From a virus (lineage: Duplodnaviria; Caudoviricetes), in IMG/VR virus record IMGVR_UViG_3300009648_000003, positions 39,943 to 103,942 of that record: 64,000 bases of DNA; one strand, 5' to 3'. Positions 1 to 64,000 of this stretch are shown in pieces (within the stretch, counting starts at the first letter, position 1; the number at the start of each line of letters is the position of its first letter). A program made the translations under genes and the position numbers. The notes beneath the pieces are model-generated. The model did no database searches. It was not told where the DNA came from and saw only the letters and a list, made by a program, of their open reading frames with translations.

Positions 1-275
1 AACCTATTCAATTCTTCAACCCCTGCTTCTATAAGAATATCTAATTCCTCATCAGATATTTTGAATTTCTCTAAAACTTTTTGTCTCACATAATCTTTTC
101 GTTCATTGAAGTCTATTATTCCTACTTCTGCTAATTGTTCAGCTGCTCTTATACAAAATTCTACCCATTTTTCGAGGTTATACTGTTTTATAATTTCAAT
201 TATATATGCACCTATAACTAATACAACAACTCTTACACCATATTCCACAATAGTCATTAAAATTTCTTTTGTCAT
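1..275 (-). CDS. Holin, LL-H-like (runs off window edge; not in ORF track)
   Basis: Hand translation from ATG 275 behind RBS GGAGGTG gives MTKEILMTIVEYGVRVVVLVIGAYIIEIIKQYNLEKWVEFCIRAAEQL...KDYVRQKV...LDILIEAGVEELNR. One N-terminal TM segment plus AAEQ and IEA.V motifs; lies directly downstream of the endolysin. Confidence 0.75.
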   Translation of the reverse strand, partial: MTKEILMTIVEYGVRVVVLVIGAYIIEIIKQYNLEKWVEFCIRAAEQLAEVGIIDFNERKDYVRQKVLEKFKISDEELDILIEAGVEELNR

Positions 276-287
276 TTCCCCACCTCC

Positions 288-1073
288 TTAATCTGTTATA
301 CGATCAACAATAGCCCAAAATAGCCATTGTGGGGTATCTTCACCCAGAGATTTCTTCCACATTTCTGGGCTATCCACTATTGGATTACCTTTATTATCTT
401 TTTTCTTACTTAATGAAGAAATAGCGTCTTTACCCATTTCTTCTTGCCATTTTGCTAATTTCACTTGAATCACCTCATCTACTTTTTGATTAATCTTTTC
501 ATCATATCTTTTTTGTACATCACTAATCAATTTATCCCATTCTTTTGGATTTTGAACATAATATCGTGGACAATCCTTGCCTGTTACATCATAGTGTCTC
601 CAAATTGTATCCTTACTGGGGGTTAAATTAAAGTCTATAAGCAAATCTGCGACTCGGTTTATAACTGTTCTATACGTGGTATTAGAATATTTACCATTCC
701 AATCTGGGTGGCATACCTCTATACCATAGAGATAGTAATTAGGAGAATTATTTAATAACTCCCTAACTCTTGGTTTGTAACTTTTTGCTCCCACATGGTA
801 AGCTATTTCAGTCTTTGGTATACAAAGTACTACTTCCCCTTGCAACCCTATTATTTCATGAGAAGAGGCATATCTATCTCCATTTTTACCTTGATTTTTT
901 AAATTATTAAAATAGTTTCTATTAGCCCTTGCTGTTGAACCTGGATTAGCCACCCAATGTAATGCAATTCCTTTTATAGCTTTCATCTTTTTTTGTGGGC
1001 GGGAATATGGATTAGGTTCTAAATAAGATTTAATAATCTCATATTCTTTCGTCATCATCATCCACCTCCTCAT
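288..1073 (-). CDS. Endolysin, N-acetylmuramoyl-L-alanine amidase (Amidase_2 type); true start probably ~1055-1058
   Basis: Motifs ALHWVAN, YASSH, AYHVG, GIEVCH, RHYDVTGKDCP (Zn ligands H/H/C); flanked by holins. Confidence 0.9.
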   Translation of the reverse strand: MRRWMMMTKEYEIIKSYLEPNPYSRPQKKMKAIKGIALHWVANPGSTARANRNYFNNLKNQGKNGDRYASSHEIIGLQGEVVLCIPKTEIAYHVGAKSYKPRVRELLNNSPNYYLYGIEVCHPDWNGKYSNTTYRTVINRVADLLIDFNLTPSKDTIWRHYDVTGKDCPRYYVQNPKEWDKLISDVQKRYDEKINQKVDEVIQVKLAKWQEEMGKDAISSLSKKKDNKGNPIVDSPEMWKKSLGEDTPQWLFWAIVDRITD

Positions 1074-1560
1074 CTTTTAGTATTTCTTTCTCTTTCCTTT
1101 TTGTGAAAAGTAATAACCATTCTATATCAGCACCTGCATCCCCAAAGTTTTCTAGCATACTCTGAAATTCTCTAAGAAATAAAACTGTATATACTACAGT
1201 AGCCATAAACTTACTCACAGAAGCAAAAGCATTTGGCAAAGCATTTAATTGGTAGCTTGCTCCTACCATAATGGAAATAGAAAGATAGGTAATTAATTTT
1301 ACTTTTGTACCCTCCCATAAAGTTTTTGAAAATATTTTTCCATTTTTAAATGCTTTGATAAATCCCCCATTATTGTAAGCTATTGCTGTGTATTTACTAA
1401 AAATATCCATTAAAACTGCGATACCTAAAGCTATAGCTGCATTTTTATATGCTTGCTCAGGAAACATAACATAATTTAGAAACGTGAGTATAAATCCAAA
1501 AACAATTTTTAAACTTGATATAGCTTTGTTTAAGTAGTTTTTTAATTGTTCTATAAACAA
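1039..1560 (-). CDS. Holin (multi-TM, Phage_holin_4_1-like)
   Basis: Several TM segments, LMDIFS..S.TLWEG..K..Y and REFQSMLENF..AG motifs, charged C-tail; overlaps the endolysin start. Confidence 0.8.
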   Translation of the reverse strand: MFIEQLKNYLNKAISSLKIVFGFILTFLNYVMFPEQAYKNAAIALGIAVLMDIFSKYTAIAYNNGGFIKAFKNGKIFSKTLWEGTKVKLITYLSISIMVGASYQLNALPNAFASVSKFMATVVYTVLFLREFQSMLENFGDAGADIEWLLLFTKRKEKEILKDEEVDDDDERI

Positions 1561-1590
1561 ATTAGTCCCTCCCTCTATTACCCCATATAG

Positions 1591-1620
1591 TAGCTTAGGT
1601 ATATATAGAGAGAAGGTATC
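1591..1620 (-). promoter_or_regulatory. Putative late-class phage promoter (GATAC-N15-ACCTAAGCTA)
   Basis: Motif shared with 34444-34474 and 58080-58110; immediately upstream of the lysis cassette RBS. Confidence 0.55.
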
Positions 1621-2390
1621 TAATCTTTTATTTCTTTTAATATTTTTCTTACTTTGTTCATTGTTCTAGTTATTGTTATTTTTGAGATGTCTTCTTTTTT
1701 GGCTATTTCTTCATGTGTTTCACCATTTAGTTTTGCTTTAAAAATTCTTTTATCTCTGTCATTTAACTGCGATTTAACAGCCTCTAATAGTTGATCTAAA
1801 TATATTTTTTCAACAATTTCTTCTTCAACATTAATATTTACATCTTTGAGTTCGTATTTATAATTAGGTATTTCATTGTTTTCATATTTATTTTTCTTAC
1901 AGAATGGGATAAATTCAGGCAAGCTTCCCACAGTTAAAATTTTCTGTACTTTATCTATATCTTCTTCTATTTCCTCTGCAATTTTTTGTACAGGTATAAA
2001 TTTATCGTAGTATAAATTCTCTGTACAATTCATGATTTTTACATTCAAGTCATGTGCTGATCTAGGAAGTTTAATTAACCTTCCTTTTGTTCTTATATAG
2101 TCTTTTACCTCCCCCGCAATAATTGCGGGGGCATAGGTTGTGAATAATACACCTTTTGTACAATCAAAATTATCAACAGCCTTTATAAAACCAATTCTAC
2201 CTATTTGTTGTACATCATCTTTCTCCATACCATTGTATTTTGCTAATTTAACTGGGTCACCTACATAGTTTCTAATTGAAAACCAAATTAAATCTTCATT
2301 GTGTATTATTAATTCTCCTAAGTATTCTCTATCTGTTTTAGCTCTTTCAATATTTTCATTATCATGTAACGAATACTTTTTTTCTGCCAT
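1620..2390 (-). CDS. Sigma-70 family sigma factor, SigF/SigG/SigB-like
   Basis: Region 2 DDVQQIGRIGFIKAVDNFD..KG..FTTYA...IAGEVKDYIR, IKLPRS, a region 3 HTH and region 4 THEEIAK...ISKITITR. Confidence 0.9.
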   Translation of the reverse strand: MAEKKYSLHDNENIERAKTDREYLGELIIHNEDLIWFSIRNYVGDPVKLAKYNGMEKDDVQQIGRIGFIKAVDNFDCTKGVLFTTYAPAIIAGEVKDYIRTKGRLIKLPRSAHDLNVKIMNCTENLYYDKFIPVQKIAEEIEEDIDKVQKILTVGSLPEFIPFCKKNKYENNEIPNYKYELKDVNINVEEEIVEKIYLDQLLEAVKSQLNDRDKRIFKAKLNGETHEEIAKKEDISKITITRTMNKVRKILKEIKD

Positions 2391-2424
2391 TTTAAAATCT
2401 CCTTAAATGAATAAAAGGCAAGAT

Positions 2425-2709
2425 TTACTCACCTTTTATTCTTCTTTTTGTAGACGAAGACATCTGAACTACAACCGTTTTTGTAGCTGGTATTATTGTA
2501 GGTTTTCCTGTGTGTAAATCTTTAGCTCTTTTAGCTTTTCTTTCTCTTACCTTAAAGTTGAAAAAGTTATTTAACATAACATCATTCCCAGCTTCTAATT
2601 GAGAAACAATAACTTCTGCTACCTGGTCTAATCTTTCCTTAGCTTCAGCTGTGGATATATTATAGGTATCAGCATAAATTTTGGTTAATTCGGCTTTATT
2701 TATTTTCAT
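2425..2709 (-). CDS. HU/IHF family DNA-binding protein
   Basis: 94 aa; NKAEL..., DVML.NF.NFKVRERKAKRAKDLHTG....IPATKTV. Confidence 0.9.
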   Translation of the reverse strand: MKINKAELTKIYADTYNISTAEAKERLDQVAEVIVSQLEAGNDVMLNNFFNFKVRERKAKRAKDLHTGKPTIIPATKTVVVQMSSSTKRRIKGE

Positions 2710-3407
2710 TTTAATTCCTCCTCAATTCTTTCTTTTTCTTTTTGTACTCTGTTATAAACAGATTTTACTTTTTCGTAGTATTTTGTATTATAAGTGCCTC
2801 TGTTTACATTACCTTGACCTTGATTGTATGCTATAGTGGCTATTTTTCTATCACCATATTCATTTTTTAAATAGGTGTAGTATTTAAATCCTGCTTCAAC
2901 ATTTTTAGATGGTTCATGTAATTGTTCTTTAGAAACTCCGTATATTTTAGCCGTACTAGGTATAATTTGCATTAATCCTCTTGCCCCTTTTTTTGAAATA
3001 GCATTTGTATCAAATCTACTTTCTGTGTACATCATAGATAACATCCAATATGGGTCTAGTTCTTCTTTTTTAGAGTTTGTAACAATTAATTTTGAAATAT
3101 TTCTTGCCTCTTGATTAGATATTTTTGGCTGTAATTTTTTTATAATTAAAGAAATTATTGATTCATCTGTTAAAGATTCCGAAGATGAATTTTCTTTTTT
3201 TGTGAAGACTTTGGCAGGTAAAAATTCTTCTTTATATGGTTTCTTTTTGTTTTCTTTTCCTATGCTATTTAAACTTTCTTCTTTTTCCATGTTGTGTGAG
3301 TTTTCTTCTTTTATTTCATCTTTAGATGGGGCTGGAGGAGCAAAACTAGTGGTACACAATACTACCATAAAAAGTCCTACTATTAGTATAGTAGACTTAA
3401 ACTTCAT
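2706..3407 (-). CDS. Lytic transglycosylase (SLT domain) with N-terminal signal peptide/anchor
   Basis: TESRF...A.S.KGARGLMQI.P.TA, AYNQG.G; hydrophobic N-terminus. Confidence 0.9.
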   Translation of the reverse strand: MKFKSTILIVGLFMVVLCTTSFAPPAPSKDEIKEENSHNMEKEESLNSIGKENKKKPYKEEFLPAKVFTKKENSSSESLTDESIISLIIKKLQPKISNQEARNISKLIVTNSKKEELDPYWMLSMMYTESRFDTNAISKKGARGLMQIIPSTAKIYGVSKEQLHEPSKNVEAGFKYYTYLKNEYGDRKIATIAYNQGQGNVNRGTYNTKYYEKVKSVYNRVQKEKERIEEELK

Positions 3408-3408
3408 T

Positions 3409-4002
3409 TTATATGAACTCCTTTCTTTGCAAATAATAAATTATTGCTTCATGTAATTGCTCTGGATTCGCCTTTCCCACATGAATAGGTATTATAGTTG
3501 GATTATTCTTTGCTAGGAGTGTATAAACTCTTCTGGCTCTATTAAGAAATTCTAAATCTTTTTCAAAAAGATCTTCTCGTTGTTCTTTTCTTTTTATAGA
3601 TTCTTCTACAGATATATCCAATAAAAAAACTATATCAGGTTTTCTAACATACTCTTGCAATATATTTAACCAATTATAACTTAGGTTGTTAGCAACACCA
3701 AAGGCTATATTTGAATGGGTGTATCGGTCTAATATTAAAAAATCACACCCTGATTTTTCTAGATCTTCTATTGTTTTCATAAAATCTATTCTATCTACTT
3801 CATACAGCATATGGTGAGCTTCTGGTGTTAAAGTTACTTTACCTTCTAAGGACTTTTTTATTAACTTCCCCAATTCTGTATCATATCTTGGAAAAGATTC
3901 AAAAGCTGTATTATACCCTTTTTCTTTTAAGTAACTATTGAGTAGTCTTGCTTGTGTTTCTTTACCAGATGCATCTATACCTTCAAATGAGATAATTTTC
4001 AT
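3409..4002 (-). CDS. tmk: Thymidylate kinase
   Basis: FEGIDASGKETQ P-loop, FPRY, LDRY..S, KPDIVFLLD. Confidence 0.92.
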   Translation of the reverse strand: MKIISFEGIDASGKETQARLLNSYLKEKGYNTAFESFPRYDTELGKLIKKSLEGKVTLTPEAHHMLYEVDRIDFMKTIEDLEKSGCDFLILDRYTHSNIAFGVANNLSYNWLNILQEYVRKPDIVFLLDISVEESIKRKEQREDLFEKDLEFLNRARRVYTLLAKNNPTIIPIHVGKANPEQLHEAIIYYLQRKEFI

Positions 4003-4484
4003 CTTTTCAACTCCTTAGCATTATCAAAACTTGTTCCAAACCCACCCCTGTCTTTGTTACCTAAATATTTTACTTCTTTGAGTTCAACATCAGGTAAGCT
4101 CAGAAAAATTGCTTGACAAACTTTATCTCCTGGGTTTAGTGTCACAACTTTTTCTGATTCATTTTTAAATTCTGCTCCCCATATATCTTTATCTCCTCTG
4201 TATAGGGAGTCTATGACCCCGACTCCATTAGTTAATTTTAATCCCCATTTGCGATAAGTGGAGCTTCGTTGGAACACTAATCCAACCATTCCTTCTGGAA
4301 TTTCAGTTGCTACATTTAAACTTACAAACACTACCTCCCCAGGTTTTATCTCCATAGGGGCGGGAATGTTGGCGAATAAATCAAATCCTGCATTTAAAGG
4401 ATTATCTCTATGAAGGGCGGGAAGCTCTTTATTCTCCCTCTTGTATTTAATAACTTTAGGCAACTTACATCTACAATTACTCAT
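3999..4484 (-). CDS. dut: Trimeric dUTPase
   Basis: AGFDL, QRSS, GVIDSLYRG, GDKVCQ, RGGFGTS motifs I-V. Confidence 0.93.
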   Translation of the reverse strand: MSNCRCKLPKVIKYKRENKELPALHRDNPLNAGFDLFANIPAPMEIKPGEVVFVSLNVATEIPEGMVGLVFQRSSTYRKWGLKLTNGVGVIDSLYRGDKDIWGAEFKNESEKVVTLNPGDKVCQAIFLSLPDVELKEVKYLGNKDRGGFGTSFDNAKELKR

Positions 4485-4485
4485 A

Positions 4486-4926
4486 TTAGATTCCTCCTCT
4501 TTCCTTTAACAATTCTAGATTCTCATAAATATTACCAATAACCTCAACCAATTCCCAAGTAACATCGTCTATATAATACTTGTGCTTTATTTCTTGCAAA
4601 ACATATCTATCTTTCGCCCAAACCACTTTGAATTTTGCTATATCTATATCTTTGTGAACATTTCTATCGTATAAAACTATATCTGCTTCATAAATTTCTT
4701 TTCCGTTTTTATCATGAGACCCTATAAAAAGCATAAGTTCGTATTCGTCCTCTGGCACTATACCATGCCAATGCCAATTTTTATAAGTATCCATAACTCC
4801 TAAATTCCCGTTAAAGTCAAGCACAGGTATAATTGTTGCAAATTTTCTAGGCATAATCATTCTGTTATTTCTCTTATCCCATATCCTAAATTTAATTTTC
4901 ATTTTCCAATCCCTCCAAATACTCAT
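4486..4926 (-). CDS. YopX family protein
   Basis: IKFRIWD...DKNGKEIYEADIV...EVIGNIYEN.ELL. Confidence 0.9.
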   Translation of the reverse strand: MSIWRDWKMKIKFRIWDKRNNRMIMPRKFATIIPVLDFNGNLGVMDTYKNWHWHGIVPEDEYELMLFIGSHDKNGKEIYEADIVLYDRNVHKDIDIAKFKVVWAKDRYVLQEIKHKYYIDDVTWELVEVIGNIYENLELLKERGGI

Positions 4927-4932
4927 TGTGTA

Positions 4933-5181
4933 TTACTTCTCTTCCAGTTCTTTTAATGTTATTAATGAAGTATCCACCCTGTATCTTTGTCCGTTGCAAA
5001 ATAGCTCTATCAAGCATAGCTTTTCATCATACCATTTAATCAATTCGCCTCTGGCATAATGACCACTTGGTTGCCCTTTATAATTAAATTCAAAGTCTTT
5101 ATGAATTATCTCTACACAAGTTCCTTCTTCCAAAATGCTTACCTCCTTAACATAGGCATTGGTGCTATGCCAAAATCCCAA
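4933..5181 (-). CDS. Hypothetical protein
   Basis: 82-aa ORF in a tightly packed operon. Confidence 0.55.
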   Translation of the reverse strand: MGFWHSTNAYVKEVSILEEGTCVEIIHKDFEFNYKGQPSGHYARGELIKWYDEKLCLIELFCNGQRYRVDTSLITLKELEEK

Positions 5182-5429
5182 ACACTTTCATGTCCACACC
5201 AACTGCATCTATAAGTCACTACCCCATCTTCATTTGATATAAAACTATCTCTAACTAAATCATTGTTACACTTGGGACACCAACAGTATGTTCTATTAAC
5301 TAACTTAGAGAATATATATTTTTTATTTTTACTATGAAATTCAGTCTTCCCACACTTTCTACATTGCACTAATACCACTTTGTCTGGTTTTTTCTTATAT
5401 TCCCATTCATGCCTACATAGGATTTTCAT
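5139..5429 (-). CDS. Small Zn-ribbon hypothetical protein
   Basis: C.H.W, CRKCG, CPKC, CSWCG pairs; RBS GGAGGG. Confidence 0.65.
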   Translation of the reverse strand: MKILCRHEWEYKKKPDKVVLVQCRKCGKTEFHSKNKKYIFSKLVNRTYCWCPKCNNDLVRDSFISNEDGVVTYRCSWCGHESVWDFGIAPMPMLRR

Positions 5430-5486
5430 TTTAGCCCTCCTTTCATATAATAAATATTAAATACACTTAATACGTGTAATGTTTAG

Positions 5487-5885
5487 CTAATCTTTAAACG
5501 TACTTAATACATTGAGAATACCTTTCTGAATTTCATCTACAACATCTTCTATTATGTTATCTAAATCTATTTCATCAATTACTCCTTCTTTGTTCCATTC
5601 TTTAAACCTTTGTATTGATACTTTTTTAGCTGCGTCTAATAAGCAATCTTTATAATCTACAAACCAATCGCTAATATCATCTATTACTGTATTTTCAAGG
5701 AACGCTTGTTTTTCTAACGCTTCTATAGCTTCTGATATTGCTTCAAACGCTATTTTCTCACTTTCTTCATCTGTTAATCCTCTATTTCTACTTTCTACAT
5801 AATCAGGTATTACACTACTTATTAAATCCAGATTATCAACAATTTCTTTAATATCCATAAATATTCTCTCCTTTCCTTCTTTCAC
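5487..5885 (-). CDS. Hypothetical protein
   Basis: Acidic ORF; likely start MDIKEI behind AGGAGAG. Confidence 0.6.
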   Translation of the reverse strand: MKEGKERIFMDIKEIVDNLDLISSVIPDYVESRNRGLTDEESEKIAFEAISEAIEALEKQAFLENTVIDDISDWFVDYKDCLLDAAKKVSIQRFKEWNKEGVIDEIDLDNIIEDVVDEIQKGILNVLSTFKD

Positions 5886-5895
5886 ATAAATAACA

Positions 5896-6027
5896 CTAAT
5901 CGCAATTAAAACCTTTTAATAGTTCGGGTATTTCCATAAGCAATTCGCAGTAGGTGGTTTCATCTTTTTCTGCCTTATCAAGATATTCTCGTAGTTCTTT
6001 TATTAATTGTTTTTTACTTGCTTCCAT
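5896..6027 (-). CDS. Small hypothetical protein (43 aa; below ORF-track cutoff)
   Basis: GGGAGGA RBS followed by MEASKKQLIKELREYLDKAEKDETTYCELLMEIPELLKGFNCD*. Confidence 0.6.
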   Translation of the reverse strand: MEASKKQLIKELREYLDKAEKDETTYCELLMEIPELLKGFNCD

Positions 6028-6094
6028 CTTTAATCCTCCCATCTATTACACATAATAATCATGATGTATATTAGATTTTTAATACTCTCTAATC

Positions 6095-6316
6095 CTATTC
6101 TAAAGGCATCTCATAGTAATCTACTTGAAACATTTCTCTTAATACTTCTTCTGCTCTTTCTCTACTTTTGTATTTTCCTATACAAACACTTCCTTTATCC
6201 CCCTCCCACATTCTTGCAAAAATGAACCCATCCTCATATATTTCTACATATTGAGGATTAACAAGGTACCATCCATTTTGGCTCAAAATGGTTTTCACTA
6301 TTAACACCCCTCCCAC
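6095..6316 (-). CDS. Hypothetical protein
   Basis: IGKYKSRERAEEVLREM..YYEMP resembles small Firmicute phage ORFs. Confidence 0.6.
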   Translation of the reverse strand: MGGVLIVKTILSQNGWYLVNPQYVEIYEDGFIFARMWEGDKGSVCIGKYKSRERAEEVLREMFQVDYYEMPLE

Positions 6317-6687
6317 TATTTAGGCAGAATAATTTTACTTATTTTATCAGCATCATGTTCTGCTAACATTTTCATATATTCTTTTTCAGTTAATTCTTTT
6401 AGTAAACTTTTTTCTTCAGATATTACATAAGCCATTCCATCACACAAAAGAATTTTAAAGATAGTTTTTGGTTTTTCAAAAAATTCGTCTGTTTTATAGT
6501 TGTAAGCAAAACATGATTTTTCATACCCAGCAATTTTTCCTGCAAACCAAGCATTTACTATTACATAATCTTTTTCCATTGGATCATAAGTTAAATGTTC
6601 GTTTGTTGGTGCATAGATATATTTTCCTATTAAATCTTTTAATAATGTTTCAGTTAAAGGTTCATTTTCTTTTTTTATAATTTTCAT
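6316..6687 (-). CDS. Hypothetical protein
   Basis: RBS GGAGGGG; first gene behind a middle-class promoter. Confidence 0.7.
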   Translation of the reverse strand: MKIIKKENEPLTETLLKDLIGKYIYAPTNEHLTYDPMEKDYVIVNAWFAGKIAGYEKSCFAYNYKTDEFFEKPKTIFKILLCDGMAYVISEEKSLLKELTEKEYMKMLAEHDADKISKIILPK

Positions 6688-6714
6688 TTAGTCCCCTCCT
6701 CTTTTCTTCACTCT

Positions 6715-6744
6715 TAATATACGATTAAAATTAATTTATGAATA
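6715..6744 (-). promoter_or_regulatory. Putative middle-class phage promoter (TATTCA-N14-TCGTATATTA)
   Basis: One of 4 copies with identical spacing; directly downstream of a terminator. Confidence 0.75.
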
Positions 6745-6746
6745 AT

Positions 6747-6770
6747 AAAAACCCCTAATTAGGGGTTTTT
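6747..6770 (-). terminator. Intrinsic terminator (could act bidirectionally)
   Basis: Perfect palindrome AAAAACCCCTAATTAGGGGTTTTT downstream of nrdJ. Confidence 0.8.
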
Positions 6771-6938
6771 TATCAAAAATTCTATTTTTGTACACAAATT
6801 TTTATAAATTAGTCTTAGACGCTTGTATAGCTTATTAGAGCGATTTTGCACCTTTACTATACTTAGTATATTGGGCACTTAATAATCTTTCAATGTAGCT
6901 TGATTAAACAAGTGATTTTTTAGAGAGATGAATTTTTT

Positions 6939-9900
6939 TTAATTATTTTTTGATTTTTTATCAATATTTAGAATCTGTGTGTCTCTACTTCCATCTACAT
7001 AAACAGTTATACCTTTTAGCCCTTTTTTATATGCTAGTTCGTAAAGTTTTTTATTATCTTCAACTGTAAAAGTGGCGGGGGCATTGACAGTTTTAGAAAT
7101 ACTACTATCTATCCATTTCTGAGCAGCTGCTTGGACTAATACATGTTCTTCAGGAGTTAATTCCATAGCACTAACATAGTAATCAGGAAGTTCGGTAGCG
7201 TTAGGGTTCTCTTCAAAATACTTTTGTGCTATAGGAGCATTAATTTCTATAAACTCTCCCATCCTCCCACTTCTATAATATTTAAAAGCAAAATAAGGTT
7301 CTATACCATTACCAACTCCAATCATACTGCCTGTACTTCCTACAGGTGCTATAGTTAAACTGGTTACATTTCTTATACCATATTTTCGTATTTTTTCTCT
7401 TATACTTCTTGGCATTTGTTTCATATATCCTGATTCTAAAAATTTATCTTTATCAAAATAATAGAAAGATCCTTTTTCTTTTGCTAAATTAACTGATTCA
7501 TCATAAGAGACTAAAGCAATGAATTTTAATAATTTTTCTGTTAATTCTATCATTTCAGGACTGCCATATCTTAATTTTTGGTTAATCATTAAATCAGCTA
7601 ATCCTGTTATTCCTTTCCCAACTCTTCTCTCTCTTTTTGACATTTTTTCATTTTCATCTATGAAGTAATAACTAGCATCAATAACATCATCACTAAATCT
7701 TTGGGATATTCTTGTAATTTTTTCTAACAATTCATAGTCTATTTTTCCATCCTTACTTATTTCAGCTAAATTTATTGCACCTAAATTACAAACCCCGTAT
7801 TTAGGGAGCCCCTGCTCCGCACAGTTATGAACGATAAGACCATTGGTATTGTAATGATGCATTGTATCAACAGTAATGTCATATACATCCTCTATTCCGT
7901 CAAATTTTATAGATTTAATCTTTAGTATTTTTTTCTTTTTTTCTATAACTGAAGAGTTCTTTGTTTTTCTTTCCATCATAGTTTTATTTTTGTATTCAGT
8001 TAAAAACCCTATTTTCTTAAAAGTAACATCGTAAACCATTATTTTATAAGTTGTATCATTATTTCTTATCTTACCATCAGAGGATTTGTATTTTCTTGCA
8101 TTATTATGAACTGATATACTAGAGTACACCCCAAATTCTTTTAAAATTCTTTGGATATGAAGTAAAAACTGTTTATTATTTGAATATAAAGTTGCTATTC
8201 CCTCACATCTAGAACTACCATCACAAGTAAACAGTGCTCGTAATAAGCCTAGTTTCATATCTTTTGTTAATTTATCATAATCAATATCAAATTTATTTGT
8301 TTCACTATTTATTTTTAAGTCCTTTAAAAGTTTTTGTCTATACTCATACTTACATATTCGACCTTCATAACAAGTATTTGGTTTACTTGCATGGGGTTTA
8401 AATTCAAAGTTTGGATCATATTTTCTTAACATCTGCTCAAGTCTGTCTCTGTATTCAAACTCATTTTCACCTACTGCAATAGCAATCCATCCTCTTTTAC
8501 TTATTTCATCTTGTTTGTATAACGCCCCATCCGCTAGTAACCAACCTAATAGTATACCTTTCTCGTATTCTTCTTGATTTGTAACTACAGGTTCAAAAAC
8601 AGGGGTATAGTCTACTAATACTTTAGAACCTTCCTTTAAATATCTTAATTCTATATCACCCTCAGGTGTTGTTACTCTATGATTATCTGTCATTCTAATT
8701 TCAGTACCGTTTTCTAAAGTTACCTTATAAACTTCTTTAGTTCCTGTTTTAAACATTGGAGTAGATTTATATTTCTTTCCTCCTAAAACAATATGGTCAA
8801 CAATATTTTCAATCTTCTTAAATCCATCTTCTGTTAGAATATATTCTCCTTTAGGTTGACATGGATTTGTAATCATAATAGTTGTGTAATAATATGAATT
8901 AGCTTCTTTATTATATCTATCAATAAAGATAACTCCGGGCTCTGCTGAGTATCTAGCACATATATTTATTAAATCCCATAAATCTCTAGCAGGTATTGTT
9001 TCATATACTTTTGTAGGTAGTCCTCTTCTTTCCCATTCTTCTATTAATCCATTCATATTAACCCACTCTGTATCATATATTTCTTTCTGTTCTTTAGTTA
9101 AATTTTCTAGATCAGGGTATTTTAATTCCCACATATCCCCCGCCTTCACTTTTTCCATGAAGTCATCTGTAATTAATACAGATATATTAGCACCACTCAT
9201 GAATTCCTTATCAACCACATCTACAGGGTTTCCGTTCTCGTCTCTTATAAGATACATTTCAGCTATTTCAGCAATACGTGGGTTGGTGTGGTTGCTCAAT
9301 AGATCTAATAGATAAGGATTTTGTATTTTACACATAGTAAATTCGAGTATATCTGGGTGCCATATATGCTGTCCTATCATTTGGGCTCCACGGCGGGAAC
9401 CTGCTTGAGATATTAAATGAGTAAGTTCAGATAGATAATTAGCCCACGAAATACTACCACTGGAAAATCCATTTACTCCTTTTACAACCGCATTTCTAGG
9501 TCTTAATGTTGATATACAACTGCCAACACCACCACCTCTACTCATGATTTCTGTAGCAGTTTTAATATGATCTATTATACCGCCCCTGCTATCAGGAACA
9601 TTCCCCAATGAAAAACAATTAAACAGAGTTACATCAGCAGGGTTCCCAGCACCATATAATATTCTACCCCCTGGAATATAGTATTTATTAGAAATCATCC
9701 AATAAAAATCTTTAAACACTTCATCTTGTTTATCGGGGTTTTCTACCCCTGCTATAGCTTTAGCAACTCTATAAGCAATCTGTTCCCAATAAATTTCTAA
9801 TGGTTTAGTTATTTCTCCTTTAGATTTTTCTAAATTCTTTAAATCAACACCTTCTACGTATTGTGGGTATTCTATGTCAACAGTTACCCTGTCACCTTGA

Positions 9901-10130
9901 ATTTGTTTTATTTCCCCATAACCTATTATTGGATAGTTAGAGTTATTTTTTATTGATGTTAGAACTAGATCTCCTTGTTTTAAAGTTTCTAGTAAAGTAT
10001 CTTTCAAGGAGTACCTATCTAACATAATTAACCGCTGAAAACCATCAAAAGTGGTTAATTTTTCCCCTTCTTCTGGAATCCAAATAAAGGGGAATTTCTC
10101 ATATTCATTCTTTTTCAATTGTTTATACAT
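6939..10130 (-). CDS. nrdJ: Class II (AdoCbl-dependent) ribonucleotide reductase precursor containing an intein
   Basis: PGGRIL, TLFNC, GGGVG, RRGAQM, ANISV, EPG, TNP|CAEQ..CNLG.INL, TIAP.G, DSSISKT, KG.TVY.DGSR; no nrdB nearby. Confidence 0.9.
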   Translation of the reverse strand: MYKQLKKNEYEKFPFIWIPEEGEKLTTFDGFQRLIMLDRYSLKDTLLETLKQGDLVLTSIKNNSNYPIIGYGEIKQIQGDRVTVDIEYPQYVEGVDLKNLEKSKGEITKPLEIYWEQIAYRVAKAIAGVENPDKQDEVFKDFYWMISNKYYIPGGRILYGAGNPADVTLFNCFSLGNVPDSRGGIIDHIKTATEIMSRGGGVGSCISTLRPRNAVVKGVNGFSSGSISWANYLSELTHLISQAGSRRGAQMIGQHIWHPDILEFTMCKIQNPYLLDLLSNHTNPRIAEIAEMYLIRDENGNPVDVVDKEFMSGANISVLITDDFMEKVKAGDMWELKYPDLENLTKEQKEIYDTEWVNMNGLIEEWERRGLPTKVYETIPARDLWDLINICARYSAEPGVIFIDRYNKEANSYYYTTIMITNPCQPKGEYILTEDGFKKIENIVDHIVLGGKKYKSTPMFKTGTKEVYKVTLENGTEIRMTDNHRVTTPEGDIELRYLKEGSKVLVDYTPVFEPVVTNQEEYEKGILLGWLLADGALYKQDEISKRGWIAIAVGENEFEYRDRLEQMLRKYDPNFEFKPHASKPNTCYEGRICKYEYRQKLLKDLKINSETNKFDIDYDKLTKDMKLGLLRALFTCDGSSRCEGIATLYSNNKQFLLHIQRILKEFGVYSSISVHNNARKYKSSDGKIRNNDTTYKIMVYDVTFKKIGFLTEYKNKTMMERKTKNSSVIEKKKKILKIKSIKFDGIEDVYDITVDTMHHYNTNGLIVHNCAEQGLPKYGVCNLGAINLAEISKDGKIDYELLEKITRISQRFSDDVIDASYYFIDENEKMSKRERRVGKGITGLADLMINQKLRYGSPEMIELTEKLLKFIALVSYDESVNLAKEKGSFYYFDKDKFLESGYMKQMPRSIREKIRKYGIRNVTSLTIAPVGSTGSMIGVGNGIEPYFAFKYYRSGRMGEFIEINAPIAQKYFEENPNATELPDYYVSAMELTPEEHVLVQAAAQKWIDSSISKTVNAPATFTVEDNKKLYELAYKKGLKGITVYVDGSRDTQILNIDKKSKNN
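7824..8861 (-). mobile_element. Intein (346 aa) with LAGLIDADG homing endonuclease in nrdJ
   Basis: TNP|CQPKGEYILT...T.NH...LLGWLLADG...LLRALFTCDG...VYDITV..HHY.TNGLIVHN|CAEQ; removal restores NPCAEQ. Confidence 0.95.
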
Positions 10131-10140
10131 AACAATCCTC

Positions 10141-10491
10141 CTAATAATTATTTTTTATGTGTGTTATTGCGTCGTTTAAAAAGTCAAATTTATTAGAAAC
10201 TACTACATATAGTAGATAATTCCTAATCTTTTCACCGACCCCCACAATGGGTATACTTTTAGTATATGCCTCTATAAGTATGAAACTCTCATCAAATGTT
10301 AAACTTTTTTTATCTAAATTTAATAATACTATAGAAGTATTGTTAACAATTTTTTTACAGAGAAGTTCGTATTCTTTTGGACTCATACCCCCCTCAGTTT
10401 CCTTGAAGGGGGTATGGTGTATAGTAGAATATCCACCTATTTTTATATTAATATCAGGGATAAATCCAACCATCAATAAATTATTCATCAT
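10141..10491 (-). CDS. Hypothetical protein, possibly degenerate nucleoside 2-deoxyribosyltransferase-like fold
   Basis: SIVLLNLD...ILIEAY..SIPIVGV pattern; the catalytic motif is not clearly conserved. Confidence 0.4.
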   Translation of the reverse strand: MMNNLLMVGFIPDINIKIGGYSTIHHTPFKETEGGMSPKEYELLCKKIVNNTSIVLLNLDKKSLTFDESFILIEAYTKSIPIVGVGEKIRNYLLYVVVSNKFDFLNDAITHIKNNY

Positions 10492-10831
10492 TATCCCCCC
10501 ATGTGTGAATTTTTTCTACTATGGAATAAAAATCTCTGTCTGTTAAAATAAAATAATCTTTTCCATCTCCAAAAGAAAAAACAAGGGCGGGGGTTTTACC
10601 TGTCAAAAAAGCTTCATTTTCTATTTTATCTAACCACTCTTTCTTTATAGTAATAGATTTTGAAGGTTTAACTTTTGTTTTAGCTTCTATTCTAAAATTT
10701 TTACTTACTACATCAGATTTATTAAACCATATAGCACCAGAATTCATTGTTTGTTTTGCTTCTTCTTTAATCTCTTTGAGACTCTTTGTTATTCTCTGTT
10801 CTTGTTTTTGGGATTGTTTCTTTATTGACAT
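10481..10831 (-). CDS. PD-(D/E)XK nuclease, Hjc-like Holliday junction resolvase candidate
   Basis: E.R...SGA...SDV....IEAK...W..K...EA...K.P.LV. Confidence 0.7.
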   Translation of the reverse strand: MSIKKQSQKQEQRITKSLKEIKEEAKQTMNSGAIWFNKSDVVSKNFRIEAKTKVKPSKSITIKKEWLDKIENEAFLTGKTPALVFSFGDGKDYFILTDRDFYSIVEKIHTWGDNDE

Positions 10832-11078
10832 CCGTTATCACCTCATTTATTGCACTTAACATCCCTATCCTTGCTAAAATTTCATGATTTTCAAGAAACA
10901 TTTGTGTTATATTTGTTGTAACTTCTTCAGTAATAACAGGTAATAGTTCATTTCCATACATTCTCATAAAATTATCCACAGCTTCTTCGTTGATTTTGTT
11001 CATGAGTTTTACTTCTAAATAACTAAATATTGCATATATGGCAATACACACGCCTAAAAACATTGCAACTTTTATCAT
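10767..11078 (-). CDS. Hypothetical protein with N-terminal TM segment
   Basis: Hydrophobic N-terminus; operon packing. Confidence 0.55.
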   Translation of the reverse strand: MIKVAMFLGVCIAIYAIFSYLEVKLMNKINEEAVDNFMRMYGNELLPVITEEVTTNITQMFLENHEILARIGMLSAINEVITDVNKETIPKTRTENNKESQRD

Positions 11079-11083
11079 CTAAT

Positions 11084-12142
11084 TTACCCCCTTATTATCT
11101 CTTGCACTATAGTAAACATTTGGGTATATAGTTTTCCTTCATTTTCTTTTATATCTTTTATTAGTGCTTCTTGTGTTCTCTTTGTTCCATTCCATTTTAA
11201 TTCTTTGCCTTCTTCATCCACCATTATTTCTCCTGTACGAGGATCTGTAAATGTGAGCCAACTAGTCCCCTGTAAAACACCTATTTCTTTGCATACCGCT
11301 ACAAGTTCAGCTATTTTATCTACTCCATGCTCATAGTATAAGTCTATTGTTGCTTGTCTGAATGGTGGGGCTATTTTGTTTTTTATTACTTTTACTCTAA
11401 TTTGTTGACCAAAATATTTTTTATCTTTACCTGTACCTTTGGTAAAATAGTCTCCTATAGCCACTTCAAGAGTGTGAGTACTTGCATGTTTTAAACTTCT
11501 GCCTCCCGATGTAGTTGTCGGAGTTCCATATAATGAGAAACCACCTATCTTATCTCTCAGTTGCTGAATAAATATTAATGAAGTTCCTGATTCTCTTAAT
11601 AATCCTGAATTAACTAATTTCCTCATTGCCTTAGAATTTATTTTAGCAGTACCCCCAACTCTTGATTCTTTATCCCAATCTGTTTCCTGCAATTCTTCCT
11701 TAGGTATTAAGCCATCAACAGAATCTAATGTAATAATACTAAATTTCTTACTTCTTAGCATGTATTCAATCATATCATATACTTTTTCTGCATGAGTATC
11801 AGGTTGTAATATCATTAACCGATCTAAATTAACCCCTAATTTTTGAGCCCAATCAGGGCTAAATCCATTCTCTAAATCTATCAGTGCAGTTTCTTTTTCA
11901 GGTTCATTTACCTGTGCTTCTGCAATAGCCATATAAGCTATAGTGGATTTTCCAGCTTTTTCAGCCCCCTGGAGGAGGGCTAGTCTGCCTTGAGCAAATC
12001 CTCCCCCCATTGCTAAATCTAATAATAAAGAACCTGAGGGTCTAACTTTTATATCAGTCAGTCTCTCATCCTCACCTAAGAGGAATATAGAATCTTCTCC
12101 AAACTCTTTTCTGAAAGAGTTTAAAAAATCTTTAGTATCCAT
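11084..12142 (-). CDS. recA: RecA-like recombinase
   Basis: SGSLLLDLAMGGG, Walker A GAEKAGKST, LDSV, QLRDKIG, TTSGGRSLKH, KNKIAPPF. Confidence 0.95.
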   Translation of the reverse strand: MDTKDFLNSFRKEFGEDSIFLLGEDERLTDIKVRPSGSLLLDLAMGGGFAQGRLALLQGAEKAGKSTIAYMAIAEAQVNEPEKETALIDLENGFSPDWAQKLGVNLDRLMILQPDTHAEKVYDMIEYMLRSKKFSIITLDSVDGLIPKEELQETDWDKESRVGGTAKINSKAMRKLVNSGLLRESGTSLIFIQQLRDKIGGFSLYGTPTTTSGGRSLKHASTHTLEVAIGDYFTKGTGKDKKYFGQQIRVKVIKNKIAPPFRQATIDLYYEHGVDKIAELVAVCKEIGVLQGTSWLTFTDPRTGEIMVDEEGKELKWNGTKRTQEALIKDIKENEGKLYTQMFTIVQEIIRG

Positions 12143-12242
12143 TTAATCTCCCCCTCCAATGTAAAATTTTGCTTTCTATAAAATCAATAATTTTCCCTTT
12201 TTCATTTCTTACAGTTAATACGCATGAACCTAATTCTTGCAT
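12132..12242 (-). CDS. Small hypothetical protein (36 aa)
   Basis: GAGGGTG RBS followed by MQELGSCVLTVRNEKGKIIDF...; overlaps the recA start. Confidence 0.4.
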   Translation of the reverse strand: MQELGSCVLTVRNEKGKIIDFIESKILHWRGRLNGY

Positions 12243-12252
12243 ACTTCACCCT

Positions 12253-12441
12253 CTATAGGTATTCCAAATCTTTTACATTAGTTGCTTTACTGTGTGTATC
12301 TGAACCATACTGAACAAATACATATTTATCATTTTTACTAGTTATAATACCTTCTTCTTTTTGGTCTTCCCCACACCCCTTAAAGGGGGTATATACTACT
12401 TTTCTTCCTATTTCTACTTCAGATAATTTCAGCTTTTTCAC
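12253..12441 (-). CDS. Small hypothetical protein (SH3-like beta pattern)
   Basis: IGRKVVY...EEGIITS.N..YVFV.Y; G-rich RBS. Confidence 0.6.
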   Translation of the reverse strand: MKKLKLSEVEIGRKVVYTPFKGCGEDQKEEGIITSKNDKYVFVQYGSDTHSKATNVKDLEYL

Positions 12442-12452
12442 CCCCCCCTTTT

Positions 12453-12995
12453 TTACTGTGACCCTCCTCTATTATCATTTCTTCTGTTATCTAAGACATC
12501 ATTCATTCTCCTAGTTATCTCTCGAGAAATAGCATCTGCTCTTCTCTCATAACCTTCTCTTAATGCTTTTATTGCTATCATCATTGATAGGCTCTCTGTG
12601 TATTTCTGTTCCCACTCTCTGTATAAAGGTTCCACATGAACCATAGCTTCCCTTAATTCCCGTCCTCCTTCCTGTAGAGTATAGAGCTGTTTTTTGATGG
12701 TATCTCTAATCTCTCTAGCAGTTGCTTGGTCTATATCAGCTATGGCTTCCACCCATCTTGCATAGGCTATAAGAGAAGTCCATTTATCTAAATAATCTCC
12801 AAGAGCATGAAATGGAATATTAGCAATTCCACCATAATTCTTTTTCATTTGTTCCCACTCAGCAAATATATCAATACCTTCCACTAATTCTTTAGGCTTC
12901 ACAGGTATTGGCAATCCTGCTTTTGTTATTTTAGCCATAGTAATCTCTCTAACAGTATAATTATTTATCTCTGCCTCTATCTGTTGCCTGTTCAT
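12453..12995 (-). CDS. Helical/coiled-coil protein, UvsY-like recombination mediator candidate
   Basis: Long amphipathic helices ending ...AISREITRR; near recA. Function is inference. Confidence 0.45.
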   Translation of the reverse strand: MNRQQIEAEINNYTVREITMAKITKAGLPIPVKPKELVEGIDIFAEWEQMKKNYGGIANIPFHALGDYLDKWTSLIAYARWVEAIADIDQATAREIRDTIKKQLYTLQEGGRELREAMVHVEPLYREWEQKYTESLSMMIAIKALREGYERRADAISREITRRMNDVLDNRRNDNRGGSQ

Positions 12996-13554
12996 TAATA
13001 ATCTCCTTCCATAAAGTGTGGTAATAAGTTAAAAACATATTTTCAAAATATTCCTCAGTATAATCATTGCAGAAATTTAGACTGGTTAATACTACAGTTT
13101 CCATTTCATCCCATATATTCCCACCAAGAAAATATCTTCCTTCAAGTACAGTTATTTCTTCATCAATAACATTTACCAAATAGAGGTCACTTACTGTTAA
13201 ATCCCAATATTGAGGGTGTAATGCCATACAAATACTTGTAGTTAATTTTCCTTCTAGGCTAAGATAATCTGGTAGATATTTTTTTACGGGGGATGGGACG
13301 TCAGATAAATAAGCTTCACTGGCATCATGTAACAAACCTAATAGTTGTGTTTTATAAGAAAGCCCCATCTCTTTTAACACAGATGAAACATTTATTGAAT
13401 GTTCTGCTATAGAGTAAAATCTTTTAGTATTCCCATTAAATCTACATTGCATAGACAGAGAATGTGCTATATCATATATATCTATATCTTCTTCCTTTAT
13501 TTCAAATGGATTTATTAATTTTCCAGTATAAGTTTGAATGATTGAATCATTCAT
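12961..13554 (-). CDS. HD-domain phosphohydrolase (YfbR/YfdR-like deoxynucleotidase)
   Basis: DIAHSLS..CRF.G....YSIAEHS...LLHDASEAYL.D.PSPVK. Confidence 0.88.
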   Translation of the reverse strand: MNDSIIQTYTGKLINPFEIKEEDIDIYDIAHSLSMQCRFNGNTKRFYSIAEHSINVSSVLKEMGLSYKTQLLGLLHDASEAYLSDVPSPVKKYLPDYLSLEGKLTTSICMALHPQYWDLTVSDLYLVNVIDEEITVLEGRYFLGGNIWDEMETVVLTSLNFCNDYTEEYFENMFLTYYHTLWKEIINEQATDRGRDK

Positions 13555-13897
13555 TTTTCATTCCCTCCTCTTTCTCCCATGCTTCTTTCATCTTTACAAA
13601 ATCTTCCCAATGGATTGCTACCAAAACATCTTTTGCATTTCCTTTTTCTCTCATTACTAATACAGGTAATTTTCCTGATTCCATCGCCTCTTTCTTTAAT
13701 TTTTCCCACCATCTAAATATTGCTATTCTCTTATACACCTTGCATTCTATTTCGTATGTGGGATGAATTACATCACCAGTTCTAGCTTTTCCTTCATCAG
13801 TTGTGTTAACAGCACCAGATCCCATGTTTCTTTTAGCACCATCAAATAAATGTTCACCTACCCATCTTTCAAATTGTTTCCATAGTTTATCACCCAT
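13547..13897 (-). CDS. Second PD-(D/E)XK nuclease, Hjc-like
   Basis: WKQFER...SGA...GDV...IECK...W..L..EA...K.PVLV. Confidence 0.7.
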   Translation of the reverse strand: MGDKLWKQFERWVGEHLFDGAKRNMGSGAVNTTDEGKARTGDVIHPTYEIECKVYKRIAIFRWWEKLKKEAMESGKLPVLVMREKGNAKDVLVAIHWEDFVKMKEAWEKEEGMKNE

Positions 13898-13932
13898 TAA
13901 ATCACTCCTCTAAAATAAATTTAATTATTCTT

Positions 13933-14523
13933 CTATAACCACCTAATAACAAGTTCACCTTCATACCCTTGTTCCCATACAAACCATGCCAAGAATAAAG
14001 CAGTAGCCCAAGGTTTCCCTGTTTTTGGATTTACTTCCCAACCATTTCTCATAGTTGCCTGTCTCTCACTAAAACAATATACATACTTTAGTGGAGAATT
14101 TTCTAGAAACTTCCTCCGCCCACTACTCTCCAAAAACTGTATCTTCATAAGCATAATCACCTTATCATTACTTAAATCTAATGCCCTCTGGACAAAAGGC
14201 AGTGCCAGTTTAAAAGGAGGATTAGTAATAATATTGTCAAACTTTCTTCCAAAATCATAAGTTAAAAAATCTATTCCTGTTTTTCCATAACCATAATCAT
14301 ATAAATCAGTAGATATTATTTCTCTATGAGGATAGTAATGTTCCAGGATTTTAGATATATGCCCCATTCCACAGGCAGGTTCTAATATGCTTTCACCTTC
14401 AAGATAAACTTCATCTAGTATAGCTTTAGTTGTCTCAGAAGGAGTGGCATAAAAGTCATGTTCTTGTCTCTTCCAATCATTACTTTTACCACCAGTAATT
14501 AAACTCACACTTTTGTTTGTCAT
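13933..14523 (-). CDS. N6-adenine DNA methyltransferase (orphan)
   Basis: FYATP, ILEPACG.G (motif I) before IITNPPF (motif IV). Confidence 0.88.
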   Translation of the reverse strand: MTNKSVSLITGGKSNDWKRQEHDFYATPSETTKAILDEVYLEGESILEPACGMGHISKILEHYYPHREIISTDLYDYGYGKTGIDFLTYDFGRKFDNIITNPPFKLALPFVQRALDLSNDKVIMLMKIQFLESSGRRKFLENSPLKYVYCFSERQATMRNGWEVNPKTGKPWATALFLAWFVWEQGYEGELVIRWL

Positions 14524-14556
14524 GATACATCCCCTTTCTATTTCTCATTTCAAACT

Positions 14557-14586
14557 AAATATACGAAATAGATAATAAATTGAATA
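14557..14586 (-). promoter_or_regulatory. Putative middle-class phage promoter (TATTCA-N14-TCGTATATTT)
   Basis: Same motif and spacing as 6715, 21465 and 26234. Confidence 0.72.
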
Positions 14587-14642
14587 AAACTTAATTTTTA
14601 ATGAGGATGATTTAGACAAGTTGGGGTCATAAATATTTTCAT

Positions 14643-14667
14643 AAAAAAGACTAGGTTTCCCTAGTCT
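14643..14667 (-). terminator. Intrinsic terminator
   Basis: AGACTAGG-GAAA-CCTAGTCT followed by a T-tract on the minus strand. Confidence 0.8.
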
Positions 14668-14709
14668 AATAAGTTTATTTGTACAAATCATGAATATCCA
14701 CTTTTATGA

Positions 14710-15165
14710 TTAAAAATATGAATCTATAGTATTTATAAATATCTGTTTTAATTCATCACTATACCCAAATCTCTTTTGATTAAATTCTATACTTTTGTAT
14801 ATATCCCCATCATTATGTCGCATTGTTGCTGCTTTCCAATCGCATATCATTTCTATTAAATCTACTAAAGTCATATCTTTAATTCCATTATTGTAATATT
14901 CGGGATGATGAGAATTATTAGCATAGTGGCTATCAAGTGCCACTTTCATTTCTTTTAAAAATTGATTATATTCATCACTACCATAAGTTGAATTAGTTAA
15001 TTTAGAGGTATATTCGGTGAATATATCTATCTCTGGGTTTTTTAATTTTGAGTCGTCATGATATATGCTTCTGATAATTAAATCATACAAAATAACACTT
15101 ATACACTTACTTACATTTTGTTTATGTTTATATGTCTCACACATTGTTTCAAATTTATCCATCAT
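14710..15165 (-). CDS. DUF5662-like HD-superfamily protein
   Basis: HK.NV...HDDSKL...HY.NNSHHPEY...M.L.D..EM.CDW.AA. Confidence 0.75.
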   Translation of the reverse strand: MMDKFETMCETYKHKQNVSKCISVILYDLIIRSIYHDDSKLKNPEIDIFTEYTSKLTNSTYGSDEYNQFLKEMKVALDSHYANNSHHPEYYNNGIKDMTLVDLIEMICDWKAATMRHNDGDIYKSIEFNQKRFGYSDELKQIFINTIDSYF

Positions 15166-15192
15166 ACAACACCTTTCTTTATTTTATATATT

Positions 15193-15531
15193 CTAGTCTA
15201 CATACACCCACTCTACTTTTTTTATTTCTTTTTGTTCTACCTCATATGCAGTAAAATCTTGCATCCAATCTTCATAACCATAATCTTTATAGCCATACCT
15301 CGCTTGTGCTAAATTAATCATGAAGGTCTTACCATCAGACGGTCTTTTCAAGACATAACTAAAATATCTAGCATCCTCATCTTCTTCTACCTCAAGTTCG
15401 TCAACATATTCCCACTTTTCACCATCAATTATTAAATCCTCTCCCCTGTATATAGCCTTAATATGCTCATCTGTTAATTTAATCCTCATAAGACTACCTC
15501 CTTTTGTATTTTTTATAACCCTAAAAATCAT
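15193..15531 (-). CDS. Hypothetical protein
   Basis: Likely start MRIKL behind GGAGGT. Confidence 0.65.
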   Translation of the reverse strand: MIFRVIKNTKGGSLMRIKLTDEHIKAIYRGEDLIIDGEKWEYVDELEVEEDEDARYFSYVLKRPSDGKTFMINLAQARYGYKDYGYEDWMQDFTAYEVEQKEIKKVEWVYVD

Positions 15532-15704
15532 TATTCTACTTTTCTATTAAAATTTGGTCGATCCTCATATTTCATGCTATCTTCAGGATTATATGGGTAA
15601 CAATTTTTACATTGTTTTGGTATATCTGTTTCATTTATTATAGCTTGGATTAATTTTTTACCGTACATACAATCAGTGCAATATACATGTGTATTTTTAT
15701 TCAT
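15531..15704 (-). CDS. Small Cys-pair protein (57 aa; below cutoff)
   Basis: AAGGGGG RBS followed by MNKNTHVYCTDCMYG...QCKNCYPYNPEDS...RPNFNRKVE*. Confidence 0.65.
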   Translation of the reverse strand: MNKNTHVYCTDCMYGKKLIQAIINETDIPKQCKNCYPYNPEDSMKYEDRPNFNRKVE

Positions 15705-15730
15705 GTGCTGACCCCCTTTTTTACATATAA

Positions 15731-16540
15731 TTAACCTTCCTTATTACATAGAGATTTATAAGGACAAAATCTACAGGTTATACTATTTCCATCTTTATCT
15801 GGTAATTCATTGTTCAATACTTTCCTCTCCACCCCTTGAATTTTATCCTTTACCCATTCTAATTGTTCATCAGTGTAATCTATTGTGTATGCTTTCAAGT
15901 TTTGAGTACCTTTACATAGATACAAAAACATTATTTTTCTCAACCCTATACACATTGAATAAAGAGCACCTTGTTTTATGTGATCTGGCAATGGTTCTAT
16001 TAGATATTCAAAATCCTTTGGATTAATAGTTTTAAATTCAAACAAAAATGGGTACCCATCATATTCCATAGCACCATCTATCATTGCAGATATAGGAAAT
16101 TTTTCTGTGAATCTATAATCTAAAAATTTTATTTCCATAGGGGGTGCATTGTGTTCCTCCAAAATCTCTACTCCCTCTGCCCCAAAAAAGGGTAATTCTT
16201 CTTTTGGCAAAAGTTTTATAGGATAATCTAATTTGTTCATTTCCATAAACACATCTTTTTGTATCCATTCATGAAGCTGTGTTCCTACTTGAAGTATTCT
16301 TTGACTTCTTGGGTAAATACCTTCTTTCCCTTTTATACCTTTGAAGAAATAATAAGTTTGTCTTTCACATTTAAAGTACTGAGAAGGACGAAAAGCTAAT
16401 CGTCGCTCTTCTCTGTCCCTCTCTCTTTCAGCTTTCTCTACTAAAAATGTGTCTATTTCATCAATAAATCTCTCTTCAAAAGACTTATTTGCCTCTTTTT
16501 GTTCTTTTTTAATTTGATTTGCTAAACTCTTTAACCCCAT
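15731..16540 (-). CDS. Cas4-like PD-(D/E)XK exonuclease
   Basis: PSQ..KC.R, G..LH, IDG...EFKT, Q..LY, CRFCPY..LC (1+3 Cys Fe-S pattern). Confidence 0.88.
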   Translation of the reverse strand: MGLKSLANQIKKEQKEANKSFEERFIDEIDTFLVEKAERERDREERRLAFRPSQYFKCERQTYYFFKGIKGKEGIYPRSQRILQVGTQLHEWIQKDVFMEMNKLDYPIKLLPKEELPFFGAEGVEILEEHNAPPMEIKFLDYRFTEKFPISAMIDGAMEYDGYPFLFEFKTINPKDFEYLIEPLPDHIKQGALYSMCIGLRKIMFLYLCKGTQNLKAYTIDYTDEQLEWVKDKIQGVERKVLNNELPDKDGNSITCRFCPYKSLCNKEG

Positions 16541-16821
16541 ATTAAAGCCCCCCTCCTAAAGTCAGAATCACGTAACCCTTCATTGCAAGCTTCTTCATAA
16601 TTACTTGTAGCCATAAAATCCACACCATCTATTGTTAAATAGTAGAAATATTTATTATCATCCTCAACTGTATAATCATAATCTAAACGTACTTTTGATG
16701 AAAAGAACTTGGATAATTTTTTAATCCTGTCAACACTGATGTGTATATAATTTGAGCCTATAGCACCCATTTCTTCTCGAATTTTTAAATATAATTTAGC
16801 ATTTTCCAAAAAATTATACAT
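16531..16821 (-). CDS. Hypothetical protein
   Basis: Overlaps both neighbours. Confidence 0.6.
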   Translation of the reverse strand: MYNFLENAKLYLKIREEMGAIGSNYIHISVDRIKKLSKFFSSKVRLDYDYTVEDDNKYFYYLTIDGVDFMATSNYEEACNEGLRDSDFRRGALIWG

Positions 16822-18985
16822 CTTCTTCCCCCCATAGTTCTTTTAAATCATCTTCATTCATCTTTTGACCCCATCTTTCAGATATTTCTATATCAGATTT
16901 CATTCCACATTTTAGTGGAATTGCGTTGCACATAATCTCTGCAAATTCTTTCAAGGGCTCCATACCTAAATCTTCAGGTATATCCAGTATTATCTCATCA
17001 TGAACCCAGAGTAATATATTACAATCATATTTCTTGAGGGCGGGTTGTAAGTCTATAGTAGCCTTCTTAGTCATATCAGCAGCAGAGTTATGGCACATGA
17101 AATTAGATGCTATATAACTATGGTCCTCTGTAAATATCTCAATATCCATTGTAGGTCTTACACCTAAATCTTCAATACTAGTTATCTTTGTAAAACTAAT
17201 AGTATCTAATAGATAAATGAACCTATTAACTTCTTCTGTTTCCTCACACATTTTTAAATACTTTAAACAGGAGTCTTTTGTAGCACTACCTTGTTTAAAC
17301 CTATAAACATGACTTCGTTCACTTGCTGTCAGTTTTTTGAATAGTTCTTTATCCTTCCTTAGTACTTTATAAACATCCATTATTAAGTCTCTTGGAACTA
17401 ATGACCTAGTTTTTAAATTCAGGTACTTATTTAACCTATCTTGCTTATGCTTTATCTTAAACCCAATTAATTCATTAAATCGTTTATAAGAGTTTAAATC
17501 TACAAAAGTCCTGAACACACCTTCTTCAGTTTCTCTAAACCTAGCTCTAATTCCTAATGATTCTAATAACAAATACACTTTAAAACTCACATCTCTACTT
17601 ATAGAGGTAAACGTCAGAGTATTACTACTCCATCCACCATCTGCATTAAATAATCCTCTTAAAATCTGGCATCTTACATCAGTTGGAGCAGTTAAATACC
17701 ACTCAGGTATTATCTTGTTCTTACCTGATACTTGAGTTAACCCTAATTCTTTTAACATGTCTCTAAAGTTTTTATTATTAATTACTAATACATACGCCTC
17801 TCCCACACTACCTCTACTTCTTTCAATTTTCTGTTTTGTAAGATTATAATTAGTTCTCAAATAGCTATCTATTTCTTTTAAATATGATAGTTTTTTCCTA
17901 CCTCCACTTATACTTATATCTCTGTTGTTAGTATAAGAACCGTCACCTATAATAGCACCTAAAAACTCATGTATGGTCATATCATTATCAGTTACCGCTA
18001 CTTTTGGTGTGTAATTTGCAATAGCTATAATATCTCCTACCTTCAAACTTTCTAAAGGTACAAAGATTAACTCACCTTTATCATATATTGCAAATCTGTG
18101 TTCTGCGGTAGCATCTATTGAAGTGTGTAAAGTATTTAATCTATATAGCTTCTTCTCCCCACTATTCCATACTTTGTAATCTTTTGTTGTACCTGAAAAG
18201 GTTACTAACTCATGATTAGTAATATCTTTTATAGGCACATACCCCTCTGTAGTTAATATTGGAGTTTCAATATCTAAGCACCCTTGTATGGGTGAGTTCA
18301 TTCCTACTCTATAAGCTGATTCTAGTAGCCATTGTTGCCCTGAAGTTACTTCTGGGTACAACCTTCTTTTTCTTCCCAATAATGTCTCTACATACATTTT
18401 TTCTCTTACTTGTTTTTTAGTTTCTTCCATCCATTTTGCCACCCCAGGGTAAGTTTGCTTGTAAGATTGTATATACATCATTGCCTCTTCCTCAGTTATT
18501 TCTAAATTTTCTGCTAACCCTATAGGAGTAGTGCCATATACAATTGAAAAGTTAACTGCCTTAGCTTTACCTCTCATTTTTTCATACTCAAGACCTAGTT
18601 CTATTTCTTTTATAAGAGTATCTCTGTCTTTAGTTAAAATAATTCCTTCTTTTAATGCTCTATCTAGATGTATATCATCATCTATTTTTTTATAGTCAAT
18701 ATTACCATCTTTATCTCTAAAAGTTTCAGATACTTTCCTTAATCTTTGAAAAGTATCTATATCTGTTTTTTTATCTGGGAATTTATTATTCCATATTGTT
18801 ACAGCTGTAGTAGAATGTACATCTCCTCCAGTGGTAAATATTTCATACATTACCTTATCCCCTGAGATTTCTGTTAATATTCTTAACTCTTGACTGGAAA
18901 AATCCAAACTAGCCAATAATCTTCCTTCATCTGCAATAAAAGCGTTCCTGATTAAATTTGTGTAACTTGGTATCTGTTGTAAATT
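16814..18985 (-). CDS. polA: DNA polymerase family A, exon 2 (contains intein)
   Basis: NLQQIP, motif A DFSSQELRIL, motif B R.KAKAVNFSIVYG, NSPIQG|SAAD, motif C VHDEI. Confidence 0.93.
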   Translation of the reverse strand, partial: NLQQIPSYTNLIRNAFIADEGRLLASLDFSSQELRILTEISGDKVMYEIFTTGGDVHSTTAVTIWNNKFPDKKTDIDTFQRLRKVSETFRDKDGNIDYKKIDDDIHLDRALKEGIILTKDRDTLIKEIELGLEYEKMRGKAKAVNFSIVYGTTPIGLAENLEITEEEAMMYIQSYKQTYPGVAKWMEETKKQVREKMYVETLLGRKRRLYPEVTSGQQWLLESAYRVGMNSPIQGCLDIETPILTTEGYVPIKDITNHELVTFSGTTKDYKVWNSGEKKLYRLNTLHTSIDATAEHRFAIYDKGELIFVPLESLKVGDIIAIANYTPKVAVTDNDMTIHEFLGAIIGDGSYTNNRDISISGGRKKLSYLKEIDSYLRTNYNLTKQKIERSRGSVGEAYVLVINNKNFRDMLKELGLTQVSGKNKIIPEWYLTAPTDVRCQILRGLFNADGGWSSNTLTFTSISRDVSFKVYLLLESLGIRARFRETEEGVFRTFVDLNSYKRFNELIGFKIKHKQDRLNKYLNLKTRSLVPRDLIMDVYKVLRKDKELFKKLTASERSHVYRFKQGSATKDSCLKYLKMCEETEEVNRFIYLLDTISFTKITSIEDLGVRPTMDIEIFTEDHSYIASNFMCHNSAADMTKKATIDLQPALKKYDCNILLWVHDEIILDIPEDLGMEPLKEFAEIMCNAIPLKCGMKSDIEISERWGQKMNEDDLKELWGEEDV
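17087..18280 (-). mobile_element. Intein (398 aa) with LAGLIDADG homing endonuclease in polA
   Basis: PIQG|CLDIETPILT...AT.EH...FLGAIIGDG...LRGLFNADG...TMDIEI..HSYIASNFMCHN|SAAD. Confidence 0.95.
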
Positions 18986-19446
18986 CATCTCGTTGTAGAG
19001 GGTTATTTAATCCCCTCACCCTCGTTTCCGAGGGGATCGGACTATATCATTATCTTATAATCTGTTTGTACCTGCTGTAATTATCACGCAATCTAAAGTT
19101 CTCATAACCTACATACACCCAATCATAGAACTTTAAACTAATCCCCTACAGTCATCTCTAATTTAAGGTATATGTGGTGTTTACCCCTACTGTAATTGTT
19201 TTCTTTTAATAAATAATCTCTGGCGAACTCCATCCTCTCACCTCCCCTTCTTAAATATTCAGATTATAAGATATTGGGTGCTCGTGTTTTCCTCATCACT
19301 GGTCTAGTGGTACGAAATTAGTCTCTGAACCTTCTAGGTATCCCTACCTAGCTCGGCTGCTGATTACCCTCGACATCACTCGTTAGGGTTCCCAGCAATT
19401 CTCCCAATTTTCATTAGTAAGTCGCCTTACTATGCCCCAATCTTTT
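18986..19446 (-). mobile_element. Group I self-splicing intron (461 nt, IA-like) in polA
   Basis: Exon ends in U paired U.G in P1 (CCCU/AA with UUGGGG); intron ends in G. P AAUUGCUGGGAA, Q AAUCAGCAG, R UUCAGAGACUA, S GAUAUAGUCC; GNRA-capped P2/P6/P9; 13-bp P8. Splicing restores TGRMSSSNP-NLQQIP in frame. Confidence 0.95.
19050..19233 (-). pseudogene. Degenerate homing endonuclease remnant in intron P8 loop
   Basis: RBS GGGGAGGTGA + ATG gives 31 codons to TAG; the +1 frame continues SLKFYDWVYVGYENFRLRDNYSRYKQIIR*, resembling a LAGLIDADG C-terminus. Confidence 0.55.
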
Positions 19447-20799
19447 AGGGTTAGAACTACTCATTCTACCTGTATTTTTAATAGTAGAAAAGCTAGTATG
19501 AATTCTTCCATCTATAATTTGTTCTGGCAGTTTATCTGCAAAAGCATCTGTTAATTTTTTCTTTTGTCTGTATTCCATAATCATAGGAATTACTTCATGA
19601 TAATTTTTTAATTTTTTTAGTGTAGCTCTGTCTGTAGATTCAGGTTTCTTTTTATTTACTCTTGGCAATTTTAAATCTTCATATAATGCTTTAGATAGTT
19701 GTTGAGGTGAATTTAAATTTATTTCCCCTGTGTATTTATATATTTTTTTCGTAAGTTCATCTAATTCTTGATGAAGTTGGGGAGCTACTGTATTAACTAA
19801 ATAATCCTCATCTACTCTTATTCCTCTTTCCTCCACTTTTACTACTATATTTATAAATGGTATTTCTATATTAAAGTACAAATCATGCAATTTTTGTAAC
19901 TGAGGTGATTTTAAATGTTTAATTTGAAATTCATACATTTTATATGTTAATTCTGTGTCTTTAGCAGCATAGAATGTAGCCATGTTTCCTGTTTTATTTT
20001 TAGGATTAATTAAAATAGGAACTTGGTCGAACGTTATATTACCAAATAGAGTAGAGAAAGTATCACTGGGTATCTTTAAATAGTAAGTAGCCATATCCTT
20101 TAATGCTTTTGATTGTGTTTCATCTAATATAGCCTGAGCTATCATAGTATCAAAATAACAAACAGGTTTTGCTCCTATATATCTTCGTATTATGTGATAG
20201 TCAAAACCATAGTTATGGTATAATTGTTTTAAATCTTTCCTTTCTAATTGAGGTTTTAATTTATTTGCTACTAAACTTAAAGGTAAACATTTTACATAAT
20301 CTTCACCTAAAACCAATTTATTTCTCCCCCCGCCCTTTTTGTATTCAAGATAAGCTTCTTCATTATGTCTTATATCATCTTTGTGTTTTAAGGGTATATA
20401 ATAACCTTGGTGGGGGGCATAAAAAGAAATACCTACTATCTCATCCCTATATTTATCTACTCCTGTAGTTTCAGTATCTATTGCAACCATACTTAGCCCA
20501 CTTAACCATACAATTAATTCCTCTAAATCTTGTTCAGTCCATACAGTATTATAATGAAATGGTAATACTGTTTCATTTGACATTTTTATAATTTCTAATT
20601 CTTTCTTTTTAAAATTCTTCCTCTTAGCCCGTGCAAGAAAATTTTCTACTTCTTCGTCTGTGTTTAATGATGGAAATTTATCTTTAAACAAAGGATATAC
20701 TTCATCCAAATACCACTTTTCTTTAACTCTTAGCTTTCTCTTTCTTTTCTTTTTATTATTCTTATTTAGAATACTTTCAATCTCTTCATAAATATCCAT
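19447..20799 (-). CDS. polA: DNA polymerase family A, exon 1 (3'-5' exonuclease and start of polymerase domain)
   Basis: AIDTETTG, HN..FD, YAAKD, NLNSPQQL, TGRMSSSNP; 451 codons up to the 5' splice site. Confidence 0.93.
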
Positions 20800-20831
20800 A
20801 CAATTCCCTCCTCAGATAATAAAAAGATAGC

Positions 20832-20851
20832 AAAAAGCCCCTAAAAGGGGC
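20832..20851 (-). terminator. Intrinsic terminator/attenuator between ssb and polA
   Basis: GCCCC-TTTTA-GGGGC-TTTTT. Confidence 0.65.
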
Positions 20852-20861
20852 ATAGTAATAA

Positions 20862-21431
20862 CTAAAAAGGAAAAGTATCCTCATCGTCTGATTCGATCGG
20901 TGTTACATCAGTAACTTTTTGATTTATAAGGTTCTCTATTTCTTCAGGAGACATAGGTTCTATTAAAGATTCAATATCAGGTATCTCTAAATCTGTTGTG
21001 TCAAAATCACTAGGATCCCTTGGAAAAAATTGATACACTGTCTGTAATCCTTCCCCTTGTCTTAAAACTTTAAAATTTCTTTTGGTTAGATCTCCATATT
21101 CTTCTGCTAATCCTACTAAAGTAACACCAACAGTTTTTGATGCTTTAAATATTTTTACTCTTTCATCCTTAAAATCAAATACAGGTACATACGTCCTAAA
21201 AGAAGCATATTTTCCTGCCTTACATAAAGGACAATTCTCTTTTCCCAAACATCTTATATTCATCCATCTACCATTTATTTTTTCAGTATGTTCATACACA
21301 CTTATTAGTTCATCTAATGGTTGGATTATTCTTATTTCTGTTGATTCACCTGCTTTCAAACTTAACATAGAAGTACTATTTTTGTTCGCTTCCCTTATAG
21401 CTCCCAATCCTTTTCCTAAATATACATCCAT
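20862..21431 (-). CDS. Single-stranded DNA-binding protein (gp32-like)
   Basis: H...C....CPLC Zn motif, acidic-aromatic tail DDEDTFPF, upstream of polA; start reassigned to ATG 21431 with RBS GGAGGA. Confidence 0.75.
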   Translation of the reverse strand: MDVYLGKGLGAIREANKNSTSMLSLKAGESTEIRIIQPLDELISVYEHTEKINGRWMNIRCLGKENCPLCKAGKYASFRTYVPVFDFKDERVKIFKASKTVGVTLVGLAEEYGDLTKRNFKVLRQGEGLQTVYQFFPRDPSDFDTTDLEIPDIESLIEPMSPEEIENLINQKVTDVTPIESDDEDTFPF

Positions 21432-21464
21432 TAAAATTCCTCCTTTATCTTTTACTTTCGTTAT

Positions 21465-21494
21465 TAATATACGAAGGAACCACCATAGTGAATA
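21465..21494 (-). promoter_or_regulatory. Putative middle-class phage promoter (TATTCA-N14-TCGTATATTA)
   Basis: Conserved motif upstream of ssb-polA. Confidence 0.75.
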
Positions 21495-21524
21495 AAAAAA
21501 AGAGGAAGAAAATTTTCTTCCTCT
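21494..21524 (-). terminator. Intrinsic terminator ending the primase-sigma unit
   Basis: Palindrome AGAGGAAGAAAATTTTCTTCCTCT followed by a T-tract. Confidence 0.75.
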
Positions 21525-22146
21525 AATCAAACCACTTCAAAACTATTTTTCTTACACGTAACCAATCCTTTGCTACTGTTGGTCTTGATACCCCCATCTT
21601 ATCCGCTATTTCCTGATGTGTATATCCAGCATATCTTAATTTTAATATTTTCTGTTCTCTTGGAGTTAATTTATCTTCTAAATCTGCAATCATTTTGGTA
21701 AATAATTTATATTCCGAAATTTCATCAGTAAGATTATGACTTAAATGTTGTATTTCAACTTTCTTATTTGATCGCTCAGTAGATGAACTAACTGATGTTT
21801 CACCTGTGCAGTATGTTATGATTTCAGCACAATAAGTATCATGTAAACCACTGAATCCCTGAAGTGTGGGTTGTGTCCATGAGTGTCTAATATGGTCTAT
21901 TATTGTATTTTCTATAATTTGTGTAAAATAAGTATTGGCAGTAGCTTTGCATGAGTCAAATTTTTTGTATGCTTTAAACACTTTTAACATAGCATCTTGC
22001 ATTACATCTTCTTCATCAATATAATTAGGCAATTTTACATTTTGAGTATGCAATTTATGATTACATAATTTCCTTGTTGCTAATAATAATTCATCTAACT
22101 CCCCCTCCGCCACCATTTCATTGAAAGTTCTTTTTGTTTCTTTCAT
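21523..22146 (-). CDS. Sigma-70 family sigma factor, ECF-like (regions 2 and 4 only)
   Basis: EEDVMQDA.LKV.....FD....A.TY...I..N..ID..R; LTPREQKIL.LRY.G.T.QEIA..MG.SR.TV. Confidence 0.85.
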   Translation of the reverse strand: MKETKRTFNEMVAEGELDELLLATRKLCNHKLHTQNVKLPNYIDEEDVMQDAMLKVFKAYKKFDSCKATANTYFTQIIENTIIDHIRHSWTQPTLQGFSGLHDTYCAEIITYCTGETSVSSSTERSNKKVEIQHLSHNLTDEISEYKLFTKMIADLEDKLTPREQKILKLRYAGYTHQEIADKMGVSRPTVAKDWLRVRKIVLKWFD

Positions 22147-23152
22147 AAAAATCCCTCCTGTAAAATTTTGAACTTATTAAATCATAGTAATAGTTCATGT
22201 ATGGCACCATTGTTATGTCATTTAACTTACCCCCTAATAATAAATCATTAGGGTCTTTGAACATAGTTTTATCTACTGTGTCAATTCCCCATTGAATAGG
22301 GTATTTAACTACATCCACTCTTATGGGTGTTTTTGATATAATTTTATAAGCATCTAAATTTCCTTTTACCCCCCACTCATCATTATCTAAAAATAACATT
22401 ACTTTAGTAATTCCAGCTAATTGTAATAATTTAAGTTGATTTTTTGATAAAGTTCTTCCCATTAATCCTACAGCAGGTAGCTTAGCTTCATAACATGATA
22501 ATACATCTATAGCACCTTCTACAATAAATACTTCTTTTACTTTACCATATAAGTAGTTTAATCCATATAGTGTTTTATGTTTAGGGGCACCTTTTGGAAT
22601 TTGATAGAATTTAGTGTTTACATCCCTCCTTATCACAAATAATGGATTTCCATGTAAATCCCTGACAGGAAAGACTATAGAATGATTTTTTTCATCATAC
22701 CCTATCTCATATTTTTGTAGTGTATAATCTGAAATACCTCTAGTTTCTATATAACTATGTTTCTTTTTTCGATAATTAAATATTTCTTCTTCAGTAACAC
22801 CCCCCTCTTGTGAATTATTTTCTGGGGCACTAAATGATAAATTAGCTGTTGCATAATTATTAATTATTTTTGCATACGCTTTCAAGTAATTAATTTGGAA
22901 TATATCTGCTATCAAAGTTATTAATTCTCCTGATGCCCCACAACTGAAACAATTGAATAAATAGGGATATTCTGTGCTTATTCCGAAAGAGGGTTTAGTC
23001 TCTTTGTGATATGGACAGCACATATTTATATTACTATAACCTATTTTTCTTTTAGTAAATGCAGTAGGGTTGTATTTATATTGTGGTGATTTTACCCATT
23101 CTGATTGTAAATCGTCCAATACTTCTTCTATATCTACATAGTATCTATCCAT
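22118..23152 (-). CDS. dnaG: DNA primase (Zn finger + TOPRIM)
   Basis: CPYH.E..PSF...FNCFSCG, IVEG.IDV, FLDND, KDPND; start reassigned to ATG 23152 (RBS AGAGGG). Confidence 0.9.
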   Translation of the reverse strand: MDRYYVDIEEVLDDLQSEWVKSPQYKYNPTAFTKRKIGYSNINMCCPYHKETKPSFGISTEYPYLFNCFSCGASGELITLIADIFQINYLKAYAKIINNYATANLSFSAPENNSQEGGVTEEEIFNYRKKKHSYIETRGISDYTLQKYEIGYDEKNHSIVFPVRDLHGNPLFVIRRDVNTKFYQIPKGAPKHKTLYGLNYLYGKVKEVFIVEGAIDVLSCYEAKLPAVGLMGRTLSKNQLKLLQLAGITKVMLFLDNDEWGVKGNLDAYKIISKTPIRVDVVKYPIQWGIDTVDKTMFKDPNDLLLGGKLNDITMVPYMNYYYDLISSKFYRRDFYERNKKNFQ

Positions 23153-23196
23153 ATAAAACAACCCTCTTTCTTTTCTATAATTTCTGTTCACATAAC

Positions 23197-23225
23197 ATAA
23201 TAGCACAACACTTGACATTTTTCAA
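23197..23225 (-). promoter_or_regulatory. SigA-type promoter P2 for primase-sigma (TTGAAA-N17-TATTAT, extended TG)
   Basis: Exact 17-bp spacer; -35 overlapped by inverted repeat ACTTGA-N6-TCAAGT. Confidence 0.6.
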
Positions 23226-23240
23226 GTATTTAAATAAAAT
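23212..23240 (+). promoter_or_regulatory. SigA-type antisense promoter (TTGACA-N17-TAAAAT)
   Basis: Near-perfect consensus on the + strand with no + strand gene downstream; faces the SOS-boxed promoter. Confidence 0.6.
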
Positions 23241-23249
23241 ATTTTGTAA

Positions 23250-23261
23250 GAACATATGTTT
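23250..23261. promoter_or_regulatory. LexA/DinR (SOS) box 1
   Basis: GAACATATGTTT matches the Gram-positive GAAC-N4-GTTY box; covers the predicted start site of P1. Confidence 0.7.
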
Positions 23262-23290
23262 ATTATATACTAAAACTTATGTTCTGTGAA
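23262..23290 (-). promoter_or_regulatory. SigA-type promoter P1 (TTCACA-N17-TATAAT) with SOS box 2 (GAACATAAGTTT, 23273-23284) in its spacer
   Basis: Read directly from the sequence; the two boxes bracket the -10. Confidence 0.7.
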
Positions 23291-23467
23291 GTCCTTTTCT
23301 TTTATTAAAATAGATATTCCTACTATAGAATTAAAATCATGACCTTGTAGACTTATAAATTCTTGTATATAATCTAACACTTCTGAAAAATTCATCTTTT
23401 TTGGCAGATGGATTTCTGAAGTATAGATTTCTTCTTCATTTATTGTATACATAAATGAGCATTTCAT
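23270..23467 (-). CDS. Hypothetical protein
   Basis: 65-aa ORF abutting the upstream gene. Confidence 0.5.
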   Translation of the reverse strand: MKCSFMYTINEEEIYTSEIHLPKKMNFSEVLDYIQEFISLQGHDFNSIVGISILIKEKDFTEHKF

Positions 23468-23743
23468 TTATAATACCTCTATACTCACAGAGGAAATATC
23501 ATAAGAATTGATTACATGTACTTCTTCATTTTCATCTATAAAAAATAAAGGTCTTTTTTTCTCCATATCTGTTGCAATTTTTTTAGAGTATTCAACTTGT
23601 ACTTCCTTATCAGTTAAGGATATTTCTTTTCTTTCCCCTGTTTCTTTATCTACTAAATAGCCTTTAGGATCTTTTTCTTTTACCACAATTTCTTTTTTAT
23701 CTTCATTCCTCATACTAAAATTGATTTTTAATCTTACTTCCAT
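23468..23743 (-). CDS. Hypothetical protein
   Basis: RBS GGGAGGAG. Confidence 0.65.
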   Translation of the reverse strand: MEVRLKINFSMRNEDKKEIVVKEKDPKGYLVDKETGERKEISLTDKEVQVEYSKKIATDMEKKRPLFFIDENEEVHVINSYDISSVSIEVL

Positions 23744-23802
23744 TTAATACTCCTCCCTTAATTTTTTTTAAAAAAATTATTTGTTTTCTATTATTTCTTC
23801 TC

Positions 23803-25059
23803 TTAAAAAGCTAATGTCTCTTCTTCTATCTCACCATAATAACCTTTATCTATATCTGCTCTTAAATACACATCTACATCTCTCTTCCCACCTCTATTCT
23901 TTTTTAAAGATAATTTAAAAATTTCATTGTTTATTAATCTTAATGTAATAACTTTTGTTGACTTTTGAGCAGGGGTATCTGACTCTTGAACCTGATATAT
24001 CTCGGGTGAAGCTTTTACATCCTTTTTTGCCTCTCTAGCAGATTCCCTCCCTGCTTGTGCTACCCAAATTATTGGAGTTCTTGTGTATAGATTTACATCT
24101 CTAATCTGGTTAGATACATTCACAATTCTTTTTCTTATATCTCTCTCACCTGTACCATCAGATAAGTCATACAATTGGTCTATAACTATAAGCCCTGGTT
24201 TTTCATTTTCTATAATACTTCTTATGTCAGTTGGTGTAAATGCTTTTCCTTTATTTGAATCCTCTGTTAGTATTAATAAACTATTTGATTTTTTCTCTAA
24301 TTCCATTAAATATTCTTTATATGCTTCAATATCTTGTAATTTTCCTTGATTTAACTCTGTATTGGAAAAATGAGCTCTTAGTGTATCTAACCTATAAGCG
24401 ACCTCTAGTTCAGGCATTTCTGTGGAAATATAAATCACAGGGATATTCATATTTGCTTTTAAAAAAGACCACCAAGCATGGTATGCAAAATACATACTCA
24501 TCATACTTTTACCTTCACCTAATCTTCCAGCAATTAAAATTAGGTCATCCTCTTTCCACCCACCAGTGAGTTCATCTAACTTATTAATACCAGTACTAAT
24601 ACCACTTAGTCCTTCTTTATTATGTGTTTCCAAATACTCTGCATATCTAAGACTTGCATCTTTTACCCAATCATATCTTTCAATTCTTCCTGTATAGGTT
24701 TTAGTTAGTTCTTCAAGACCTAATTTCATCTTATTGATAGCTTCAATTATCTGCCCATTTGCCACCATTTCAGCATTTTCTATAAGTAATGGTCTATATT
24801 CTACATATATTTTATTTTTTCTTATCACATCTACTAAATAAGGAATAGCATCCAACTCATCAATTATCTCAAAATCTTCAAATTTACTGGCTACAGTTTC
24901 AAGGGTGGGGAGAGATTTATTCATCATTATATAATCATTTATCCAATCAACTATATTAAAAGTAGAGATAAAAAAAGAAGTATCTAAATTATATTTTGCA
25001 AGAAAATTAGTGTCTTTACTATTAATATAATGATTGATAAGTTGAATTTCATCTCTCAT
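23803..25059 (-). CDS. dnaB: Replicative DNA helicase (DnaB/SF4)
   Basis: STGI..LD..TGG, GRLGEGKS, ISTEM, IVIDQL, AQAGR, KNRGG. Confidence 0.9.
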   Translation of the reverse strand: MRDEIQLINHYINSKDTNFLAKYNLDTSFFISTFNIVDWINDYIMMNKSLPTLETVASKFEDFEIIDELDAIPYLVDVIRKNKIYVEYRPLLIENAEMVANGQIIEAINKMKLGLEELTKTYTGRIERYDWVKDASLRYAEYLETHNKEGLSGISTGINKLDELTGGWKEDDLILIAGRLGEGKSMMSMYFAYHAWWSFLKANMNIPVIYISTEMPELEVAYRLDTLRAHFSNTELNQGKLQDIEAYKEYLMELEKKSNSLLILTEDSNKGKAFTPTDIRSIIENEKPGLIVIDQLYDLSDGTGERDIRKRIVNVSNQIRDVNLYTRTPIIWVAQAGRESAREAKKDVKASPEIYQVQESDTPAQKSTKVITLRLINNEIFKLSLKKNRGGKRDVDVYLRADIDKGYYGEIEEETLAF

Positions 25060-25778
25060 AGCCCCGCCCTCCTTGCTGATTTAACTCGTCTGTCATCACC
25101 CTTAAACTCTAAACCGATAGTGTTGTTTAATAGCCTTGAAACGTTTCTTGAACCCAAATTATCAGATTTTTTCAATTCAATAATACTTAAATTTGAAGTA
25201 TAAATAGTGGACAATCCATTATTTATTCTATTATTCATTATTATATAAGTTTGTTCTCTTGAGAAATCACTATTTGAACCTGAACCTACATCATCTATTA
25301 ATAACAAAGGAACCTGATTAATTAATCGTAATGTGTTTTGAACATAATCTTGATCTCGTCTGTACCTTAAATCATCAATTAAATCTGCATACACTATATA
25401 AAGACCTAAAGGATTTTCAAAATCGAATCGGCTAGTTAAACAAGATTTATAAATATAGTGATTTATTATAACACTTGCATTAAATGTTTTACCTGTTCCA
25501 GGTGAAGCCCCATAAAAGAAAAAGTTTGTACCACCTTCTACAGTTTCTATTATATTGTCAACTACTTTTTTTATTATTTTATAATTTTCTTGGTTATCTT
25601 TATCCACATCATAATTATATATGTTAGCTTCGATGTATATTTTTGGAATTCGAGATAATTTTAATGCTTCCTCTAATCTATATTTAGCACTACACCATGG
25701 ATTTTTACTACCTTGTACTTCACCTTTGTAAATTTTGCACCATTTCGTTGCTATACAATCTTTGCAATCTTCATACAC
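25056..25778 (-). CDS. DnaC/IstB-like AAA+ helicase loader
   Basis: N-terminal Cys cluster, G.SPGTGKT, LLIDDVG, R......TIYTSN, SRL, G.DRR. Confidence 0.88.
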   Translation of the reverse strand: MYEDCKDCIATKWCKIYKGEVQGSKNPWCSAKYRLEEALKLSRIPKIYIEANIYNYDVDKDNQENYKIIKKVVDNIIETVEGGTNFFFYGASPGTGKTFNASVIINHYIYKSCLTSRFDFENPLGLYIVYADLIDDLRYRRDQDYVQNTLRLINQVPLLLIDDVGSGSNSDFSREQTYIIMNNRINNGLSTIYTSNLSIIELKKSDNLGSRNVSRLLNNTIGLEFKGDDRRVKSARRAGL

Positions 25779-25779
25779 C

Positions 25780-26208
25780 TTACCACCCCAATTCCTCTAT
25801 CTGTTTATCCCAATCATCAAGGTTTTCAGGTTCATTTTTTACTTCTTTCTTATAACTAGGTAACTTTCCAGTTGTAACATAATTATCAAGAACTGTTTGT
25901 GAATAATTGGAACAAAAAATTCTAAGAGTTTTTGTCTCAAAAAAATCAAGATCCATAAAAATTTCCATATAATCTTTTATAGTTTCTTTACTTTTTATCT
26001 TTAAAATTCTTTTTAACTGTTTTAAATCCCCTTTATTCAGTACATAAGGTTTTTTAAACTTTTGTTGATATAAATATTCAAAATATTTTGCAAATACATG
26101 CAAATTCCATTCTTCTACTTTATCATCAAAAGTTACTTTCTTCTTTGTTTTAGTTTTACTCTCTTTTTCTACTTCCAAAGACTCTTCAATAATTTTTGGT
26201 AACTCCAT
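25780..26208 (-). CDS. Hypothetical replication protein (upstream of loader)
   Basis: Helical ORF with RBS GGAGGG at the head of the loader-helicase operon; function inferred from position only. Confidence 0.55.
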   Translation of the reverse strand: MELPKIIEESLEVEKESKTKTKKKVTFDDKVEEWNLHVFAKYFEYLYQQKFKKPYVLNKGDLKQLKRILKIKSKETIKDYMEIFMDLDFFETKTLRIFCSNYSQTVLDNYVTTGKLPSYKKEVKNEPENLDDWDKQIEELGW

Positions 26209-26233
26209 ACTATCCCTCCTCTACTTTCACTCT

Positions 26234-26263
26234 TAATATACGAAATAAACCTATAAATGAATA
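26234..26263 (-). promoter_or_regulatory. Putative middle-class phage promoter (TATTCA-N14-TCGTATATTA)
   Basis: Shares TTCACTCTTAATATACGA with the 6715 copy. Confidence 0.75.
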
Positions 26264-26286
26264 TAAAAATAATTTTTTATATTAAA

Positions 26287-26315
26287 TTGACTTTTTTAAT
26301 ATTATGTGATATATT
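26287..26315 (+). promoter_or_regulatory. SigA-type promoter of recombinase (TTGACT-N17-TATATT, extended TG)
   Basis: 17-bp spacer; upstream of RBS GGAGGA. Confidence 0.65.
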
Positions 26316-26345
26316 ATTATGTGAATGATAGATAGGAGGATTATT

Positions 26346-27188
26346 ATGTTAGAAAAATTTTTAAATCATCTTGAGATAGAAAAAAATTATTCAAAAAATA
26401 CTATTGAAGCTTACAGAGCTGATCTTGAGCAATTTTTAAATTTCATATACAAAGATATAAAAGAAGTAACTAGATATGATATTTTGAATTTCTTAAAATA
26501 TTTAAAAATTCAAGGCTATAGCCCCACCACATCCAATAGAAAATTAGCCTCCATTAAATCTTTTTACAGATTCCTTATGCTGGAAGGTGAAGTAAATGTC
26601 AATCCTGCTGAATTGGTGGAATCTGCAAAAGTTGAAAGAACGTTACCAAGAATAGTATCTTTAGATGAATATCAAAAAATTATGAGCTTAATTGATAATC
26701 TAGAAGATAGGGCTTTAATTGAGTTACTATTTACAACGGGTATCAGGAGAGAAGAAGCAGTACACTTAAAAAGAAGTGATTTTGACTTTAACTTAGGGAT
26801 ACTAAAAGTAAATGGTAAAGGTAAAAAAGAAAGAGTCATCCCAATTATAACTAATATTATGCCAAATGTAGTTTTGTGGCTAAATCAACATGATGAAGAA
26901 TGGGTGTTCCCCTCAAAAGTAAAAAAAGGAGAACCTAATACAGTAAGATGGGTAAACAAAGTTGTGAGAAAATGGGCGGATAAGGCAGGATATAATGATA
27001 TTACCCCTCACTCCTTCCGCCACTCTTTTGGAACTTATCTGTATGAAAATGGTGCAGATGTGAAAGCTATCCAAGAAATGTTAGGGCATGAATCTATAGA
27101 CACAACTAATATCTATGCACAAAGCTCCATTAAAAGAAACAAACAGGAACTTCTTAAAGCACACCCTTTAATAAAGAGACTTGAATAA
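26346..27188 (+). CDS. XerC/XerD-like tyrosine recombinase
   Basis: N-terminal S.NT..AY..DL, catalytic TGIR, GKG.K.R, HSFRH, LGH, T.IY; start at 26346 by RBS. Confidence 0.93.
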   Translation: MLEKFLNHLEIEKNYSKNTIEAYRADLEQFLNFIYKDIKEVTRYDILNFLKYLKIQGYSPTTSNRKLASIKSFYRFLMLEGEVNVNPAELVESAKVERTLPRIVSLDEYQKIMSLIDNLEDRALIELLFTTGIRREEAVHLKRSDFDFNLGILKVNGKGKKERVIPIITNIMPNVVLWLNQHDEEWVFPSKVKKGEPNTVRWVNKVVRKWADKAGYNDITPHSFRHSFGTYLYENGADVKAIQEMLGHESIDTTNIYAQSSIKRNKQELLKAHPLIKRLE

Positions 27189-27200
27189 AAGTCTCTTTAT
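27171..27200. terminator. Bidirectional terminator between convergent genes
   Basis: ATAAAGAGACTT-GAATAA-AAGTCTCTTTAT. Confidence 0.75.
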
Positions 27201-29692
27201 TACATTATAAATACATAACTTCCACCTATATTTACATACATCTGTGCTTCTAATTCATTCTTATCATCTTTTTTCTTAATAACTAAATTACCATCTATTT
27301 CAAATTTTCTCTCTACATTAATAGATGATTGCAACTCATCTACCCAGAATACCCTCACATTTATATTAGAATCAATACTAGTTTCTTCAACATATTGTGG
27401 TATTTCTATACTAACATCTATCTCATCTTGACTGTCTGTCTTTGGTATTTCTACGCTACCTCTTATATTCGAACGGTGTAATATATACAAACTACCTTCT
27501 ATTTCAATATCTTCATCATACCTAGGCACCTCAATTGAAGAATCTAAATCAATACTTTCTTTTCTTTGGACAATTATACTACTACCTATATTAGTATCTT
27601 TATCTTTTCTTTCTAATAATAATGTGGAATTTAAATACTCGCTTTCCGTACGCCCTACAGTTATTGTGGAATCTAGCTCCTCATCGATGTGTTTGTTTTC
27701 TATTATCAAAGTAGACTCTAAATCTTCTTCACTATCTCTTTTAATAGTAATACTTGAACCTAAATCACTATCTACACCCTTACTTTCAATGTTTAAAATA
27801 CTCGCTAAATTTTCTTCTTCGTATGCTCTTATTCTTATAGAAGAGTTTAAATTATTTTCTTTATCTTTCCTTTCTATATCTATACTAGCCTCTAAAAATG
27901 TTCTGTAAGGCACTATCATAGCTAAATCTATTTCTATTTCTTGAGGTTTTTTCTCTATCTCCAATGCCCCACCAAAATCCATATGACGTAACTCTGCTAC
28001 TAAAACTGTCCCCTTTAATTCTTCTGTATCATGCTTCTTGTTTATTTCTAGTAGCCCTTCTAACTCACTGTAAACATAATCAGATTGAACATCTATACTA
28101 GCACTAATATCCCTATTGGAACTTCTTCTAACTATAATATTACTATCTATTGAGTATGAATTTACATTTTCAACTATTTCATAATAAATTACCTCTATAT
28201 AAGGGGGATTTAAAGACTCTCTAGTTCCAAATGCGGTTAGTTCTGAGAAAGCATAGTTTCTTGGTCTTATTATAAAAGATTTTTTACCTTCTACCCACCC
28301 AAAATCCGTTAAATCTGCCTCTACCCTTCCTGTATCCATTGGAATAGGAAATTGGGTAACATATTCTTCATCATAAGGTCTAAAATTCCAAGTTATATCG
28401 TATTCATCCCAATTATCGGAAGTCTCATATAATCCCATTAAAAATCTTCTAGGGGTATCATATTGCTTGTGCAGCACTAACTTAATTGACTCTATGTCTA
28501 TATTATCTGGTAGCTGTAAATCAAATCCTAAATAAGAAATAAATTTACCTTCTGCTACTTCCCCCGCCAGCATTTGTTGGGAATTTCCATAGTTTATGGT
28601 GGGTGCAGACTGTCTAACAACAGAATCCTTAATAGGGTATATTTTCTTGACCTTCTTAGGGGGTTGAACAATATCTACAAATCCTCTCATTCTTCCTGAA
28701 GGATTTAAAATAACACTACTACTTAAAGAAGAAAAATCCCTTTGAGCCACAATTAAATTGCTATCAAATTCATTTTGTTGGTCTTTCTTAGATATAATAA
28801 GACTGGAATCTAATTCTTCGCCATGAAACTGCTTAACAATTAAACTACTATTTAAATCATTTTCTCCGTAGCCTATTATATCTATATAACCTCTCATTTT
28901 ATTTACAGAGTTTAACACTATACTGCTGTTGACAACAGATTGATAGGATACTTCAAACTCCCCTCCCACTGCCCATTCAGACTCACCGTTTTCATTTATG
29001 CCTTTAACCCTGAATTGTGCGGTGGGATTAGGCTGTTCAAAAGTATATACATATTCTGTATTTGTTATATTGTTATTTATAGTAATCCATTCATTGTTAA
29101 TATAATATTGGAGTTCATATCTTGTAGCATTATCTGATTCACCCCAACTAATTAATATAGTATCCCCTACAGATTTTTGATTAGTATTATAAATTATATA
29201 ATCTATTATGGGTTTAGGATGTCTAGGAATCAGCTCCCCGTAAAGTGCAAACTCTACAAGATCTAAATACGTTCCATGATTTTGTCTAGTAATAATCCAC
29301 CTTACTGCTTCTGCGTCTTGGATATTTACATCATGAGTTATTAAGTCTCGTGTAGCACCTGAATGTGAGGCAATAGTAACCCATCTAAAATCGTTTATAC
29401 TATCAGTTAAAATATTAAAATCCTTAGACAATGTGTACTGAATGACATAATCTCTAAAAGACGTATTACCTGCCCATGAAGGAACTCCTGATGCAGTTTT
29501 TATCTGATTAATATTTATATAAAAATCATTACTATAATATCCGATTATTAGGGGTAGAGAATGTTCCCATAAATTAATTCTTGTGTCTATGCTCGTTTCC
29601 CCCTGTATAACTTCATCAAAAAGTTTATAATGTTGTGTAACGACCTTATTTTCATTAGTAACTAGGTTTAGTAAACCGTTTAAAATTTCCAT
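27200..29692 (-). CDS. Putative virion protein: beta-sandwich + FN3-like + DNRLRE-like domain + long C-terminal beta-repeat
   Basis: ISW...Y.LQY...FRVKGIN..GESEW (FN3); DS.VRQ..P..NYG...YL.FDL...W.E..ITWN...F.TRES..PPY; many L.SS(I/L).(I/V) repeats. Confidence 0.7.
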   Translation of the reverse strand: MEILNGLLNLVTNENKVVTQHYKLFDEVIQGETSIDTRINLWEHSLPLIIGYYSNDFYININQIKTASGVPSWAGNTSFRDYVIQYTLSKDFNILTDSINDFRWVTIASHSGATRDLITHDVNIQDAEAVRWIITRQNHGTYLDLVEFALYGELIPRHPKPIIDYIIYNTNQKSVGDTILISWGESDNATRYELQYYINNEWITINNNITNTEYVYTFEQPNPTAQFRVKGINENGESEWAVGGEFEVSYQSVVNSSIVLNSVNKMRGYIDIIGYGENDLNSSLIVKQFHGEELDSSLIISKKDQQNEFDSNLIVAQRDFSSLSSSVILNPSGRMRGFVDIVQPPKKVKKIYPIKDSVVRQSAPTINYGNSQQMLAGEVAEGKFISYLGFDLQLPDNIDIESIKLVLHKQYDTPRRFLMGLYETSDNWDEYDITWNFRPYDEEYVTQFPIPMDTGRVEADLTDFGWVEGKKSFIIRPRNYAFSELTAFGTRESLNPPYIEVIYYEIVENVNSYSIDSNIIVRRSSNRDISASIDVQSDYVYSELEGLLEINKKHDTEELKGTVLVAELRHMDFGGALEIEKKPQEIEIDLAMIVPYRTFLEASIDIERKDKENNLNSSIRIRAYEEENLASILNIESKGVDSDLGSSITIKRDSEEDLESTLIIENKHIDEELDSTITVGRTESEYLNSTLLLERKDKDTNIGSSIIVQRKESIDLDSSIEVPRYDEDIEIEGSLYILHRSNIRGSVEIPKTDSQDEIDVSIEIPQYVEETSIDSNINVRVFWVDELQSSINVERKFEIDGNLVIKKKDDKNELEAQMYVNIGGSYVFIM

Positions 29693-29730
29693 TCAATCAC
29701 TTCCATTCCATTGTATTGGAACTACCCCCG

Positions 29731-32100
29731 TTATTCTATGACGGGGGTGGCTGTTGATTTAATATAGAAATATCCACCTTGATGTGCTTCTCTAGTTGTC
29801 TTTACTCTTACATAAAAATCTTTTTCCCCTAAAGAAGGCATTACTTCTAATACTTTTATTATATCTTTTGGTGTAAAAGGCATCTCTGTTTCACTTATCT
29901 CTAACACCGCCCCTTTTGTAAAGTTAGGGTTCTCTGGCGTTATTTGAACATTTGTTATAGGGAATTCATGTCTATTTTCAAGTATTACTTTTTTAGTTTC
30001 AGAAATCTGACCTGCTATCAACGTTTTATCAAACAATAAGTCCATTAAAACCTCACCATTACTATTTACAAAATACTCTCCATTTTCATTTTTGAACATT
30101 AATCCTCTATATGAACCAATTACAGCAAACTCTTGCTTTGCATATCCGCCATGAGTATCCTTAACTTCAATTGTAATAATATTCTCTTCACCAAATTTCA
30201 TTTTTGAAGTATCAAATACATAATTTACAAGTGTTTTAGATGGTACAAAATCAGTATAATCAAATACTAACTCGCCATTAATTGCTATTCTATAGGAAAT
30301 CATGTCGTTATCATCATCACCTATTGTAGCTCTCATACTGAAATCATCATAAGCTATAGTTATCGTAGGATCTGTATTTGAAAGAATTACTCTTCCTGTC
30401 CATTCTGCCTCCGCCCCACGCTCATCTTTGACTACTAATTTAACCTCATTCTCACCTGGATTAAAATATGGAAAATTAAATGCCTGAGTAATTTCTGTTT
30501 CAGAAGCATTTCTATTATACCAACCCTCTTTTGGACTAACTTGAATGAATTCTCCCATACCTGCTTTTTTTATTAAGACTTTAAAACTAATTTTATCCCC
30601 TTCATAGTCTTTAATTTTTGCTCTAACAACAGCAAATTCATTATGAATAGTGTCTGGTTCTATATAAGCATTAACAACCATCGGAGGTTCATTTTCTGCA
30701 TAATTGACTGTTATACTCCTTATTAATGGCTTATTTGGGTTCTCACTATACATACCTACTAATATATTAAAACTATGTTTATATGCTTCATACTCAAACC
30801 ACTCCGCCCACACTTCTTGCGGAATAGCTTCTAATTCTTCTTTAGTCATTCCTTGTTCCATAATATTAAATTTATTTATAAAAACCCAATTATTATCTCT
30901 ATATACCTGATAATTGGTTCTATCTTTTGATACCAAAAATCTAACCTTAGATTGGGCAATGACTGTTTGAAATAATATAGGTACTTCCTCATCTTCTGTA
31001 TAAGTTACTATAGAAGGATTATCTAATAATTTATATGGTTTTATTCCATTTTCATTGGGGGTGGTTAGTTGTGACAAATCTACAAAATTTTCCTTAAAAT
31101 TTTCTATAGTAGGTTCTACTTCTATAAATTCATTATTTTGATATGTGTAGTATTTGCTGTTAGACCTGATTAATATTTTCATAAATGGCACAAACCACAA
31201 AACAGGATACTCTCCATCTTTTAGTGTCCATACTGGAGTGCCATCCTCTAGCACTTCTTCATCCCAACCTGCATCTATAAATGTTTGTGCAGACTTACTT
31301 TCTTCATCAGTTAACCCTATTCCTCTTGCTGATGTAGATGTTTTACTAATATCTATATTCCAAAAACAATTCCTGACTTTACTAGGTTTAAAGCTATGTT
31401 CACACCCAATTAGTCCACCTTTGCCATTTACATCAACCATACTATAACAATTATCTATTGTGTGTGAGCTGTGAGATCCAGATAAATTTCCTACAATTCC
31501 TCCTACCATCTTTCCCCCTACTATCTGTCCACTTGATATACAGTTTCTAATTACTACCTTTGTTTCATTTTGTGCAATTGCTAATATTCCTCCTGCTGAT
31601 CCTTCAGATAAAAGAATAGTTATATCTGAATAACAATTTAAAATATTAGAGTTTCTTCCATATCCAGCAATTCCACCTACAGTCGCTGCTCCATGTAAAG
31701 TTCCAGAAACACTAATATTCTTACATGAGCTTTTATTAATGTCACCCACTAGAATCCCCATTCTATTGTAGGTATTTTCTATATAAGCATTTTTTATCTT
31801 TAAATTTTGTACTATTGCTCCATTAATCATACTTCCAAATAACCCTATATTGTTTGCAGAAGTGCCATTGATATAAAGTTTATATATATAATACATATTT
31901 CCATCAAGTGTGCCAGAAAAATCATTAATAGGCTCCCACCCCTTACCTTCATTAAAAGGGGGTATGTCTAAATTTATATTTCTTATTAATTTATAGTGTG
32001 CATTTAAATCATTTCTAATAGCATCTAAATCAAAAGCATCTTCGATCAAATAAGGGTTTTCTAGTGTACCGTCTCCACCTGCAAAGTTACCATTAGCCAT
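29731..32100 (-). CDS. Putative virion/receptor-binding protein with GLUG-type beta-solenoid and Ig-like domains
   Basis: FAGGDGT.ENPYLI, F.G.LDGN, repeated VGGI.G, C-terminal Ig-like segments. Confidence 0.72.
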   Translation of the reverse strand: MANGNFAGGDGTLENPYLIEDAFDLDAIRNDLNAHYKLIRNINLDIPPFNEGKGWEPINDFSGTLDGNMYYIYKLYINGTSANNIGLFGSMINGAIVQNLKIKNAYIENTYNRMGILVGDINKSSCKNISVSGTLHGAATVGGIAGYGRNSNILNCYSDITILLSEGSAGGILAIAQNETKVVIRNCISSGQIVGGKMVGGIVGNLSGSHSSHTIDNCYSMVDVNGKGGLIGCEHSFKPSKVRNCFWNIDISKTSTSARGIGLTDEESKSAQTFIDAGWDEEVLEDGTPVWTLKDGEYPVLWFVPFMKILIRSNSKYYTYQNNEFIEVEPTIENFKENFVDLSQLTTPNENGIKPYKLLDNPSIVTYTEDEEVPILFQTVIAQSKVRFLVSKDRTNYQVYRDNNWVFINKFNIMEQGMTKEELEAIPQEVWAEWFEYEAYKHSFNILVGMYSENPNKPLIRSITVNYAENEPPMVVNAYIEPDTIHNEFAVVRAKIKDYEGDKISFKVLIKKAGMGEFIQVSPKEGWYNRNASETEITQAFNFPYFNPGENEVKLVVKDERGAEAEWTGRVILSNTDPTITIAYDDFSMRATIGDDDNDMISYRIAINGELVFDYTDFVPSKTLVNYVFDTSKMKFGEENIITIEVKDTHGGYAKQEFAVIGSYRGLMFKNENGEYFVNSNGEVLMDLLFDKTLIAGQISETKKVILENRHEFPITNVQITPENPNFTKGAVLEISETEMPFTPKDIIKVLEVMPSLGEKDFYVRVKTTREAHQGGYFYIKSTATPVIE

Positions 32101-32114
32101 TTATAGTCACCACC

Positions 32115-33317
32115 TCATATAATATCTATATTGGTTATATCACTATATTCAGTTAATAATCTACTTTCATAGACTTTCCCCTCCCCCAAATCGTTAAGGT
32201 AGGTCATTTCTCTTTCTATTATTAATTCTTCTTCCTTATCCTCTCCACCTCCAATTATTATATTAGATATCTTACTTTTACCTTCAGTGGGAATTTCTAT
32301 ATTCACTTCTCCCCGCCCTATCTCTTTAAGGGTAAGTCCTCTACCATAAATTACTTCAATATTTTCATCAGTTATATAATCTTCTTTAAAATCAAATATT
32401 CTCTTAAAAGTAAATGTATCTCTATTTTCTTTTATAACATTATATTTAAAACTAGTCTCTCCCCCACCCTCATCAAAAACTACTAATTCCAATAAATTTT
32501 CTTCTTTGGTAAATAAATCTATTGGTATATCAATATTTATATCAGTTGGAGTAGATATAAAATTATCTAATTCTACTGCTTTTGTATTGTTTACTAATAT
32601 TTTATACTTAATATCTTCATTATTTGGATGGGAAATAAAACAAGATAAATTTATATTATTTTTATCTGTATACCATATATTAGTTTTAGATATATTTATA
32701 TTTTCTATATCGGCCGCCCACCAGGATATGTCAGCATTTTCTATATCATAAGGTAAATACCCTTCTTGTCTTAATCTGTTCCATTCTTCTGGATTAGAAG
32801 TTACTATATTAAATTTAGTTGCTCCAAAATTTGCAGTAGTAATCCCACCACTTGAACTACCACTTCCAACAGCAGGATATACTTCATTACTCCAAGGAAT
32901 TTCGCCTTCTACTATGAACTCGCCATTTTTATAAAATCTAGCCATTCTTGGAGAACTATCCAAGTCTATTGCAACACTAAGAATATCTCCTGTTGTATAT
33001 GTTGGTAACCCTTGAACTATAGCAGTGCCACTTCTAAATAAACATGCATCAGTGAATGAATTTAAATCTTGATAATATCCAAAAGCAATACCACCACTTT
33101 TACTCCAAGGGCTTTCGTTTAAACTTTTACCTTTCTGCATAATTATTGCACTATAGTTAACATTTGTGTGTTTATCTATATATGTCTCATAGTACCATTT
33201 TCCAGAAATTCTTCCCTCCGTTGCTCTGACTGCTGTTAAGCTAGGTCTTTCTGCGGTTAAATTATTGTTGCTGAGTTTAACCCCACTACCTTTATCATTA
33301 GGATTCCAAGTTATCAT
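32115..33317 (-). CDS. SPRY-domain putative virion protein
   Basis: TWNPNDK...LSN.NLT, GKWYYE, GD...A.DLD...FYKNG, YPA...TANFG. Confidence 0.8.
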   Translation of the reverse strand: MITWNPNDKGSGVKLSNNNLTAERPSLTAVRATEGRISGKWYYETYIDKHTNVNYSAIIMQKGKSLNESPWSKSGGIAFGYYQDLNSFTDACLFRSGTAIVQGLPTYTTGDILSVAIDLDSSPRMARFYKNGEFIVEGEIPWSNEVYPAVGSGSSSGGITTANFGATKFNIVTSNPEEWNRLRQEGYLPYDIENADISWWAADIENINISKTNIWYTDKNNINLSCFISHPNNEDIKYKILVNNTKAVELDNFISTPTDINIDIPIDLFTKEENLLELVVFDEGGGETSFKYNVIKENRDTFTFKRIFDFKEDYITDENIEVIYGRGLTLKEIGRGEVNIEIPTEGKSKISNIIIGGGEDKEEELIIEREMTYLNDLGEGKVYESRLLTEYSDITNIDII

Positions 33318-33323
33318 TTTACA

Positions 33324-33917
33324 TCACCTCAATATCCACTGCATACCACCCGCCACATCTTTTTTGAGGGGGGCATAGTAAGTATCCATAATTTTATTAT
33401 TTTTAATAAATAATAATTCTCCTTCTAAATCTCTATCTGCTACTAAATGTATATCTATATACATTGGTTGATTAATAGGTACACATATAATAGTCTTAAA
33501 ATTAAATGTAATATCATCTACTTTAAACTCTGTTTTGTATCCAAAATAATAAGCTACTATCTTAGAACTGGCACTCCCCACCCGATTAGTTAAATCAATG
33601 TCAGATACAGCTTTTTTATAAGTAATAATATCTCTTTGAAACATATCCTGACCTGTTAATTTATATGCTTTATCAGTTCTATAAACTAATTCATAAATAT
33701 TTCCCTCTATATTAAAAGTTCCCCTATAACATTCAAACCACATCTTTTTTCCACTACCTATTAATCCAAACCGTTGTAATTTATTTTTATCTATATCATA
33801 GAAAGAATTACTTTCTTTAGTTTCTAAATCAAACTCACACAACCCCCCACTGTAGTATTCAGCTACCCAAATATAGTTTTGTTCTACAGGAGAGTATGGT
33901 TTTATACTTCCAAACAC
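33324..33917 (-). CDS. Hypothetical protein (late module)
   Basis: RBS GGAGGTG; 197 aa. Confidence 0.7.
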   Translation of the reverse strand: MFGSIKPYSPVEQNYIWVAEYYSGGLCEFDLETKESNSFYDIDKNKLQRFGLIGSGKKMWFECYRGTFNIEGNIYELVYRTDKAYKLTGQDMFQRDIITYKKAVSDIDLTNRVGSASSKIVAYYFGYKTEFKVDDITFNFKTIICVPINQPMYIDIHLVADRDLEGELLFIKNNKIMDTYYAPLKKDVAGGMQWILR

Positions 33918-33934
33918 AACACCACCTCCACCTC

Positions 33935-33958
33935 AAAAAGCCACTTTTAAAAGTGGCT
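33935..33958 (-). terminator. Intrinsic terminator
   Basis: AGCCACTTTTAAAAGTGGCT followed by a T-tract. Confidence 0.75.
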
Positions 33959-33963
33959 AAATT

Positions 33964-34425
33964 TTAAGTATAATAATAACTTACTCTAACTTTAAAATTC
34001 CTTTGTCCAGCTGGAGAATTTAATGGTGGTTTAGCCCTCAGTGTGACCTTAGCATAGTTACCTTCATCTTCTAAAAGAGCTGCATTAGCAGTACCTTTTA
34101 TAATTCCTTCTTCTTGATCCTTTGCTCTTATTTCTTTTGCATCCTCCCCACCTATGGGGGTAAAATCGTCTCCTTCAACAGAATCAACTCTACATTCTAC
34201 CCATTTTTGTTTAACTAAATCTAATACATCCCCTTGGTTATCTGTGGTAGTTATTTTACATTCCTGCATATCACTTACATCTTCTACGCCTCCACGGTTA
34301 TTCCATATTAAAATAGTTTTTTCAGGACTAGTAGTCCCTGCATCCACGGTTCCAATTTCCCATTTAGTTAACACCGTTTCATTATCCGCTTCGTACCAAG
34401 AAACAATTGGTGCTGTCATATTCAA
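33964..34425 (-). CDS. Small beta-rich putative structural protein
   Basis: G.VDAG..S....IWNNRGG; has its own promoter motif and terminator. Confidence 0.7.
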   Translation of the reverse strand: MNMTAPIVSWYEADNETVLTKWEIGTVDAGTTSPEKTILIWNNRGGVEDVSDMQECKITTTDNQGDVLDLVKQKWVECRVDSVEGDDFTPIGGEDAKEIRAKDQEEGIIKGTANAALLEDEGNYAKVTLRAKPPLNSPAGQRNFKVRVSYYYT

Positions 34426-34443
34426 CCACTCCTTTCTTAATAA

Positions 34444-34474
34444 TAGTTTAGGTTAAACATAACAGCACCCTATC
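34444..34474 (-). promoter_or_regulatory. Putative late-class phage promoter (GATAG-N16-ACCTAAACTA)
   Basis: Motif shared with 1591 and 58080. Confidence 0.55.
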
Positions 34475-34482
34475 ATGTAGCA

Positions 34483-35070
34483 TTAATCTTCAATTACAAC
34501 GTCAATATTAATGTTAATATTCTCTATCCCAACTTCCCCTCTTATTATTTCTAACTTTATAATGGGGTTATTAATTTCATGATATATATCCCACCCCATA
34601 AATAATGTATCAGTTTCAAACTCATCTATTAAATTCTCTCCATCCCATAGTCTAAATGCTAATTCACTATCACTCTTTGTACATACTGTTACATTATTCA
34701 TATATCCTTTGTAAGGTATATACAATTGCATACTTTGTCCTTCCTCTATTAGTCTATTTATATAAAATACTATTGTTTTCTTTAATAATCCATCTGGTAC
34801 TCTCCCTCCCACCATTTTAAATGTAGTACCTTCATAAAAATAATGGGTAGGATTATTTCTGTAAGTTTCATCATTTCTTACCAAATAAAACCCTATTTGT
34901 TTATCCTCTATACCCAATAAATCTTCATAAGTATCCACAATAGCATATGTGCCAAGTTCGACTAAGCTTGCTATACTAGAATTTACATCTAATATCTCCT
35001 CAAGGAGATGTTCATATTTTAAAGGATCACTGCTTTGTATTTGTGACAAATGAGGTCTTGTAACCATCAT
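34483..35070 (-). CDS. Putative structural protein
   Basis: RBS GGAGGTG; beta-rich C-domain; late-module context. Confidence 0.65.
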   Translation of the reverse strand: MMVTRPHLSQIQSSDPLKYEHLLEEILDVNSSIASLVELGTYAIVDTYEDLLGIEDKQIGFYLVRNDETYRNNPTHYFYEGTTFKMVGGRVPDGLLKKTIVFYINRLIEEGQSMQLYIPYKGYMNNVTVCTKSDSELAFRLWDGENLIDEFETDTLFMGWDIYHEINNPIIKLEIIRGEVGIENININIDVVIED

Positions 35071-35081
35071 CCCACCTCCTC

Positions 35082-36221
35082 TTATATAACATAATCAACA
35101 AACATATCTGTACCTTTAGGTGGAGGAAAACTCAAAACTAGTTTGTTCCCTTTTACTTCATAAGTATCCACTCCTTGCCTAATTCCCCCTACATAGACTA
35201 ACAAACTACCTTCCTGAGGTATGTGGGGTAAAAGAAATTCCCTATTTTCACCATCACTAACACCTATTGGTATAATACCATAACAATGTAAATGGCTTGA
35301 TTTTGCATACCCTGCATTCTCTTTACAAGCTAGTATGATAGAACCTTCAGGTATAGGCTTATTAAACTCAAAAGTAAAAGATGAAGTTTCTTCATAATCA
35401 ACACCTTTTATATATCTTATGCCCATAACATAAATTTCTAGCTCTTCTTTTCCAGGAACATAATTAAATCTTGATAATTTATACTTTGTTTTACCTTCCT
35501 CTGCCACAAATTTTTCTTGTATAATTATAGGTTCTTCATTTATCCCTTTATCAGCTACCCTAAAATATACTAGAGAACCTTTAGGAACATTTTCCATAAA
35601 TCTAATAGAATTAGTGGTTAGAATTGCATAATCTTCACCTGGACTCTGTAAAACACCGTTAAGGTATACCTCCAACCATTTACCTTCTCTGTCAAACATA
35701 TAATTAATTGTAAAATCTTTTGTATCTTTTGTTGTAATTATATATTCTGAATGAAATCCTAGATTGTTTGATATACCAAATCTATCCCTTACTCTCATTA
35801 CAACTATTTCTCCCACCCACAAGGGATCAAAAAACTTTATTTCCTTATCATCTACTTCAATATAATCTTCATCAATTAATTGCTTTAATCCACCCCTAAA
35901 CACTTCTAATTCATTTCTACCTTTTACAAAATAACCATTATCCAATCGAATATTAGTTACTCCATCTTCTTCACATTTATAGACATAATAGATATAGGAA
36001 AGTGTACCGATACACTCCCCTCCACCGCCTCCACCTGTACCTATTCTACTTATAATATCTAAAAACCTATCATTTAGAGAGGCAAAGCCACCCCTTGCCT
36101 CCTCTACTTCATCAACAATATAATCTAACTCTTCATGAGTTCTTTTCCCTTTATTGATTAATTCATTATGATCCTTTATTATATTAAAACCTGATCTAGC
36201 AAATCGTACAGACATTAACAC
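35082..36221 (-). CDS. Putative structural protein with ~4 tandem ~75-aa beta repeats
   Basis: Repeat L.V(Y/F)..G..Q....DY.....I.F......G..V; poly-Gly linker. Confidence 0.7.
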   Translation of the reverse strand: MLMSVRFARSGFNIIKDHNELINKGKRTHEELDYIVDEVEEARGGFASLNDRFLDIISRIGTGGGGGGECIGTLSYIYYVYKCEEDGVTNIRLDNGYFVKGRNELEVFRGGLKQLIDEDYIEVDDKEIKFFDPLWVGEIVVMRVRDRFGISNNLGFHSEYIITTKDTKDFTINYMFDREGKWLEVYLNGVLQSPGEDYAILTTNSIRFMENVPKGSLVYFRVADKGINEEPIIIQEKFVAEEGKTKYKLSRFNYVPGKEELEIYVMGIRYIKGVDYEETSSFTFEFNKPIPEGSIILACKENAGYAKSSHLHCYGIIPIGVSDGENREFLLPHIPQEGSLLVYVGGIRQGVDTYEVKGNKLVLSFPPPKGTDMFVDYVI

Positions 36222-36239
36222 ACTCCCTTTGGCTATAAA

Positions 36240-36905
36240 CTAAAAACCTAAAAACATAATAAACTCAGCATTCTCCATTGCTCTGTCCAAGTTTAGTTTT
36301 ATTATTCTAGAATCTTCGGGTGTAAGCTCAAGAGAATTTGCTGTAGCAAGAGCAATTTCTATACAATCTAAAGCTTCTAATGTATAGAAAATGGGCACTC
36401 TGTAATTAACATCAAATGAAGTAGAATAAAGTTTATTCTCTATTAATGCTCTCCTATCCCATAATTCTAGAAAAGTATCTATATTATCTACTGGATTTTC
36501 CGCTAAATTAATTCTGTTTAAATGATTAATCAAAGAAATTATGTCTTCCTGTATCTCCTTTAAAGCTCTGTCATATTCACTATTTCTACTAATGCCCTCA
36601 TCAAGTGGTAGTCCAGCAAAACTATAAACACCAAATGCACGAGGTTCAAACCTGTATAAATTTATTGTTTTACTCTCATCATCCCAATGTACCTCAACAC
36701 CTAAGGTTTCAGCTAATGCTCTTACTGGTACATAAGTAGTTCCTTTATAAATGAAATGGTCAACATCAACTTCCTCCCCCTCCGCCACTATATTCGCTGG
36801 GTTTAATTCCACTTCAATACTTTGCTTTTTACTTGCAGCGAAACCCGTTAGAGTTACTGCAAAAACTAATGTAGCCACTAAAAAACCTTTTACAAAATTC
36901 TTCAT
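36240..36905 (-). CDS. Exported protein with copper amine oxidase N-terminal (stalk)-like domain; moron-like
   Basis: Signal peptide MKNFVKGFLVATLVFAVTLTGFA; FIY.GTTYVPVRALAE.LG.EV.WD....TI.L. Confidence 0.8.
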   Translation of the reverse strand: MKNFVKGFLVATLVFAVTLTGFAASKKQSIEVELNPANIVAEGEEVDVDHFIYKGTTYVPVRALAETLGVEVHWDDESKTINLYRFEPRAFGVYSFAGLPLDEGISRNSEYDRALKEIQEDIISLINHLNRINLAENPVDNIDTFLELWDRRALIENKLYSTSFDVNYRVPIFYTLEALDCIEIALATANSLELTPEDSRIIKLNLDRAMENAEFIMFLGF

Positions 36906-36938
36906 GATTTAATTCCCCCTTTTATTATTAATGAATAA

Positions 36939-36967
36939 ATATTCTACATTAATCTCCAAAATCCTTC
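36939..36967 (-). promoter_or_regulatory. SigH-type promoter (GAAGGATTT-N11-GTAGAATAT)
   Basis: Full match to RNAGGAWWW-N11/12-RNNGAATWW in a 64-bp intergenic gap. Confidence 0.65.
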
Positions 36968-36969
36968 TT

Positions 36970-38079
36970 TTATAGATCTACGTTTGAATTTATTTTTAAA
37001 CTAAAGTATACTTCATTTATACCCGTATCTACATCTGAAGCTCTTTTTAATTCTAACCAAAAATATTTTTCACTAAATGGTTCAATTGTATTAAGATTGA
37101 TCTTCTGACTATACCCTCCATCTTTTTCTAAAGAAATTCCAACGTATTCTTCATAATTTGTAAAATCTTTATAAGGAGCAGTGCCAACAGTAACATTATA
37201 AAATTGGTAATGATGGGGATTTTTTACTTTCATCAATATCTTTCTTTTATACATATCATCTTCATTAAATGAATTTATATGACCTAAAAACTCTTCTTCA
37301 TTAGCCTCCACCAGTTTAAATTCTTCACCTTCCTGACAATATAGATCAAGACTTATTTGAAACTTAAACTCGTCCCCACCCCATAAATTTCTCAAATATT
37401 CAGTTTCTACATAATGCCCTTCTTCAGATTGCCACCTAAATTTCCCATCAAAAGGTACACCATAACTAGAAACAGGAAAAGCTATTTTTGGATAATGGAC
37501 AGGGCATATCATTGATTTTAATACACCATCTCTTCCAACTAATTGTAATGTACTTCTTGGTGGGGGATTATAGACAGTAATATAAGGGGTTCTAAATATT
37601 CTTATATACTCAATAAACATATCCTCATCATTACCATCTAAAAATATTCCAACTTTAGGGGATAATTCACCAAAATTATGTGTTCCTACTAATTCCCAAT
37701 GCTTGCCATCATTTGACCAGTACCCAGAATAAACATTATAATCTCTTACTAATCGTAACCATGGGTAAGTATTTGTTATACCCTTTTCTACATCAAAGTA
37801 CTCCTCTAAAGCTATAAAATTTTCTTCATCAGCATACACTATAATCCCACCAATCTCCCCCTCTTTTGTAGGATTATAAGTATTTTTTACATCAAATACA
37901 AACTGTTTCTCATTGGTTAATCTATTAAAATACATGTAAACAGGACATCCACCACTAAATATATGAAGTCCATCATTTAATTGAATTCGACTTAAATCAC
38001 TTATTTCCCATTCTGTGCTTAAAGTATCAAAACTAGATTCATAAATAAAACCAGATTTAATTTTTGTAACCACACTCAT
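36970..38079 (-). CDS. Putative virion protein with ConA/LamG-like beta-sandwich
   Basis: GGIIVY...WLRLVR..N.YSGYWS.DG..W..VG pattern. Confidence 0.6.
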   Translation of the reverse strand: MSVVTKIKSGFIYESSFDTLSTEWEISDLSRIQLNDGLHIFSGGCPVYMYFNRLTNEKQFVFDVKNTYNPTKEGEIGGIIVYADEENFIALEEYFDVEKGITNTYPWLRLVRDYNVYSGYWSNDGKHWELVGTHNFGELSPKVGIFLDGNDEDMFIEYIRIFRTPYITVYNPPPRSTLQLVGRDGVLKSMICPVHYPKIAFPVSSYGVPFDGKFRWQSEEGHYVETEYLRNLWGGDEFKFQISLDLYCQEGEEFKLVEANEEEFLGHINSFNEDDMYKRKILMKVKNPHHYQFYNVTVGTAPYKDFTNYEEYVGISLEKDGGYSQKINLNTIEPFSEKYFWLELKRASDVDTGINEVYFSLKINSNVDL

Positions 38080-38083
38080 ATTA

Positions 38084-38944
38084 TCAGTCCTCTTTTAACG
38101 AGAGATACATATCCCTCACTCTTTGACCTCTTATTATATGACTTACAGTATTTAATTCTACATACCCAGCATATTTTTTATTTTTGTATAATTCTTTTAT
38201 AAAAGTAAGCCCATTATCATCTTTGTTGTTACCCTTTTTATCTATTTGGTACGAAGAAGAATCACCTAAAATAACAAGTTTTGCTCCATCTCCCACCCTA
38301 CTTAAAAATGAAATCATTTCTTTTTTGTTGGTATTTTGTGCTTCATCTAAAATAACCCACCCATTATCGAGGTCACGTCCCCTTAAATATTCAAAAACAA
38401 CTACTTCTAACAAATCATAAGCAATTAATTTATGTGATAACCCTGGTTGACCAAACCTATCAAAATACTGGTAGTAAGACATAAATTCAAACATTACTTT
38501 ATCTGTTAATTCACCTGGTAGATAACCATATCCCTTCCCTAAACTTTCATGGGGCTTAGAAATATAAACTTTTTCTATACCTATATCCCCCCTCAGCATT
38601 TTACCTAAGATAGGTGTTAGATGTGCACAGAGAGTTGAAGTTTTTCCTGTTCCAAAAATGCCATCAACAATTATTGTAGTAATATCTTTGCTTAATAAAA
38701 AATCATTATATAATGCAATATCTCTATTTGGACTATTGGGGAATATGGGGTTATGGTCATTTATTTTTCGTATAGCACCTGTATTAGAATCATAGATAGC
38801 ATTTATCATGCCACCTTTCTCCCCATACACTTCCACCCCACAATTACATGAAAATTTTCCACTCTCTACTGATATAGGAATACCTTGGTTCTTTAAATTC
38901 CTAAATTCTTCGTCTCCAACTGTACAATATTTCCAATTACTCAT
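38084..38944 (-). CDS. phoH: PhoH family ATPase
   Basis: G..GTGKT, GYLPG, YLRGR, ILDEAQN, SRVG...K.VILGD..QID. Confidence 0.9.
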   Translation of the reverse strand: MSNWKYCTVGDEEFRNLKNQGIPISVESGKFSCNCGVEVYGEKGGMINAIYDSNTGAIRKINDHNPIFPNSPNRDIALYNDFLLSKDITTIIVDGIFGTGKTSTLCAHLTPILGKMLRGDIGIEKVYISKPHESLGKGYGYLPGELTDKVMFEFMSYYQYFDRFGQPGLSHKLIAYDLLEVVVFEYLRGRDLDNGWVILDEAQNTNKKEMISFLSRVGDGAKLVILGDSSSYQIDKKGNNKDDNGLTFIKELYKNKKYAGYVELNTVSHIIRGQRVRDMYLSLKED

Positions 38945-38954
38945 GTCATTCCTC

Positions 38955-41900
38955 CTAAGTGAATAGCCATATTTTCTTACCTACTACACAACCTTCTATT
39001 AAAGGTTCATATAAGAAGATAACCTCTTTACATTTTCCATCATCTTCTGTTATTAGTATAGTCTTTACTTTATCATCAACTAACTCATATCCTTCAAATT
39101 CTTTAGCATTAAAACTATATTCACCAGGTAATAATTCATAGTAATAATCTGTGTCTAATACTACATTGTTAACTTTGTCAATAAATTTAACTATAACACA
39201 TCCCTTCTTGATTTTTCTGTATTCAAAAATAACTTTTTTACACTCTGTAACAGGATCTGTTACTTCTGTTATAATTACTTCTTTCTCTGTTTCACCCACC
39301 ACTTCATACCCCGCAAAATTTCTTGCAGTATATTTATACTTATCAGGAACTAAATTATAGTGATGGTCTATTGCCAATACATTATTTGGATTGTCCTTCT
39401 CTCTGTGAATAACCCATACACAATCAAAATAGGGGTCTTTCTCTTTAATTGGATTGTATTTAAAAACTATCTTCTTACACTCTTCTGGTGGGGCATGAAG
39501 GTACTCCAAAATAATAGTTTTTTCTGTACCACCGACCACCGTGTAATCAGGAAAAATCTTTGGACCAAATGTATATTCTCCAGGGATTAAATTAGGGTAA
39601 GTTTCTTTTAGAATAACATTACCTGTGGTAATATCCTCATGAATAACCCATACACAATCTCTATATAATCTTCTGTAATAAAATTCTACCTCAGAACATT
39701 TTTCCACTTCTTCTACAAATACCTTCTTGCTACTTTCGCCCACCACCTCAAAATCAAGAAGGTCTAAAGCATTGAAAACATACTCTCCTCTTGTGTATCC
39801 CCTATATTTTTCTTGTTTTATTACTTCTCCAGTTTCGTAGTCAATATGCTTAACAATCACACAGCCTCGTTTTTTAGGGAGTAGCCCCAACACACATCCT
39901 ATTAATGCTTCAATACATTTATCTCCTCTCCCAGCTTCACAATAAGGTACAACAGGAATATCATCACATATCCAATTAGTTAACCTAACCCATGGTATTT
40001 CTGCGTAATCCCAATTATAGTCCCAGTTATTAGTTGAAAACACAAACTTATATTTATTTTTCCCTTTTCTCACAGGGAAATAATGAACTCCTGCCCCTTC
40101 CTGATCTATTGAAAATTTTTTATCATCATTTATATAAAAATCCAACATACTGTCAAAATTAGAGGCTCCTAACTCATATTGAACAAACATTCCGAAACTA
40201 TCTAATATAAACATACATCTAACATCATAACCTCTTGGGTCTACATATCCCTCTTGGTATGTTTTTATTTCAATATCAAATTCATTTAACCCATAATCGT
40301 ACAGATTCCCTACATTAAAATCAGTCCAACCATTTTCATCTATTCTTATAGTTTTTAGTACCTTATTGCCATCTTTTACTAATACTTCTGCATAACAACC
40401 AGGACATCCCCCTATAATTTCATGGTTAGATACTAACTCTTTTATGGCAATTTTCACATATGTGGGTAACCTCTCTATACCATCTCCAATTAGGTCACCA
40501 TCCCCCCAAAATTCCCAGCCAACATTGGAAAAGTTTATAAACCCCCCACCGCCGCAATCATCATTATCAACCATTTTAAATTCAGTTGTGATTTGTATTG
40601 GTTCATTAAAGGGATTTTCTATTCTTAACTCAATATTATCATCCTTAAAAAATCCTTCTGCACGAGCATTAACTTCATGAAATATATATTCTTTCCTAAC
40701 TAATTCCATAGGATCCCAGTCTTTGAAAGTTCCATCATAATTGTATGGAGTTAATTCTAACTTAACATCAATGCCTTCGGGGTAACATGAAACACTTTTT
40801 AACATTTCTTCATATACATCATTTGGGATAGGTTGCTCATCATAACCTTCAATGGTGATTAAATCAGCCCAGAAAAATGGGTTTTGCTTTTCACCTACTT
40901 CCCCATCCTGCTCTTTTTCTGATGGGTCTAACCAACCAGGCTTAGGTACCCCGATAACCCTTCCCACACTTTCATCTGTGGTTATTATTAACGGAGGTAT
41001 CTTTTCTATCACATTGTACTTGATTACACCGTCTCGTAATCTTGCTGCTGTACCATCCCCTAATATACCTCCAGTATTAATATTTCCTTTTTTAACCTCA
41101 TATCTTATAACTCTTTCTTCACCTTTTGGGATAGTGACACTAAAACATTTTATAATAACATCCTGAGCACCCTTTAAAACAATAGAATTTTTACCTTCAT
41201 AAGGTATCCTTTTACCACTTTTTGGATCTATTATAAAAAAAGTTAATGATGCATCCTTATCATATTCACCTTTTGAAGAAGAAGTTGTATACTCAGTCAC
41301 AGTAGGTTGGGCTCTTACATATATTGTTTGGACATCTTGATAAGTATCAATTAAAGTTAACTTAAACCCATAACTCCCTTTTCCCTTATACTCTTTTGTA
41401 ACATATTTATCTGTACTTCTATCCCAATAATTTCCTACATTATAGTCTACATTAAACAAAGTCTCTATAGTTGTGTAACCACTATCTAAATATTTTATTA
41501 ACTCCAGTTTTGCTCTTCCTCTGCTTATTGTATCTTTGCCTATTTTATGCCTTAAAAAAGTATTGTATCTTACAGTAACCTTAAAAACACCAGAAGTTAT
41601 ATTAAATCTACCAAAAAATTTAGTTTTTGTTCCACTTTTTGGCTCAGATGGTTGTGGTGGCGTTGGATTAGCAGGTAAATGGGGTGCATTACTCCAGTTT
41701 TTGGGGGGTTTTAACCAATCATAGCCTTTATATTTATTAACAAATTGTTGAAAAGTAATAGTCTTGTGAGGAAATGCTGCTTTTAAATCACTAAAAAAAG
41801 CATTTGTGAGCCAATTGCCCCCATTCTTTCTATATATTTTATACGCTTTTTTATAATTATCACTTTTCTTATCAAAAAAATTCGTTACTATAATTTCTTC

Positions 41901-42923
41901 AAAACCATTACCTGTGTTCCTATACCAATAAGCGTCACCTACTATTCGGTCACTAATTCTGAATATAGTTTCATCCTTTAGCCTAACCCATCTACTCTTG
42001 CCCTTCTTAGCACCTGAAAAATTAGAGCCCCCTGCATTTATTAACCATTCACCATAATCTCCACTTGGTTGAGATGGAGGTGGTGATGGAGTAGGTGTAG
42101 CTGATTGACCTTTCGAGGATAAAACTCCCTCTGGTAATGTTTTAGCACTACCTTTCTTAACAACTTCTGTTCTAACTCCCGGTACAAAATCCACACACTC
42201 CCAATACTTAACATCAGAAGTTTTTGGAGCTCTTATTCGTCTCTCTACCGCTGACCCACCTTTAACAATAGTACTACCTTCTGTTGGGTCATACTGACCA
42301 TTTGTATAATCAAAAAATACCTCTGAACCACCAAACTGACTAGTTACTTGACCAAATTCATATTCAATGTTGTGAGCAACTTCTTTAGTAACCGTCTGCT
42401 CTTCAGTGACTATAAACCCCTTACCTTGTGGGTATTCAGCTAAATCTAAGTAACCATTGCCATTATTATCTTTTTTTACAACATATTTGTGTCCACCAAA
42501 ATATACTGTTTGTCCTTCAAAATACCTTTCACCATTTACAATTACTGCATTAGGTTCAGAAATATATCTATATTTTTCACTTTCATATTTTATCTTCTTA
42601 GCCAAAGAAACCGTATATGATTGAAATATATACAACATTTCACTATGGGTTAATATTGAAGTTTTTTCAGGAAATGTTTGAGAAAGTAACTCCATAAAAT
42701 ATTTATTAACCTTTTTTGTTCCTGTTTTTGCATGTACCAGATTTATTTGGTCAACTATATAAAAATCATCCATATCTACTTTACTAAAACTAACTGTCTG
42801 CCAATTATCATCATTTATTTTTCTAAAATATATTCTCCTACCATCATGATAATCAAGCACCCCTTCGGTTATATCTTTAAAATCAATAATTAACCCATCA
42901 TAATTAGTATACCAATCCCCCAT
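38955..42923 (-). CDS. Large putative virion/adhesin protein with Pro-rich linkers and four C-terminal MucBP-like repeats
   Basis: 4x CV.V.(H/F).D...G.V.........G.Y...A..F..Y.VVG........C..V.F.Y. Confidence 0.7.
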   Translation of the reverse strand: MGDWYTNYDGLIIDFKDITEGVLDYHDGRRIYFRKINDDNWQTVSFSKVDMDDFYIVDQINLVHAKTGTKKVNKYFMELLSQTFPEKTSILTHSEMLYIFQSYTVSLAKKIKYESEKYRYISEPNAVIVNGERYFEGQTVYFGGHKYVVKKDNNGNGYLDLAEYPQGKGFIVTEEQTVTKEVAHNIEYEFGQVTSQFGGSEVFFDYTNGQYDPTEGSTIVKGGSAVERRIRAPKTSDVKYWECVDFVPGVRTEVVKKGSAKTLPEGVLSSKGQSATPTPSPPPSQPSGDYGEWLINAGGSNFSGAKKGKSRWVRLKDETIFRISDRIVGDAYWYRNTGNGFEEIIVTNFFDKKSDNYKKAYKIYRKNGGNWLTNAFFSDLKAAFPHKTITFQQFVNKYKGYDWLKPPKNWSNAPHLPANPTPPQPSEPKSGTKTKFFGRFNITSGVFKVTVRYNTFLRHKIGKDTISRGRAKLELIKYLDSGYTTIETLFNVDYNVGNYWDRSTDKYVTKEYKGKGSYGFKLTLIDTYQDVQTIYVRAQPTVTEYTTSSSKGEYDKDASLTFFIIDPKSGKRIPYEGKNSIVLKGAQDVIIKCFSVTIPKGEERVIRYEVKKGNINTGGILGDGTAARLRDGVIKYNVIEKIPPLIITTDESVGRVIGVPKPGWLDPSEKEQDGEVGEKQNPFFWADLITIEGYDEQPIPNDVYEEMLKSVSCYPEGIDVKLELTPYNYDGTFKDWDPMELVRKEYIFHEVNARAEGFFKDDNIELRIENPFNEPIQITTEFKMVDNDDCGGGGFINFSNVGWEFWGDGDLIGDGIERLPTYVKIAIKELVSNHEIIGGCPGCYAEVLVKDGNKVLKTIRIDENGWTDFNVGNLYDYGLNEFDIEIKTYQEGYVDPRGYDVRCMFILDSFGMFVQYELGASNFDSMLDFYINDDKKFSIDQEGAGVHYFPVRKGKNKYKFVFSTNNWDYNWDYAEIPWVRLTNWICDDIPVVPYCEAGRGDKCIEALIGCVLGLLPKKRGCVIVKHIDYETGEVIKQEKYRGYTRGEYVFNALDLLDFEVVGESSKKVFVEEVEKCSEVEFYYRRLYRDCVWVIHEDITTGNVILKETYPNLIPGEYTFGPKIFPDYTVVGGTEKTIILEYLHAPPEECKKIVFKYNPIKEKDPYFDCVWVIHREKDNPNNVLAIDHHYNLVPDKYKYTARNFAGYEVVGETEKEVIITEVTDPVTECKKVIFEYRKIKKGCVIVKFIDKVNNVVLDTDYYYELLPGEYSFNAKEFEGYELVDDKVKTILITEDDGKCKEVIFLYEPLIEGCVVGKKIWLFT

Positions 42924-45900
42924 TAACTATCACCCCCCAAAGTATTATAAGTGTAATAAAATACCAATTTAACAGTATTCTGTGGAATTTCTACTCCCTG
43001 TACCAATATACCATGTGGCTTTAATGTACTTTGTGTTAATGCCCTTAGCATGACTTCCTCCCCATCTTCTGTTTCTGCTAACACTAAAGCATAATCATCT
43101 CCTCTAAACAAAGCCCCGTACTCAAACTTTAAATAATTATTCCCATCAGATAATTCAACATCACTTAAATCAAGCTCAAACTGCACCTCCCGTATTGTTC
43201 CATCCTCAGCTTCATGTGCAATTACATTATCTCCACTGTCTCTTATTTCAAAAAACCTAAATACATCCACTATCTTCCAATCGTTCTCATCATACGTAAA
43301 TTTGTCTTGATTATCAAATGGATTGAAAGTTTCTTGGAATAATAATGTTGGTTCAGGAACTTCCAGATTCTCTTTGTACTCATCCATCATACTCTCTAAC
43401 GCTGCATAGTCAACAAAAGGTATTTTTGCATTTGGTACACGTATTATCATTTCATCACCAGGCAACAAATCCGCCCACATTGAAAAACCATCTGTTGTAT
43501 ACCAAGACGTAGGAGTTTCTAAACTACCTCGTCTAAAATATGAAATTACACGTCGCCCTCTTTCATCAACTTCTTCATAATCACCATCAATAGGATCTGT
43601 TGCTTCAGCATTAATGTACATGGCTTCTTTTTCCATTGGTTTGGACTCTCCTTCAAACTGGATAATACCTGAAAAAACCAAATCCTTTTTGTCTTCTTTA
43701 GGAGCTTCTTCTACTTCAAACCTTAACTCACTACCATAATTAGGAATATTGATTTTTATATTATTAAATCCTGGATGCAATGTTCTGTACAAATGCCCAT
43801 TAGAATAAATATTTAATACTTCTCGATTTCTCAATTTTTCATCAATCTCAATATTTACAATGGAAGTATCCCTATGTGGTTCAAAAATAGCGTAACCATA
43901 ATTTATTCTATCTCCATCCTCCTCCAATATAGCAGTATTTCCATCACTAGTCCATGCTCCAAATGTGTACCAATTACCATTATAAGGATTTTCTGTGAAA
44001 TCAGTCTCAACCACGTACTTAGGAGGGCATATAATACCTATTCCACCATATGCATCCAAATACTTATTGCCCTTATCCCAATCACCATCTATTTTTATAT
44101 GATAACTGATACTATCACCATCTTTAGTCCATAAACTATTTTGTGCTATATCAGAATAACCATCAGGAACTGTATTTTTCCATCCACCATATTTTGGTGT
44201 TATTATTATGGAAGGAATACCCGCACCGTTTTCCTCACCATCCCAAATTACAGGCTCTGTATCTAAATCGTGTTGTTCAAAAAATACAATGCCATCTACT
44301 GTTTCCCTGTCAGGATCCTTTGTACCTAATCTATGTTCAAAACTAAATACACCATCACATTCGCTATAAAATTCTAACTCCAGTTCTCTAACCATATCCT
44401 CTACCCCATCAGGAAAACCTCTATAATACGTAGCCAAAACACCATCATGGGAATATATTAACCACTTACCATATTCTGCTTCCATCTCTTCCCCACCCAA
44501 AGAATAATCTCCAGGCATTGGCTCATCATCATAATCAGTAACTTCAACAACCTCAATGTCTTTTATATAAACAGCATTAGTTCCTAAATCCTTACTTACT
44601 GATTTGTGGACTATAAAATCAAATTTATATGTTTGAGATTGACTCACATTGAATTTAGCTGTTTGCCATCCATTAGTGTCCCTCCAGGGTCCCCCCACTA
44701 ATTGATTATTAATATAGAATAAAAGTTCACTTCCATTCCCTCCATCTACCCAATACTTAAAAGTAATGTAACCTTTTCTCTTCAGTCTCCAATTAAATGT
44801 CATTTTTGAAGATAAAGTTTCTGGCAACCTTTCTAAGGGGAGTTTGAATATTATTTCATCATAGTCAGAATCTATACCTCTTTTTATTTGTTCCCACTCT
44901 ATATTCTCTTTTGAAGATACATATCTAATCATATCTAAATAATCTGACACCTTTGCCCCACCCACAGTAGAAAATGTAGGTCGTTCATAAGGTAATCCAT
45001 CAAAATAATTACCATAATCAGATGCAAAATGATGATAGTATGGCAAAGGACACTTAGGAATATTCTCTGGCTTTTCCTTTTCAGGATATAGTTCTGTAAA
45101 AATTATATCATCAATTCTTACCCCAGTATCACCAATACCTTCTATGAACACCCACTTAAATTCGTGTGTACCTGCTGGTACATTTAAAGTTATATCTCTA
45201 AATGTAAAACCAGAATCATTTGCCACCCCGGATGAATTGTGTTCCCAAATAATCTCATCATCCATCGTCAGATTGAATGTATAAACATCACCTAGTACTG
45301 CATAATTAAATGTTATTAAACCATCACTTGGATATGTTATTACTTTAGATATTGACCACTCCTCAAACGTATCTTCTGATCCAGAATCCTCTGTCTCATT
45401 TAGTTCACGCATACCAGTTAGATAACCATTATCATCTATTTCCCACCCACCATCATAAGCAAAAGATGAATCAAAACCATCCTTAAATTTGTGCTGATGT
45501 AAGATTTTTGGTCTTTCTCCTGGATCTAATATCTGCACTATACAATCTCTAATAAAAGATAAAGCACTCTGATAATCAACATCCCCTGGCTCCACATTTT
45601 GGTTAACCCACCAATTCAACCGCCTATACATATTCCACAGTGCTTCTCTACATCTAACTGTAGAATACCATCTTCTATCTCTTGTGTATTGTTCTATCAT
45701 TTGGTCTAATAAAGACTCCAATGCGTTTGTTTTTAATTTTTGCCATCTTGCTATTTCTCCCCAACCTGGATCCCCTAGTAGCGGGTTCTGAAAACCGTGA
45801 ACTCTGCCTTCAGCCCTAGGGTAGTTAGGGCTTTCATGGGTACTAGGATAATTAGGGCTATCTGGGTTAACAAAGTATCCCTTAAAGTATTTAAATTTTG

Positions 45901-45952
45901 AGGGTGAATTATTTTCTGTTAAAAGTCCTATTTTCTTATCCATAAAATACAC
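42923..45952 (-). CDS. Large acidic beta-rich putative virion protein
   Basis: 1009 aa with repeated jelly-roll-like segments (G.I.F.Y.V...H.F.W...V.IDDI). Confidence 0.65.
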   Translation of the reverse strand: MYFMDKKIGLLTENNSPSKFKYFKGYFVNPDSPNYPSTHESPNYPRAEGRVHGFQNPLLGDPGWGEIARWQKLKTNALESLLDQMIEQYTRDRRWYSTVRCREALWNMYRRLNWWVNQNVEPGDVDYQSALSFIRDCIVQILDPGERPKILHQHKFKDGFDSSFAYDGGWEIDDNGYLTGMRELNETEDSGSEDTFEEWSISKVITYPSDGLITFNYAVLGDVYTFNLTMDDEIIWEHNSSGVANDSGFTFRDITLNVPAGTHEFKWVFIEGIGDTGVRIDDIIFTELYPEKEKPENIPKCPLPYYHHFASDYGNYFDGLPYERPTFSTVGGAKVSDYLDMIRYVSSKENIEWEQIKRGIDSDYDEIIFKLPLERLPETLSSKMTFNWRLKRKGYITFKYWVDGGNGSELLFYINNQLVGGPWRDTNGWQTAKFNVSQSQTYKFDFIVHKSVSKDLGTNAVYIKDIEVVEVTDYDDEPMPGDYSLGGEEMEAEYGKWLIYSHDGVLATYYRGFPDGVEDMVRELELEFYSECDGVFSFEHRLGTKDPDRETVDGIVFFEQHDLDTEPVIWDGEENGAGIPSIIITPKYGGWKNTVPDGYSDIAQNSLWTKDGDSISYHIKIDGDWDKGNKYLDAYGGIGIICPPKYVVETDFTENPYNGNWYTFGAWTSDGNTAILEEDGDRINYGYAIFEPHRDTSIVNIEIDEKLRNREVLNIYSNGHLYRTLHPGFNNIKINIPNYGSELRFEVEEAPKEDKKDLVFSGIIQFEGESKPMEKEAMYINAEATDPIDGDYEEVDERGRRVISYFRRGSLETPTSWYTTDGFSMWADLLPGDEMIIRVPNAKIPFVDYAALESMMDEYKENLEVPEPTLLFQETFNPFDNQDKFTYDENDWKIVDVFRFFEIRDSGDNVIAHEAEDGTIREVQFELDLSDVELSDGNNYLKFEYGALFRGDDYALVLAETEDGEEVMLRALTQSTLKPHGILVQGVEIPQNTVKLVFYYTYNTLGGDS

Positions 45953-45953
45953 C

Positions 45954-48900
45954 TCAACCTTCTAATAAAATATCATATTGTAATCTACCATCTAAATAGA
46001 TAACTAATCTATCCCCCACACAAGATAAATCTATATAGTGTATACTTTCCCCCTCCATAAAAAATGGAGCTATAGGAGATGCTACTTTTCGTTCCCTTCC
46101 ATCAATTAGTTGCACTAATTCAATTGGGTTTGAACCAGGACTTATACTAACCTTATAATAATTTAAAATATCTTTATATCTAAAAACAAACCCCACCCTA
46201 CTTTGTGGTTCATAACCTAATGTTACACAGAATTTAAATTTAAAATCCTCATATGGATTACTTACAACTAATAACCCTTCACCGTCCTTGGAAATTATTT
46301 CAGCCTTGCCTTTATTTATAGTCCAATCCCCTTTTACACGTTCCCACTGACTTTCTTGCACTATACTATAAGTATTTCTTTCTTCCGCCCATGGATAATA
46401 TGCATTAAAAGGATCTTTTGGGTCATAATTCTCTGGTATAGCATATCCTACTTCCCAATGTTCTACCTGCATACCTTCCTTTAAAATACGGGAATAATCA
46501 TACATTAAACTTTGGCTGCTAATTTGATTTTCTATAAAAGCATCCTTAAATTTATCAGAATATATTTGTGTGTAATCAACAACACCATCTTTTTCATAAT
46601 CATGATCTTCTACAAAATATTTTAATAAGGGTTCTTTTTTGTAACGTAACCCATCCAGTAAATTTGTTCTATCCATATCTTTTTGTATGGGGACACTACC
46701 ATCCATTTTGCGTGCACCAATATCTAATTTATTAATTCTCTTTATGCCTGCTGAAGTTAAATCATTCTGCATTGTTATATTCTTTTGTATTGCTCTTTTA
46801 TATAAATCAGGGGTGTATTTTACCAAACCTCTTGTAGTACGTTTTACCCCTTCCACATACCCTTCCAAAAACATATCCTTTTTTAAATCTCTGTCAACTT
46901 CTTCTAACCATGATTTCAAAAGTTTTTTTCTAGGCTTAGTGACATCTAGAACAAATTCTAACCTGCCTTCTCTAGGAGCATCCAAATCTGTAAAAAATAA
47001 ACCTTCTATTACTCCTTTACCACTCATATCCCTACTACTAGTACTGATATAATTATCAATAAATGCGTGCTTCCCTAAATCAATACTTCCCAATCTGCTA
47101 GTAAAATCAACTATAGCCTCATGTTGTCTTTCTTCAAAAGAATATATGCCATATTTTAAAAAACCTATAGGAGAAAATATCCTGTCACCAGAGTGATAAA
47201 AATAATTTGTAAAAGAATCAATATCTTTATCAGAAAACCAATTATATGCTTGATCCGCATCCTTCTCCTTATCACTTGTTAACCCTACAAGTAATATATG
47301 TGAATACCTCTTATCACTTCTAACCCCTACATCCAAACCCATTAATTGGGTATTTCTGTCTTTTGTGTTTATACCAGATATATAATAAATATCTTCATAA
47401 CCTGATCGCTCATCCCCAATAGATATAATAAAATCGGAATCTTTCATGGATTCATTCTCATAATCAACCATTAAATGAGAGGTTATAATAGATAGACTGC
47501 CATCTTCCCTATTTAAATCACCAACATCAAATATTATTGATGGACCCATACCTTCATCTTCACTTGTAAAAATATACTTTCTAACAGCCCTATTTTCCTT
47601 ATATCTATCAGCCCAGCCTCCTACTACTGTATAACCGAATCTATTTTTTGGAATAATTGAATATTTAGAATAAAATAGTTCACCTCTACGATCAGTCTCA
47701 ACTATCCCATTTAATAAATATTCTATACCTGCTAATCTTTCAGCATCATATGTGCTAAATATAGGGGTTTCTATGCTTACTTCCACCCCAGTTTCTTTAT
47801 TCAAAAATGACACAAATTCTATGATGCCCTTATCACCACTTATTTTGTTAAAACTACCCAATTCAGATATATTGGTGTAAACTTCTTTTTGGTATGGTGC
47901 TATAGAAAATAAAAATCCATAACATACTAAATCTTTTTTACTGTGTAGTCCTTCTATAATTTCAGTATATATTCCACTAAGCGAGTACTCTTCAGTATAA
48001 TCCAATACAAAACTAGAGTATTTAATATAATCATATGTGTGAACTTTATGTCCCTTAAATTCATTTTTTCTTTCAGTAAATAAATCATCAAATATAATCT
48101 CACTATAAATATACGAATATCTTTGTGCAAATGTAAAATCAAAAACACTACTCTTTAAAACAATATCTCTTAACCCAGTTGAAATCGAACTCATATTAGA
48201 AAATAAATAATCCCTAGTGTACAAATCCCCATCAATAATTACGCCATTAAATTGGTTTAAAACTTTTGCATAAATACCTTCGTGTAACACCGTTTCATAC
48301 GTATTAACTCTATTTACTCCAAAAATATTGATAAAATTCCCAACTCTATTATCACCAAGATAACTATTAATTGAAGAATGAACCTCTATTTTCTCATCTT
48401 CCTTATATACTTGAATACCAGAAACGAACTCTACATAGGATGAATCTCGAGTGGTGTGTTTAATACTTAAAAAATCCGCTGATACCCAGTCTTTTCTGTC
48501 ACCTAAATATTTTTCTGATATGAGTGTTGATAAAATTATATTCTCCCTTAAAAAATTATCTATCCCTACCTTAACGGTACCCCCACCTATTTTTTGAGAA
48601 CCAATATACTTGAATAAATCCACAATTTTAAATTTCCCCTCGGTTAAACTTAGTTCTAGAACACTTCCTTTATCATGAGCTTGTTCTTTTACTGCACCAA
48701 TTAAACCTTTTGTTTGACTTGGGTAATAATCTTTTTTATATATACCTAACTTATTAATGTACCCTTCTTTACTATTTAAACCTTCAGAAAGCACTAATAT
48801 ATCGCCATCACTATACTTTTCTGACTGACCCATTTCACTAAAATAATTAAATATATCTACATTGAATTCATGAGGGTTGGTTGCCAATATATAATCCAAC

Positions 48901-49031
48901 ATTAGTAATGCAGGAAATTCTGAATAAGGCACATAAACAAAGTTATATTTGCCTTCATCTTGTGTGCTTAAAAATTTGAATATATATTCTTGTTTTGATA
49001 GTTTATAATCAACAATCTTAAAATTGTACAC
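45954..49031 (-). CDS. Large putative virion protein with C-terminal LamG-like domain
   Basis: 1025 aa; C-terminal GFVFRY.D..NYY...GD....YLDG. Confidence 0.65.
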   Translation of the reverse strand: MYNFKIVDYKLSKQEYIFKFLSTQDEGKYNFVYVPYSEFPALLMLDYILATNPHEFNVDIFNYFSEMGQSEKYSDGDILVLSEGLNSKEGYINKLGIYKKDYYPSQTKGLIGAVKEQAHDKGSVLELSLTEGKFKIVDLFKYIGSQKIGGGTVKVGIDNFLRENIILSTLISEKYLGDRKDWVSADFLSIKHTTRDSSYVEFVSGIQVYKEDEKIEVHSSINSYLGDNRVGNFINIFGVNRVNTYETVLHEGIYAKVLNQFNGVIIDGDLYTRDYLFSNMSSISTGLRDIVLKSSVFDFTFAQRYSYIYSEIIFDDLFTERKNEFKGHKVHTYDYIKYSSFVLDYTEEYSLSGIYTEIIEGLHSKKDLVCYGFLFSIAPYQKEVYTNISELGSFNKISGDKGIIEFVSFLNKETGVEVSIETPIFSTYDAERLAGIEYLLNGIVETDRRGELFYSKYSIIPKNRFGYTVVGGWADRYKENRAVRKYIFTSEDEGMGPSIIFDVGDLNREDGSLSIITSHLMVDYENESMKDSDFIISIGDERSGYEDIYYISGINTKDRNTQLMGLDVGVRSDKRYSHILLVGLTSDKEKDADQAYNWFSDKDIDSFTNYFYHSGDRIFSPIGFLKYGIYSFEERQHEAIVDFTSRLGSIDLGKHAFIDNYISTSSRDMSGKGVIEGLFFTDLDAPREGRLEFVLDVTKPRKKLLKSWLEEVDRDLKKDMFLEGYVEGVKRTTRGLVKYTPDLYKRAIQKNITMQNDLTSAGIKRINKLDIGARKMDGSVPIQKDMDRTNLLDGLRYKKEPLLKYFVEDHDYEKDGVVDYTQIYSDKFKDAFIENQISSQSLMYDYSRILKEGMQVEHWEVGYAIPENYDPKDPFNAYYPWAEERNTYSIVQESQWERVKGDWTINKGKAEIISKDGEGLLVVSNPYEDFKFKFCVTLGYEPQSRVGFVFRYKDILNYYKVSISPGSNPIELVQLIDGRERKVASPIAPFFMEGESIHYIDLSCVGDRLVIYLDGRLQYDILLEG

Positions 49032-49053
49032 ACAACCACCGTCCTTATGTATA

Positions 49054-49076
49054 AGAACTACCCTGAAGGTAGTTCT
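49054..49076 (-). terminator. Stem-loop (weak terminator or processing hairpin)
   Basis: 9-bp stem AGAACTACC/GGTAGTTCT with a poor U-tract. Confidence 0.5.
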
Positions 49077-49077
49077 A

Positions 49078-50160
49078 TTAATATCTTAGCTCACTTAATA
49101 TTGCTATTGCAGTTCCCCTATTTGGAGACATATTAAAGAAATTTTGTTCTGTATTTACATCAAAAAATCTATACACTTCTTGTTTCCATGGTTTATCTGG
49201 GTATTTACACTTATCCACATCCACAATTAATTTATCATAGTGGAGTATATTATGTTTTATTACTGCAATACAATCCTTTAATTGACTCCTATACCCCTCA
49301 TATGGGTGAACCACATATACTGGGGATAAATGGTACTTATCAGTATGTCTTGAGGCTTGGAATCCTTGTTTCTCTAATTCTAACCCTGTATCACCCAACT
49401 CGGGATGTACATAAGCATCACCTGGTTTAGGAGCAGGTGTAATAAAAGCTGGGTAGTGTTTTTGGAACTTTACTCTTGACTTAGTCCCTAACATCTGAAA
49501 AGTATTATTACCTGAAGAAGTGTACATACCAAAATATTGGTTATTTGACTTTAATTCACTCATTGTAGGCTCTGGATCCACCGCCCCAGCGGTTAACAAC
49601 ACATTACCTTCTATATCATCCTTGTTAAATTCAAAAGGTTCTGTCTTACCAATATACATAAAAGATTTTCTATAGTCATCAAAATTAACTACTGGATCCG
49701 CTTGTATAACCGCTGCGATTCTATCATTATCGATATTCATGAAAATATGAAGAGAATGATTTGCAGTTCTCTCAGTATTTGCCATTTTTTCGTCTGCACA
49801 TTGATATTTTACAACAGGACCCTCTAATTTAAATGTTTCATTTTCCTCATCATACTCATCTAGTATCTGTACTGTAAAAGTTGCGTACCTTGTGGAAGGA
49901 TTAACTACCGCTTCATTAGTCAACCTCACAAAAAATTCTTTGGCTGTCTCACCTTCAGGGATACCCCTTCTTAAAATTAGTTCTTTTACATACTCACCTT
50001 CAGTTACTTCACTATGAACCTCCCATATACAATTTATTGGCTGTTCATCGTGTTCTTCGTCATAAGGATAAATATCTAATGAATTTATTTCATCCCTTAA
50101 AAAATTTAAAAACTCGTTTGCAGGAATATCTAACCTACTAATATACTTAAAATGTGCCAT
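49078..50160 (-). CDS. Putative virion structural protein (paralog of 50167-51972)
   Basis: Shared motifs DP..SF.Y.GK, TS.G, Y.PAF, FQ.S..TD..H.SP.Y.V..YEGYR..L. Confidence 0.72.
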   Translation of the reverse strand: MAHFKYISRLDIPANEFLNFLRDEINSLDIYPYDEEHDEQPINCIWEVHSEVTEGEYVKELILRRGIPEGETAKEFFVRLTNEAVVNPSTRYATFTVQILDEYDEENETFKLEGPVVKYQCADEKMANTERTANHSLHIFMNIDNDRIAAVIQADPVVNFDDYRKSFMYIGKTEPFEFNKDDIEGNVLLTAGAVDPEPTMSELKSNNQYFGMYTSSGNNTFQMLGTKSRVKFQKHYPAFITPAPKPGDAYVHPELGDTGLELEKQGFQASRHTDKYHLSPVYVVHPYEGYRSQLKDCIAVIKHNILHYDKLIVDVDKCKYPDKPWKQEVYRFFDVNTEQNFFNMSPNRGTAIAILSELRY

Positions 50161-50166
50161 TATAAA

Positions 50167-51972
50167 TCATCTCCTTTTTATTTCTTTTAAAATTGCTACC
50201 GACATTACCCCACCTGGTGCGGGGGATTTGTCTAAAAAACTAATAGGAACATTTATATTAAAAAACTTATATGTCTCTACATAATCACCTACATCCCAAT
50301 CTAACTCATCCCCGTTCCTTAAATATTGATCATATATAGCAACTATCCCATCTAAATAACCTCTATATCCTTCATATCCATTAACTAGATAAATTGGACT
50401 TGAATGTACATGATCTGTCCATTGAGAAGGTTGAAATAGATAGTCTGCTAGTACTAACCTCCCCACCCCCTTTGGCAGAGTACCCACACTAGGGTAATTT
50501 GGTAACTGTACAAGAAAAGCAGGTAGATACTCTTGATAGGGCAATCTACTTATTCCACGGTATACAGACACAGTATCCATACCATTGGAAGTAAATGCTC
50601 CATACTTTGCATAATCAGGATTACTCTCTTTGTCTATATCCTTTAACACAAAACCAGATTTGTTTTTATCTAATGCTCCCATCCCAACTGTAACTGCAAA
50701 ATTAGTTTCAACATCATCTGGGTTTAATGGGATAAACTTACCAAAATAAGCAAAGCTTCTATAAAAAGATTCAAATTCAAAATTAGGGTCCCCTTCCAAT
50801 AAAATTATAGCTCTGTCATTATTAAAACTAATCCAATATTTCACTACTGAATCTTTCCCCCGCATATTTGGGATTAACCACCTCTTTGTGGAATTCTCGG
50901 AGAAAAACCAATAAGATATAGGACTTCTTACCCCACCTAAAACTAAATCCCCTGGTTCATAATAATTGTTGAGTTGCCTCTCAAATGCCCTATATGCCTC
51001 ATGTTCATCAATAATCTTCGGAGTTCTACCAACAATTAAAGTATCTAAATCACATGCTAAACGATATGATTCTTCAGGATCTCCTCTTAAATTTCTTTGG
51101 TATTTTATCTCGACACCATATTGCACCATAACATAATTACTACTGTCCAATGGTTTTTCAAAATATATTGTATATTTATACCCATTATTAGTATTACATT
51201 CTAATACTAATTTTTCTGTTACTGCATAATATTTAGGAGTAAAAGTATAGTGGTCTACTGAATATGAACTTCTAATTGTGACTGATTGTATAGCTGTGTA
51301 TATAGAACCATCTTGTGTATATTGATACCTCCCTACACGTAATGAAGTACCATTGTATAAAAAATAAGTCCAATCATCTGGTAACGGTGCTACTAATTTG
51401 TAATAATTCCAATTTTCATCTTCTACGTCATTGCCTAAATAATCAATTCTTGTATGTTTAACTACATAAGCTTGATATTTCTCCCACCTGTTTGGAAACA
51501 TTCTTACTGGAGTATCAGGGTGCATATCTACTAAAGTTACTAAAGCATTTTCTATTTCAACAACTTCACCATTATGTGTGAAAGGTGCAAAACTAATCCT
51601 CTTCCCAGTTCTATGCTCAGGATGAGTATCAGTATATTCCCCAAAAGGGGTATCTTGTTTAGCTTCATAGAAATACCCGTCGCTAGCTTTGTAATTTTTA
51701 GGCTCATTAGGAATTTTATACACAGTACTCTCATTACCATCTTCATGTATATATTTACCTGTAACTCTTACTGAATCTAATTCATAAGTTACAAAATCGT
51801 GTTCTCTTTCTTTGTATAAAATCTCCCATCTGCTATACTCTCCACCCCCGTCAGGATTAGGGATATAAGCATTAACTATTTCATATGATAAATCTGTTAA
51901 TAAATTCTTAACAGTACTCTCTCCTTCTATCCAAGCACAGGGTGCACTTCGTAATCTATTCTGACAATTCAT
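50167..51972 (-). CDS. Putative virion structural protein (paralog of 49078-50160 with large insertion)
   Basis: Same shared motifs in the C-terminal half. Confidence 0.72.
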   Translation of the reverse strand: MNCQNRLRSAPCAWIEGESTVKNLLTDLSYEIVNAYIPNPDGGGEYSRWEILYKEREHDFVTYELDSVRVTGKYIHEDGNESTVYKIPNEPKNYKASDGYFYEAKQDTPFGEYTDTHPEHRTGKRISFAPFTHNGEVVEIENALVTLVDMHPDTPVRMFPNRWEKYQAYVVKHTRIDYLGNDVEDENWNYYKLVAPLPDDWTYFLYNGTSLRVGRYQYTQDGSIYTAIQSVTIRSSYSVDHYTFTPKYYAVTEKLVLECNTNNGYKYTIYFEKPLDSSNYVMVQYGVEIKYQRNLRGDPEESYRLACDLDTLIVGRTPKIIDEHEAYRAFERQLNNYYEPGDLVLGGVRSPISYWFFSENSTKRWLIPNMRGKDSVVKYWISFNNDRAIILLEGDPNFEFESFYRSFAYFGKFIPLNPDDVETNFAVTVGMGALDKNKSGFVLKDIDKESNPDYAKYGAFTSNGMDTVSVYRGISRLPYQEYLPAFLVQLPNYPSVGTLPKGVGRLVLADYLFQPSQWTDHVHSSPIYLVNGYEGYRGYLDGIVAIYDQYLRNGDELDWDVGDYVETYKFFNINVPISFLDKSPAPGGVMSVAILKEIKRR

Positions 51973-52396
51973 CTTCCTCCTCTTCCTCCCCTCTTAAAAA
52001 CTTAATATTGTACCATACTGATTTTGATTTCCCACTAACATTGTGGAAAGCGAACTTTATTGGTGTGTTTTCATCCAAAGGATACACTATACCAAAACTA
52101 TTCCCCATTGAAACAGATTCAGGTAATTCTTTTGTATAAATTGTCTCACACACTTTTGTATCCCCTAAAGTTAATTCCCAATAGTCCCCATCACAGTACT
52201 CACTGGCAGCAAAAGCTACTGATAAAAACTCAGAAGGAAAAGGTAAACTAAAAGTATCTGTATACACACCACTACCACTTGCCTCTATTCTTCTTCCTTT
52301 TATATAAGGTACAGTATATATAGAAAAATGAGGGTAGGGTAATTGTCTTACTTTATCTATTACTCCACCTGCTACATAGCTCACAGTAAAAGACAC
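51956..52396 (-). CDS. Putative small structural protein
   Basis: RBS GGGAGGG; beta-rich; late module. Confidence 0.65.
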   Translation of the reverse strand: MSFTVSYVAGGVIDKVRQLPYPHFSIYTVPYIKGRRIEASGSGVYTDTFSLPFPSEFLSVAFAASEYCDGDYWELTLGDTKVCETIYTKELPESVSMGNSFGIVYPLDENTPIKFAFHNVSGKSKSVWYNIKFLRGEEEEEDELSE

Positions 52397-52409
52397 TACA
52401 ATCCCTCCC

Positions 52410-52808
52410 CTAAATTTTTGTTACTGTTGTGCTTGCTAACAAACCATTTTTATCATAATGTAAATCTATTTCATATCTCCTCTGTGCATTCTCACCTTTA
52501 TTGTAGTAAGATATTGAAACCGCAGTTAACCTCCAATACTTACAAAAATTATAATCAGGATGACTCGGTTTTAGTCCTTCAGGGTATGTTGATTCATCAT
52601 CGCTGCCTCTAGTTAGAAGTATTTCCTCAACCAGACCTGATTCATAAGTTAGTTCAGCTGCTGTCACAATTTCATCATCTAACGGATGGTCCCTGTATAA
52701 AATTACTGAGGGTATACCAAAATCAACACCTTGTTCCTTCATTTCCTTATGAATTAAATCCAAGACAGGAAATACAATATTATCATTAACAATTCCACCA
52801 TGTATCAC
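52410..52808 (-). CDS. Hypothetical protein (late module)
   Basis: Abuts the hub gene. Confidence 0.6.
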   Translation of the reverse strand: MIHGGIVNDNIVFPVLDLIHKEMKEQGVDFGIPSVILYRDHPLDDEIVTAAELTYESGLVEEILLTRGSDDESTYPEGLKPSHPDYNFCKYWRLTAVSISYYNKGENAQRRYEIDLHYDKNGLLASTTVTKI

Positions 52809-52809
52809 T

Positions 52810-55800
52810 CTATATCACCGTCCCTTTCCCAGACCAAAACAGTTCTAGATGTTGTGTTAGACCAGATTCCGGACTATAGCTTCTTCTAATACCCTTTACT
52901 GTATAAACAGCGTTTGTAGAAGAATCTTTGTCAATAACTCTTACCTTATCTAACAAGTCTATAGTTGGGTTACAGGGAGTAACTACCTGAACCGAACGAC
53001 ACACCCTTTTCATATCTTCAAATAATCTAGAAGCAACTAATTTACGAATTTCGTATGATTTAGCCCATGGGACTAACACAGAGGCAGTTCTTACTTCACT
53101 CTTTAGCTCTATTAAAATTTCTTTGTCTAAAAAACTTGACTTGTTGCCCTCTTCATCCACCACAATTATATGACTTCGAGCCCTCGAAAAATCTATTGTT
53201 TTATCCACCATAACTAAATTCTCTCTGTACGTGTAAGTATCTACTATCGGTTTGTTATAATCCATAGTCTCTAGTCTGTATGTCCCATACCTATCACAAT
53301 AAGATCTATAATGAGTATCTTTTAATACTTCACTTATACATTCCCCCACCCTATGCTGATATTGAATAAATGTTCTTCCATACTCATCAGTATAAGGGTT
53401 CATCCACCCTTTAGGTGTAGGAGTTGATTCTAAATTGACTACTTCAAATTTCCCTTCCTTGCCAGGAACAGCTCTTACATAGGTGCCTTTATCTTGGTCT
53501 ATAGAAATTAAATATGATTCCTCTATAATAGCATCAGGATATTTCAAATCTTCTGGGTGCCTACGCCACCCAAACATTCCTGCATGGTCTATTAAATCTT
53601 GTATCACAGCAGATTTAAGCCAAGCTACTTTTTCTTCCCCAACTTCTCCACCAGACATTGTGACCCCACCTTCAGTTGCTTCGTCAAACATGGTTAAATT
53701 ATTTTGCTCAATTATATTTATTAATTTTTGTGCATATTTAGGGTCTGTTGCGTAACCAGCAGATTGCAGAGCTCTAGCAGCTTCCTTATAATCCTTAGCA
53801 TTCCTAACTGGTTCATACCTAGATGCTGTCCCAACCAATTTAGCATGATCTTTTATGGAGTCTGCCACTGAATCATAGTCTCTGAATGTAGCAGTAACAG
53901 GTACCCATTGCCCATTCTTATATTCAGTAGTTTGCTTGGTAACAGTTTTACCTTGCCAATCACTCCCTGCCTTTATCCCAAAAATATTATTTCCTATTCG
54001 ATGTTTCCCCCACCCAGATTCTAAAATTGCCTGAGCAATAGTGATAGAAGGTAAAATACCATATTGTCTATAAGTTTCCATAGCCCCTGGGGCTACTTCA
54101 TTAACAAAAGCATTGTCTGATTGAGGAGTTCCCCCAGGAAAATTATCTATTAAATCTATCGCAGGGTATTGTTTAGTTTCAGTCAACACCTTATCAGAAA
54201 TCTTTTTATACATATCTCTTGCAGTAATTGTTATTGTTGGAGGATCATTCCTTATATCTACTTTATCTATCAATCCTGTAAATACTCTTATAAGCTCCTC
54301 CCCATACCCCATATAAATCCTAATAGGAGTATTATTAGACAATACACCTGCTTGGAACCCACCCATAAAATACGAAAATGGGCTCGGATTAAAAATTTCA
54401 GGGAAATAGTAAGGATTATACTCAGGGCTATAAAAACCATTAGGGTTGGGTATGGTGATAACCGCTTCAGCGGACTCTTGTTCTAAAGACGTAACTATAT
54501 CACATGAACTCACCTTATCTAATGTCAAAGTATCAGTATACACAAATTCACCCACAGATAAATCGAATACTTGAGGCTCATTAGAAAATACAAAATCAAC
54601 TATCTCTCGTTCTTCCCAATAACCACCCTGTGTTTTTATAAAATCTTCCTGTTTTGTACTGTAACCTTTATCTAAATAAAAATGACTAGCAACTTCTTTT
54701 GTGGGTACTATATCCACTATTTTTATCCGTCCGATAGAAAATTTCTTATCTGTCTTTTTGCCATTACTAACTGCATCTTTTCCACCCCACTTTATGGTTA
54801 TATCTATATTTACATCCCCAGCAGGTACATATATCCTCTTTAATTCCTGAACTTTGTTTAGCCCACTAAAATTCTTTAAATTAACAGAACGCTTCTTGGG
54901 GTCATTTATAAAAATATAAAACTCATCACCATCTCCACTAGAAAAGTTAGACCTTACAGCAATATCCATATAACCTTCTTTAGGCATCTTTAATTTTATA
55001 TTCATACCTGTGGTTATACCTTTTGAAAAAAGTTTCTTTTTAAATGTTAATGTATTCCAATTATGAATCCCCCCTATGGTATTCTTTTCCAAAGAGGATA
55101 ATTTCAAAAATTTATCCTTAAAAGTATATTTATTATTTTTATGCCAATCTTTCTTAAAAAAAGTTTCATTCAATCTAACTGCATTTTTATACCCAACAAC
55201 AGATGTCTGTTTAACCACACCACCCCCTTGCTGTGATATTGAGGTTGCTGGTTTTTTCTTACCTTCTAAATAAGGACGTGGGTTAACTGCTCTATAATTA
55301 CCCTTATCGTCTATACTTTCATGTATTTCAAAATGAAGATGAGCTCCATACCCCTTATACCTCATAGAACTTGTATCTTCATATGACCCTAGCACTGCTT
55401 TGCCACCACTAAACACGCCACCAGTATTACCGCCTTCGCCAATTACCTGTCCAGGTGATACAACATCACCAACAGAAACTAAAGCATTATCTAAATGGGC
55501 ATATCTAGTTTTTAATCCATTGGGGTGTATAATATCAACGTATATGCCATATCCATTATAAAGATTAGATCTTTTAACCGCACTAACTTTCCCACCCCAT
55601 GCTGCTAATATAGGAGTACCTACACCTTTACGCTCAGGAAAAGCTTTCTCATTCAATGCTATATCAATACCTTGATGCTTTCTCCCACCACTCCTTGCTG
55701 CACCAAATTCACTTGTAGCATTAGCAAGGGACATCCCTTGAACTGGGAATATTATATTATCAGTATTAACAATTGTATTTCCATCAAACAAACCACTCTC

Positions 55801-55992
55801 ACTAGCTTCTATCCATTCTCTCTGTATTTCTACCTCAGTATCTAAATCAAAGTCATCTATGGTTATTTGCTCAATTTTACCTGGCACAAATGCCATTCTA
55901 TCCACTTCCACAACACACCTAGGTCTTGAATACTGCCCTATCTTTAAATTATCTTTTAATTTTCTGTTAAAATCTTTTGATAAATATTGCAT
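52810..55992 (-). CDS. Baseplate hub/tail-associated lysin with M23 peptidase and GH73 glucosaminidase domains
   Basis: HQGID...YAHL...GNTG...HLHFE (M23); AQAILESGWG..NNIFGIKA...FRDY...YATDPKY (GH73); hub-like I.MGY....FTG.ID.V......I.ARD. Confidence 0.88.
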   Translation of the reverse strand: MQYLSKDFNRKLKDNLKIGQYSRPRCVVEVDRMAFVPGKIEQITIDDFDLDTEVEIQREWIEASESGLFDGNTIVNTDNIIFPVQGMSLANATSEFGAARSGGRKHQGIDIALNEKAFPERKGVGTPILAAWGGKVSAVKRSNLYNGYGIYVDIIHPNGLKTRYAHLDNALVSVGDVVSPGQVIGEGGNTGGVFSGGKAVLGSYEDTSSMRYKGYGAHLHFEIHESIDDKGNYRAVNPRPYLEGKKKPATSISQQGGGVVKQTSVVGYKNAVRLNETFFKKDWHKNNKYTFKDKFLKLSSLEKNTIGGIHNWNTLTFKKKLFSKGITTGMNIKLKMPKEGYMDIAVRSNFSSGDGDEFYIFINDPKKRSVNLKNFSGLNKVQELKRIYVPAGDVNIDITIKWGGKDAVSNGKKTDKKFSIGRIKIVDIVPTKEVASHFYLDKGYSTKQEDFIKTQGGYWEEREIVDFVFSNEPQVFDLSVGEFVYTDTLTLDKVSSCDIVTSLEQESAEAVITIPNPNGFYSPEYNPYYFPEIFNPSPFSYFMGGFQAGVLSNNTPIRIYMGYGEELIRVFTGLIDKVDIRNDPPTITITARDMYKKISDKVLTETKQYPAIDLIDNFPGGTPQSDNAFVNEVAPGAMETYRQYGILPSITIAQAILESGWGKHRIGNNIFGIKAGSDWQGKTVTKQTTEYKNGQWVPVTATFRDYDSVADSIKDHAKLVGTASRYEPVRNAKDYKEAARALQSAGYATDPKYAQKLINIIEQNNLTMFDEATEGGVTMSGGEVGEEKVAWLKSAVIQDLIDHAGMFGWRRHPEDLKYPDAIIEESYLISIDQDKGTYVRAVPGKEGKFEVVNLESTPTPKGWMNPYTDEYGRTFIQYQHRVGECISEVLKDTHYRSYCDRYGTYRLETMDYNKPIVDTYTYRENLVMVDKTIDFSRARSHIIVVDEEGNKSSFLDKEILIELKSEVRTASVLVPWAKSYEIRKLVASRLFEDMKRVCRSVQVVTPCNPTIDLLDKVRVIDKDSSTNAVYTVKGIRRSYSPESGLTQHLELFWSGKGTVI

Positions 55993-56000
55993 AACATCAC

Positions 56001-57425
56001 CTATAAAAACCTTTCCATCATTAATTTTCTAAATCTGTTTAATATGGTTACAGCATGTGCTCTAGTCATGAATGTATTTGGCATAAACCACATCTCCCCA
56101 CCTTCTCCCTGGTGTACTGGGTTCTTATTAGAATCCACTTTAACTGTTTTTACCCCTTCATGTTCTGTAATTTCTTTTACTGGCATCCCATTTACCATCA
56201 ACTCGCCACTACTCAACATTTCTTGTTCTAATGCTAATATGTGGGGAGCCCACCATGAATCATCTCTTGGGTCAGCATTTCCAACGGTTCCGTTTACATT
56301 ATGATAAGTACCTTTATCGACTCTATAATATTTTGTATGAACACCCACATCGGCAAGGTGATTACTCTTGTTTTTCTCTCTTTTTATTCTAACTATATCT
56401 CCCTCTTTTAAATAATTTTTAAAAACAATAGTATAGCCATCATATTCTTCGTAATCCACACCAACTTTTTGTTTTTTACCATTTAAATAAACTTCTATAT
56501 CATTTTTGCCCACATCGTACCTGCCAGGTATACTGACTGCTCTCTGCCAATCATATGCTTCTATTTCAACATCAAGTATATGTGTTGAAGCCTTTGTATC
56601 GGAAAATCTACTATAAAAAGTTCTCCTTAATCTATCTACAAGCACAAAAGCTTCCGCCCTTGTAATATAAGCATCAGGAAATACTCGGTTATAATGTAAT
56701 ATAGTATCAGTTACAGGGGTAACCTCCTCTGTATTCACCTTTATATAGCCCTCATTAGTAAGATAAGTTACTTTACAAGTAACCCCATTTAAATTATAAG
56801 GAACATGTAAAATACCATCAGGAGCAATAAAATATACATCATCATGATAACTGATATGTTTCCTCAATACTTCTTGCCTTCTATTTGGGTCTGCATCCCA
56901 CTCCTCTTGGGTTATATTAGCACGTTTTAAATATTTACCAAATACTGAAACATACTCCCTTTTATCACGATAAAAAGGGTTATAGTAATAATTAGCATAC
57001 CCCTTTAACCTTTTATTTGGGTATCTTATACTTTCACCGCTAGTTTGTGTAGGTCTTCCAAATTCGTCTAATTTTGGAACACCATAACTTGCAAACGCTA
57101 CAATAGCGTTTGCAGGTGCCCCACTGTATAAAGTAACTTTTGTTTTACCACCTTCAGCAGCTACTTCTTTATAAACAGTTTGGACCCCATTTATATATAC
57201 AAACAAAGGGTTATCATTTGTTGGAGTTATAGCTTTATTTAACGTAAATTCTTTTTGTCCCGCTGTTGCTTTAAATTCTTGATAAATATAAGGTTTTGTA
57301 GGTTCAAATACATTATATGGAATACCTACAATTAAAGGCTCACCATCCTCTAGGATAATATTTGAAGCTTCAACTATTTCGTTATAATACCATTTGTTAG
57401 AAGTCACATCTAAAAATCTACTCAC
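56001..57425 (-). CDS. Tail protein with two interrupted SLH motifs
   Basis: F.DV...WYY..I ... P...ITRAEA..L.R; LADV...WW...I ... F.PN..MTRA.A...LNR. Confidence 0.7.
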   Translation of the reverse strand: MSRFLDVTSNKWYYNEIVEASNIILEDGEPLIVGIPYNVFEPTKPYIYQEFKATAGQKEFTLNKAITPTNDNPLFVYINGVQTVYKEVAAEGGKTKVTLYSGAPANAIVAFASYGVPKLDEFGRPTQTSGESIRYPNKRLKGYANYYYNPFYRDKREYVSVFGKYLKRANITQEEWDADPNRRQEVLRKHISYHDDVYFIAPDGILHVPYNLNGVTCKVTYLTNEGYIKVNTEEVTPVTDTILHYNRVFPDAYITRAEAFVLVDRLRRTFYSRFSDTKASTHILDVEIEAYDWQRAVSIPGRYDVGKNDIEVYLNGKKQKVGVDYEEYDGYTIVFKNYLKEGDIVRIKREKNKSNHLADVGVHTKYYRVDKGTYHNVNGTVGNADPRDDSWWAPHILALEQEMLSSGELMVNGMPVKEITEHEGVKTVKVDSNKNPVHQGEGGEMWFMPNTFMTRAHAVTILNRFRKLMMERFL

Positions 57426-57431
57426 ATTTAT

Positions 57432-58055
57432 CTACTCCCTTAATATTTTCTCAAGTAACCGCCTTGTACGATTTAACATTGCAACAAACTCAGCTCTGGT
57501 CGTAAAATCATTTGGTCTAAAATATAAAACAGGGTCTCCCTCCACAGTAGTAACTGATAATGTACCTAAATTTGCCATTTCACTTATCTGTTCTTCTGCC
57601 CAATGTCCCTGTATATCTTGAAATTGGAAAAAATCCTTTTTATCATACTGATCTTTCTTAATAAGTATTAAAGTTATGTCTAACAAATATCTTGTACTTG
57701 CTTCCACCGCCCTAGGTTTAACATCATCAACTGTCCCAATATAAATTTGACCTCGTTCATCATAAAATTTATGGGCACCACCTATATAACTCATATACTC
57801 AACATAAGAACGCCTATCTAAAAATAATAACCCAAATGTTGATTTATATGCTGAAATACCTGAATGGTGTAAATGAGATGGTCCATCTAATATATCAATT
57901 TTAGCAACTTTAGGCACTGGTGATGGTGGGGTATATGGTTCAACAATATGTGCATCAACTTCTTTAAACTCCATTCCTACATCCACAAACAACCTTTTTT
58001 TATACTTATGTTTATCATCATCTAATGGATTTACATAAGGTTTTTGTCTTGACAT
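57432..58055 (-). CDS. Distal-tail (Dit)-position protein with C-terminal SLH motif
   Basis: First tail gene after the TMP and moron; FQDIQGHWAEEQI..MA.LG...FRPN..TTRAEFVAMLNR. Confidence 0.72.
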   Translation of the reverse strand: MSRQKPYVNPLDDDKHKYKKRLFVDVGMEFKEVDAHIVEPYTPPSPVPKVAKIDILDGPSHLHHSGISAYKSTFGLLFLDRRSYVEYMSYIGGAHKFYDERGQIYIGTVDDVKPRAVEASTRYLLDITLILIKKDQYDKKDFFQFQDIQGHWAEEQISEMANLGTLSVTTVEGDPVLYFRPNDFTTRAEFVAMLNRTRRLLEKILRE

Positions 58056-58079
58056 TTACACACCCCCAATTCTACTTAA

Positions 58080-58110
58080 TAGTATAGGTATAATGTGTTA
58101 CTCAAGTATC
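58080..58110 (-). promoter_or_regulatory. Putative late-class phage promoter (GATAC-N16-ACCTATACTA)
   Basis: Directly after a terminator and before the tail operon. Confidence 0.6.
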
Positions 58111-58120
58111 TTTAGTAAAT

Positions 58121-58146
58121 AAAAAAAGACTCGTCACGAGTCTTTT
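58121..58146 (-). terminator. Intrinsic terminator
   Basis: AAAAGACTCGT-G-ACGAGTCTTTT followed by a T-tract. Confidence 0.8.
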
Positions 58147-58556
58147 CTAAAAGAATATACTACATTTATAATTGAAATAACCCCCCAAAGGATAAGAATA
58201 ATTTTTATAAAATCCTTGTCTAAAAACCCTTTGGAATCTATATCTAATAATATGCCAAGTAAAATAATTGCTGCTATACCAACAGCCAAAAACCAACTAG
58301 TTGATACTGCTACTCCTTTTAATATCCGCCACAATAAATTATTGGAAGCATCTAATTTTATTGAAACATAGTCCCACAAACAAATAATAAAAATTGATAA
58401 AATCAAATCAAAAATTAGACCTACTAAAAATACTTCTAATTCATCAAGATACATAATTCCTGTCTTATTGTAATACCATGTATCAACAGCTACCATTATT
58501 AATAATAGAACAAAAAACATATAAAAAATTCTAACACCTTTACTCACACTCTCCAC
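58134..58556 (-). CDS. Four-TM membrane protein, moron-like
   Basis: Four hydrophobic segments; own extended -10 (TGGTATAAT, 58567-58575) and flanking terminators. Confidence 0.75.
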   Translation of the reverse strand: MESVSKGVRIFYMFFVLLLIMVAVDTWYYNKTGIMYLDELEVFLVGLIFDLILSIFIICLWDYVSIKLDASNNLLWRILKGVAVSTSWFLAVGIAAIILLGILLDIDSKGFLDKDFIKIILILWGVISIINVVYSFRKDS

Positions 58557-58580
58557 CCCTTGTATAATTATACCATAAAA

Positions 58581-58607
58581 TTAAGCCTGTAATAATTACA
58601 GGCTTAA
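58581..58607 (-). terminator. Terminator after tape measure gene
   Basis: TTAAGCCTGTAAT-N-ATTACAGGCTTAA. Confidence 0.7.
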
Positions 58608-61600
58608 TAATTATTCCAACTATAATAATTGCTACCCATACCTGATTTAACATCATTGGCAAATTGTCTAACAAAATTTTTCTGTGCTTGAGCTACCGCA
58701 CTGCTGACTGCTTTACTTAATCTCTCTAAATCTGCATCTGATCCTGACATTTTATCTATATTAACATTTACTATCGCATCCCCCGCCCTCACAGTCATAT
58801 TTTTGTGAGTGTTACTCCTTGTCATAGCCTCATAATAAGTTATAGGTTTTATATCAGAAGGAAGATTGAATGTAGATAAACCTTCACTCATCCTATCTTT
58901 TATATCAGCTAAAATTCGTTTTTTATCTGCCTCCAACTGCTGTATTTGAATCAATATTTTTTCTCTTTGGTCAGGTTTATCAGCATATTGTTGCTTTAGA
59001 CCATCTAATTTATTCTGAATACTAGAAATTGCTCTAACCTGTTCCTCTGCCATTTTTTTCTCTATTTGTTTGATAGCTGAAGAATCCTTTTGTATACCAG
59101 ATAATATAGCATCGTATTTTTTAATATCATATTTAGTCTGAATAAGTGTAGATTGTCGACTATATCTTTCCATAATTTCATCAAATTCGGAAAAATCTGT
59201 TTCAAATTTTTGCAATTCTGCTTCAGCTATTCTGTTTTCTAAATCCAATATTTGCAGCTGCATTCCCGTGTGAGCCTCTGTACCAGGGACCAATCTAGGA
59301 AGATACTCCTTAAATTCATTAACTAACCTGGTCATTTCTGCTATGTTTCTATCTAGATGATTTTTCACCGCATCTCTCATCTCTTTAGAATTATTAGATA
59401 GCCCACCTATTAGTATTCGTACTTTTTCTTTTGTAAATAATGCATCACTCTCAGCTAAAGCCTTGTTTAATTCCTTCATTCTCTTGTCTAAAAACTCCAT
59501 TAAATCTTCCAGTGGCATTGTTTGAAAATAAGGGTCACCTATATCTCGCAACCGTCCTGTAGTTGGATCCAAAAATGGGTTTTTACTCAAATACCCCTGT
59601 TGTCTTTTATAATTAGCTTCAGCTCGTTTTAACAGAACATCATATTTTTCCTCTAGCTGTATTCGTAATTCATCCTTTGTTAAATCTGGGTACTTCCAAG
59701 CTTCCCTTCGTATATCCCAAGTTTCTTTAAACGATGGTGCAGTTCCACCCATCCATCTATTTAATTGATTTATTGCTCCTCCCCATACAGCACCAGTAAC
59801 ATTGACTATCTTCTTACCTAATTGTTTAATACCACTATCATCTGCCTCTATTTTCCAGCCAACTGCTTTATTTATATGCTTTTCTAACTTATCTGCTTCC
59901 ATTGATAGTCTTTCTGCTTCTGTCATACTCCTTTCTGTTAATCCGCCTAGTATAGAACCTAATGTGGATACTCCTGCATACATTAATAACATGTGGGGTA
60001 TTTTTGAAACTATTCCCTTAATACCTAGAGTTAAACCCTTACCAAATGCTTTCATTTTACCACCCGATTTGCCAGCTTTCCCCGCACCCTTACCAAGGAC
60101 AGATAATGCACCTAAACCTAGCAACCCTTTACCCGTAGCATCTGATTTTGGTTCAGTGCCTTCAACCTCACCCTCTCCACCGTCTGTTTTCTTCAACGAT
60201 GCACCTATTTTGAATTTTTGACCTTTTGTACCTGCTGCCTCTAATGCTGCTATATATTCATACAAACTTTTCTTACCTAAATTTATCTCATTATTTAAAT
60301 CCCTTATTATTTCCTTGAACCGACCAAAATCTCTATCAGCTATTCCTAGTTGCTGAGATACTTCTCTTAATGAATCCTCATACTCATCAACATCAAATTT
60401 TCCTTCCTTAAACAAAGAAGCTAATTGGTCTAAACCTCCTTCAAACTTATCTAAATCAATACCAAACGCAGGTAGTAAATCTCTATAAGAAGCTACGACT
60501 TCATTTACTGGTCTTGCCACTGTCTGAATTTCATGGTCACCACCCATGGTTCGACTACCAATCAAATTAGGTCTTGTAGCTTCAAATATAGCCCTCTCTA
60601 CTTCTAATTTCTCATTGTTTAAATCTATTAACTCCGAGTTTATTGCATTTAATTCCTTGTAAGTTTTATCGAAATTTTTTCGCATCTTTGCATACTCTTT
60701 ATCAAACTCCATGTGCTTGTTTATTTTGCTTAATACATCTATTGTTTCTTCAGAAAGTACCTCTCCTAGGGTATAAAATTTGTTTTCAAACTCGTCCCCT
60801 AAAATATTTTCTAAAATTTCGTAAGACTTTTCTCCTTTGGTATCTGTAAAATATTTAAACATCTCTTTCTGCTGAGATATTAACATATTTTCTATTTCAG
60901 CTTTTCTACGATGCAACTGTTCATACCATTGATCATCATATTCTAGGGTACTTCTTAAAGCTAATGGAGCCACCTTGCTATAAATCTCTGTATTTCTTAA
61001 ATAATTTGCAAAACTATCTTTTAGTTCCTCTACACTCCTTGCCCCCATACTACCCTGTAAAAACTCTCCTAATTGAACAACCTCTCTATGAGCATTAATT
61101 ACATCCTTATATTCAGTAGTTAATCTATCAACATTTTTTTCTAACTGATTATAGGTATTCCTAAGTTTTATTAATTGATCATCATACATATCACGTTGCA
61201 TTTCAGCTTTTCTTAATTCAATTCTATCCTCATCAGTTAATGTTCCTCTAGTTGTCATATCTTGTATAAATGAATGAAGTTGGTGTCTCTCCTCTTGCAA
61301 TCTTGTAATATCTTTATCCACTTCTGTCATTCTGATTGAGTATTCAACCAAAGGAGATTTTAATGTCTCTCTTCGTATACTTAGTGCTTTTTCTTTTGCC
61401 TGTAACTCCATATATTTATTTGCCATTTCTTTTTGCATATCAGTTAATTTAGTAGGTGCTTCCATACCTTTTTGAACTATTCTATTAATCACATCTTTTC
61501 CTAAATAAGAAATACCTAATTTCATAAAAATACCTATTACTTCTGATAATTTGTCACTATTTTCTTCAAATTTACGAAGTATTGCTGTAAAATAAGTCAT

Positions 61601-64000
61601 TGCAGAACTAGTCTCTTCCTTTAATTCTCTAAATATACTATAAACAGTAGATTGCCATTGAGCCTGCAACCCTTTCGCAGCAAACTGAGTTGTATCTTGA
61701 AGCCCAGCTAAATACATTCCTATATCCTCTTCTGTAACTTCCATAATATTTTCTATATATTTTTCAATTACTTCTTTTATATTAGCTGTATCTACCGTTA
61801 CATCTTCATCCAGTTCACCCATATCTTTTAATATTTCTATTGATCTTTCTAAATCTAATTTTAAATCTTCTACTAGTGCAGACACTGACTCCGCCCCACC
61901 AATGGTACGAATTGGAAATATTTCAGATAGTACAGACATAGCAGATGGGTCATCAACTTTAACAACTGTTTCTAGTATATTTGAAAACATAGTCAGAAAA
62001 TCTTTCTGAACTTTTTGACCTGTTTCGTCTACATAATAAGGGCTCAAGTTTTCAAATCCTTTTAACTGAGAAGCTTGCTCTAAAAATTTTCTACTGTCTT
62101 TTACATATGGTTTTTGTAATATATTTCTCCAAAATGTGCCTGCTTCTCTGCCTGATTTTCCTGTAGCTTGAACAAACATTGAAGATAATGCCATAGCAGT
62201 AGCAAAAGCTTCTTCATCCTCTAATCCCTTCAACCTACTCTTAAACATTGCAGCAGTATCTCTCTGTGCCATTAACAAATCAGTAACAGTAGTATTTGAA
62301 AGCATAGCTGTTTTTAATAACATATTGGTGTATTTATCCAATTCAGCTATGTCCACACCCCATTGAGCAGCCAATGCTTCCAAACCTGTAGCTGCAAAAT
62401 CTGTATCCAAATCTTCCTCAACCGCAGCAATTTTTGCAATTTCTCTTGTCTTTGTTAATGCCTCATATGGATCTCTTGATCTCCTTGAAGCTATACTATA
62501 GTACCTTCCAACATCTGCTATCTCTTGATAGTATGCTTTTGAAATGTTTAAAAGATACTCAGACATTTGGTTATTCATAATATTTCTTAAATTAGCAGCT
62601 TCTTTATTAACATCTTCTCTAAATTCTTTTGAACTAACATCCAGCCCCTCAGCTTTGTATCTATCATACACAATTCTTTGTGCTGTAGTTGTCATCTGAG
62701 GATCTTTTATTATAATATTCTGTCTTGCTTTTGCTAAATGATAATCAAGCTCAGAAGCAATTTTATTTGCTTCAGTTATAGCTTTAATTGGGAGTCTCAT
62801 CATATAACCTACTGCGAAATATTTAGCCATATTTTTAGTAACTCCCTCAAACAACCCCTCATATGGCTCAACAACATTTCTCAAAAAAATATCTTCTACA
62901 TCAAACCGTTCATAACCCCTCTTAAAAACATTAGAAGGACTAAAATAAGATTTTGTTATATCATCTAAATAATTAACTAAATGTGGGGTATCTGCATCAA
63001 AAGGTAATTCTGATGTTAATAAATTCTCAATTGGTGTCACAATTTTTTCTACTGGAAATCTATCAATATTTAGATCTACTACCTTCCCATCCACCACAAC
63101 TGAACTAGCTTTTGTAACTAAATCATTTATTTCTGGTATTTCTACAGAACTACTATCTATCTTTAACCCATCTGCAACTACATCCGCCCCACTCATAGAA
63201 GCATGCTCTATTTTTATATCCATACCTTTTAAAATATCTTTAGTCATCAAATCAGATTGTTTAGTACTTGCCCGAGCTCCTCCTGTTGCTTTTGATACTT
63301 CATTTATAAAAGCTTTAGTAGGTTTATATCCCATGCTTTTTGCTTCAATATTCATCTGTTTTATTTCCTCTGTTAAATACTTAAATTGATCTTTTACCAT
63401 TTTTTTAGCTCTAGTTATTACAGTATCCTGCAAAGCAATTAATCTATCATAAATATATTCCACTAAAGACTCATCAGGTTCAATAACAACCTGCTTTATA
63501 GAATCCTCATATGAAGAGAGCATTTGTTTGACACTTAATTGTATCACATCATCTATTGCTTTTGTTATCATTTCTACATTTTTTTGCATTAACACTCTCT
63601 GAGCATCATCACCCTTAATCTCAGGAAACTCTTTAACAAACTCCCTAACACTCATATCATGGGATTCTGCTAAAGCTCTTCTTATTTTTGGGTGCAATTT
63701 AGATGTTGAAATACTAAAATCCCCGACTCCAACTAACTTTACTGCATTTAAAAAATCATCTACCATTATAGAGAAAGAATCTGCAAACCCATTGGATAAC
63801 TTAGTGTATATTTTAGATAATTCTTCTTCAGAATACATACTACTTGATACTGATTCAGCAGCAATAATATAACCACCAATCATATTATCTACTATATCAC
63901 CTATACTATTTTTCAACTCAACTAAATGTTCACTATCTACATCAATTTCACTCACTAGTTGATTACCATAAGCTGTTATTTGCTTAGCTTTCTCATTAAC
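58604..64000 (-). CDS. Tail tape measure protein (5' end outside window)
   Basis: >1798 codons, helical, TP901-type core (..NTTV.DL..A......TG.SG.EAGT..R.I); frame is open up to base 64000. Confidence 0.88.
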   Translation of the reverse strand, partial: VNEKAKQITAYGNQLVSEIDVDSEHLVELKNSIGDIVDNMIGGYIIAAESVSSSMYSEEELSKIYTKLSNGFADSFSIMVDDFLNAVKLVGVGDFSISTSKLHPKIRRALAESHDMSVREFVKEFPEIKGDDAQRVLMQKNVEMITKAIDDVIQLSVKQMLSSYEDSIKQVVIEPDESLVEYIYDRLIALQDTVITRAKKMVKDQFKYLTEEIKQMNIEAKSMGYKPTKAFINEVSKATGGARASTKQSDLMTKDILKGMDIKIEHASMSGADVVADGLKIDSSSVEIPEINDLVTKASSVVVDGKVVDLNIDRFPVEKIVTPIENLLTSELPFDADTPHLVNYLDDITKSYFSPSNVFKRGYERFDVEDIFLRNVVEPYEGLFEGVTKNMAKYFAVGYMMRLPIKAITEANKIASELDYHLAKARQNIIIKDPQMTTTAQRIVYDRYKAEGLDVSSKEFREDVNKEAANLRNIMNNQMSEYLLNISKAYYQEIADVGRYYSIASRRSRDPYEALTKTREIAKIAAVEEDLDTDFAATGLEALAAQWGVDIAELDKYTNMLLKTAMLSNTTVTDLLMAQRDTAAMFKSRLKGLEDEEAFATAMALSSMFVQATGKSGREAGTFWRNILQKPYVKDSRKFLEQASQLKGFENLSPYYVDETGQKVQKDFLTMFSNILETVVKVDDPSAMSVLSEIFPIRTIGGAESVSALVEDLKLDLERSIEILKDMGELDEDVTVDTANIKEVIEKYIENIMEVTEEDIGMYLAGLQDTTQFAAKGLQAQWQSTVYSIFRELKEETSSAMTYFTAILRKFEENSDKLSEVIGIFMKLGISYLGKDVINRIVQKGMEAPTKLTDMQKEMANKYMELQAKEKALSIRRETLKSPLVEYSIRMTEVDKDITRLQEERHQLHSFIQDMTTRGTLTDEDRIELRKAEMQRDMYDDQLIKLRNTYNQLEKNVDRLTTEYKDVINAHREVVQLGEFLQGSMGARSVEELKDSFANYLRNTEIYSKVAPLALRSTLEYDDQWYEQLHRRKAEIENMLISQQKEMFKYFTDTKGEKSYEILENILGDEFENKFYTLGEVLSEETIDVLSKINKHMEFDKEYAKMRKNFDKTYKELNAINSELIDLNNEKLEVERAIFEATRPNLIGSRTMGGDHEIQTVARPVNEVVASYRDLLPAFGIDLDKFEGGLDQLASLFKEGKFDVDEYEDSLREVSQQLGIADRDFGRFKEIIRDLNNEINLGKKSLYEYIAALEAAGTKGQKFKIGASLKKTDGGEGEVEGTEPKSDATGKGLLGLGALSVLGKGAGKAGKSGGKMKAFGKGLTLGIKGIVSKIPHMLLMYAGVSTLGSILGGLTERSMTEAERLSMEADKLEKHINKAVGWKIEADDSGIKQLGKKIVNVTGAVWGGAINQLNRWMGGTAPSFKETWDIRREAWKYPDLTKDELRIQLEEKYDVLLKRAEANYKRQQGYLSKNPFLDPTTGRLRDIGDPYFQTMPLEDLMEFLDKRMKELNKALAESDALFTKEKVRILIGGLSNNSKEMRDAVKNHLDRNIAEMTRLVNEFKEYLPRLVPGTEAHTGMQLQILDLENRIAEAELQKFETDFSEFDEIMERYSRQSTLIQTKYDIKKYDAILSGIQKDSSAIKQIEKKMAEEQVRAISSIQNKLDGLKQQYADKPDQREKILIQIQQLEADKKRILADIKDRMSEGLSTFNLPSDIKPITYYEAMTRSNTHKNMTVRAGDAIVNVNIDKMSGSDADLERLSKAVSSAVAQAQKNFVRQFANDVKSGMGSNYYSWNNY

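Follow-up and report, generated by a model that had tools for sequence, protein, structure and literature searches.

Two phage-specific promoter classes and a putative sigma factor relay in an uncultured phage of the Bacillota

The window analysed here, a stretch of 64,000 nt, makes up the larger part of an IMG/VR phage genome, which is complete, circularly permuted and about 103.8 kb long. The phage is a distant relative of Jenstvirus, and its host is an uncultured member of the Bacillota from anaerobic digesters. A DnaG-type primase gene and the gene of a small sigma factor, sigma 1, overlap by 29 nt and lie downstream of two SigA-type promoters, P1 and P2:

23262–23290, minus strand, P1, SigA-type promoter TTCACA-N17-TATAAT (score 11/12), 5′ of the primase and sigma 1 genes
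23273–23284, minus strand, LexA-type box 1, GAACATAAGTTT, within the P1 spacer
23250–23261, plus strand, LexA-type box 2, GAACATATGTTT, immediately downstream of the P1 -10 element and over the likely start site
23197–23225, minus strand, P2, SigA-type promoter TTGAAA-N17-(TGc)TATTAT, without a LexA box, between P1 and the primase gene
23177–23191, minus strand, conserved element GTGAACAGAAATTAT, at the P2 start site according to the alignment
22118–23152, minus strand, DnaG-type primase gene (Pfam Zn_ribbon_DnaG and Toprim)
21523–22146, minus strand, sigma 1 gene, 207 aa, with sigma-70 regions 2 and 4
21501–21524, minus strand, intrinsic terminator closing the primase–sigma 1 unit

Sigma 1 scores 44.1 bits (region 2) and 36 bits (region 4) against Pfam and 81.9 bits against TIGR02937, and it belongs to a metagenomic family of 24 members with identities of 50–59%. 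An earlier note on this DNA had called it ECF-like. Both sigma-70 regions are present, but the ECF label is insecure and fits only loosely; the AlphaFold model matches a mixture of group 3 and ECF sigma factors, and a search for a specific ECF subfamily match found none. The unit had also been described as bounded by terminators, which is correct for the strong terminator on its downstream side, whereas the upstream side has just a weak hairpin, made by the two LexA-type boxes (-9.3 kcal/mol, z = -1.8).

The pair of LexA-type boxes proposed for the SigA promoter before primase and sigma 1 is indeed found on P1, where the boxes flank the TATAAT element. Box 1 is of the GAAC-N4-GTTT type, as at the C. 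difficile lexA, recA and ruvC operators. P1 with a box in its spacer recurs in related phages (L003/L064, L004, L006/L065 and L009); in five distinct lineages, GAAC-N4-GTT[CT] lies between the P1 -35 and -10 elements, with invariant half-sites and a variable central N4. In particular, the box of L004 has exactly the sequence of the C. difficile recA operator employed for LexA binding, and L009 has a second box in the position matching box 2. Across the genome, GAAC-N4-GTTY is not enriched (5 strand hits at 4 sites versus 4.4 expected), and the case for the boxes is one of position and conservation. Because one box occupies the spacer and the second covers the start site, P1 is probably bound and repressed by host LexA. 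However, P2 also feeds primase and sigma 1. All five relatives keep this promoter, four of them with the TGn of an extended -10, and their counterpart of the element at its start site reads GTGAAC-N9-GTGAA(C/T). Barring some additional repressor, P2 would make sigma 1 without SOS induction. The suggested SOS control of the first sigma factor therefore retains its conserved boxes, but SOS as the trigger, with DNA damage as the master switch, is unproven.

The second set of features comprises four matches to motif A and the operons that they head:

26235–26263, minus strand, motif A promoter, heading an operon of 142-aa, DnaC-like, DnaB, 91-aa and 65-aa genes, then (after P1/P2) primase and sigma 1
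21466–21494, minus strand, motif A promoter, before SSB (20862–21431), then DNA polymerase and downstream genes
14648–14667, terminator upstream of the next promoter
14558–14586, minus strand, motif A promoter, heading an operon that runs from a methylase-like gene through RecA to ribonucleotide reductase
11084–12142, minus strand, phage RecA gene (Pfam RecA, 207.5 bits), inside this operon
6747–6770, terminator directly upstream of the next promoter
6716–6744, minus strand, motif A promoter, heading an operon with the sigma 2 gene as its last gene
1620–2390, minus strand, sigma 2 gene, 256 aa, SigB/F/G-like (Pfam region 2 and region 4_2)

These are the only window matches to motif A (TATTCA-N14-TCGTATATT), and all are on the minus strand; shuffled sequences give an expectation of 0.01. 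With a slightly relaxed pattern, the whole genome contains 9 sites versus 0.09 expected, each followed at a distance of 19–144 nt by an ORF that bears a ribosome binding site and points in the right direction. Moreover, TCGTATATT ranks first in an unbiased k-mer count over 57 upstream regions. The genome and 10 related contigs together hold 30 motif A sites, every one correctly placed 5′ of genes; the boxes are retained among relatives while the spacers have diverged, and a conserved GTGAA lies 6–7 nt past the CGTATA. The claim that motif A precedes four operons, the last closing with a SigF/G-like sigma gene, stands on these counts, strands and conservation.

The position of motif A also bears on sigma 1 itself. 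At 10 of 10 related loci, the same terminator, with motif A immediately behind it, lies 3′ of the gene of the sigma 1 homologue (44–57% identity). Further, the arrangement of motif A, DnaC/DnaB, primase and sigma 1 is common to the window, L004, L007 and L009. Since motif A heads this operon and no terminator was found from the promoter at 26235 to position 21524, positive autoregulation of sigma 1 is plausible, as the earlier note had supposed for its promoter at 26234.

Sigma 2 scores 103.6 bits against TIGR02980, which is under the family cut-off, and its closest relative of known structure is SigF (1l0o_C). The motif A operon that starts at 6744 ends with this gene, and the stretch from 6747 to 1620 showed no terminator. 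Directly 3′ of sigma 2 lies one of three promoters of another class, motif B:

58121–58146 (approximate), terminator upstream of the next promoter
58080–58110, minus strand, motif B promoter of a distal-tail block, conserved in L041/G001 with a diverged spacer
34444–34474, minus strand, motif B promoter before a late block with products of 153, 197, 400, 789 and 830 aa, conserved in L042/G001
1591–1620, minus strand, motif B promoter adjoining the sigma 2 stop codon and serving the lysis unit
1039–1560, holin gene of the lysis unit
288–1073, amidase gene, the endolysin of the lysis unit

Motif B (GATAS-N15/16-ACCTAWRCTA) matches the window at exactly these 3 sites, each on the minus strand, with 0.00 expected from shuffles. 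Its relaxed form occurs at 7 sites on the late-gene strand of the whole genome and 0 on the opposite strand, versus 0.2 expected. As a point against a promoter role throughout, 3 or 4 motif B copies fall within genes. On a related 50-kb late-region contig, 6 of 7 matches are on the gene strand, controls give 0, and the gene positions are alike. In L039, the motif B counterpart likewise lies directly 3′ of the sigma 2 homologue. The placement of motif B before tail, structural and lysis genes is upheld by three strand-correct sites with conservation in related uncultured phages, and its proposed SigF/G character fits a comparison with mapped promoters: the -10 element (CCTAWRCTA, CCAATACTA) resembles -10 regions such as GCCAATACTG, GGAATACTAA and CACATACTAT of C. 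difficile SigF/SigG promoters with mapped transcriptional start sites. Further copies of both motifs lie outside the window.

Both sigma genes of the window are real, but the two-sigma scheme proposed earlier lacks a third. Sigma 3 (374 aa, SigB/F/G-like, 82.9 bits) is encoded outside the window together with partition genes. It is 26% identical to sigma 2 and differs from it in the region 4.2 helix; no close relatives were found in IMG/VR, and the k-mer count over the 57 upstream regions yielded no separate promoter motif for it.

The best reading of these data, which we favour with moderate confidence, is a relay from SigA to sigma 1 and from sigma 1 to sigma 2, in which sigma 1 feeds back on itself. 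Host SigA RNA polymerase would start at the tandem promoters P1 and P2 before primase and sigma 1. Sigma 1, a small two-domain protein of the sigma-70 family, would then guide the host core polymerase to motif A (TATTCA-N14/15-yCGTATr, with transcription probably starting at the conserved GTGAA), which stands before the operons for replication and nucleotide metabolism; one such operon would read into primase and sigma 1, resulting in positive autoregulation, and another would deliver sigma 2 as its last product. The SigF/G-like sigma 2 would take this polymerase to motif B (GATA-N16-18-CCnAWRCTA) at the start of the transcription units for head, tail and lysis genes. The sequences show the motifs with their statistics, placement and conservation, what the genes are and where the operons end; we infer the pairing of each sigma factor with its motif from gene order, and LexA binding and the timing of the relay are inferences as well. 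Of the cascade drawn in the earlier note, the two phage-specific promoter classes and the positions of the sigma genes are kept, while the SOS trigger and the ECF label are less secure and the set of sigma factors is incomplete.

A stronger role for LexA, as sole repressor of lysogeny whose inactivation by DNA damage alone derepresses sigma 1 and the cascade, appears unlikely, though GIL01 offers a precedent for LexA-maintained lysogeny and the P1 boxes are conserved. The earlier statement that the window encodes no CI-like repressor extends to the whole genome, which encodes no HTH_3 or Peptidase_S24 protein, and a large serine recombinase, a tyrosine recombinase, MazF and a ParM-like gene with iterons upstream give the phage a temperate or plasmid-like character. 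Against this role, the box-less, extended -10 P2 is conserved between P1 and primase, no promoter in the genome other than P1 carries a box, and candidate operators for other repressors are present as the GTGAAC repeats at P2 and as TGCAAGTT-N9/11-AACTTGCA dyads close to sigma 3. Moreover, lysogeny is putative, and no host junction was seen in the contigs examined. As a speculative addition, the phage RecA, encoded in a motif A operon, could feed back on LexA cleavage.

Two other readings concern which sigma factor uses which motif. Motif A can be parsed as TATTCA-N17-TATATT, which has SigA-like geometry, and its -10 retains T-12, A-11 and T-7 even in CGTATG variants; it might be a middle promoter of host SigA whose weak -35 is replaced by an activator box, as with T4 MotA, leaving sigma 1, which is not clearly ECF, with another task, such as serving only a few sites or host genes. 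This is quite improbable: the invariant CG just 5′ of TAT and the TATTCA box are non-SigA features, the GTGAA fits a -10 in the CGTATA register, motif A lies directly 3′ of every sigma 1 gene as well as heading its operon, and no activator candidate was identified. Little probability also attaches to motif B being read by sigma 3, by host forespore sigma factors or by sigma 2 and sigma 3 jointly, with sigma 2 perhaps acting on host sporulation genes instead. Sigma 3 is likewise SigB/F/G-like with no motif of its own found, motif B resembles host SigF/G promoters, and sporulation-like phage sigma factors can target host genes without being needed for lytic growth (Schwartz et al. 2022, PMC9429907). 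However, sigma 2 adjoins motif B in both the window and L039 and comes last in a middle operon, where a late regulator would be expected. The low identity and different region 4.2 helix set sigma 3 apart from sigma 2, and sigma 3 sits beside partition genes without close relatives, whereas motif B is conserved.

The favoured relay from sigma 1 to sigma 2 has parallels in known systems. In Bacillus phage SPO1, gp28 and then gp33/gp34 redirect the host core RNA polymerase to middle and late promoters, an arrangement for which Losick and Pero reportedly used the phrase 'cascades of sigma factors'. Successive phage sigma factors, distinct middle and late promoter classes and the placement of the next sigma gene in the preceding temporal class are shared; however, SPO1 follows a strictly lytic cycle without LexA input, its sigma factors and promoter sequences are unrelated, and here the late sigma factor is SigF/G-like and the first is apparently autoregulated. 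UviA of the C. perfringens plasmid pIP404 is a UV-inducible, TcdR-family group 5 sigma factor for a bacteriocin gene, and uviA is under LexA control and autoregulated. The likeness would lie in a Clostridia-type host and in an SOS-controlled SigA promoter leading to an alternative sigma factor, self-amplification and mobile-element target genes, although motif A is unlike TcdR-type promoters and the phage targets are whole operons with a second sigma factor to follow. GIL01 of B. thuringiensis, a temperate, plasmid-like 15-kb tectivirus in which gp7 is a co-repressor and gp6, homologous to LexA, the late activator (Fornelos et al., NAR 2018, PMC6182141), also has a Bacillota host, no dedicated CI repressor and host LexA boxes on the promoter of its replication genes; in contrast, it uses no sigma factors, and LexA boxes are found on its late promoter too (PMC6182141).

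The nearest cultured relatives are the Jenstvirus members Brevibacillus phage Jenst and Bacillus phage EZ-2018a, whose portal proteins are 45–46% identical to that of this phage and which share the synteny of transglycosylase, HU and sigma genes, with 2–3 sigma-region-2 hits per phage. Their equivalent module carries perfect CGAAC-N4-GTTCG boxes: in Jenst, a perfect CGAACAAAGGTTCG lies 9 nt past a SigA promoter, and in EZ-2018a, GAACACACGTTC lies upstream of DnaB, primase and a small ORF that resembles a sigma gene. Unlike sigma 1, the small ORF 3′ of their primase is only marginally sigma-like, and in Jenst motifs A and B do not rise above the control level. We know of no transcription studies of either phage. 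Finally, sporulation-like sigma factors of Bacillota phages affect host sporulation genes, and several of the phages carry up to three sigma factors (PMC9429907); sigma 2 and sigma 3 fall among such loosely SigF/G-like proteins; what distinguishes sigma 2 is that it appears to have its own conserved phage promoter class before the late genes.

Sequence statistics and conservation give good support to two promoter classes in this genome and to the gene-order logic of a proposed sigma relay: SigA-type promoters would lead to a first phage sigma gene (sigma 1, 207 aa), sigma 1 would recognize one promoter class (motif A, TATTCA-N14 with a CGTAT-type -10) and feed back on its own gene, and a second, SigF/G-like sigma (sigma 2, 256 aa) would recognize the other class (motif B, GATAS-N15/16-ACCTAWRCTA). 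The virus record is 103,942 bp long, the window being its bases 39943-103942, and the window's genes lie nearly all on the minus strand.

Genes of the window in transcription order
63955 down to 27200, minus: tape measure and tail/structural genes, first in transcription order
26346-27188, plus: tyrosine recombinase
then, minus: 142-aa gene, DnaC-like gene, DnaB, two small ORFs, primase (22118-23152), sigma 1 (21523-22146)
then, minus: SSB and family A DNA polymerase, split and intein-bearing
then, minus: nucleases, RecA, intein-bearing ribonucleotide reductase
then, minus: YopX, dUTPase, dTMP kinase, transglycosylase, HU, sigma 2 (1620-2390)
last in transcription order, minus: holin and amidase

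The family A DNA polymerase (window 16814-20799) consists of two ORFs about 425 nt apart, 19414-20799 and 16814-18988, the second holding a LAGLIDADG-bearing intein; a further intein is found in the ribonucleotide reductase (6939-10130). Between the SSB and polymerase genes, a strong terminator (window 20837-20851) with no promoter downstream is probably an attenuator giving a high SSB:polymerase ratio. The tape-measure ORF spans the ends of the record, from window 58604-64000 on into genome 124 to ~3100, and would encode a protein of ~2,800 aa.

Motif A has exactly four matches in the window against 0.01 expected, all on the gene strand, and a mildly relaxed form has nine sites across the whole genome against 0.09 expected, each 19-144 nt upstream of an ORF with a ribosome-binding site, which bears out the earlier note's placement of this motif before operons. 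When k-mers in 57 upstream regions were counted without bias, TCGTATATT ranked first, and no further recurrent promoter motif emerged there, including for a third sigma gene (sigma 3) outside the window. Intrinsic terminators lie upstream of three of the four motif A sites in the window, abutting the promoter at two, and upstream of the motif B site at 58110; the genome is therefore divided into discrete transcription units. Across 30 sites from the genome and its relatives, the motif A consensus is tttTATTCAyTT-N-yCGTATrtTwA-N3-GTGAA, with invariant boxes and divergent spacers among the sites compared, and with GTGAA 5-7 nt past the -10 in every such promoter. Moreover, the synteny of the DnaC-like, DnaB, primase, sigma, SSB and polymerase genes is maintained among related loci of uncultured phages, and in 10 out of 10 of these (L003-L009 and L064-L066) the same terminator comes after the sigma 1 gene, with a motif-A-type promoter immediately beyond it. 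The putative pairing of sigma 1 with motif A is based on this invariant gene-terminator-promoter order, on the layout expected of autoregulation and on a -10 that contains CGT. The DnaC/DnaB operon is headed by motif A in the window and in L004, L007 and L009, and runs on to sigma 1. Since no terminator was found between 26235 and 21524, and the hairpin of the LexA-type boxes in that interval is weak, read-through would make sigma 1 self-amplifying, in agreement with the positive feedback proposed earlier.

The class of sigma 1 is less sharply drawn. Pfam recognizes regions 2 and 4 only, and in the AlphaFold model two stretches, about residues 8-91 and 141-206, form confident domains (sigma-2 and sigma-4), joined by a low-confidence linker with two or three helices (residues 89-150, pLDDT 43-58), the middle region of ~60 residues being poorly conserved. 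Foldseek returned a mix of WhiG/FliA/SigH (group 3) and M. tuberculosis SigH/CnrH/SigE (ECF) structures, which does not separate the classes, and the sequence neighbours likewise mix FliA/WhiG/SigH with ECF sigmas. The TIGR02937 'sigma70-ECF' model is passed (81.9 vs a cut-off of 42.9), as it is by sigma 2 and sigma 3, and PF07638 is passed in region 4 only (26.8 vs 21.1); all specific ECF subfamily models score sigma 1 far under their cut-offs. ECF sigmas recognize autoregulated promoters with the consensus AAC at -35 and CGT at -10; the motif A -10 contains an invariant CGTAT, and its -35 is TATTCA, not AAC-type. No anti-sigma gene was recognised adjoining sigma 1, whose neighbours are the primase upstream and an SSB-type protein past the terminator downstream. 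The label 'ECF-like' in the earlier note therefore fits only loosely. Members of the sigma 1 family, at 50-59% identity, were seen solely in metagenomes and viral contigs, and tblastn of sigma 1 against phages gave no match. The GTDB species genomes hold nothing nearer than generic ECF sigmas (21-29% identity), and thus offer neither a prophage copy nor a clue to the host.

The gene strand of the window carries exactly three matches to motif B and the other strand none, with 0.00 expected, and the relaxed form of the motif has seven sites on the late-gene strand of the whole genome and none on the other, against 0.2 expected; its position before late genes thus stands as first described. Two loci of related phages, L039 and L040, carry sigma 2 homologues (62-70% identity) with a B-like element immediately after the gene (in L039, GATAA-N16-ACCGAAGCTA). 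Further, G001, a related contig of 50.6 kb from the late region, has six B sites on the gene strand, one on the other strand and none in controls, at gene positions matching those of this genome, some of them intragenic, in the portal and other late genes. In this genome, the intragenic copies, which fall in the portal gene and in two further late genes, are at 11232-11261, 9749-9778 and 5101-5130 (on its piece L001); with their positions kept in G001, they suggest internal late promoters. The -10 variants of motif B (CCTATACTA, CCTAAACTA and CCAATACTA) closely resemble those of TSS-mapped C. difficile SigF/SigG promoters (for example GCCAATACTG, GGAATACTAA and CACATACTAT), whose -35 is GTATA or GAATA; the GATA of motif B is similar and one base shorter. 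By sequence resemblance only, motif B has the features of a forespore-type promoter (G-ATA at -35, xxAAtA(A/C)TA at -10), and the likeness of the -10 elements supports its putative pairing with sigma 2, as the earlier note had it. Residues 18-249 of sigma 2 align to residues 24-240 of SigF (1l0o_C, E = 6.5e-14) through regions 2, 3 and 4. SigB/F/G is its nearest family (TIGR02980, 103.6 bits vs a cut-off of 234), with 79.8 vs 321 for spore_sigF and 78.9 vs 372 for SigG; given the full-length alignment and the scores under cut-off, sigma 2 is SigF/G-like and not a curated member. Sporulation-like sigmas do occur in phages (PMC9429907).

Two SigA-type promoters precede the primase and sigma 1 genes. 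The distal one, P1 (TTCACA-N17-TATAAT, 23262-23290), carries GAACATAAGTTT between its -35 and -10 and GAACATATGTTT immediately past the -10, and these two GAAC-N4-GTT[CT] palindromes flanking the -10 have, at the sequence level, the form of SOS (LexA/DinR) boxes. The same promoter in relatives has a box between -35 and -10: GAACATAAGTTC in L003/L064, GAACAAATGTTT in L004, GAACAAGTGTTC in L006/L065, and GAACATATGTTC plus a second box in L009; L007 has no box. Across five lineages, the half-sites GAAC...GTT[CT] of the spacer box are invariant, the N4 is variable and the flanks have diverged. The GAAC-N4-GTTT form is carried by C. difficile lexA, recA and ruvC, and the box of L004 has exactly the sequence of the C. 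difficile recA operator used for LexA binding. Among cultured phages, the closest relatives belong to Jenstvirus: Brevibacillus phage Jenst and Bacillus phage EZ-2018a, whose portals show 45-46% identity. In Jenst, a TTGACG-N18-(TGg)TAATAT promoter is followed 9 nt later by a perfect CGAACAAAGGTTCG (CGAAC-N4-GTTCG), with DnaB, primase and a 179-aa ORF downstream, and a second perfect box stands before the preceding operon; in EZ-2018a, GAACACACGTTC is 76 nt ahead of the DnaB-primase-small ORF module. With conserved half-sites, the match to the C. difficile operator and boxes in cultured relatives, it is likely that LexA binds P1, and LexA input there is probable. The regions concerned are 100500-109500 of Jenst (L105) and 43000-51000 of EZ-2018a (L104), with boxes of the Bacillus type; sigma-region-2 matches number three in Jenst and two in EZ-2018a. 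Motif A is absent from Jenst and motif B is there at control level. The hairpin formed by the two P1 boxes was considered as an upstream terminator and rejected (-9.3 kcal/mol, no T-run).

The entry proposed by the earlier note, SOS induction, stood in part. The conserved boxes on P1 favour it; however, P2 (TTGAAA-N17-TGcTATTAT), which lies between P1 and the primase and also leads into primase and sigma 1, has no box, and is kept in all five relatives compared (with an extended -10 in four). LexA boxes are not enriched genome-wide; P1 is the sole boxed promoter of the genome, the two other GAAC-N4-GTTY sites both being intragenic. SOS as the only trigger of the relay is an unlikely possibility, and unless P2 is silenced, sigma 1 would be made in the absence of DNA damage. 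At the P2 start site, a conserved GTGAAC-N9-GTGAA(C/T) is present (window 23177-23191; also in L003, L006 and L009), and the GTGAA common to P2 and motif A could be a shared 5' end or an operator.

The record has a terminal overlap of 124 bp (unit genome ~103.8 kb), a CheckV completeness of 100% and a GC content of 32%. A capsid search yielded one match only, on a contig of a 'Bacillota bacterium' MAG; this 98%-identical copy continues collinearly through the ends of the record, which shows a circular or circularly permuted genome. Several metagenome studies of anaerobic digesters, sludge and biogas contain near-identical DNA, with no RNA run among the sequencing runs listed for it; megablast of 12 kb against INPHARED gave no match, and no INPHARED phage is near at the DNA level. 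Several genes outside the window bear on lifestyle.

Genes outside the window (L043 and L002 are pieces of this genome)
L043:3234-4700 (genome 19231-20700): ParM-like actin gene (ALP_N) with upstream iterons
L043:4704-5825, minus (genome 20701-21825): sigma 3, 374 aa
L043:12236-12721: ArdA anti-restriction protein
L043:16407-16769: MazF/PemK toxin
L002:18087-19823: large serine recombinase, 579 aa

Four or five AT-rich iterons (AAATTAATATAA) upstream of the ParM-like gene and a 108-aa ORF downstream give the locus, which sigma 3 adjoins, a parC-parM-parR layout that suggests plasmid-like maintenance. The serine recombinase gene comes just after the lysis genes as a separate unit with its own terminator and SigA promoter, and a Dam methylase is also encoded. 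A six-frame search of the whole genome, in which many small ORFs remain without assignment, gave no match to HTH_3 or Peptidase_S24; the earlier note had reported no CI-like repressor in the window. Together, the ParM-type locus, serine recombinase, MazF, ArdA, Dam and the lack of HTH_3/S24 matches suggest that the phage is temperate, possibly plasmid-like, and lacks a classical CI repressor. DNA contigs of four sequencing runs, aligned over genome 20001-40000, showed no consistent junction between phage and host. Sigma 3 itself is SigB/F/G-like in its N-terminal 240 aa (82.9 bits, below cut-off), has a C-terminal extension of ~130 aa and is 26% identical to sigma 2; a seed search of IMG/VR found no close relatives.

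Phage sigma cascades are a textbook idea, known from SPO1, and the very few phages in which one is known to have been dissected are all lytic; an SOS-gated alternative sigma is known in UviA. LexA-maintained lysogeny without CI has been described for GIL01 (PMC6182141). A state of that type would call for LexA boxes on every lytic entry promoter, and here P2 is box-less; candidate operators are also present, at P2 and near sigma 3. The sigma cascade, the SOS-gated sigma and CI-less LexA lysogeny are thus each already known, and what would be new is their combination. A conserved host LexA box at the entry would tie the SOS response to a sigma relay instead of a CI repressor. The full joint reading, a lysis-lysogeny switch built from an SOS box and a self-amplifying sigma relay in a CI-less clade, with host LexA gating a phage sigma, is rather doubtful. 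On that reading, the clade would be a widespread one of temperate, plasmid-like siphophages (~100 kb) with anaerobic Bacillota as hosts, the cultured Jenstvirus phages among them, and the sigma would amplify itself, switch on the phage RecA and launch the second, SigF/G-like sigma for late genes, possibly with cross-wiring to host sporulation via SigF/G-like promoters and sigma 3. The clade, from anaerobic digesters and sludge, is uncultured but widespread; the perfect LexA boxes at the corresponding module of cultured Jenstvirus phages (Brevibacillus and Bacillus hosts) make the idea accessible to bench work. The phage offers a complete, readable wiring diagram of two promoter classes, operons, terminators and a feedback loop, and motifs A and B, each with its putative sigma, would be small and orthogonal pairs that might serve as genetic tools in Bacillota or Clostridia.

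Some features of the region around sigma 3 are recorded here. Two operator-like dyads, TGCAAGTT-N9/11-AACTTGCA (L043:6140-6260, genome ~22140-22260), lie in a divergent region with sigma 3 on one side and a plus-strand gene block on the other. The only Rfam match in the genome is one tRNA; a GC-rich, apparently structured non-coding stretch of ~230 nt (L043:6390-6620, genome 22390-22620), in a genome of 32% GC, has no Rfam match. A 24-nt repeat, TTTCTGATTTAGCTTTGAAAAAAA, occurs at genome ~23830 and ~25380 (L043:7830 and 9380), where each copy immediately precedes a ribosome-binding site, one belonging to an amidoligase-like gene and the other to a glutamine amidotransferase-like gene.

Follow-up and report, generated by a model that had tools for sequence, protein, structure and literature searches.

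The operon that encodes the primase, a sigma factor, SSB and PolA in a 104-kb temperate Bacillota phage is likely, in our judgement, to be preceded by an SOS-responsive tandem promoter. Comparison of the locus among related phages indicates that the upstream promoter, P1, with its predicted LexA boxes (A and B), is real and conserved, and that the tandem promoter downstream of it, P2, is real as well. From these sequences we infer that LexA binds P1 and that P1 is inducible by the SOS response.

The window, by which we mean the whole stretch of 64,000 nucleotides that was analysed, covers bases 39943-103942 of a 103,942-bp IMG/VR record with direct terminal repeats at its ends. The phage has a G+C content of ~30% and carries nearly all of its genes on the minus strand. 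On that strand the replication module runs from genes for a DnaD-like protein, a DnaC-like loader and DnaB, through two small ORFs and a gap, to the primase gene. The genes for the sigma factor, SSB and a split family-A DNA polymerase (PolA) follow in that order 3' of the primase, and further 3' of the polymerase lie those for a Cas4-like nuclease, a methyltransferase, a UvsX-like recombinase and a ribonucleotide reductase. The genes around the gap are as follows.

25780-26208, minus strand, DnaD-like protein
25056-25778, minus strand, DnaC-like loader
23803-25059, minus strand, DnaB helicase
23468-23743, minus strand, small ORF upstream of the gap
23270-23467, minus strand, 65-aa ORF ending T-E-H-K-F-stop, with its last codons running over the P1 -35 and box A
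22118-23152, minus strand, DnaG-type primase, the first gene 3' of P1 and P2 (Pfam Zn_ribbon_DnaG and Toprim; PHROG 47, E = 1.8e-45)
21523-22146, minus strand, phage sigma factor of 207 aa with regions 2 and 4, the second gene of the operon

Protein Atlas scores for the two small ORFs (23468-23743 and 23270-23467) were below 0.85 and uninformative, so that neither ORF received an assignment, and ORF 23270-23467 has no family match either. Other parts of the genome carry genes for a large serine integrase (E = 1.2e-117), a second sigma factor, a SpoIIID homologue (Pfam E = 3.6e-34) and a MazF-like protein. Its gene content makes it most likely that the phage is temperate and that its host is a spore-forming Bacillota; the temperate reading follows from the large serine integrase. 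Of repressor models, HTH_3, Peptidase_S24 and LexA_DNA_bind were searched against the phage genome, and these three had no matches. A phage-plasmid lifestyle was considered and dropped, as neither ParA (AAA_31) nor ParB_N matches were found.

A contig 99% identical to the window is binned in a MAG labelled 'Bacillota bacterium', which encodes lexA and recA and is our candidate host. Around the integrase gene, the MAG copy runs collinear with the free phage, and the phage contigs are unintegrated; an integrated prophage copy was sought there, and no junction was found. Relatives were likewise not found in 39 genomes of the order to which the MAG belongs. The link between phage and MAG, which rests on metagenomic binning of unintegrated contigs, is weak. 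Among phage records, blastn of positions 22100-25100 returned no match, and the nearest isolated phages by protein, Jenst, SecTim467 and EZ-2018a, are only 32% identical.

The region of P1, the two boxes and P2 is the gap of 118 nt that separates ORF 23270-23467 from the primase ATG (23152). Its elements, listed from P1 towards the primase, are these.

23285-23290, minus strand, P1 -35, TTCACA (P1 as a whole is an 11/12 promoter match)
23273-23284, minus strand, LexA (Cheo) box A, GAACATAAGTTT, inside the 17-nt P1 spacer
23262-23267, minus strand, P1 -10, TATAAT, 17 nt from the -35
23250-23261, plus strand, LexA (Cheo) box B, GAACATATGTTT, abutting the P1 -10 at about -6 to +6 of the predicted start
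23197-23225, minus strand, P2, TTGAAA (23225-23220), N17, TATTAT (23202-23197), with a TG extended -10
23186-23194, minus strand, TATGTGAAC element right after the P2 -10
23162-23169, minus strand, primase ribosome-binding site AAAGAGGG, read from the sequence, 9 nt before the ATG at 23152

In minus-strand order, TTCACA is followed by GAACATAAGTTT, TAGTA, TATAAT, AAACATATGTTC (box B, 23261-23250), 24 A/T-rich bases and TTGAAA; from P2 onwards come a 17-nt spacer ending in TGC, then TATTAT, GT, TATGTGAAC, AAAGAGGG and the ATG (23152). The predicted starts on this strand lie near 23255 for P1 and near 23190 for P2. P1 is a near-consensus sigma-A promoter in a region of ~80% A+T, and box A fills most of its spacer. 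Both boxes read GAAC-N4-GTTC with one mismatch each (final C to T) and an A/T-rich centre; the T variant at the final position is allowed by the clostridial search motif GAACnnnnGTTT (PMC4234289). Both also overlap core elements of P1: box A sits in the spacer, and box B begins right behind the -10 and reaches about +6. An initial annotation, made from the letters of this DNA, had placed two SOS boxes on P1, one in its spacer and the other over its start, and this description held up: the motifs are where it put them, the boxes are rare and conserved in relatives, and the box in the spacer is kept there.

No terminator was found between DnaB and P1, so that read-through from upstream may occur, and an Rfam search of positions 22900-23800 returned nothing at E <= 1. 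Three further candidate features of the locus were dropped: an RNA element in the P1 leader, the fold of which was not significant (z = -0.98); the 14-nt inverted repeat 23187-23200 / 23277-23290 as a structural element, which is not conserved in relatives; and a replication origin or iterons, direct repeats being absent from 23100-23400.

The sequence GAAC-N4-GTTY occurs three times in the 64 kb of the window (2.65 expected), and two of these occurrences are the ones 23 bp apart in this intergenic region. Cheo-like matches with at most one mismatch number 22 genome-wide, against ~26 expected; boxes A and B are the only intergenic sites of this kind in the 104-kb genome, all the others lying inside ORFs. 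A weight matrix was trained on 19 operators that precede lexA and recA genes of the candidate host clade. By this matrix box B ranked second of ~104,000 genome positions, at 13.8 bits, and box A third, at 13.6 bits. The one site ranked above them (15.3 bits) is within an ORF and falls outside the window, and the site next in rank after the two boxes scored 10.5 bits. Both boxes fall below the operators of the candidate host clade (training-set minimum 15.0 bits, median 19.4) and are without the flanking C and G of the candidate host operators.

Promoter-like matches are not enriched as a class (38 in 5 kb vs 32.8 ± 5.8 in shuffles), 11/12 promoter matches on both strands of the genome number 13 vs 9.2 expected, and a perfect 6+6 inverted repeat is present in 37% of random 104-mers of the same composition. 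Taken alone, hexamer matches and the palindrome described below prove nothing. All motifs at the locus could on this footing be chance in A+T-rich DNA, with the primase operon transcribed by read-through from upstream. The unenriched promoter-like class, the genome-wide number of Cheo-like matches and the lack of a terminator between the upstream genes and P1 all fit such an account, whereas the close spacing of the two boxes, their sole intergenic location and their ranks in the matrix scan speak against it. What decides the matter is the comparison with related phages.

The primase homologues used for this comparison came from IMG/VR, JGI/ENA metagenomes and GTDB genomes. Five near lineages, at 68-70% primase identity, were compared, namely the window, L002/L028/L029, L003/L032, L005/L031 and L009, and P1 is kept in all five. 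In the four relatives it has the form -35, 3 nt, GAAC-N4-GTTC/T, 2 nt, -10; box A of the window sits 3 nt closer to the -35 than in these relatives, with the 17-nt spacer unchanged. Among relatives, near and far, the -35 equivalents read TTTACA, TTGACT, TTTAAA and TTGACA and the -10 equivalents TATAAT, TACAAT or TAAAAT. Mean pairwise identity of the P1 29-mer is 0.71, compared with 0.46 and 0.37 for the adjoining 29-nt flanks. P2 in L002, L003, L005 and L009 consists of TTGnnn, a 17-nt spacer and a -10, the last of these with a TG extension in three of the four, and its distance from P1 is 64-65 nt in four of the five lineages, the fifth (L003) having a 10-nt duplication. G-rich ribosome-binding sites precede the primase at the same place in the relatives. 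The position of box B is kept in L009 only, where the second box, GGACATATGTTC, falls exactly on it.

The P1-P2 block is identical in L002 and L028, and the DNA from ~20 nt upstream of the -35 is unrelated between them; thus, the block travels with the primase operon. In L004/L030 the block is gone, and a 421-aa ORF lies directly upstream of the primase, which we called IscB-like by eye from its RuvC-like, arginine-rich and HNH motifs. The initial annotation had remarked that the upstream half of the control region is encoded inside the last codons of ORF 23270-23467. The P1 -35 and box A do lie there, but the overlap is incidental, since the L003 homologue of this ORF stops before the -35 and L002 and L028 carry different upstream DNA.

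At 38-41% primase identity the arrangement is still seen, and, over all lineages compared, a site of at least 13.6 bits was found within 230 nt upstream of the primase in nine of 12, against a background of one per 35 kb in this genome. The box lies in the P1 spacer (GAAC-N4-GTTC/T) in L002, L003, L005, L009, L051 and L052. The promoter of L051 reads TTGACA-ATA-[GAACATACGTTC]-TG-TATAAT and is followed by a second one, TTGACA-N17-TATAGT; that of L052 reads TTGACA-AC-[GAACGTTTGTTC]-TAT-TAAAAT, with the box in its spacer. L039 and L040 have a CGAAC...GTTC box right after an extended -10. A second box lies downstream in both L052 and L039, that of L052 (CGAACACGTGTTC) starting 40 nt after the start of the first box, or 28 nt after its end. 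L053 has a degenerate box of 11.8 bits, and in L041 a box-in-spacer promoter is present but 1.3 kb upstream of the primase. No box was found upstream of the primase in L042-L044, L047 and L004/L030, nor at the equivalent position upstream of the primase in relatives at or below 32% identity. One of the latter, Brevibacillus phage Jenst (32%), keeps the gene order helicase, primase, sigma, polymerase and has TTGACG-N18-TAATAT followed by a box, CGAACAAAGGTTCG, upstream of the helicase. The order primase then sigma factor holds in 13 of 13 clade loci and in Jenst, and the box motif persists across relatives of 33-47% G+C. Searches of plasmid records with the L051 and L039 loci by megablast gave no match.

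The initial annotation had named a lack of conservation of the boxes in related phages among the findings that would count against it; the boxes are conserved. A promoter-plus-box architecture that recurs in nine of 12 lineages, where the flanks have diverged to 37-46% identity, and that is identical in L002 and L028 below unrelated upstream DNA, is not what chance would leave. That all of the motifs are accidents of base composition and that read-through alone serves the operon is hardly credible to us, and the comparative sequence data already refute it.

As for what reads the boxes, lexA is preceded by CGAACATATGTTTG and recA by AGAACTTATGTTCG in the candidate host MAG, and the 12-mer of box B is, letter for letter, the core of the lexA operator of this MAG. 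Cheo boxes, between one and three per locus, were present at each of the eight lexA loci that were examined in this MAG and in its relatives. The Cheo box, GAAC-N4-GTTC, is the LexA motif in Bacillota, with the B. subtilis and Clostridium consensus as cited in PMC4234289. The boxes might instead be operators of a phage regulator, either a SpoIIID-like protein or an unrecognised repressor, and the SpoIIID homologue of the phage offers a candidate. GAACA fits RRACA, the core of the SpoIIID consensus in B. subtilis, and, since the HTH_3 and Peptidase_S24 models revealed no CI-type repressor, there must be a regulator that has escaped recognition. What stays invariant across the relatives, however, is GAAC and GTTC set 4 nt apart, while at the fifth base either A or G is seen (GAACG in L052; CG before GTTC in L051), which agrees with the Cheo consensus and not with an invariant ACA. 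The identity of box B with the core of the candidate host lexA operator also argues against a phage regulator, and the persistence of the motif at 33-47% G+C and 38-41% primase identity is expected of a conserved host factor rather than of phage-specific immunity. It is very unlikely, in our view, that a phage protein in place of host LexA is the reader of these boxes.

An SOS-responsive control point is a sound reading of the sequence at this locus, given the conserved P1 boxes, P2 and the temperate look that the serine integrase lends the phage.

The initial annotation had gone further and described three overlapping SigA promoters, one of them antisense, that resemble a transcriptional-interference or antisense lysis-lysogeny switch. 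All three promoter matches are present, but P1 and P2 are arranged in tandem, 65 nt apart from -35 to -35 and with no mutual overlap, and only P2 and the antisense match overlap. Two features bear on the antisense part.

23212-23240, plus strand, antisense promoter match, TTGACA (23212-23217), N17, TAAAAT (23235-23240), probably not functional
23210-23227, no strand, palindrome ACTTGA-N6-TCAAGT, made up of the -35 boxes of P2 and of the antisense match

The antisense match lies inside and just upstream of P2. In the three-promoter switch it would fire into P1 and compete with P2, and interference or an antisense RNA would set the choice between lysis and lysogeny, with LexA as an input. The match has something to commend it: it is an 11/12 match with the ideal 17-nt spacer, it is among the two best promoter matches in 5 kb, and, with only 13 such matches in 104 kb, one would fall in this 100 nt with a probability of ~0.5% under a uniform model. 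Immunity determinants, moreover, often differ between related phages, so that non-conservation of the antisense promoter is not in itself fatal. Yet no antisense promoter of at least 10/12, at any position, was found on the antisense strand of L002, L003, L005 and L009, in all four of which P1 and P2 are retained. The antisense -35 owes its existence to the palindrome, which is unique in the genome but is at chance level and is absent from all four near relatives. Genome-wide, 11/12 matches occur at about chance number, and this region is rich in A+T. Downstream of the match on the plus strand there is no ORF, Rfam family or terminator. Furthermore, box B would occupy about +4 to +15 of the antisense transcript, so that LexA would shut off both convergent promoters together, which would leave no bistable interference switch. 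On paper the layout is like that of pR and pL in coliphage 186, with face-to-face promoters ~15 bp apart near an SOS input; in 186 both promoters drive genes and are conserved, whereas the antisense match at this locus drives no gene, is followed by no terminator and is not conserved. In a convergent-promoter switch each promoter drives a product and both are conserved, and the antisense promoter shows neither property.

The antisense promoter is, on this comparison, probably not functional and the palindrome is probably due to chance. What stands of the earlier description is thus the plus-strand match facing P1 with no gene to drive, now seen to be unconserved and of chance frequency, and P2, which is conserved, while its palindrome with the antisense -35 is specific to this lineage. 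A switch set by interference among three promoters is unlikely, and that part of the initial annotation was not borne out.

A different set of repeats lies at the start of P2. L002, L005 and L009 have a direct repeat there, spanning about +1 to +25 and of the form ATGTGAAC-N7-ATGTGAAC or close to it; the window has one good copy of this element, at 23194-23186, and a similar TATGTGAAT follows the -10 of the promoter of an Xer-like recombinase at 26318. The TATGTGAAC 8-mer is not enriched, occurring six times genome-wide vs ~4 estimated from base composition. A matrix scan of the P2 region of every lineage found no LexA-like site above 3 bits in or after P2, and TATGTGAAC was rejected as a degenerate LexA half-site on this ground. 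The ATGTGAAC repeats are a candidate operator for a regulator of P2, and are not LexA-like.

The genome also contains eight copies of a phage-specific promoter-like motif, ATTCA-N15-CGTATATT. These stand before the DnaD/DnaC/DnaB operon and before other genes, among them those for SSB and the methyltransferase, most of which serve replication or nucleotide metabolism; in L002/L028 and in L003 a copy is retained right behind the sigma gene. This arrangement suggests that the sigma factor made from P1 and P2 may turn on the remaining replication genes. We infer both this link to the sigma motif and the role given to P2 below from sequence.

These elements can be joined in the following scheme. 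In an undamaged cell, LexA dimers on boxes A and B would keep RNA polymerase off P1. Upon DNA damage, activated RecA would lead LexA to cleave itself, and P1 would fire and transcribe the genes for the primase, sigma factor, SSB and polymerase. P2, 65 nt downstream with its extended -10 and no LexA site, would provide LexA-independent expression, either early in infection or under a phage regulator that perhaps acts through the ATGTGAAC repeats. Because P2 has no LexA site, LexA alone could not silence the operon, and something else would have to restrain P2 in the lysogen. P1 is probably the entry point of the SOS signal into a sigma-driven replication programme, since the operon encodes a sigma factor and the eight copies of ATTCA-N15-CGTATATT stand before other genes. 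A bolder version would make this a clade of ~100-kb tailed phages that infect anaerobic, spore-forming Bacillota and in which host LexA, with no CI-type repressor, is the primary repressor of lysogeny at the one promoter that gates the sigma factor, damage setting off a sigma cascade onto about eight phage promoters and the antisense promoter sharpening the switch in the phage studied here; we hold this to be doubtful.

The closest parallel known to us is GIL01, a tectivirus of Bacillus thuringiensis, in which tandem promoters P1 and P2 precede genes for replication and regulation. There LexA and gp7 repress the weak P1 through a canonical site, dinBox1, and a weaker half-site, dinBox1b; gp1 represses the strong P2, and the response to DNA damage comes from P1 only (PMC4551915, PMC11511902). 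Both systems have tandem sigma-A promoters with known or predicted LexA sites at the upstream P1 only and a LexA-independent P2, and the GIL01 sequence, read directly, gives the same order of parts: a -10, a box (CGAACAAGCGTTT), a GTTCG half-site and P2. No CI-type repressor is known in GIL01, and none was found here with the HTH_3 and Peptidase_S24 models. The two differ in that there is no homology between them, GIL01 being a 15-kb linear tectivirus that persists as a plasmid-prophage and ours a 104-kb tailed phage with a serine integrase. In GIL01 the boxes lie downstream of the P1 start, whereas here one is in the spacer and one over the start, and the presence of a sigma factor in the operon with the LexA boxes is a further difference. 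Searches of the whole genome by tblastn found no homologues of gp1 (the P2 repressor), gp6 (a LexA-like activator) or gp7 (the LexA co-repressor), with all hits at E > 0.2. Proteins of this kind, of 50-66 aa, diverge fast, and functional analogues are possible. The likeness to the GIL01 P1/P2 pair, which lies in the layout, is analogous, not homologous.

Another B. thuringiensis element, the 235-kb plasmid-prophage pBtic235, has its own sigma factor and a single LexA operator locus, at one operon, which was found by a Cheo-box search; SOS and LexA influence its induction (PMC9700832). It resembles our phage as a large temperate Bacillota phage with its own sigma factor and a single LexA operator locus, but the operon under control is not reported as primase plus sigma factor (PMC9700832), and it has no sequence relationship to the locus. 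For the Jenst-like phages, a phage-specific motif near the replication genes and several sigma factors have been described, and LexA is unmentioned (PMC4909266). With chromosomal SOS promoters of Bacillota the locus shares the dyad, the 4-nt spacing, the A/T-rich centre, the overlap with the core promoter and the occurrence of several boxes at one promoter; it differs in that the phage boxes are without the flanking C and G, score lower, and would control genes of replication and transcription, not repair.

Phage promoters operated by LexA are already known. What the sequence comparison would add is a convergence on the layout of GIL01 and a sigma factor directly under SOS control. The principle seen in GIL01, in which host LexA is borrowed at the upstream member of a tandem promoter, would then extend from a 15-kb tectivirus to unrelated 100-kb tailed phages, and the recurrence of a GIL01-like layout in unrelated phages points to convergent evolution. 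A lesson of the locus is that an antisense promoter and palindrome, however striking they look in A+T-rich DNA, can fail a simple test of conservation. For the uncultured large temperate Bacillota phages of bioreactor metagenomes, the locus provides a concrete and testable control point of induction, one at which the phage sigma factor would be placed directly downstream of the SOS signal.

Short elements lie around the tandem minus-strand promoters P1 and P2, upstream of the primase-sigma factor operon, and around a recombinase gene on the opposite strand:

Window 23187-23200 and 23277-23290: 14-nt inverted repeat, complementary at 13 of 14 positions
Window 23186-23194, minus strand: TATGTGAAC, immediately 3' of the P2 -10
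Window 26318-26326, plus strand: TATGTGAAT, which resembles TATGTGAAC, 3' of the -10 in the promoter of the Xer-like recombinase gene
Window 26325-27188, plus strand: XerC/D-like tyrosine recombinase

The arms of the inverted repeat are formed by the P1 -35 with the left half of box A, a putative LexA site, and by the stretch just past the P2 -10; this repeat is not kept in the relatives. The counterpart of TATGTGAAC in the upstream regions of three relative phages (L002, L005 and L009) is a direct repeat, ATGTGAAC-N7-ATGTGAAC. The element may be an operator for a regulator of P2, or else a conserved start region. In one further lineage (L004 and L030), the entire P1-P2 block is replaced by a 421-amino acid ORF inserted immediately upstream of the primase gene (L030:187-1452), with a 12-bp stem-loop between the ORF and the primase start. 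The ORF was judged to be IscB-like by eye, from a RuvC-like motif, an arginine-rich helix and an HNH motif.

The top-scoring Cheo-like site of the genome, TAGAACATTTGTTCTA (15.3 bits), lies outside the window at genome positions 12471-12486, within a 322-amino acid ORF on the minus strand (genome 11937-12905). No obvious promoter was found near this site, which may be a chance match or an internal SOS-controlled start. A consensus Cheo box is found in Brevibacillus phage Jenst:

L034:780-850 (KT151955.1): consensus Cheo box CGAACAAAGGTTCG

The Jenst box overlaps the start of a small annotated CDS, JENST_144. It directly follows the sequence TTGACG-N18-TAATAT and precedes the genes for helicase, primase, sigma-24 and PolI. 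The comparative-genomics paper on Jenst (PMC4909266) does not mention LexA.

The XerC/D-like recombinase is encoded by the sole long plus-strand gene of the window, divergent from the replication module, and its catalytic R, HxxR, H and Y residues are apparently all present. The same phage also has a large serine integrase. Candidate roles for the XerC/D-like protein are dimer resolution, a second integrase and a regulator. The gene for the family-A DNA polymerase (window 16814-20799) is interrupted: 425 nt separate its two ORFs, and the second ORF carries an inserted segment matching unrelated PHROG families.

Finally, a phage-specific, promoter-like motif, ATTCA-N15-CGTATATT, occurs eight times in the genome:

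Window 6715-6744, 14557-14586, 21465-21494 and 26234-26263, minus strand
Genome 16482, 16547 and 37051, plus strand
Genome 19208, minus strand

All four window copies share their orientation with a gene downstream, and a copy directly 3' of the sigma gene is retained in the relatives L002/L028 and L003. The phage encodes two sigma factors, and one of them probably recognises this motif.
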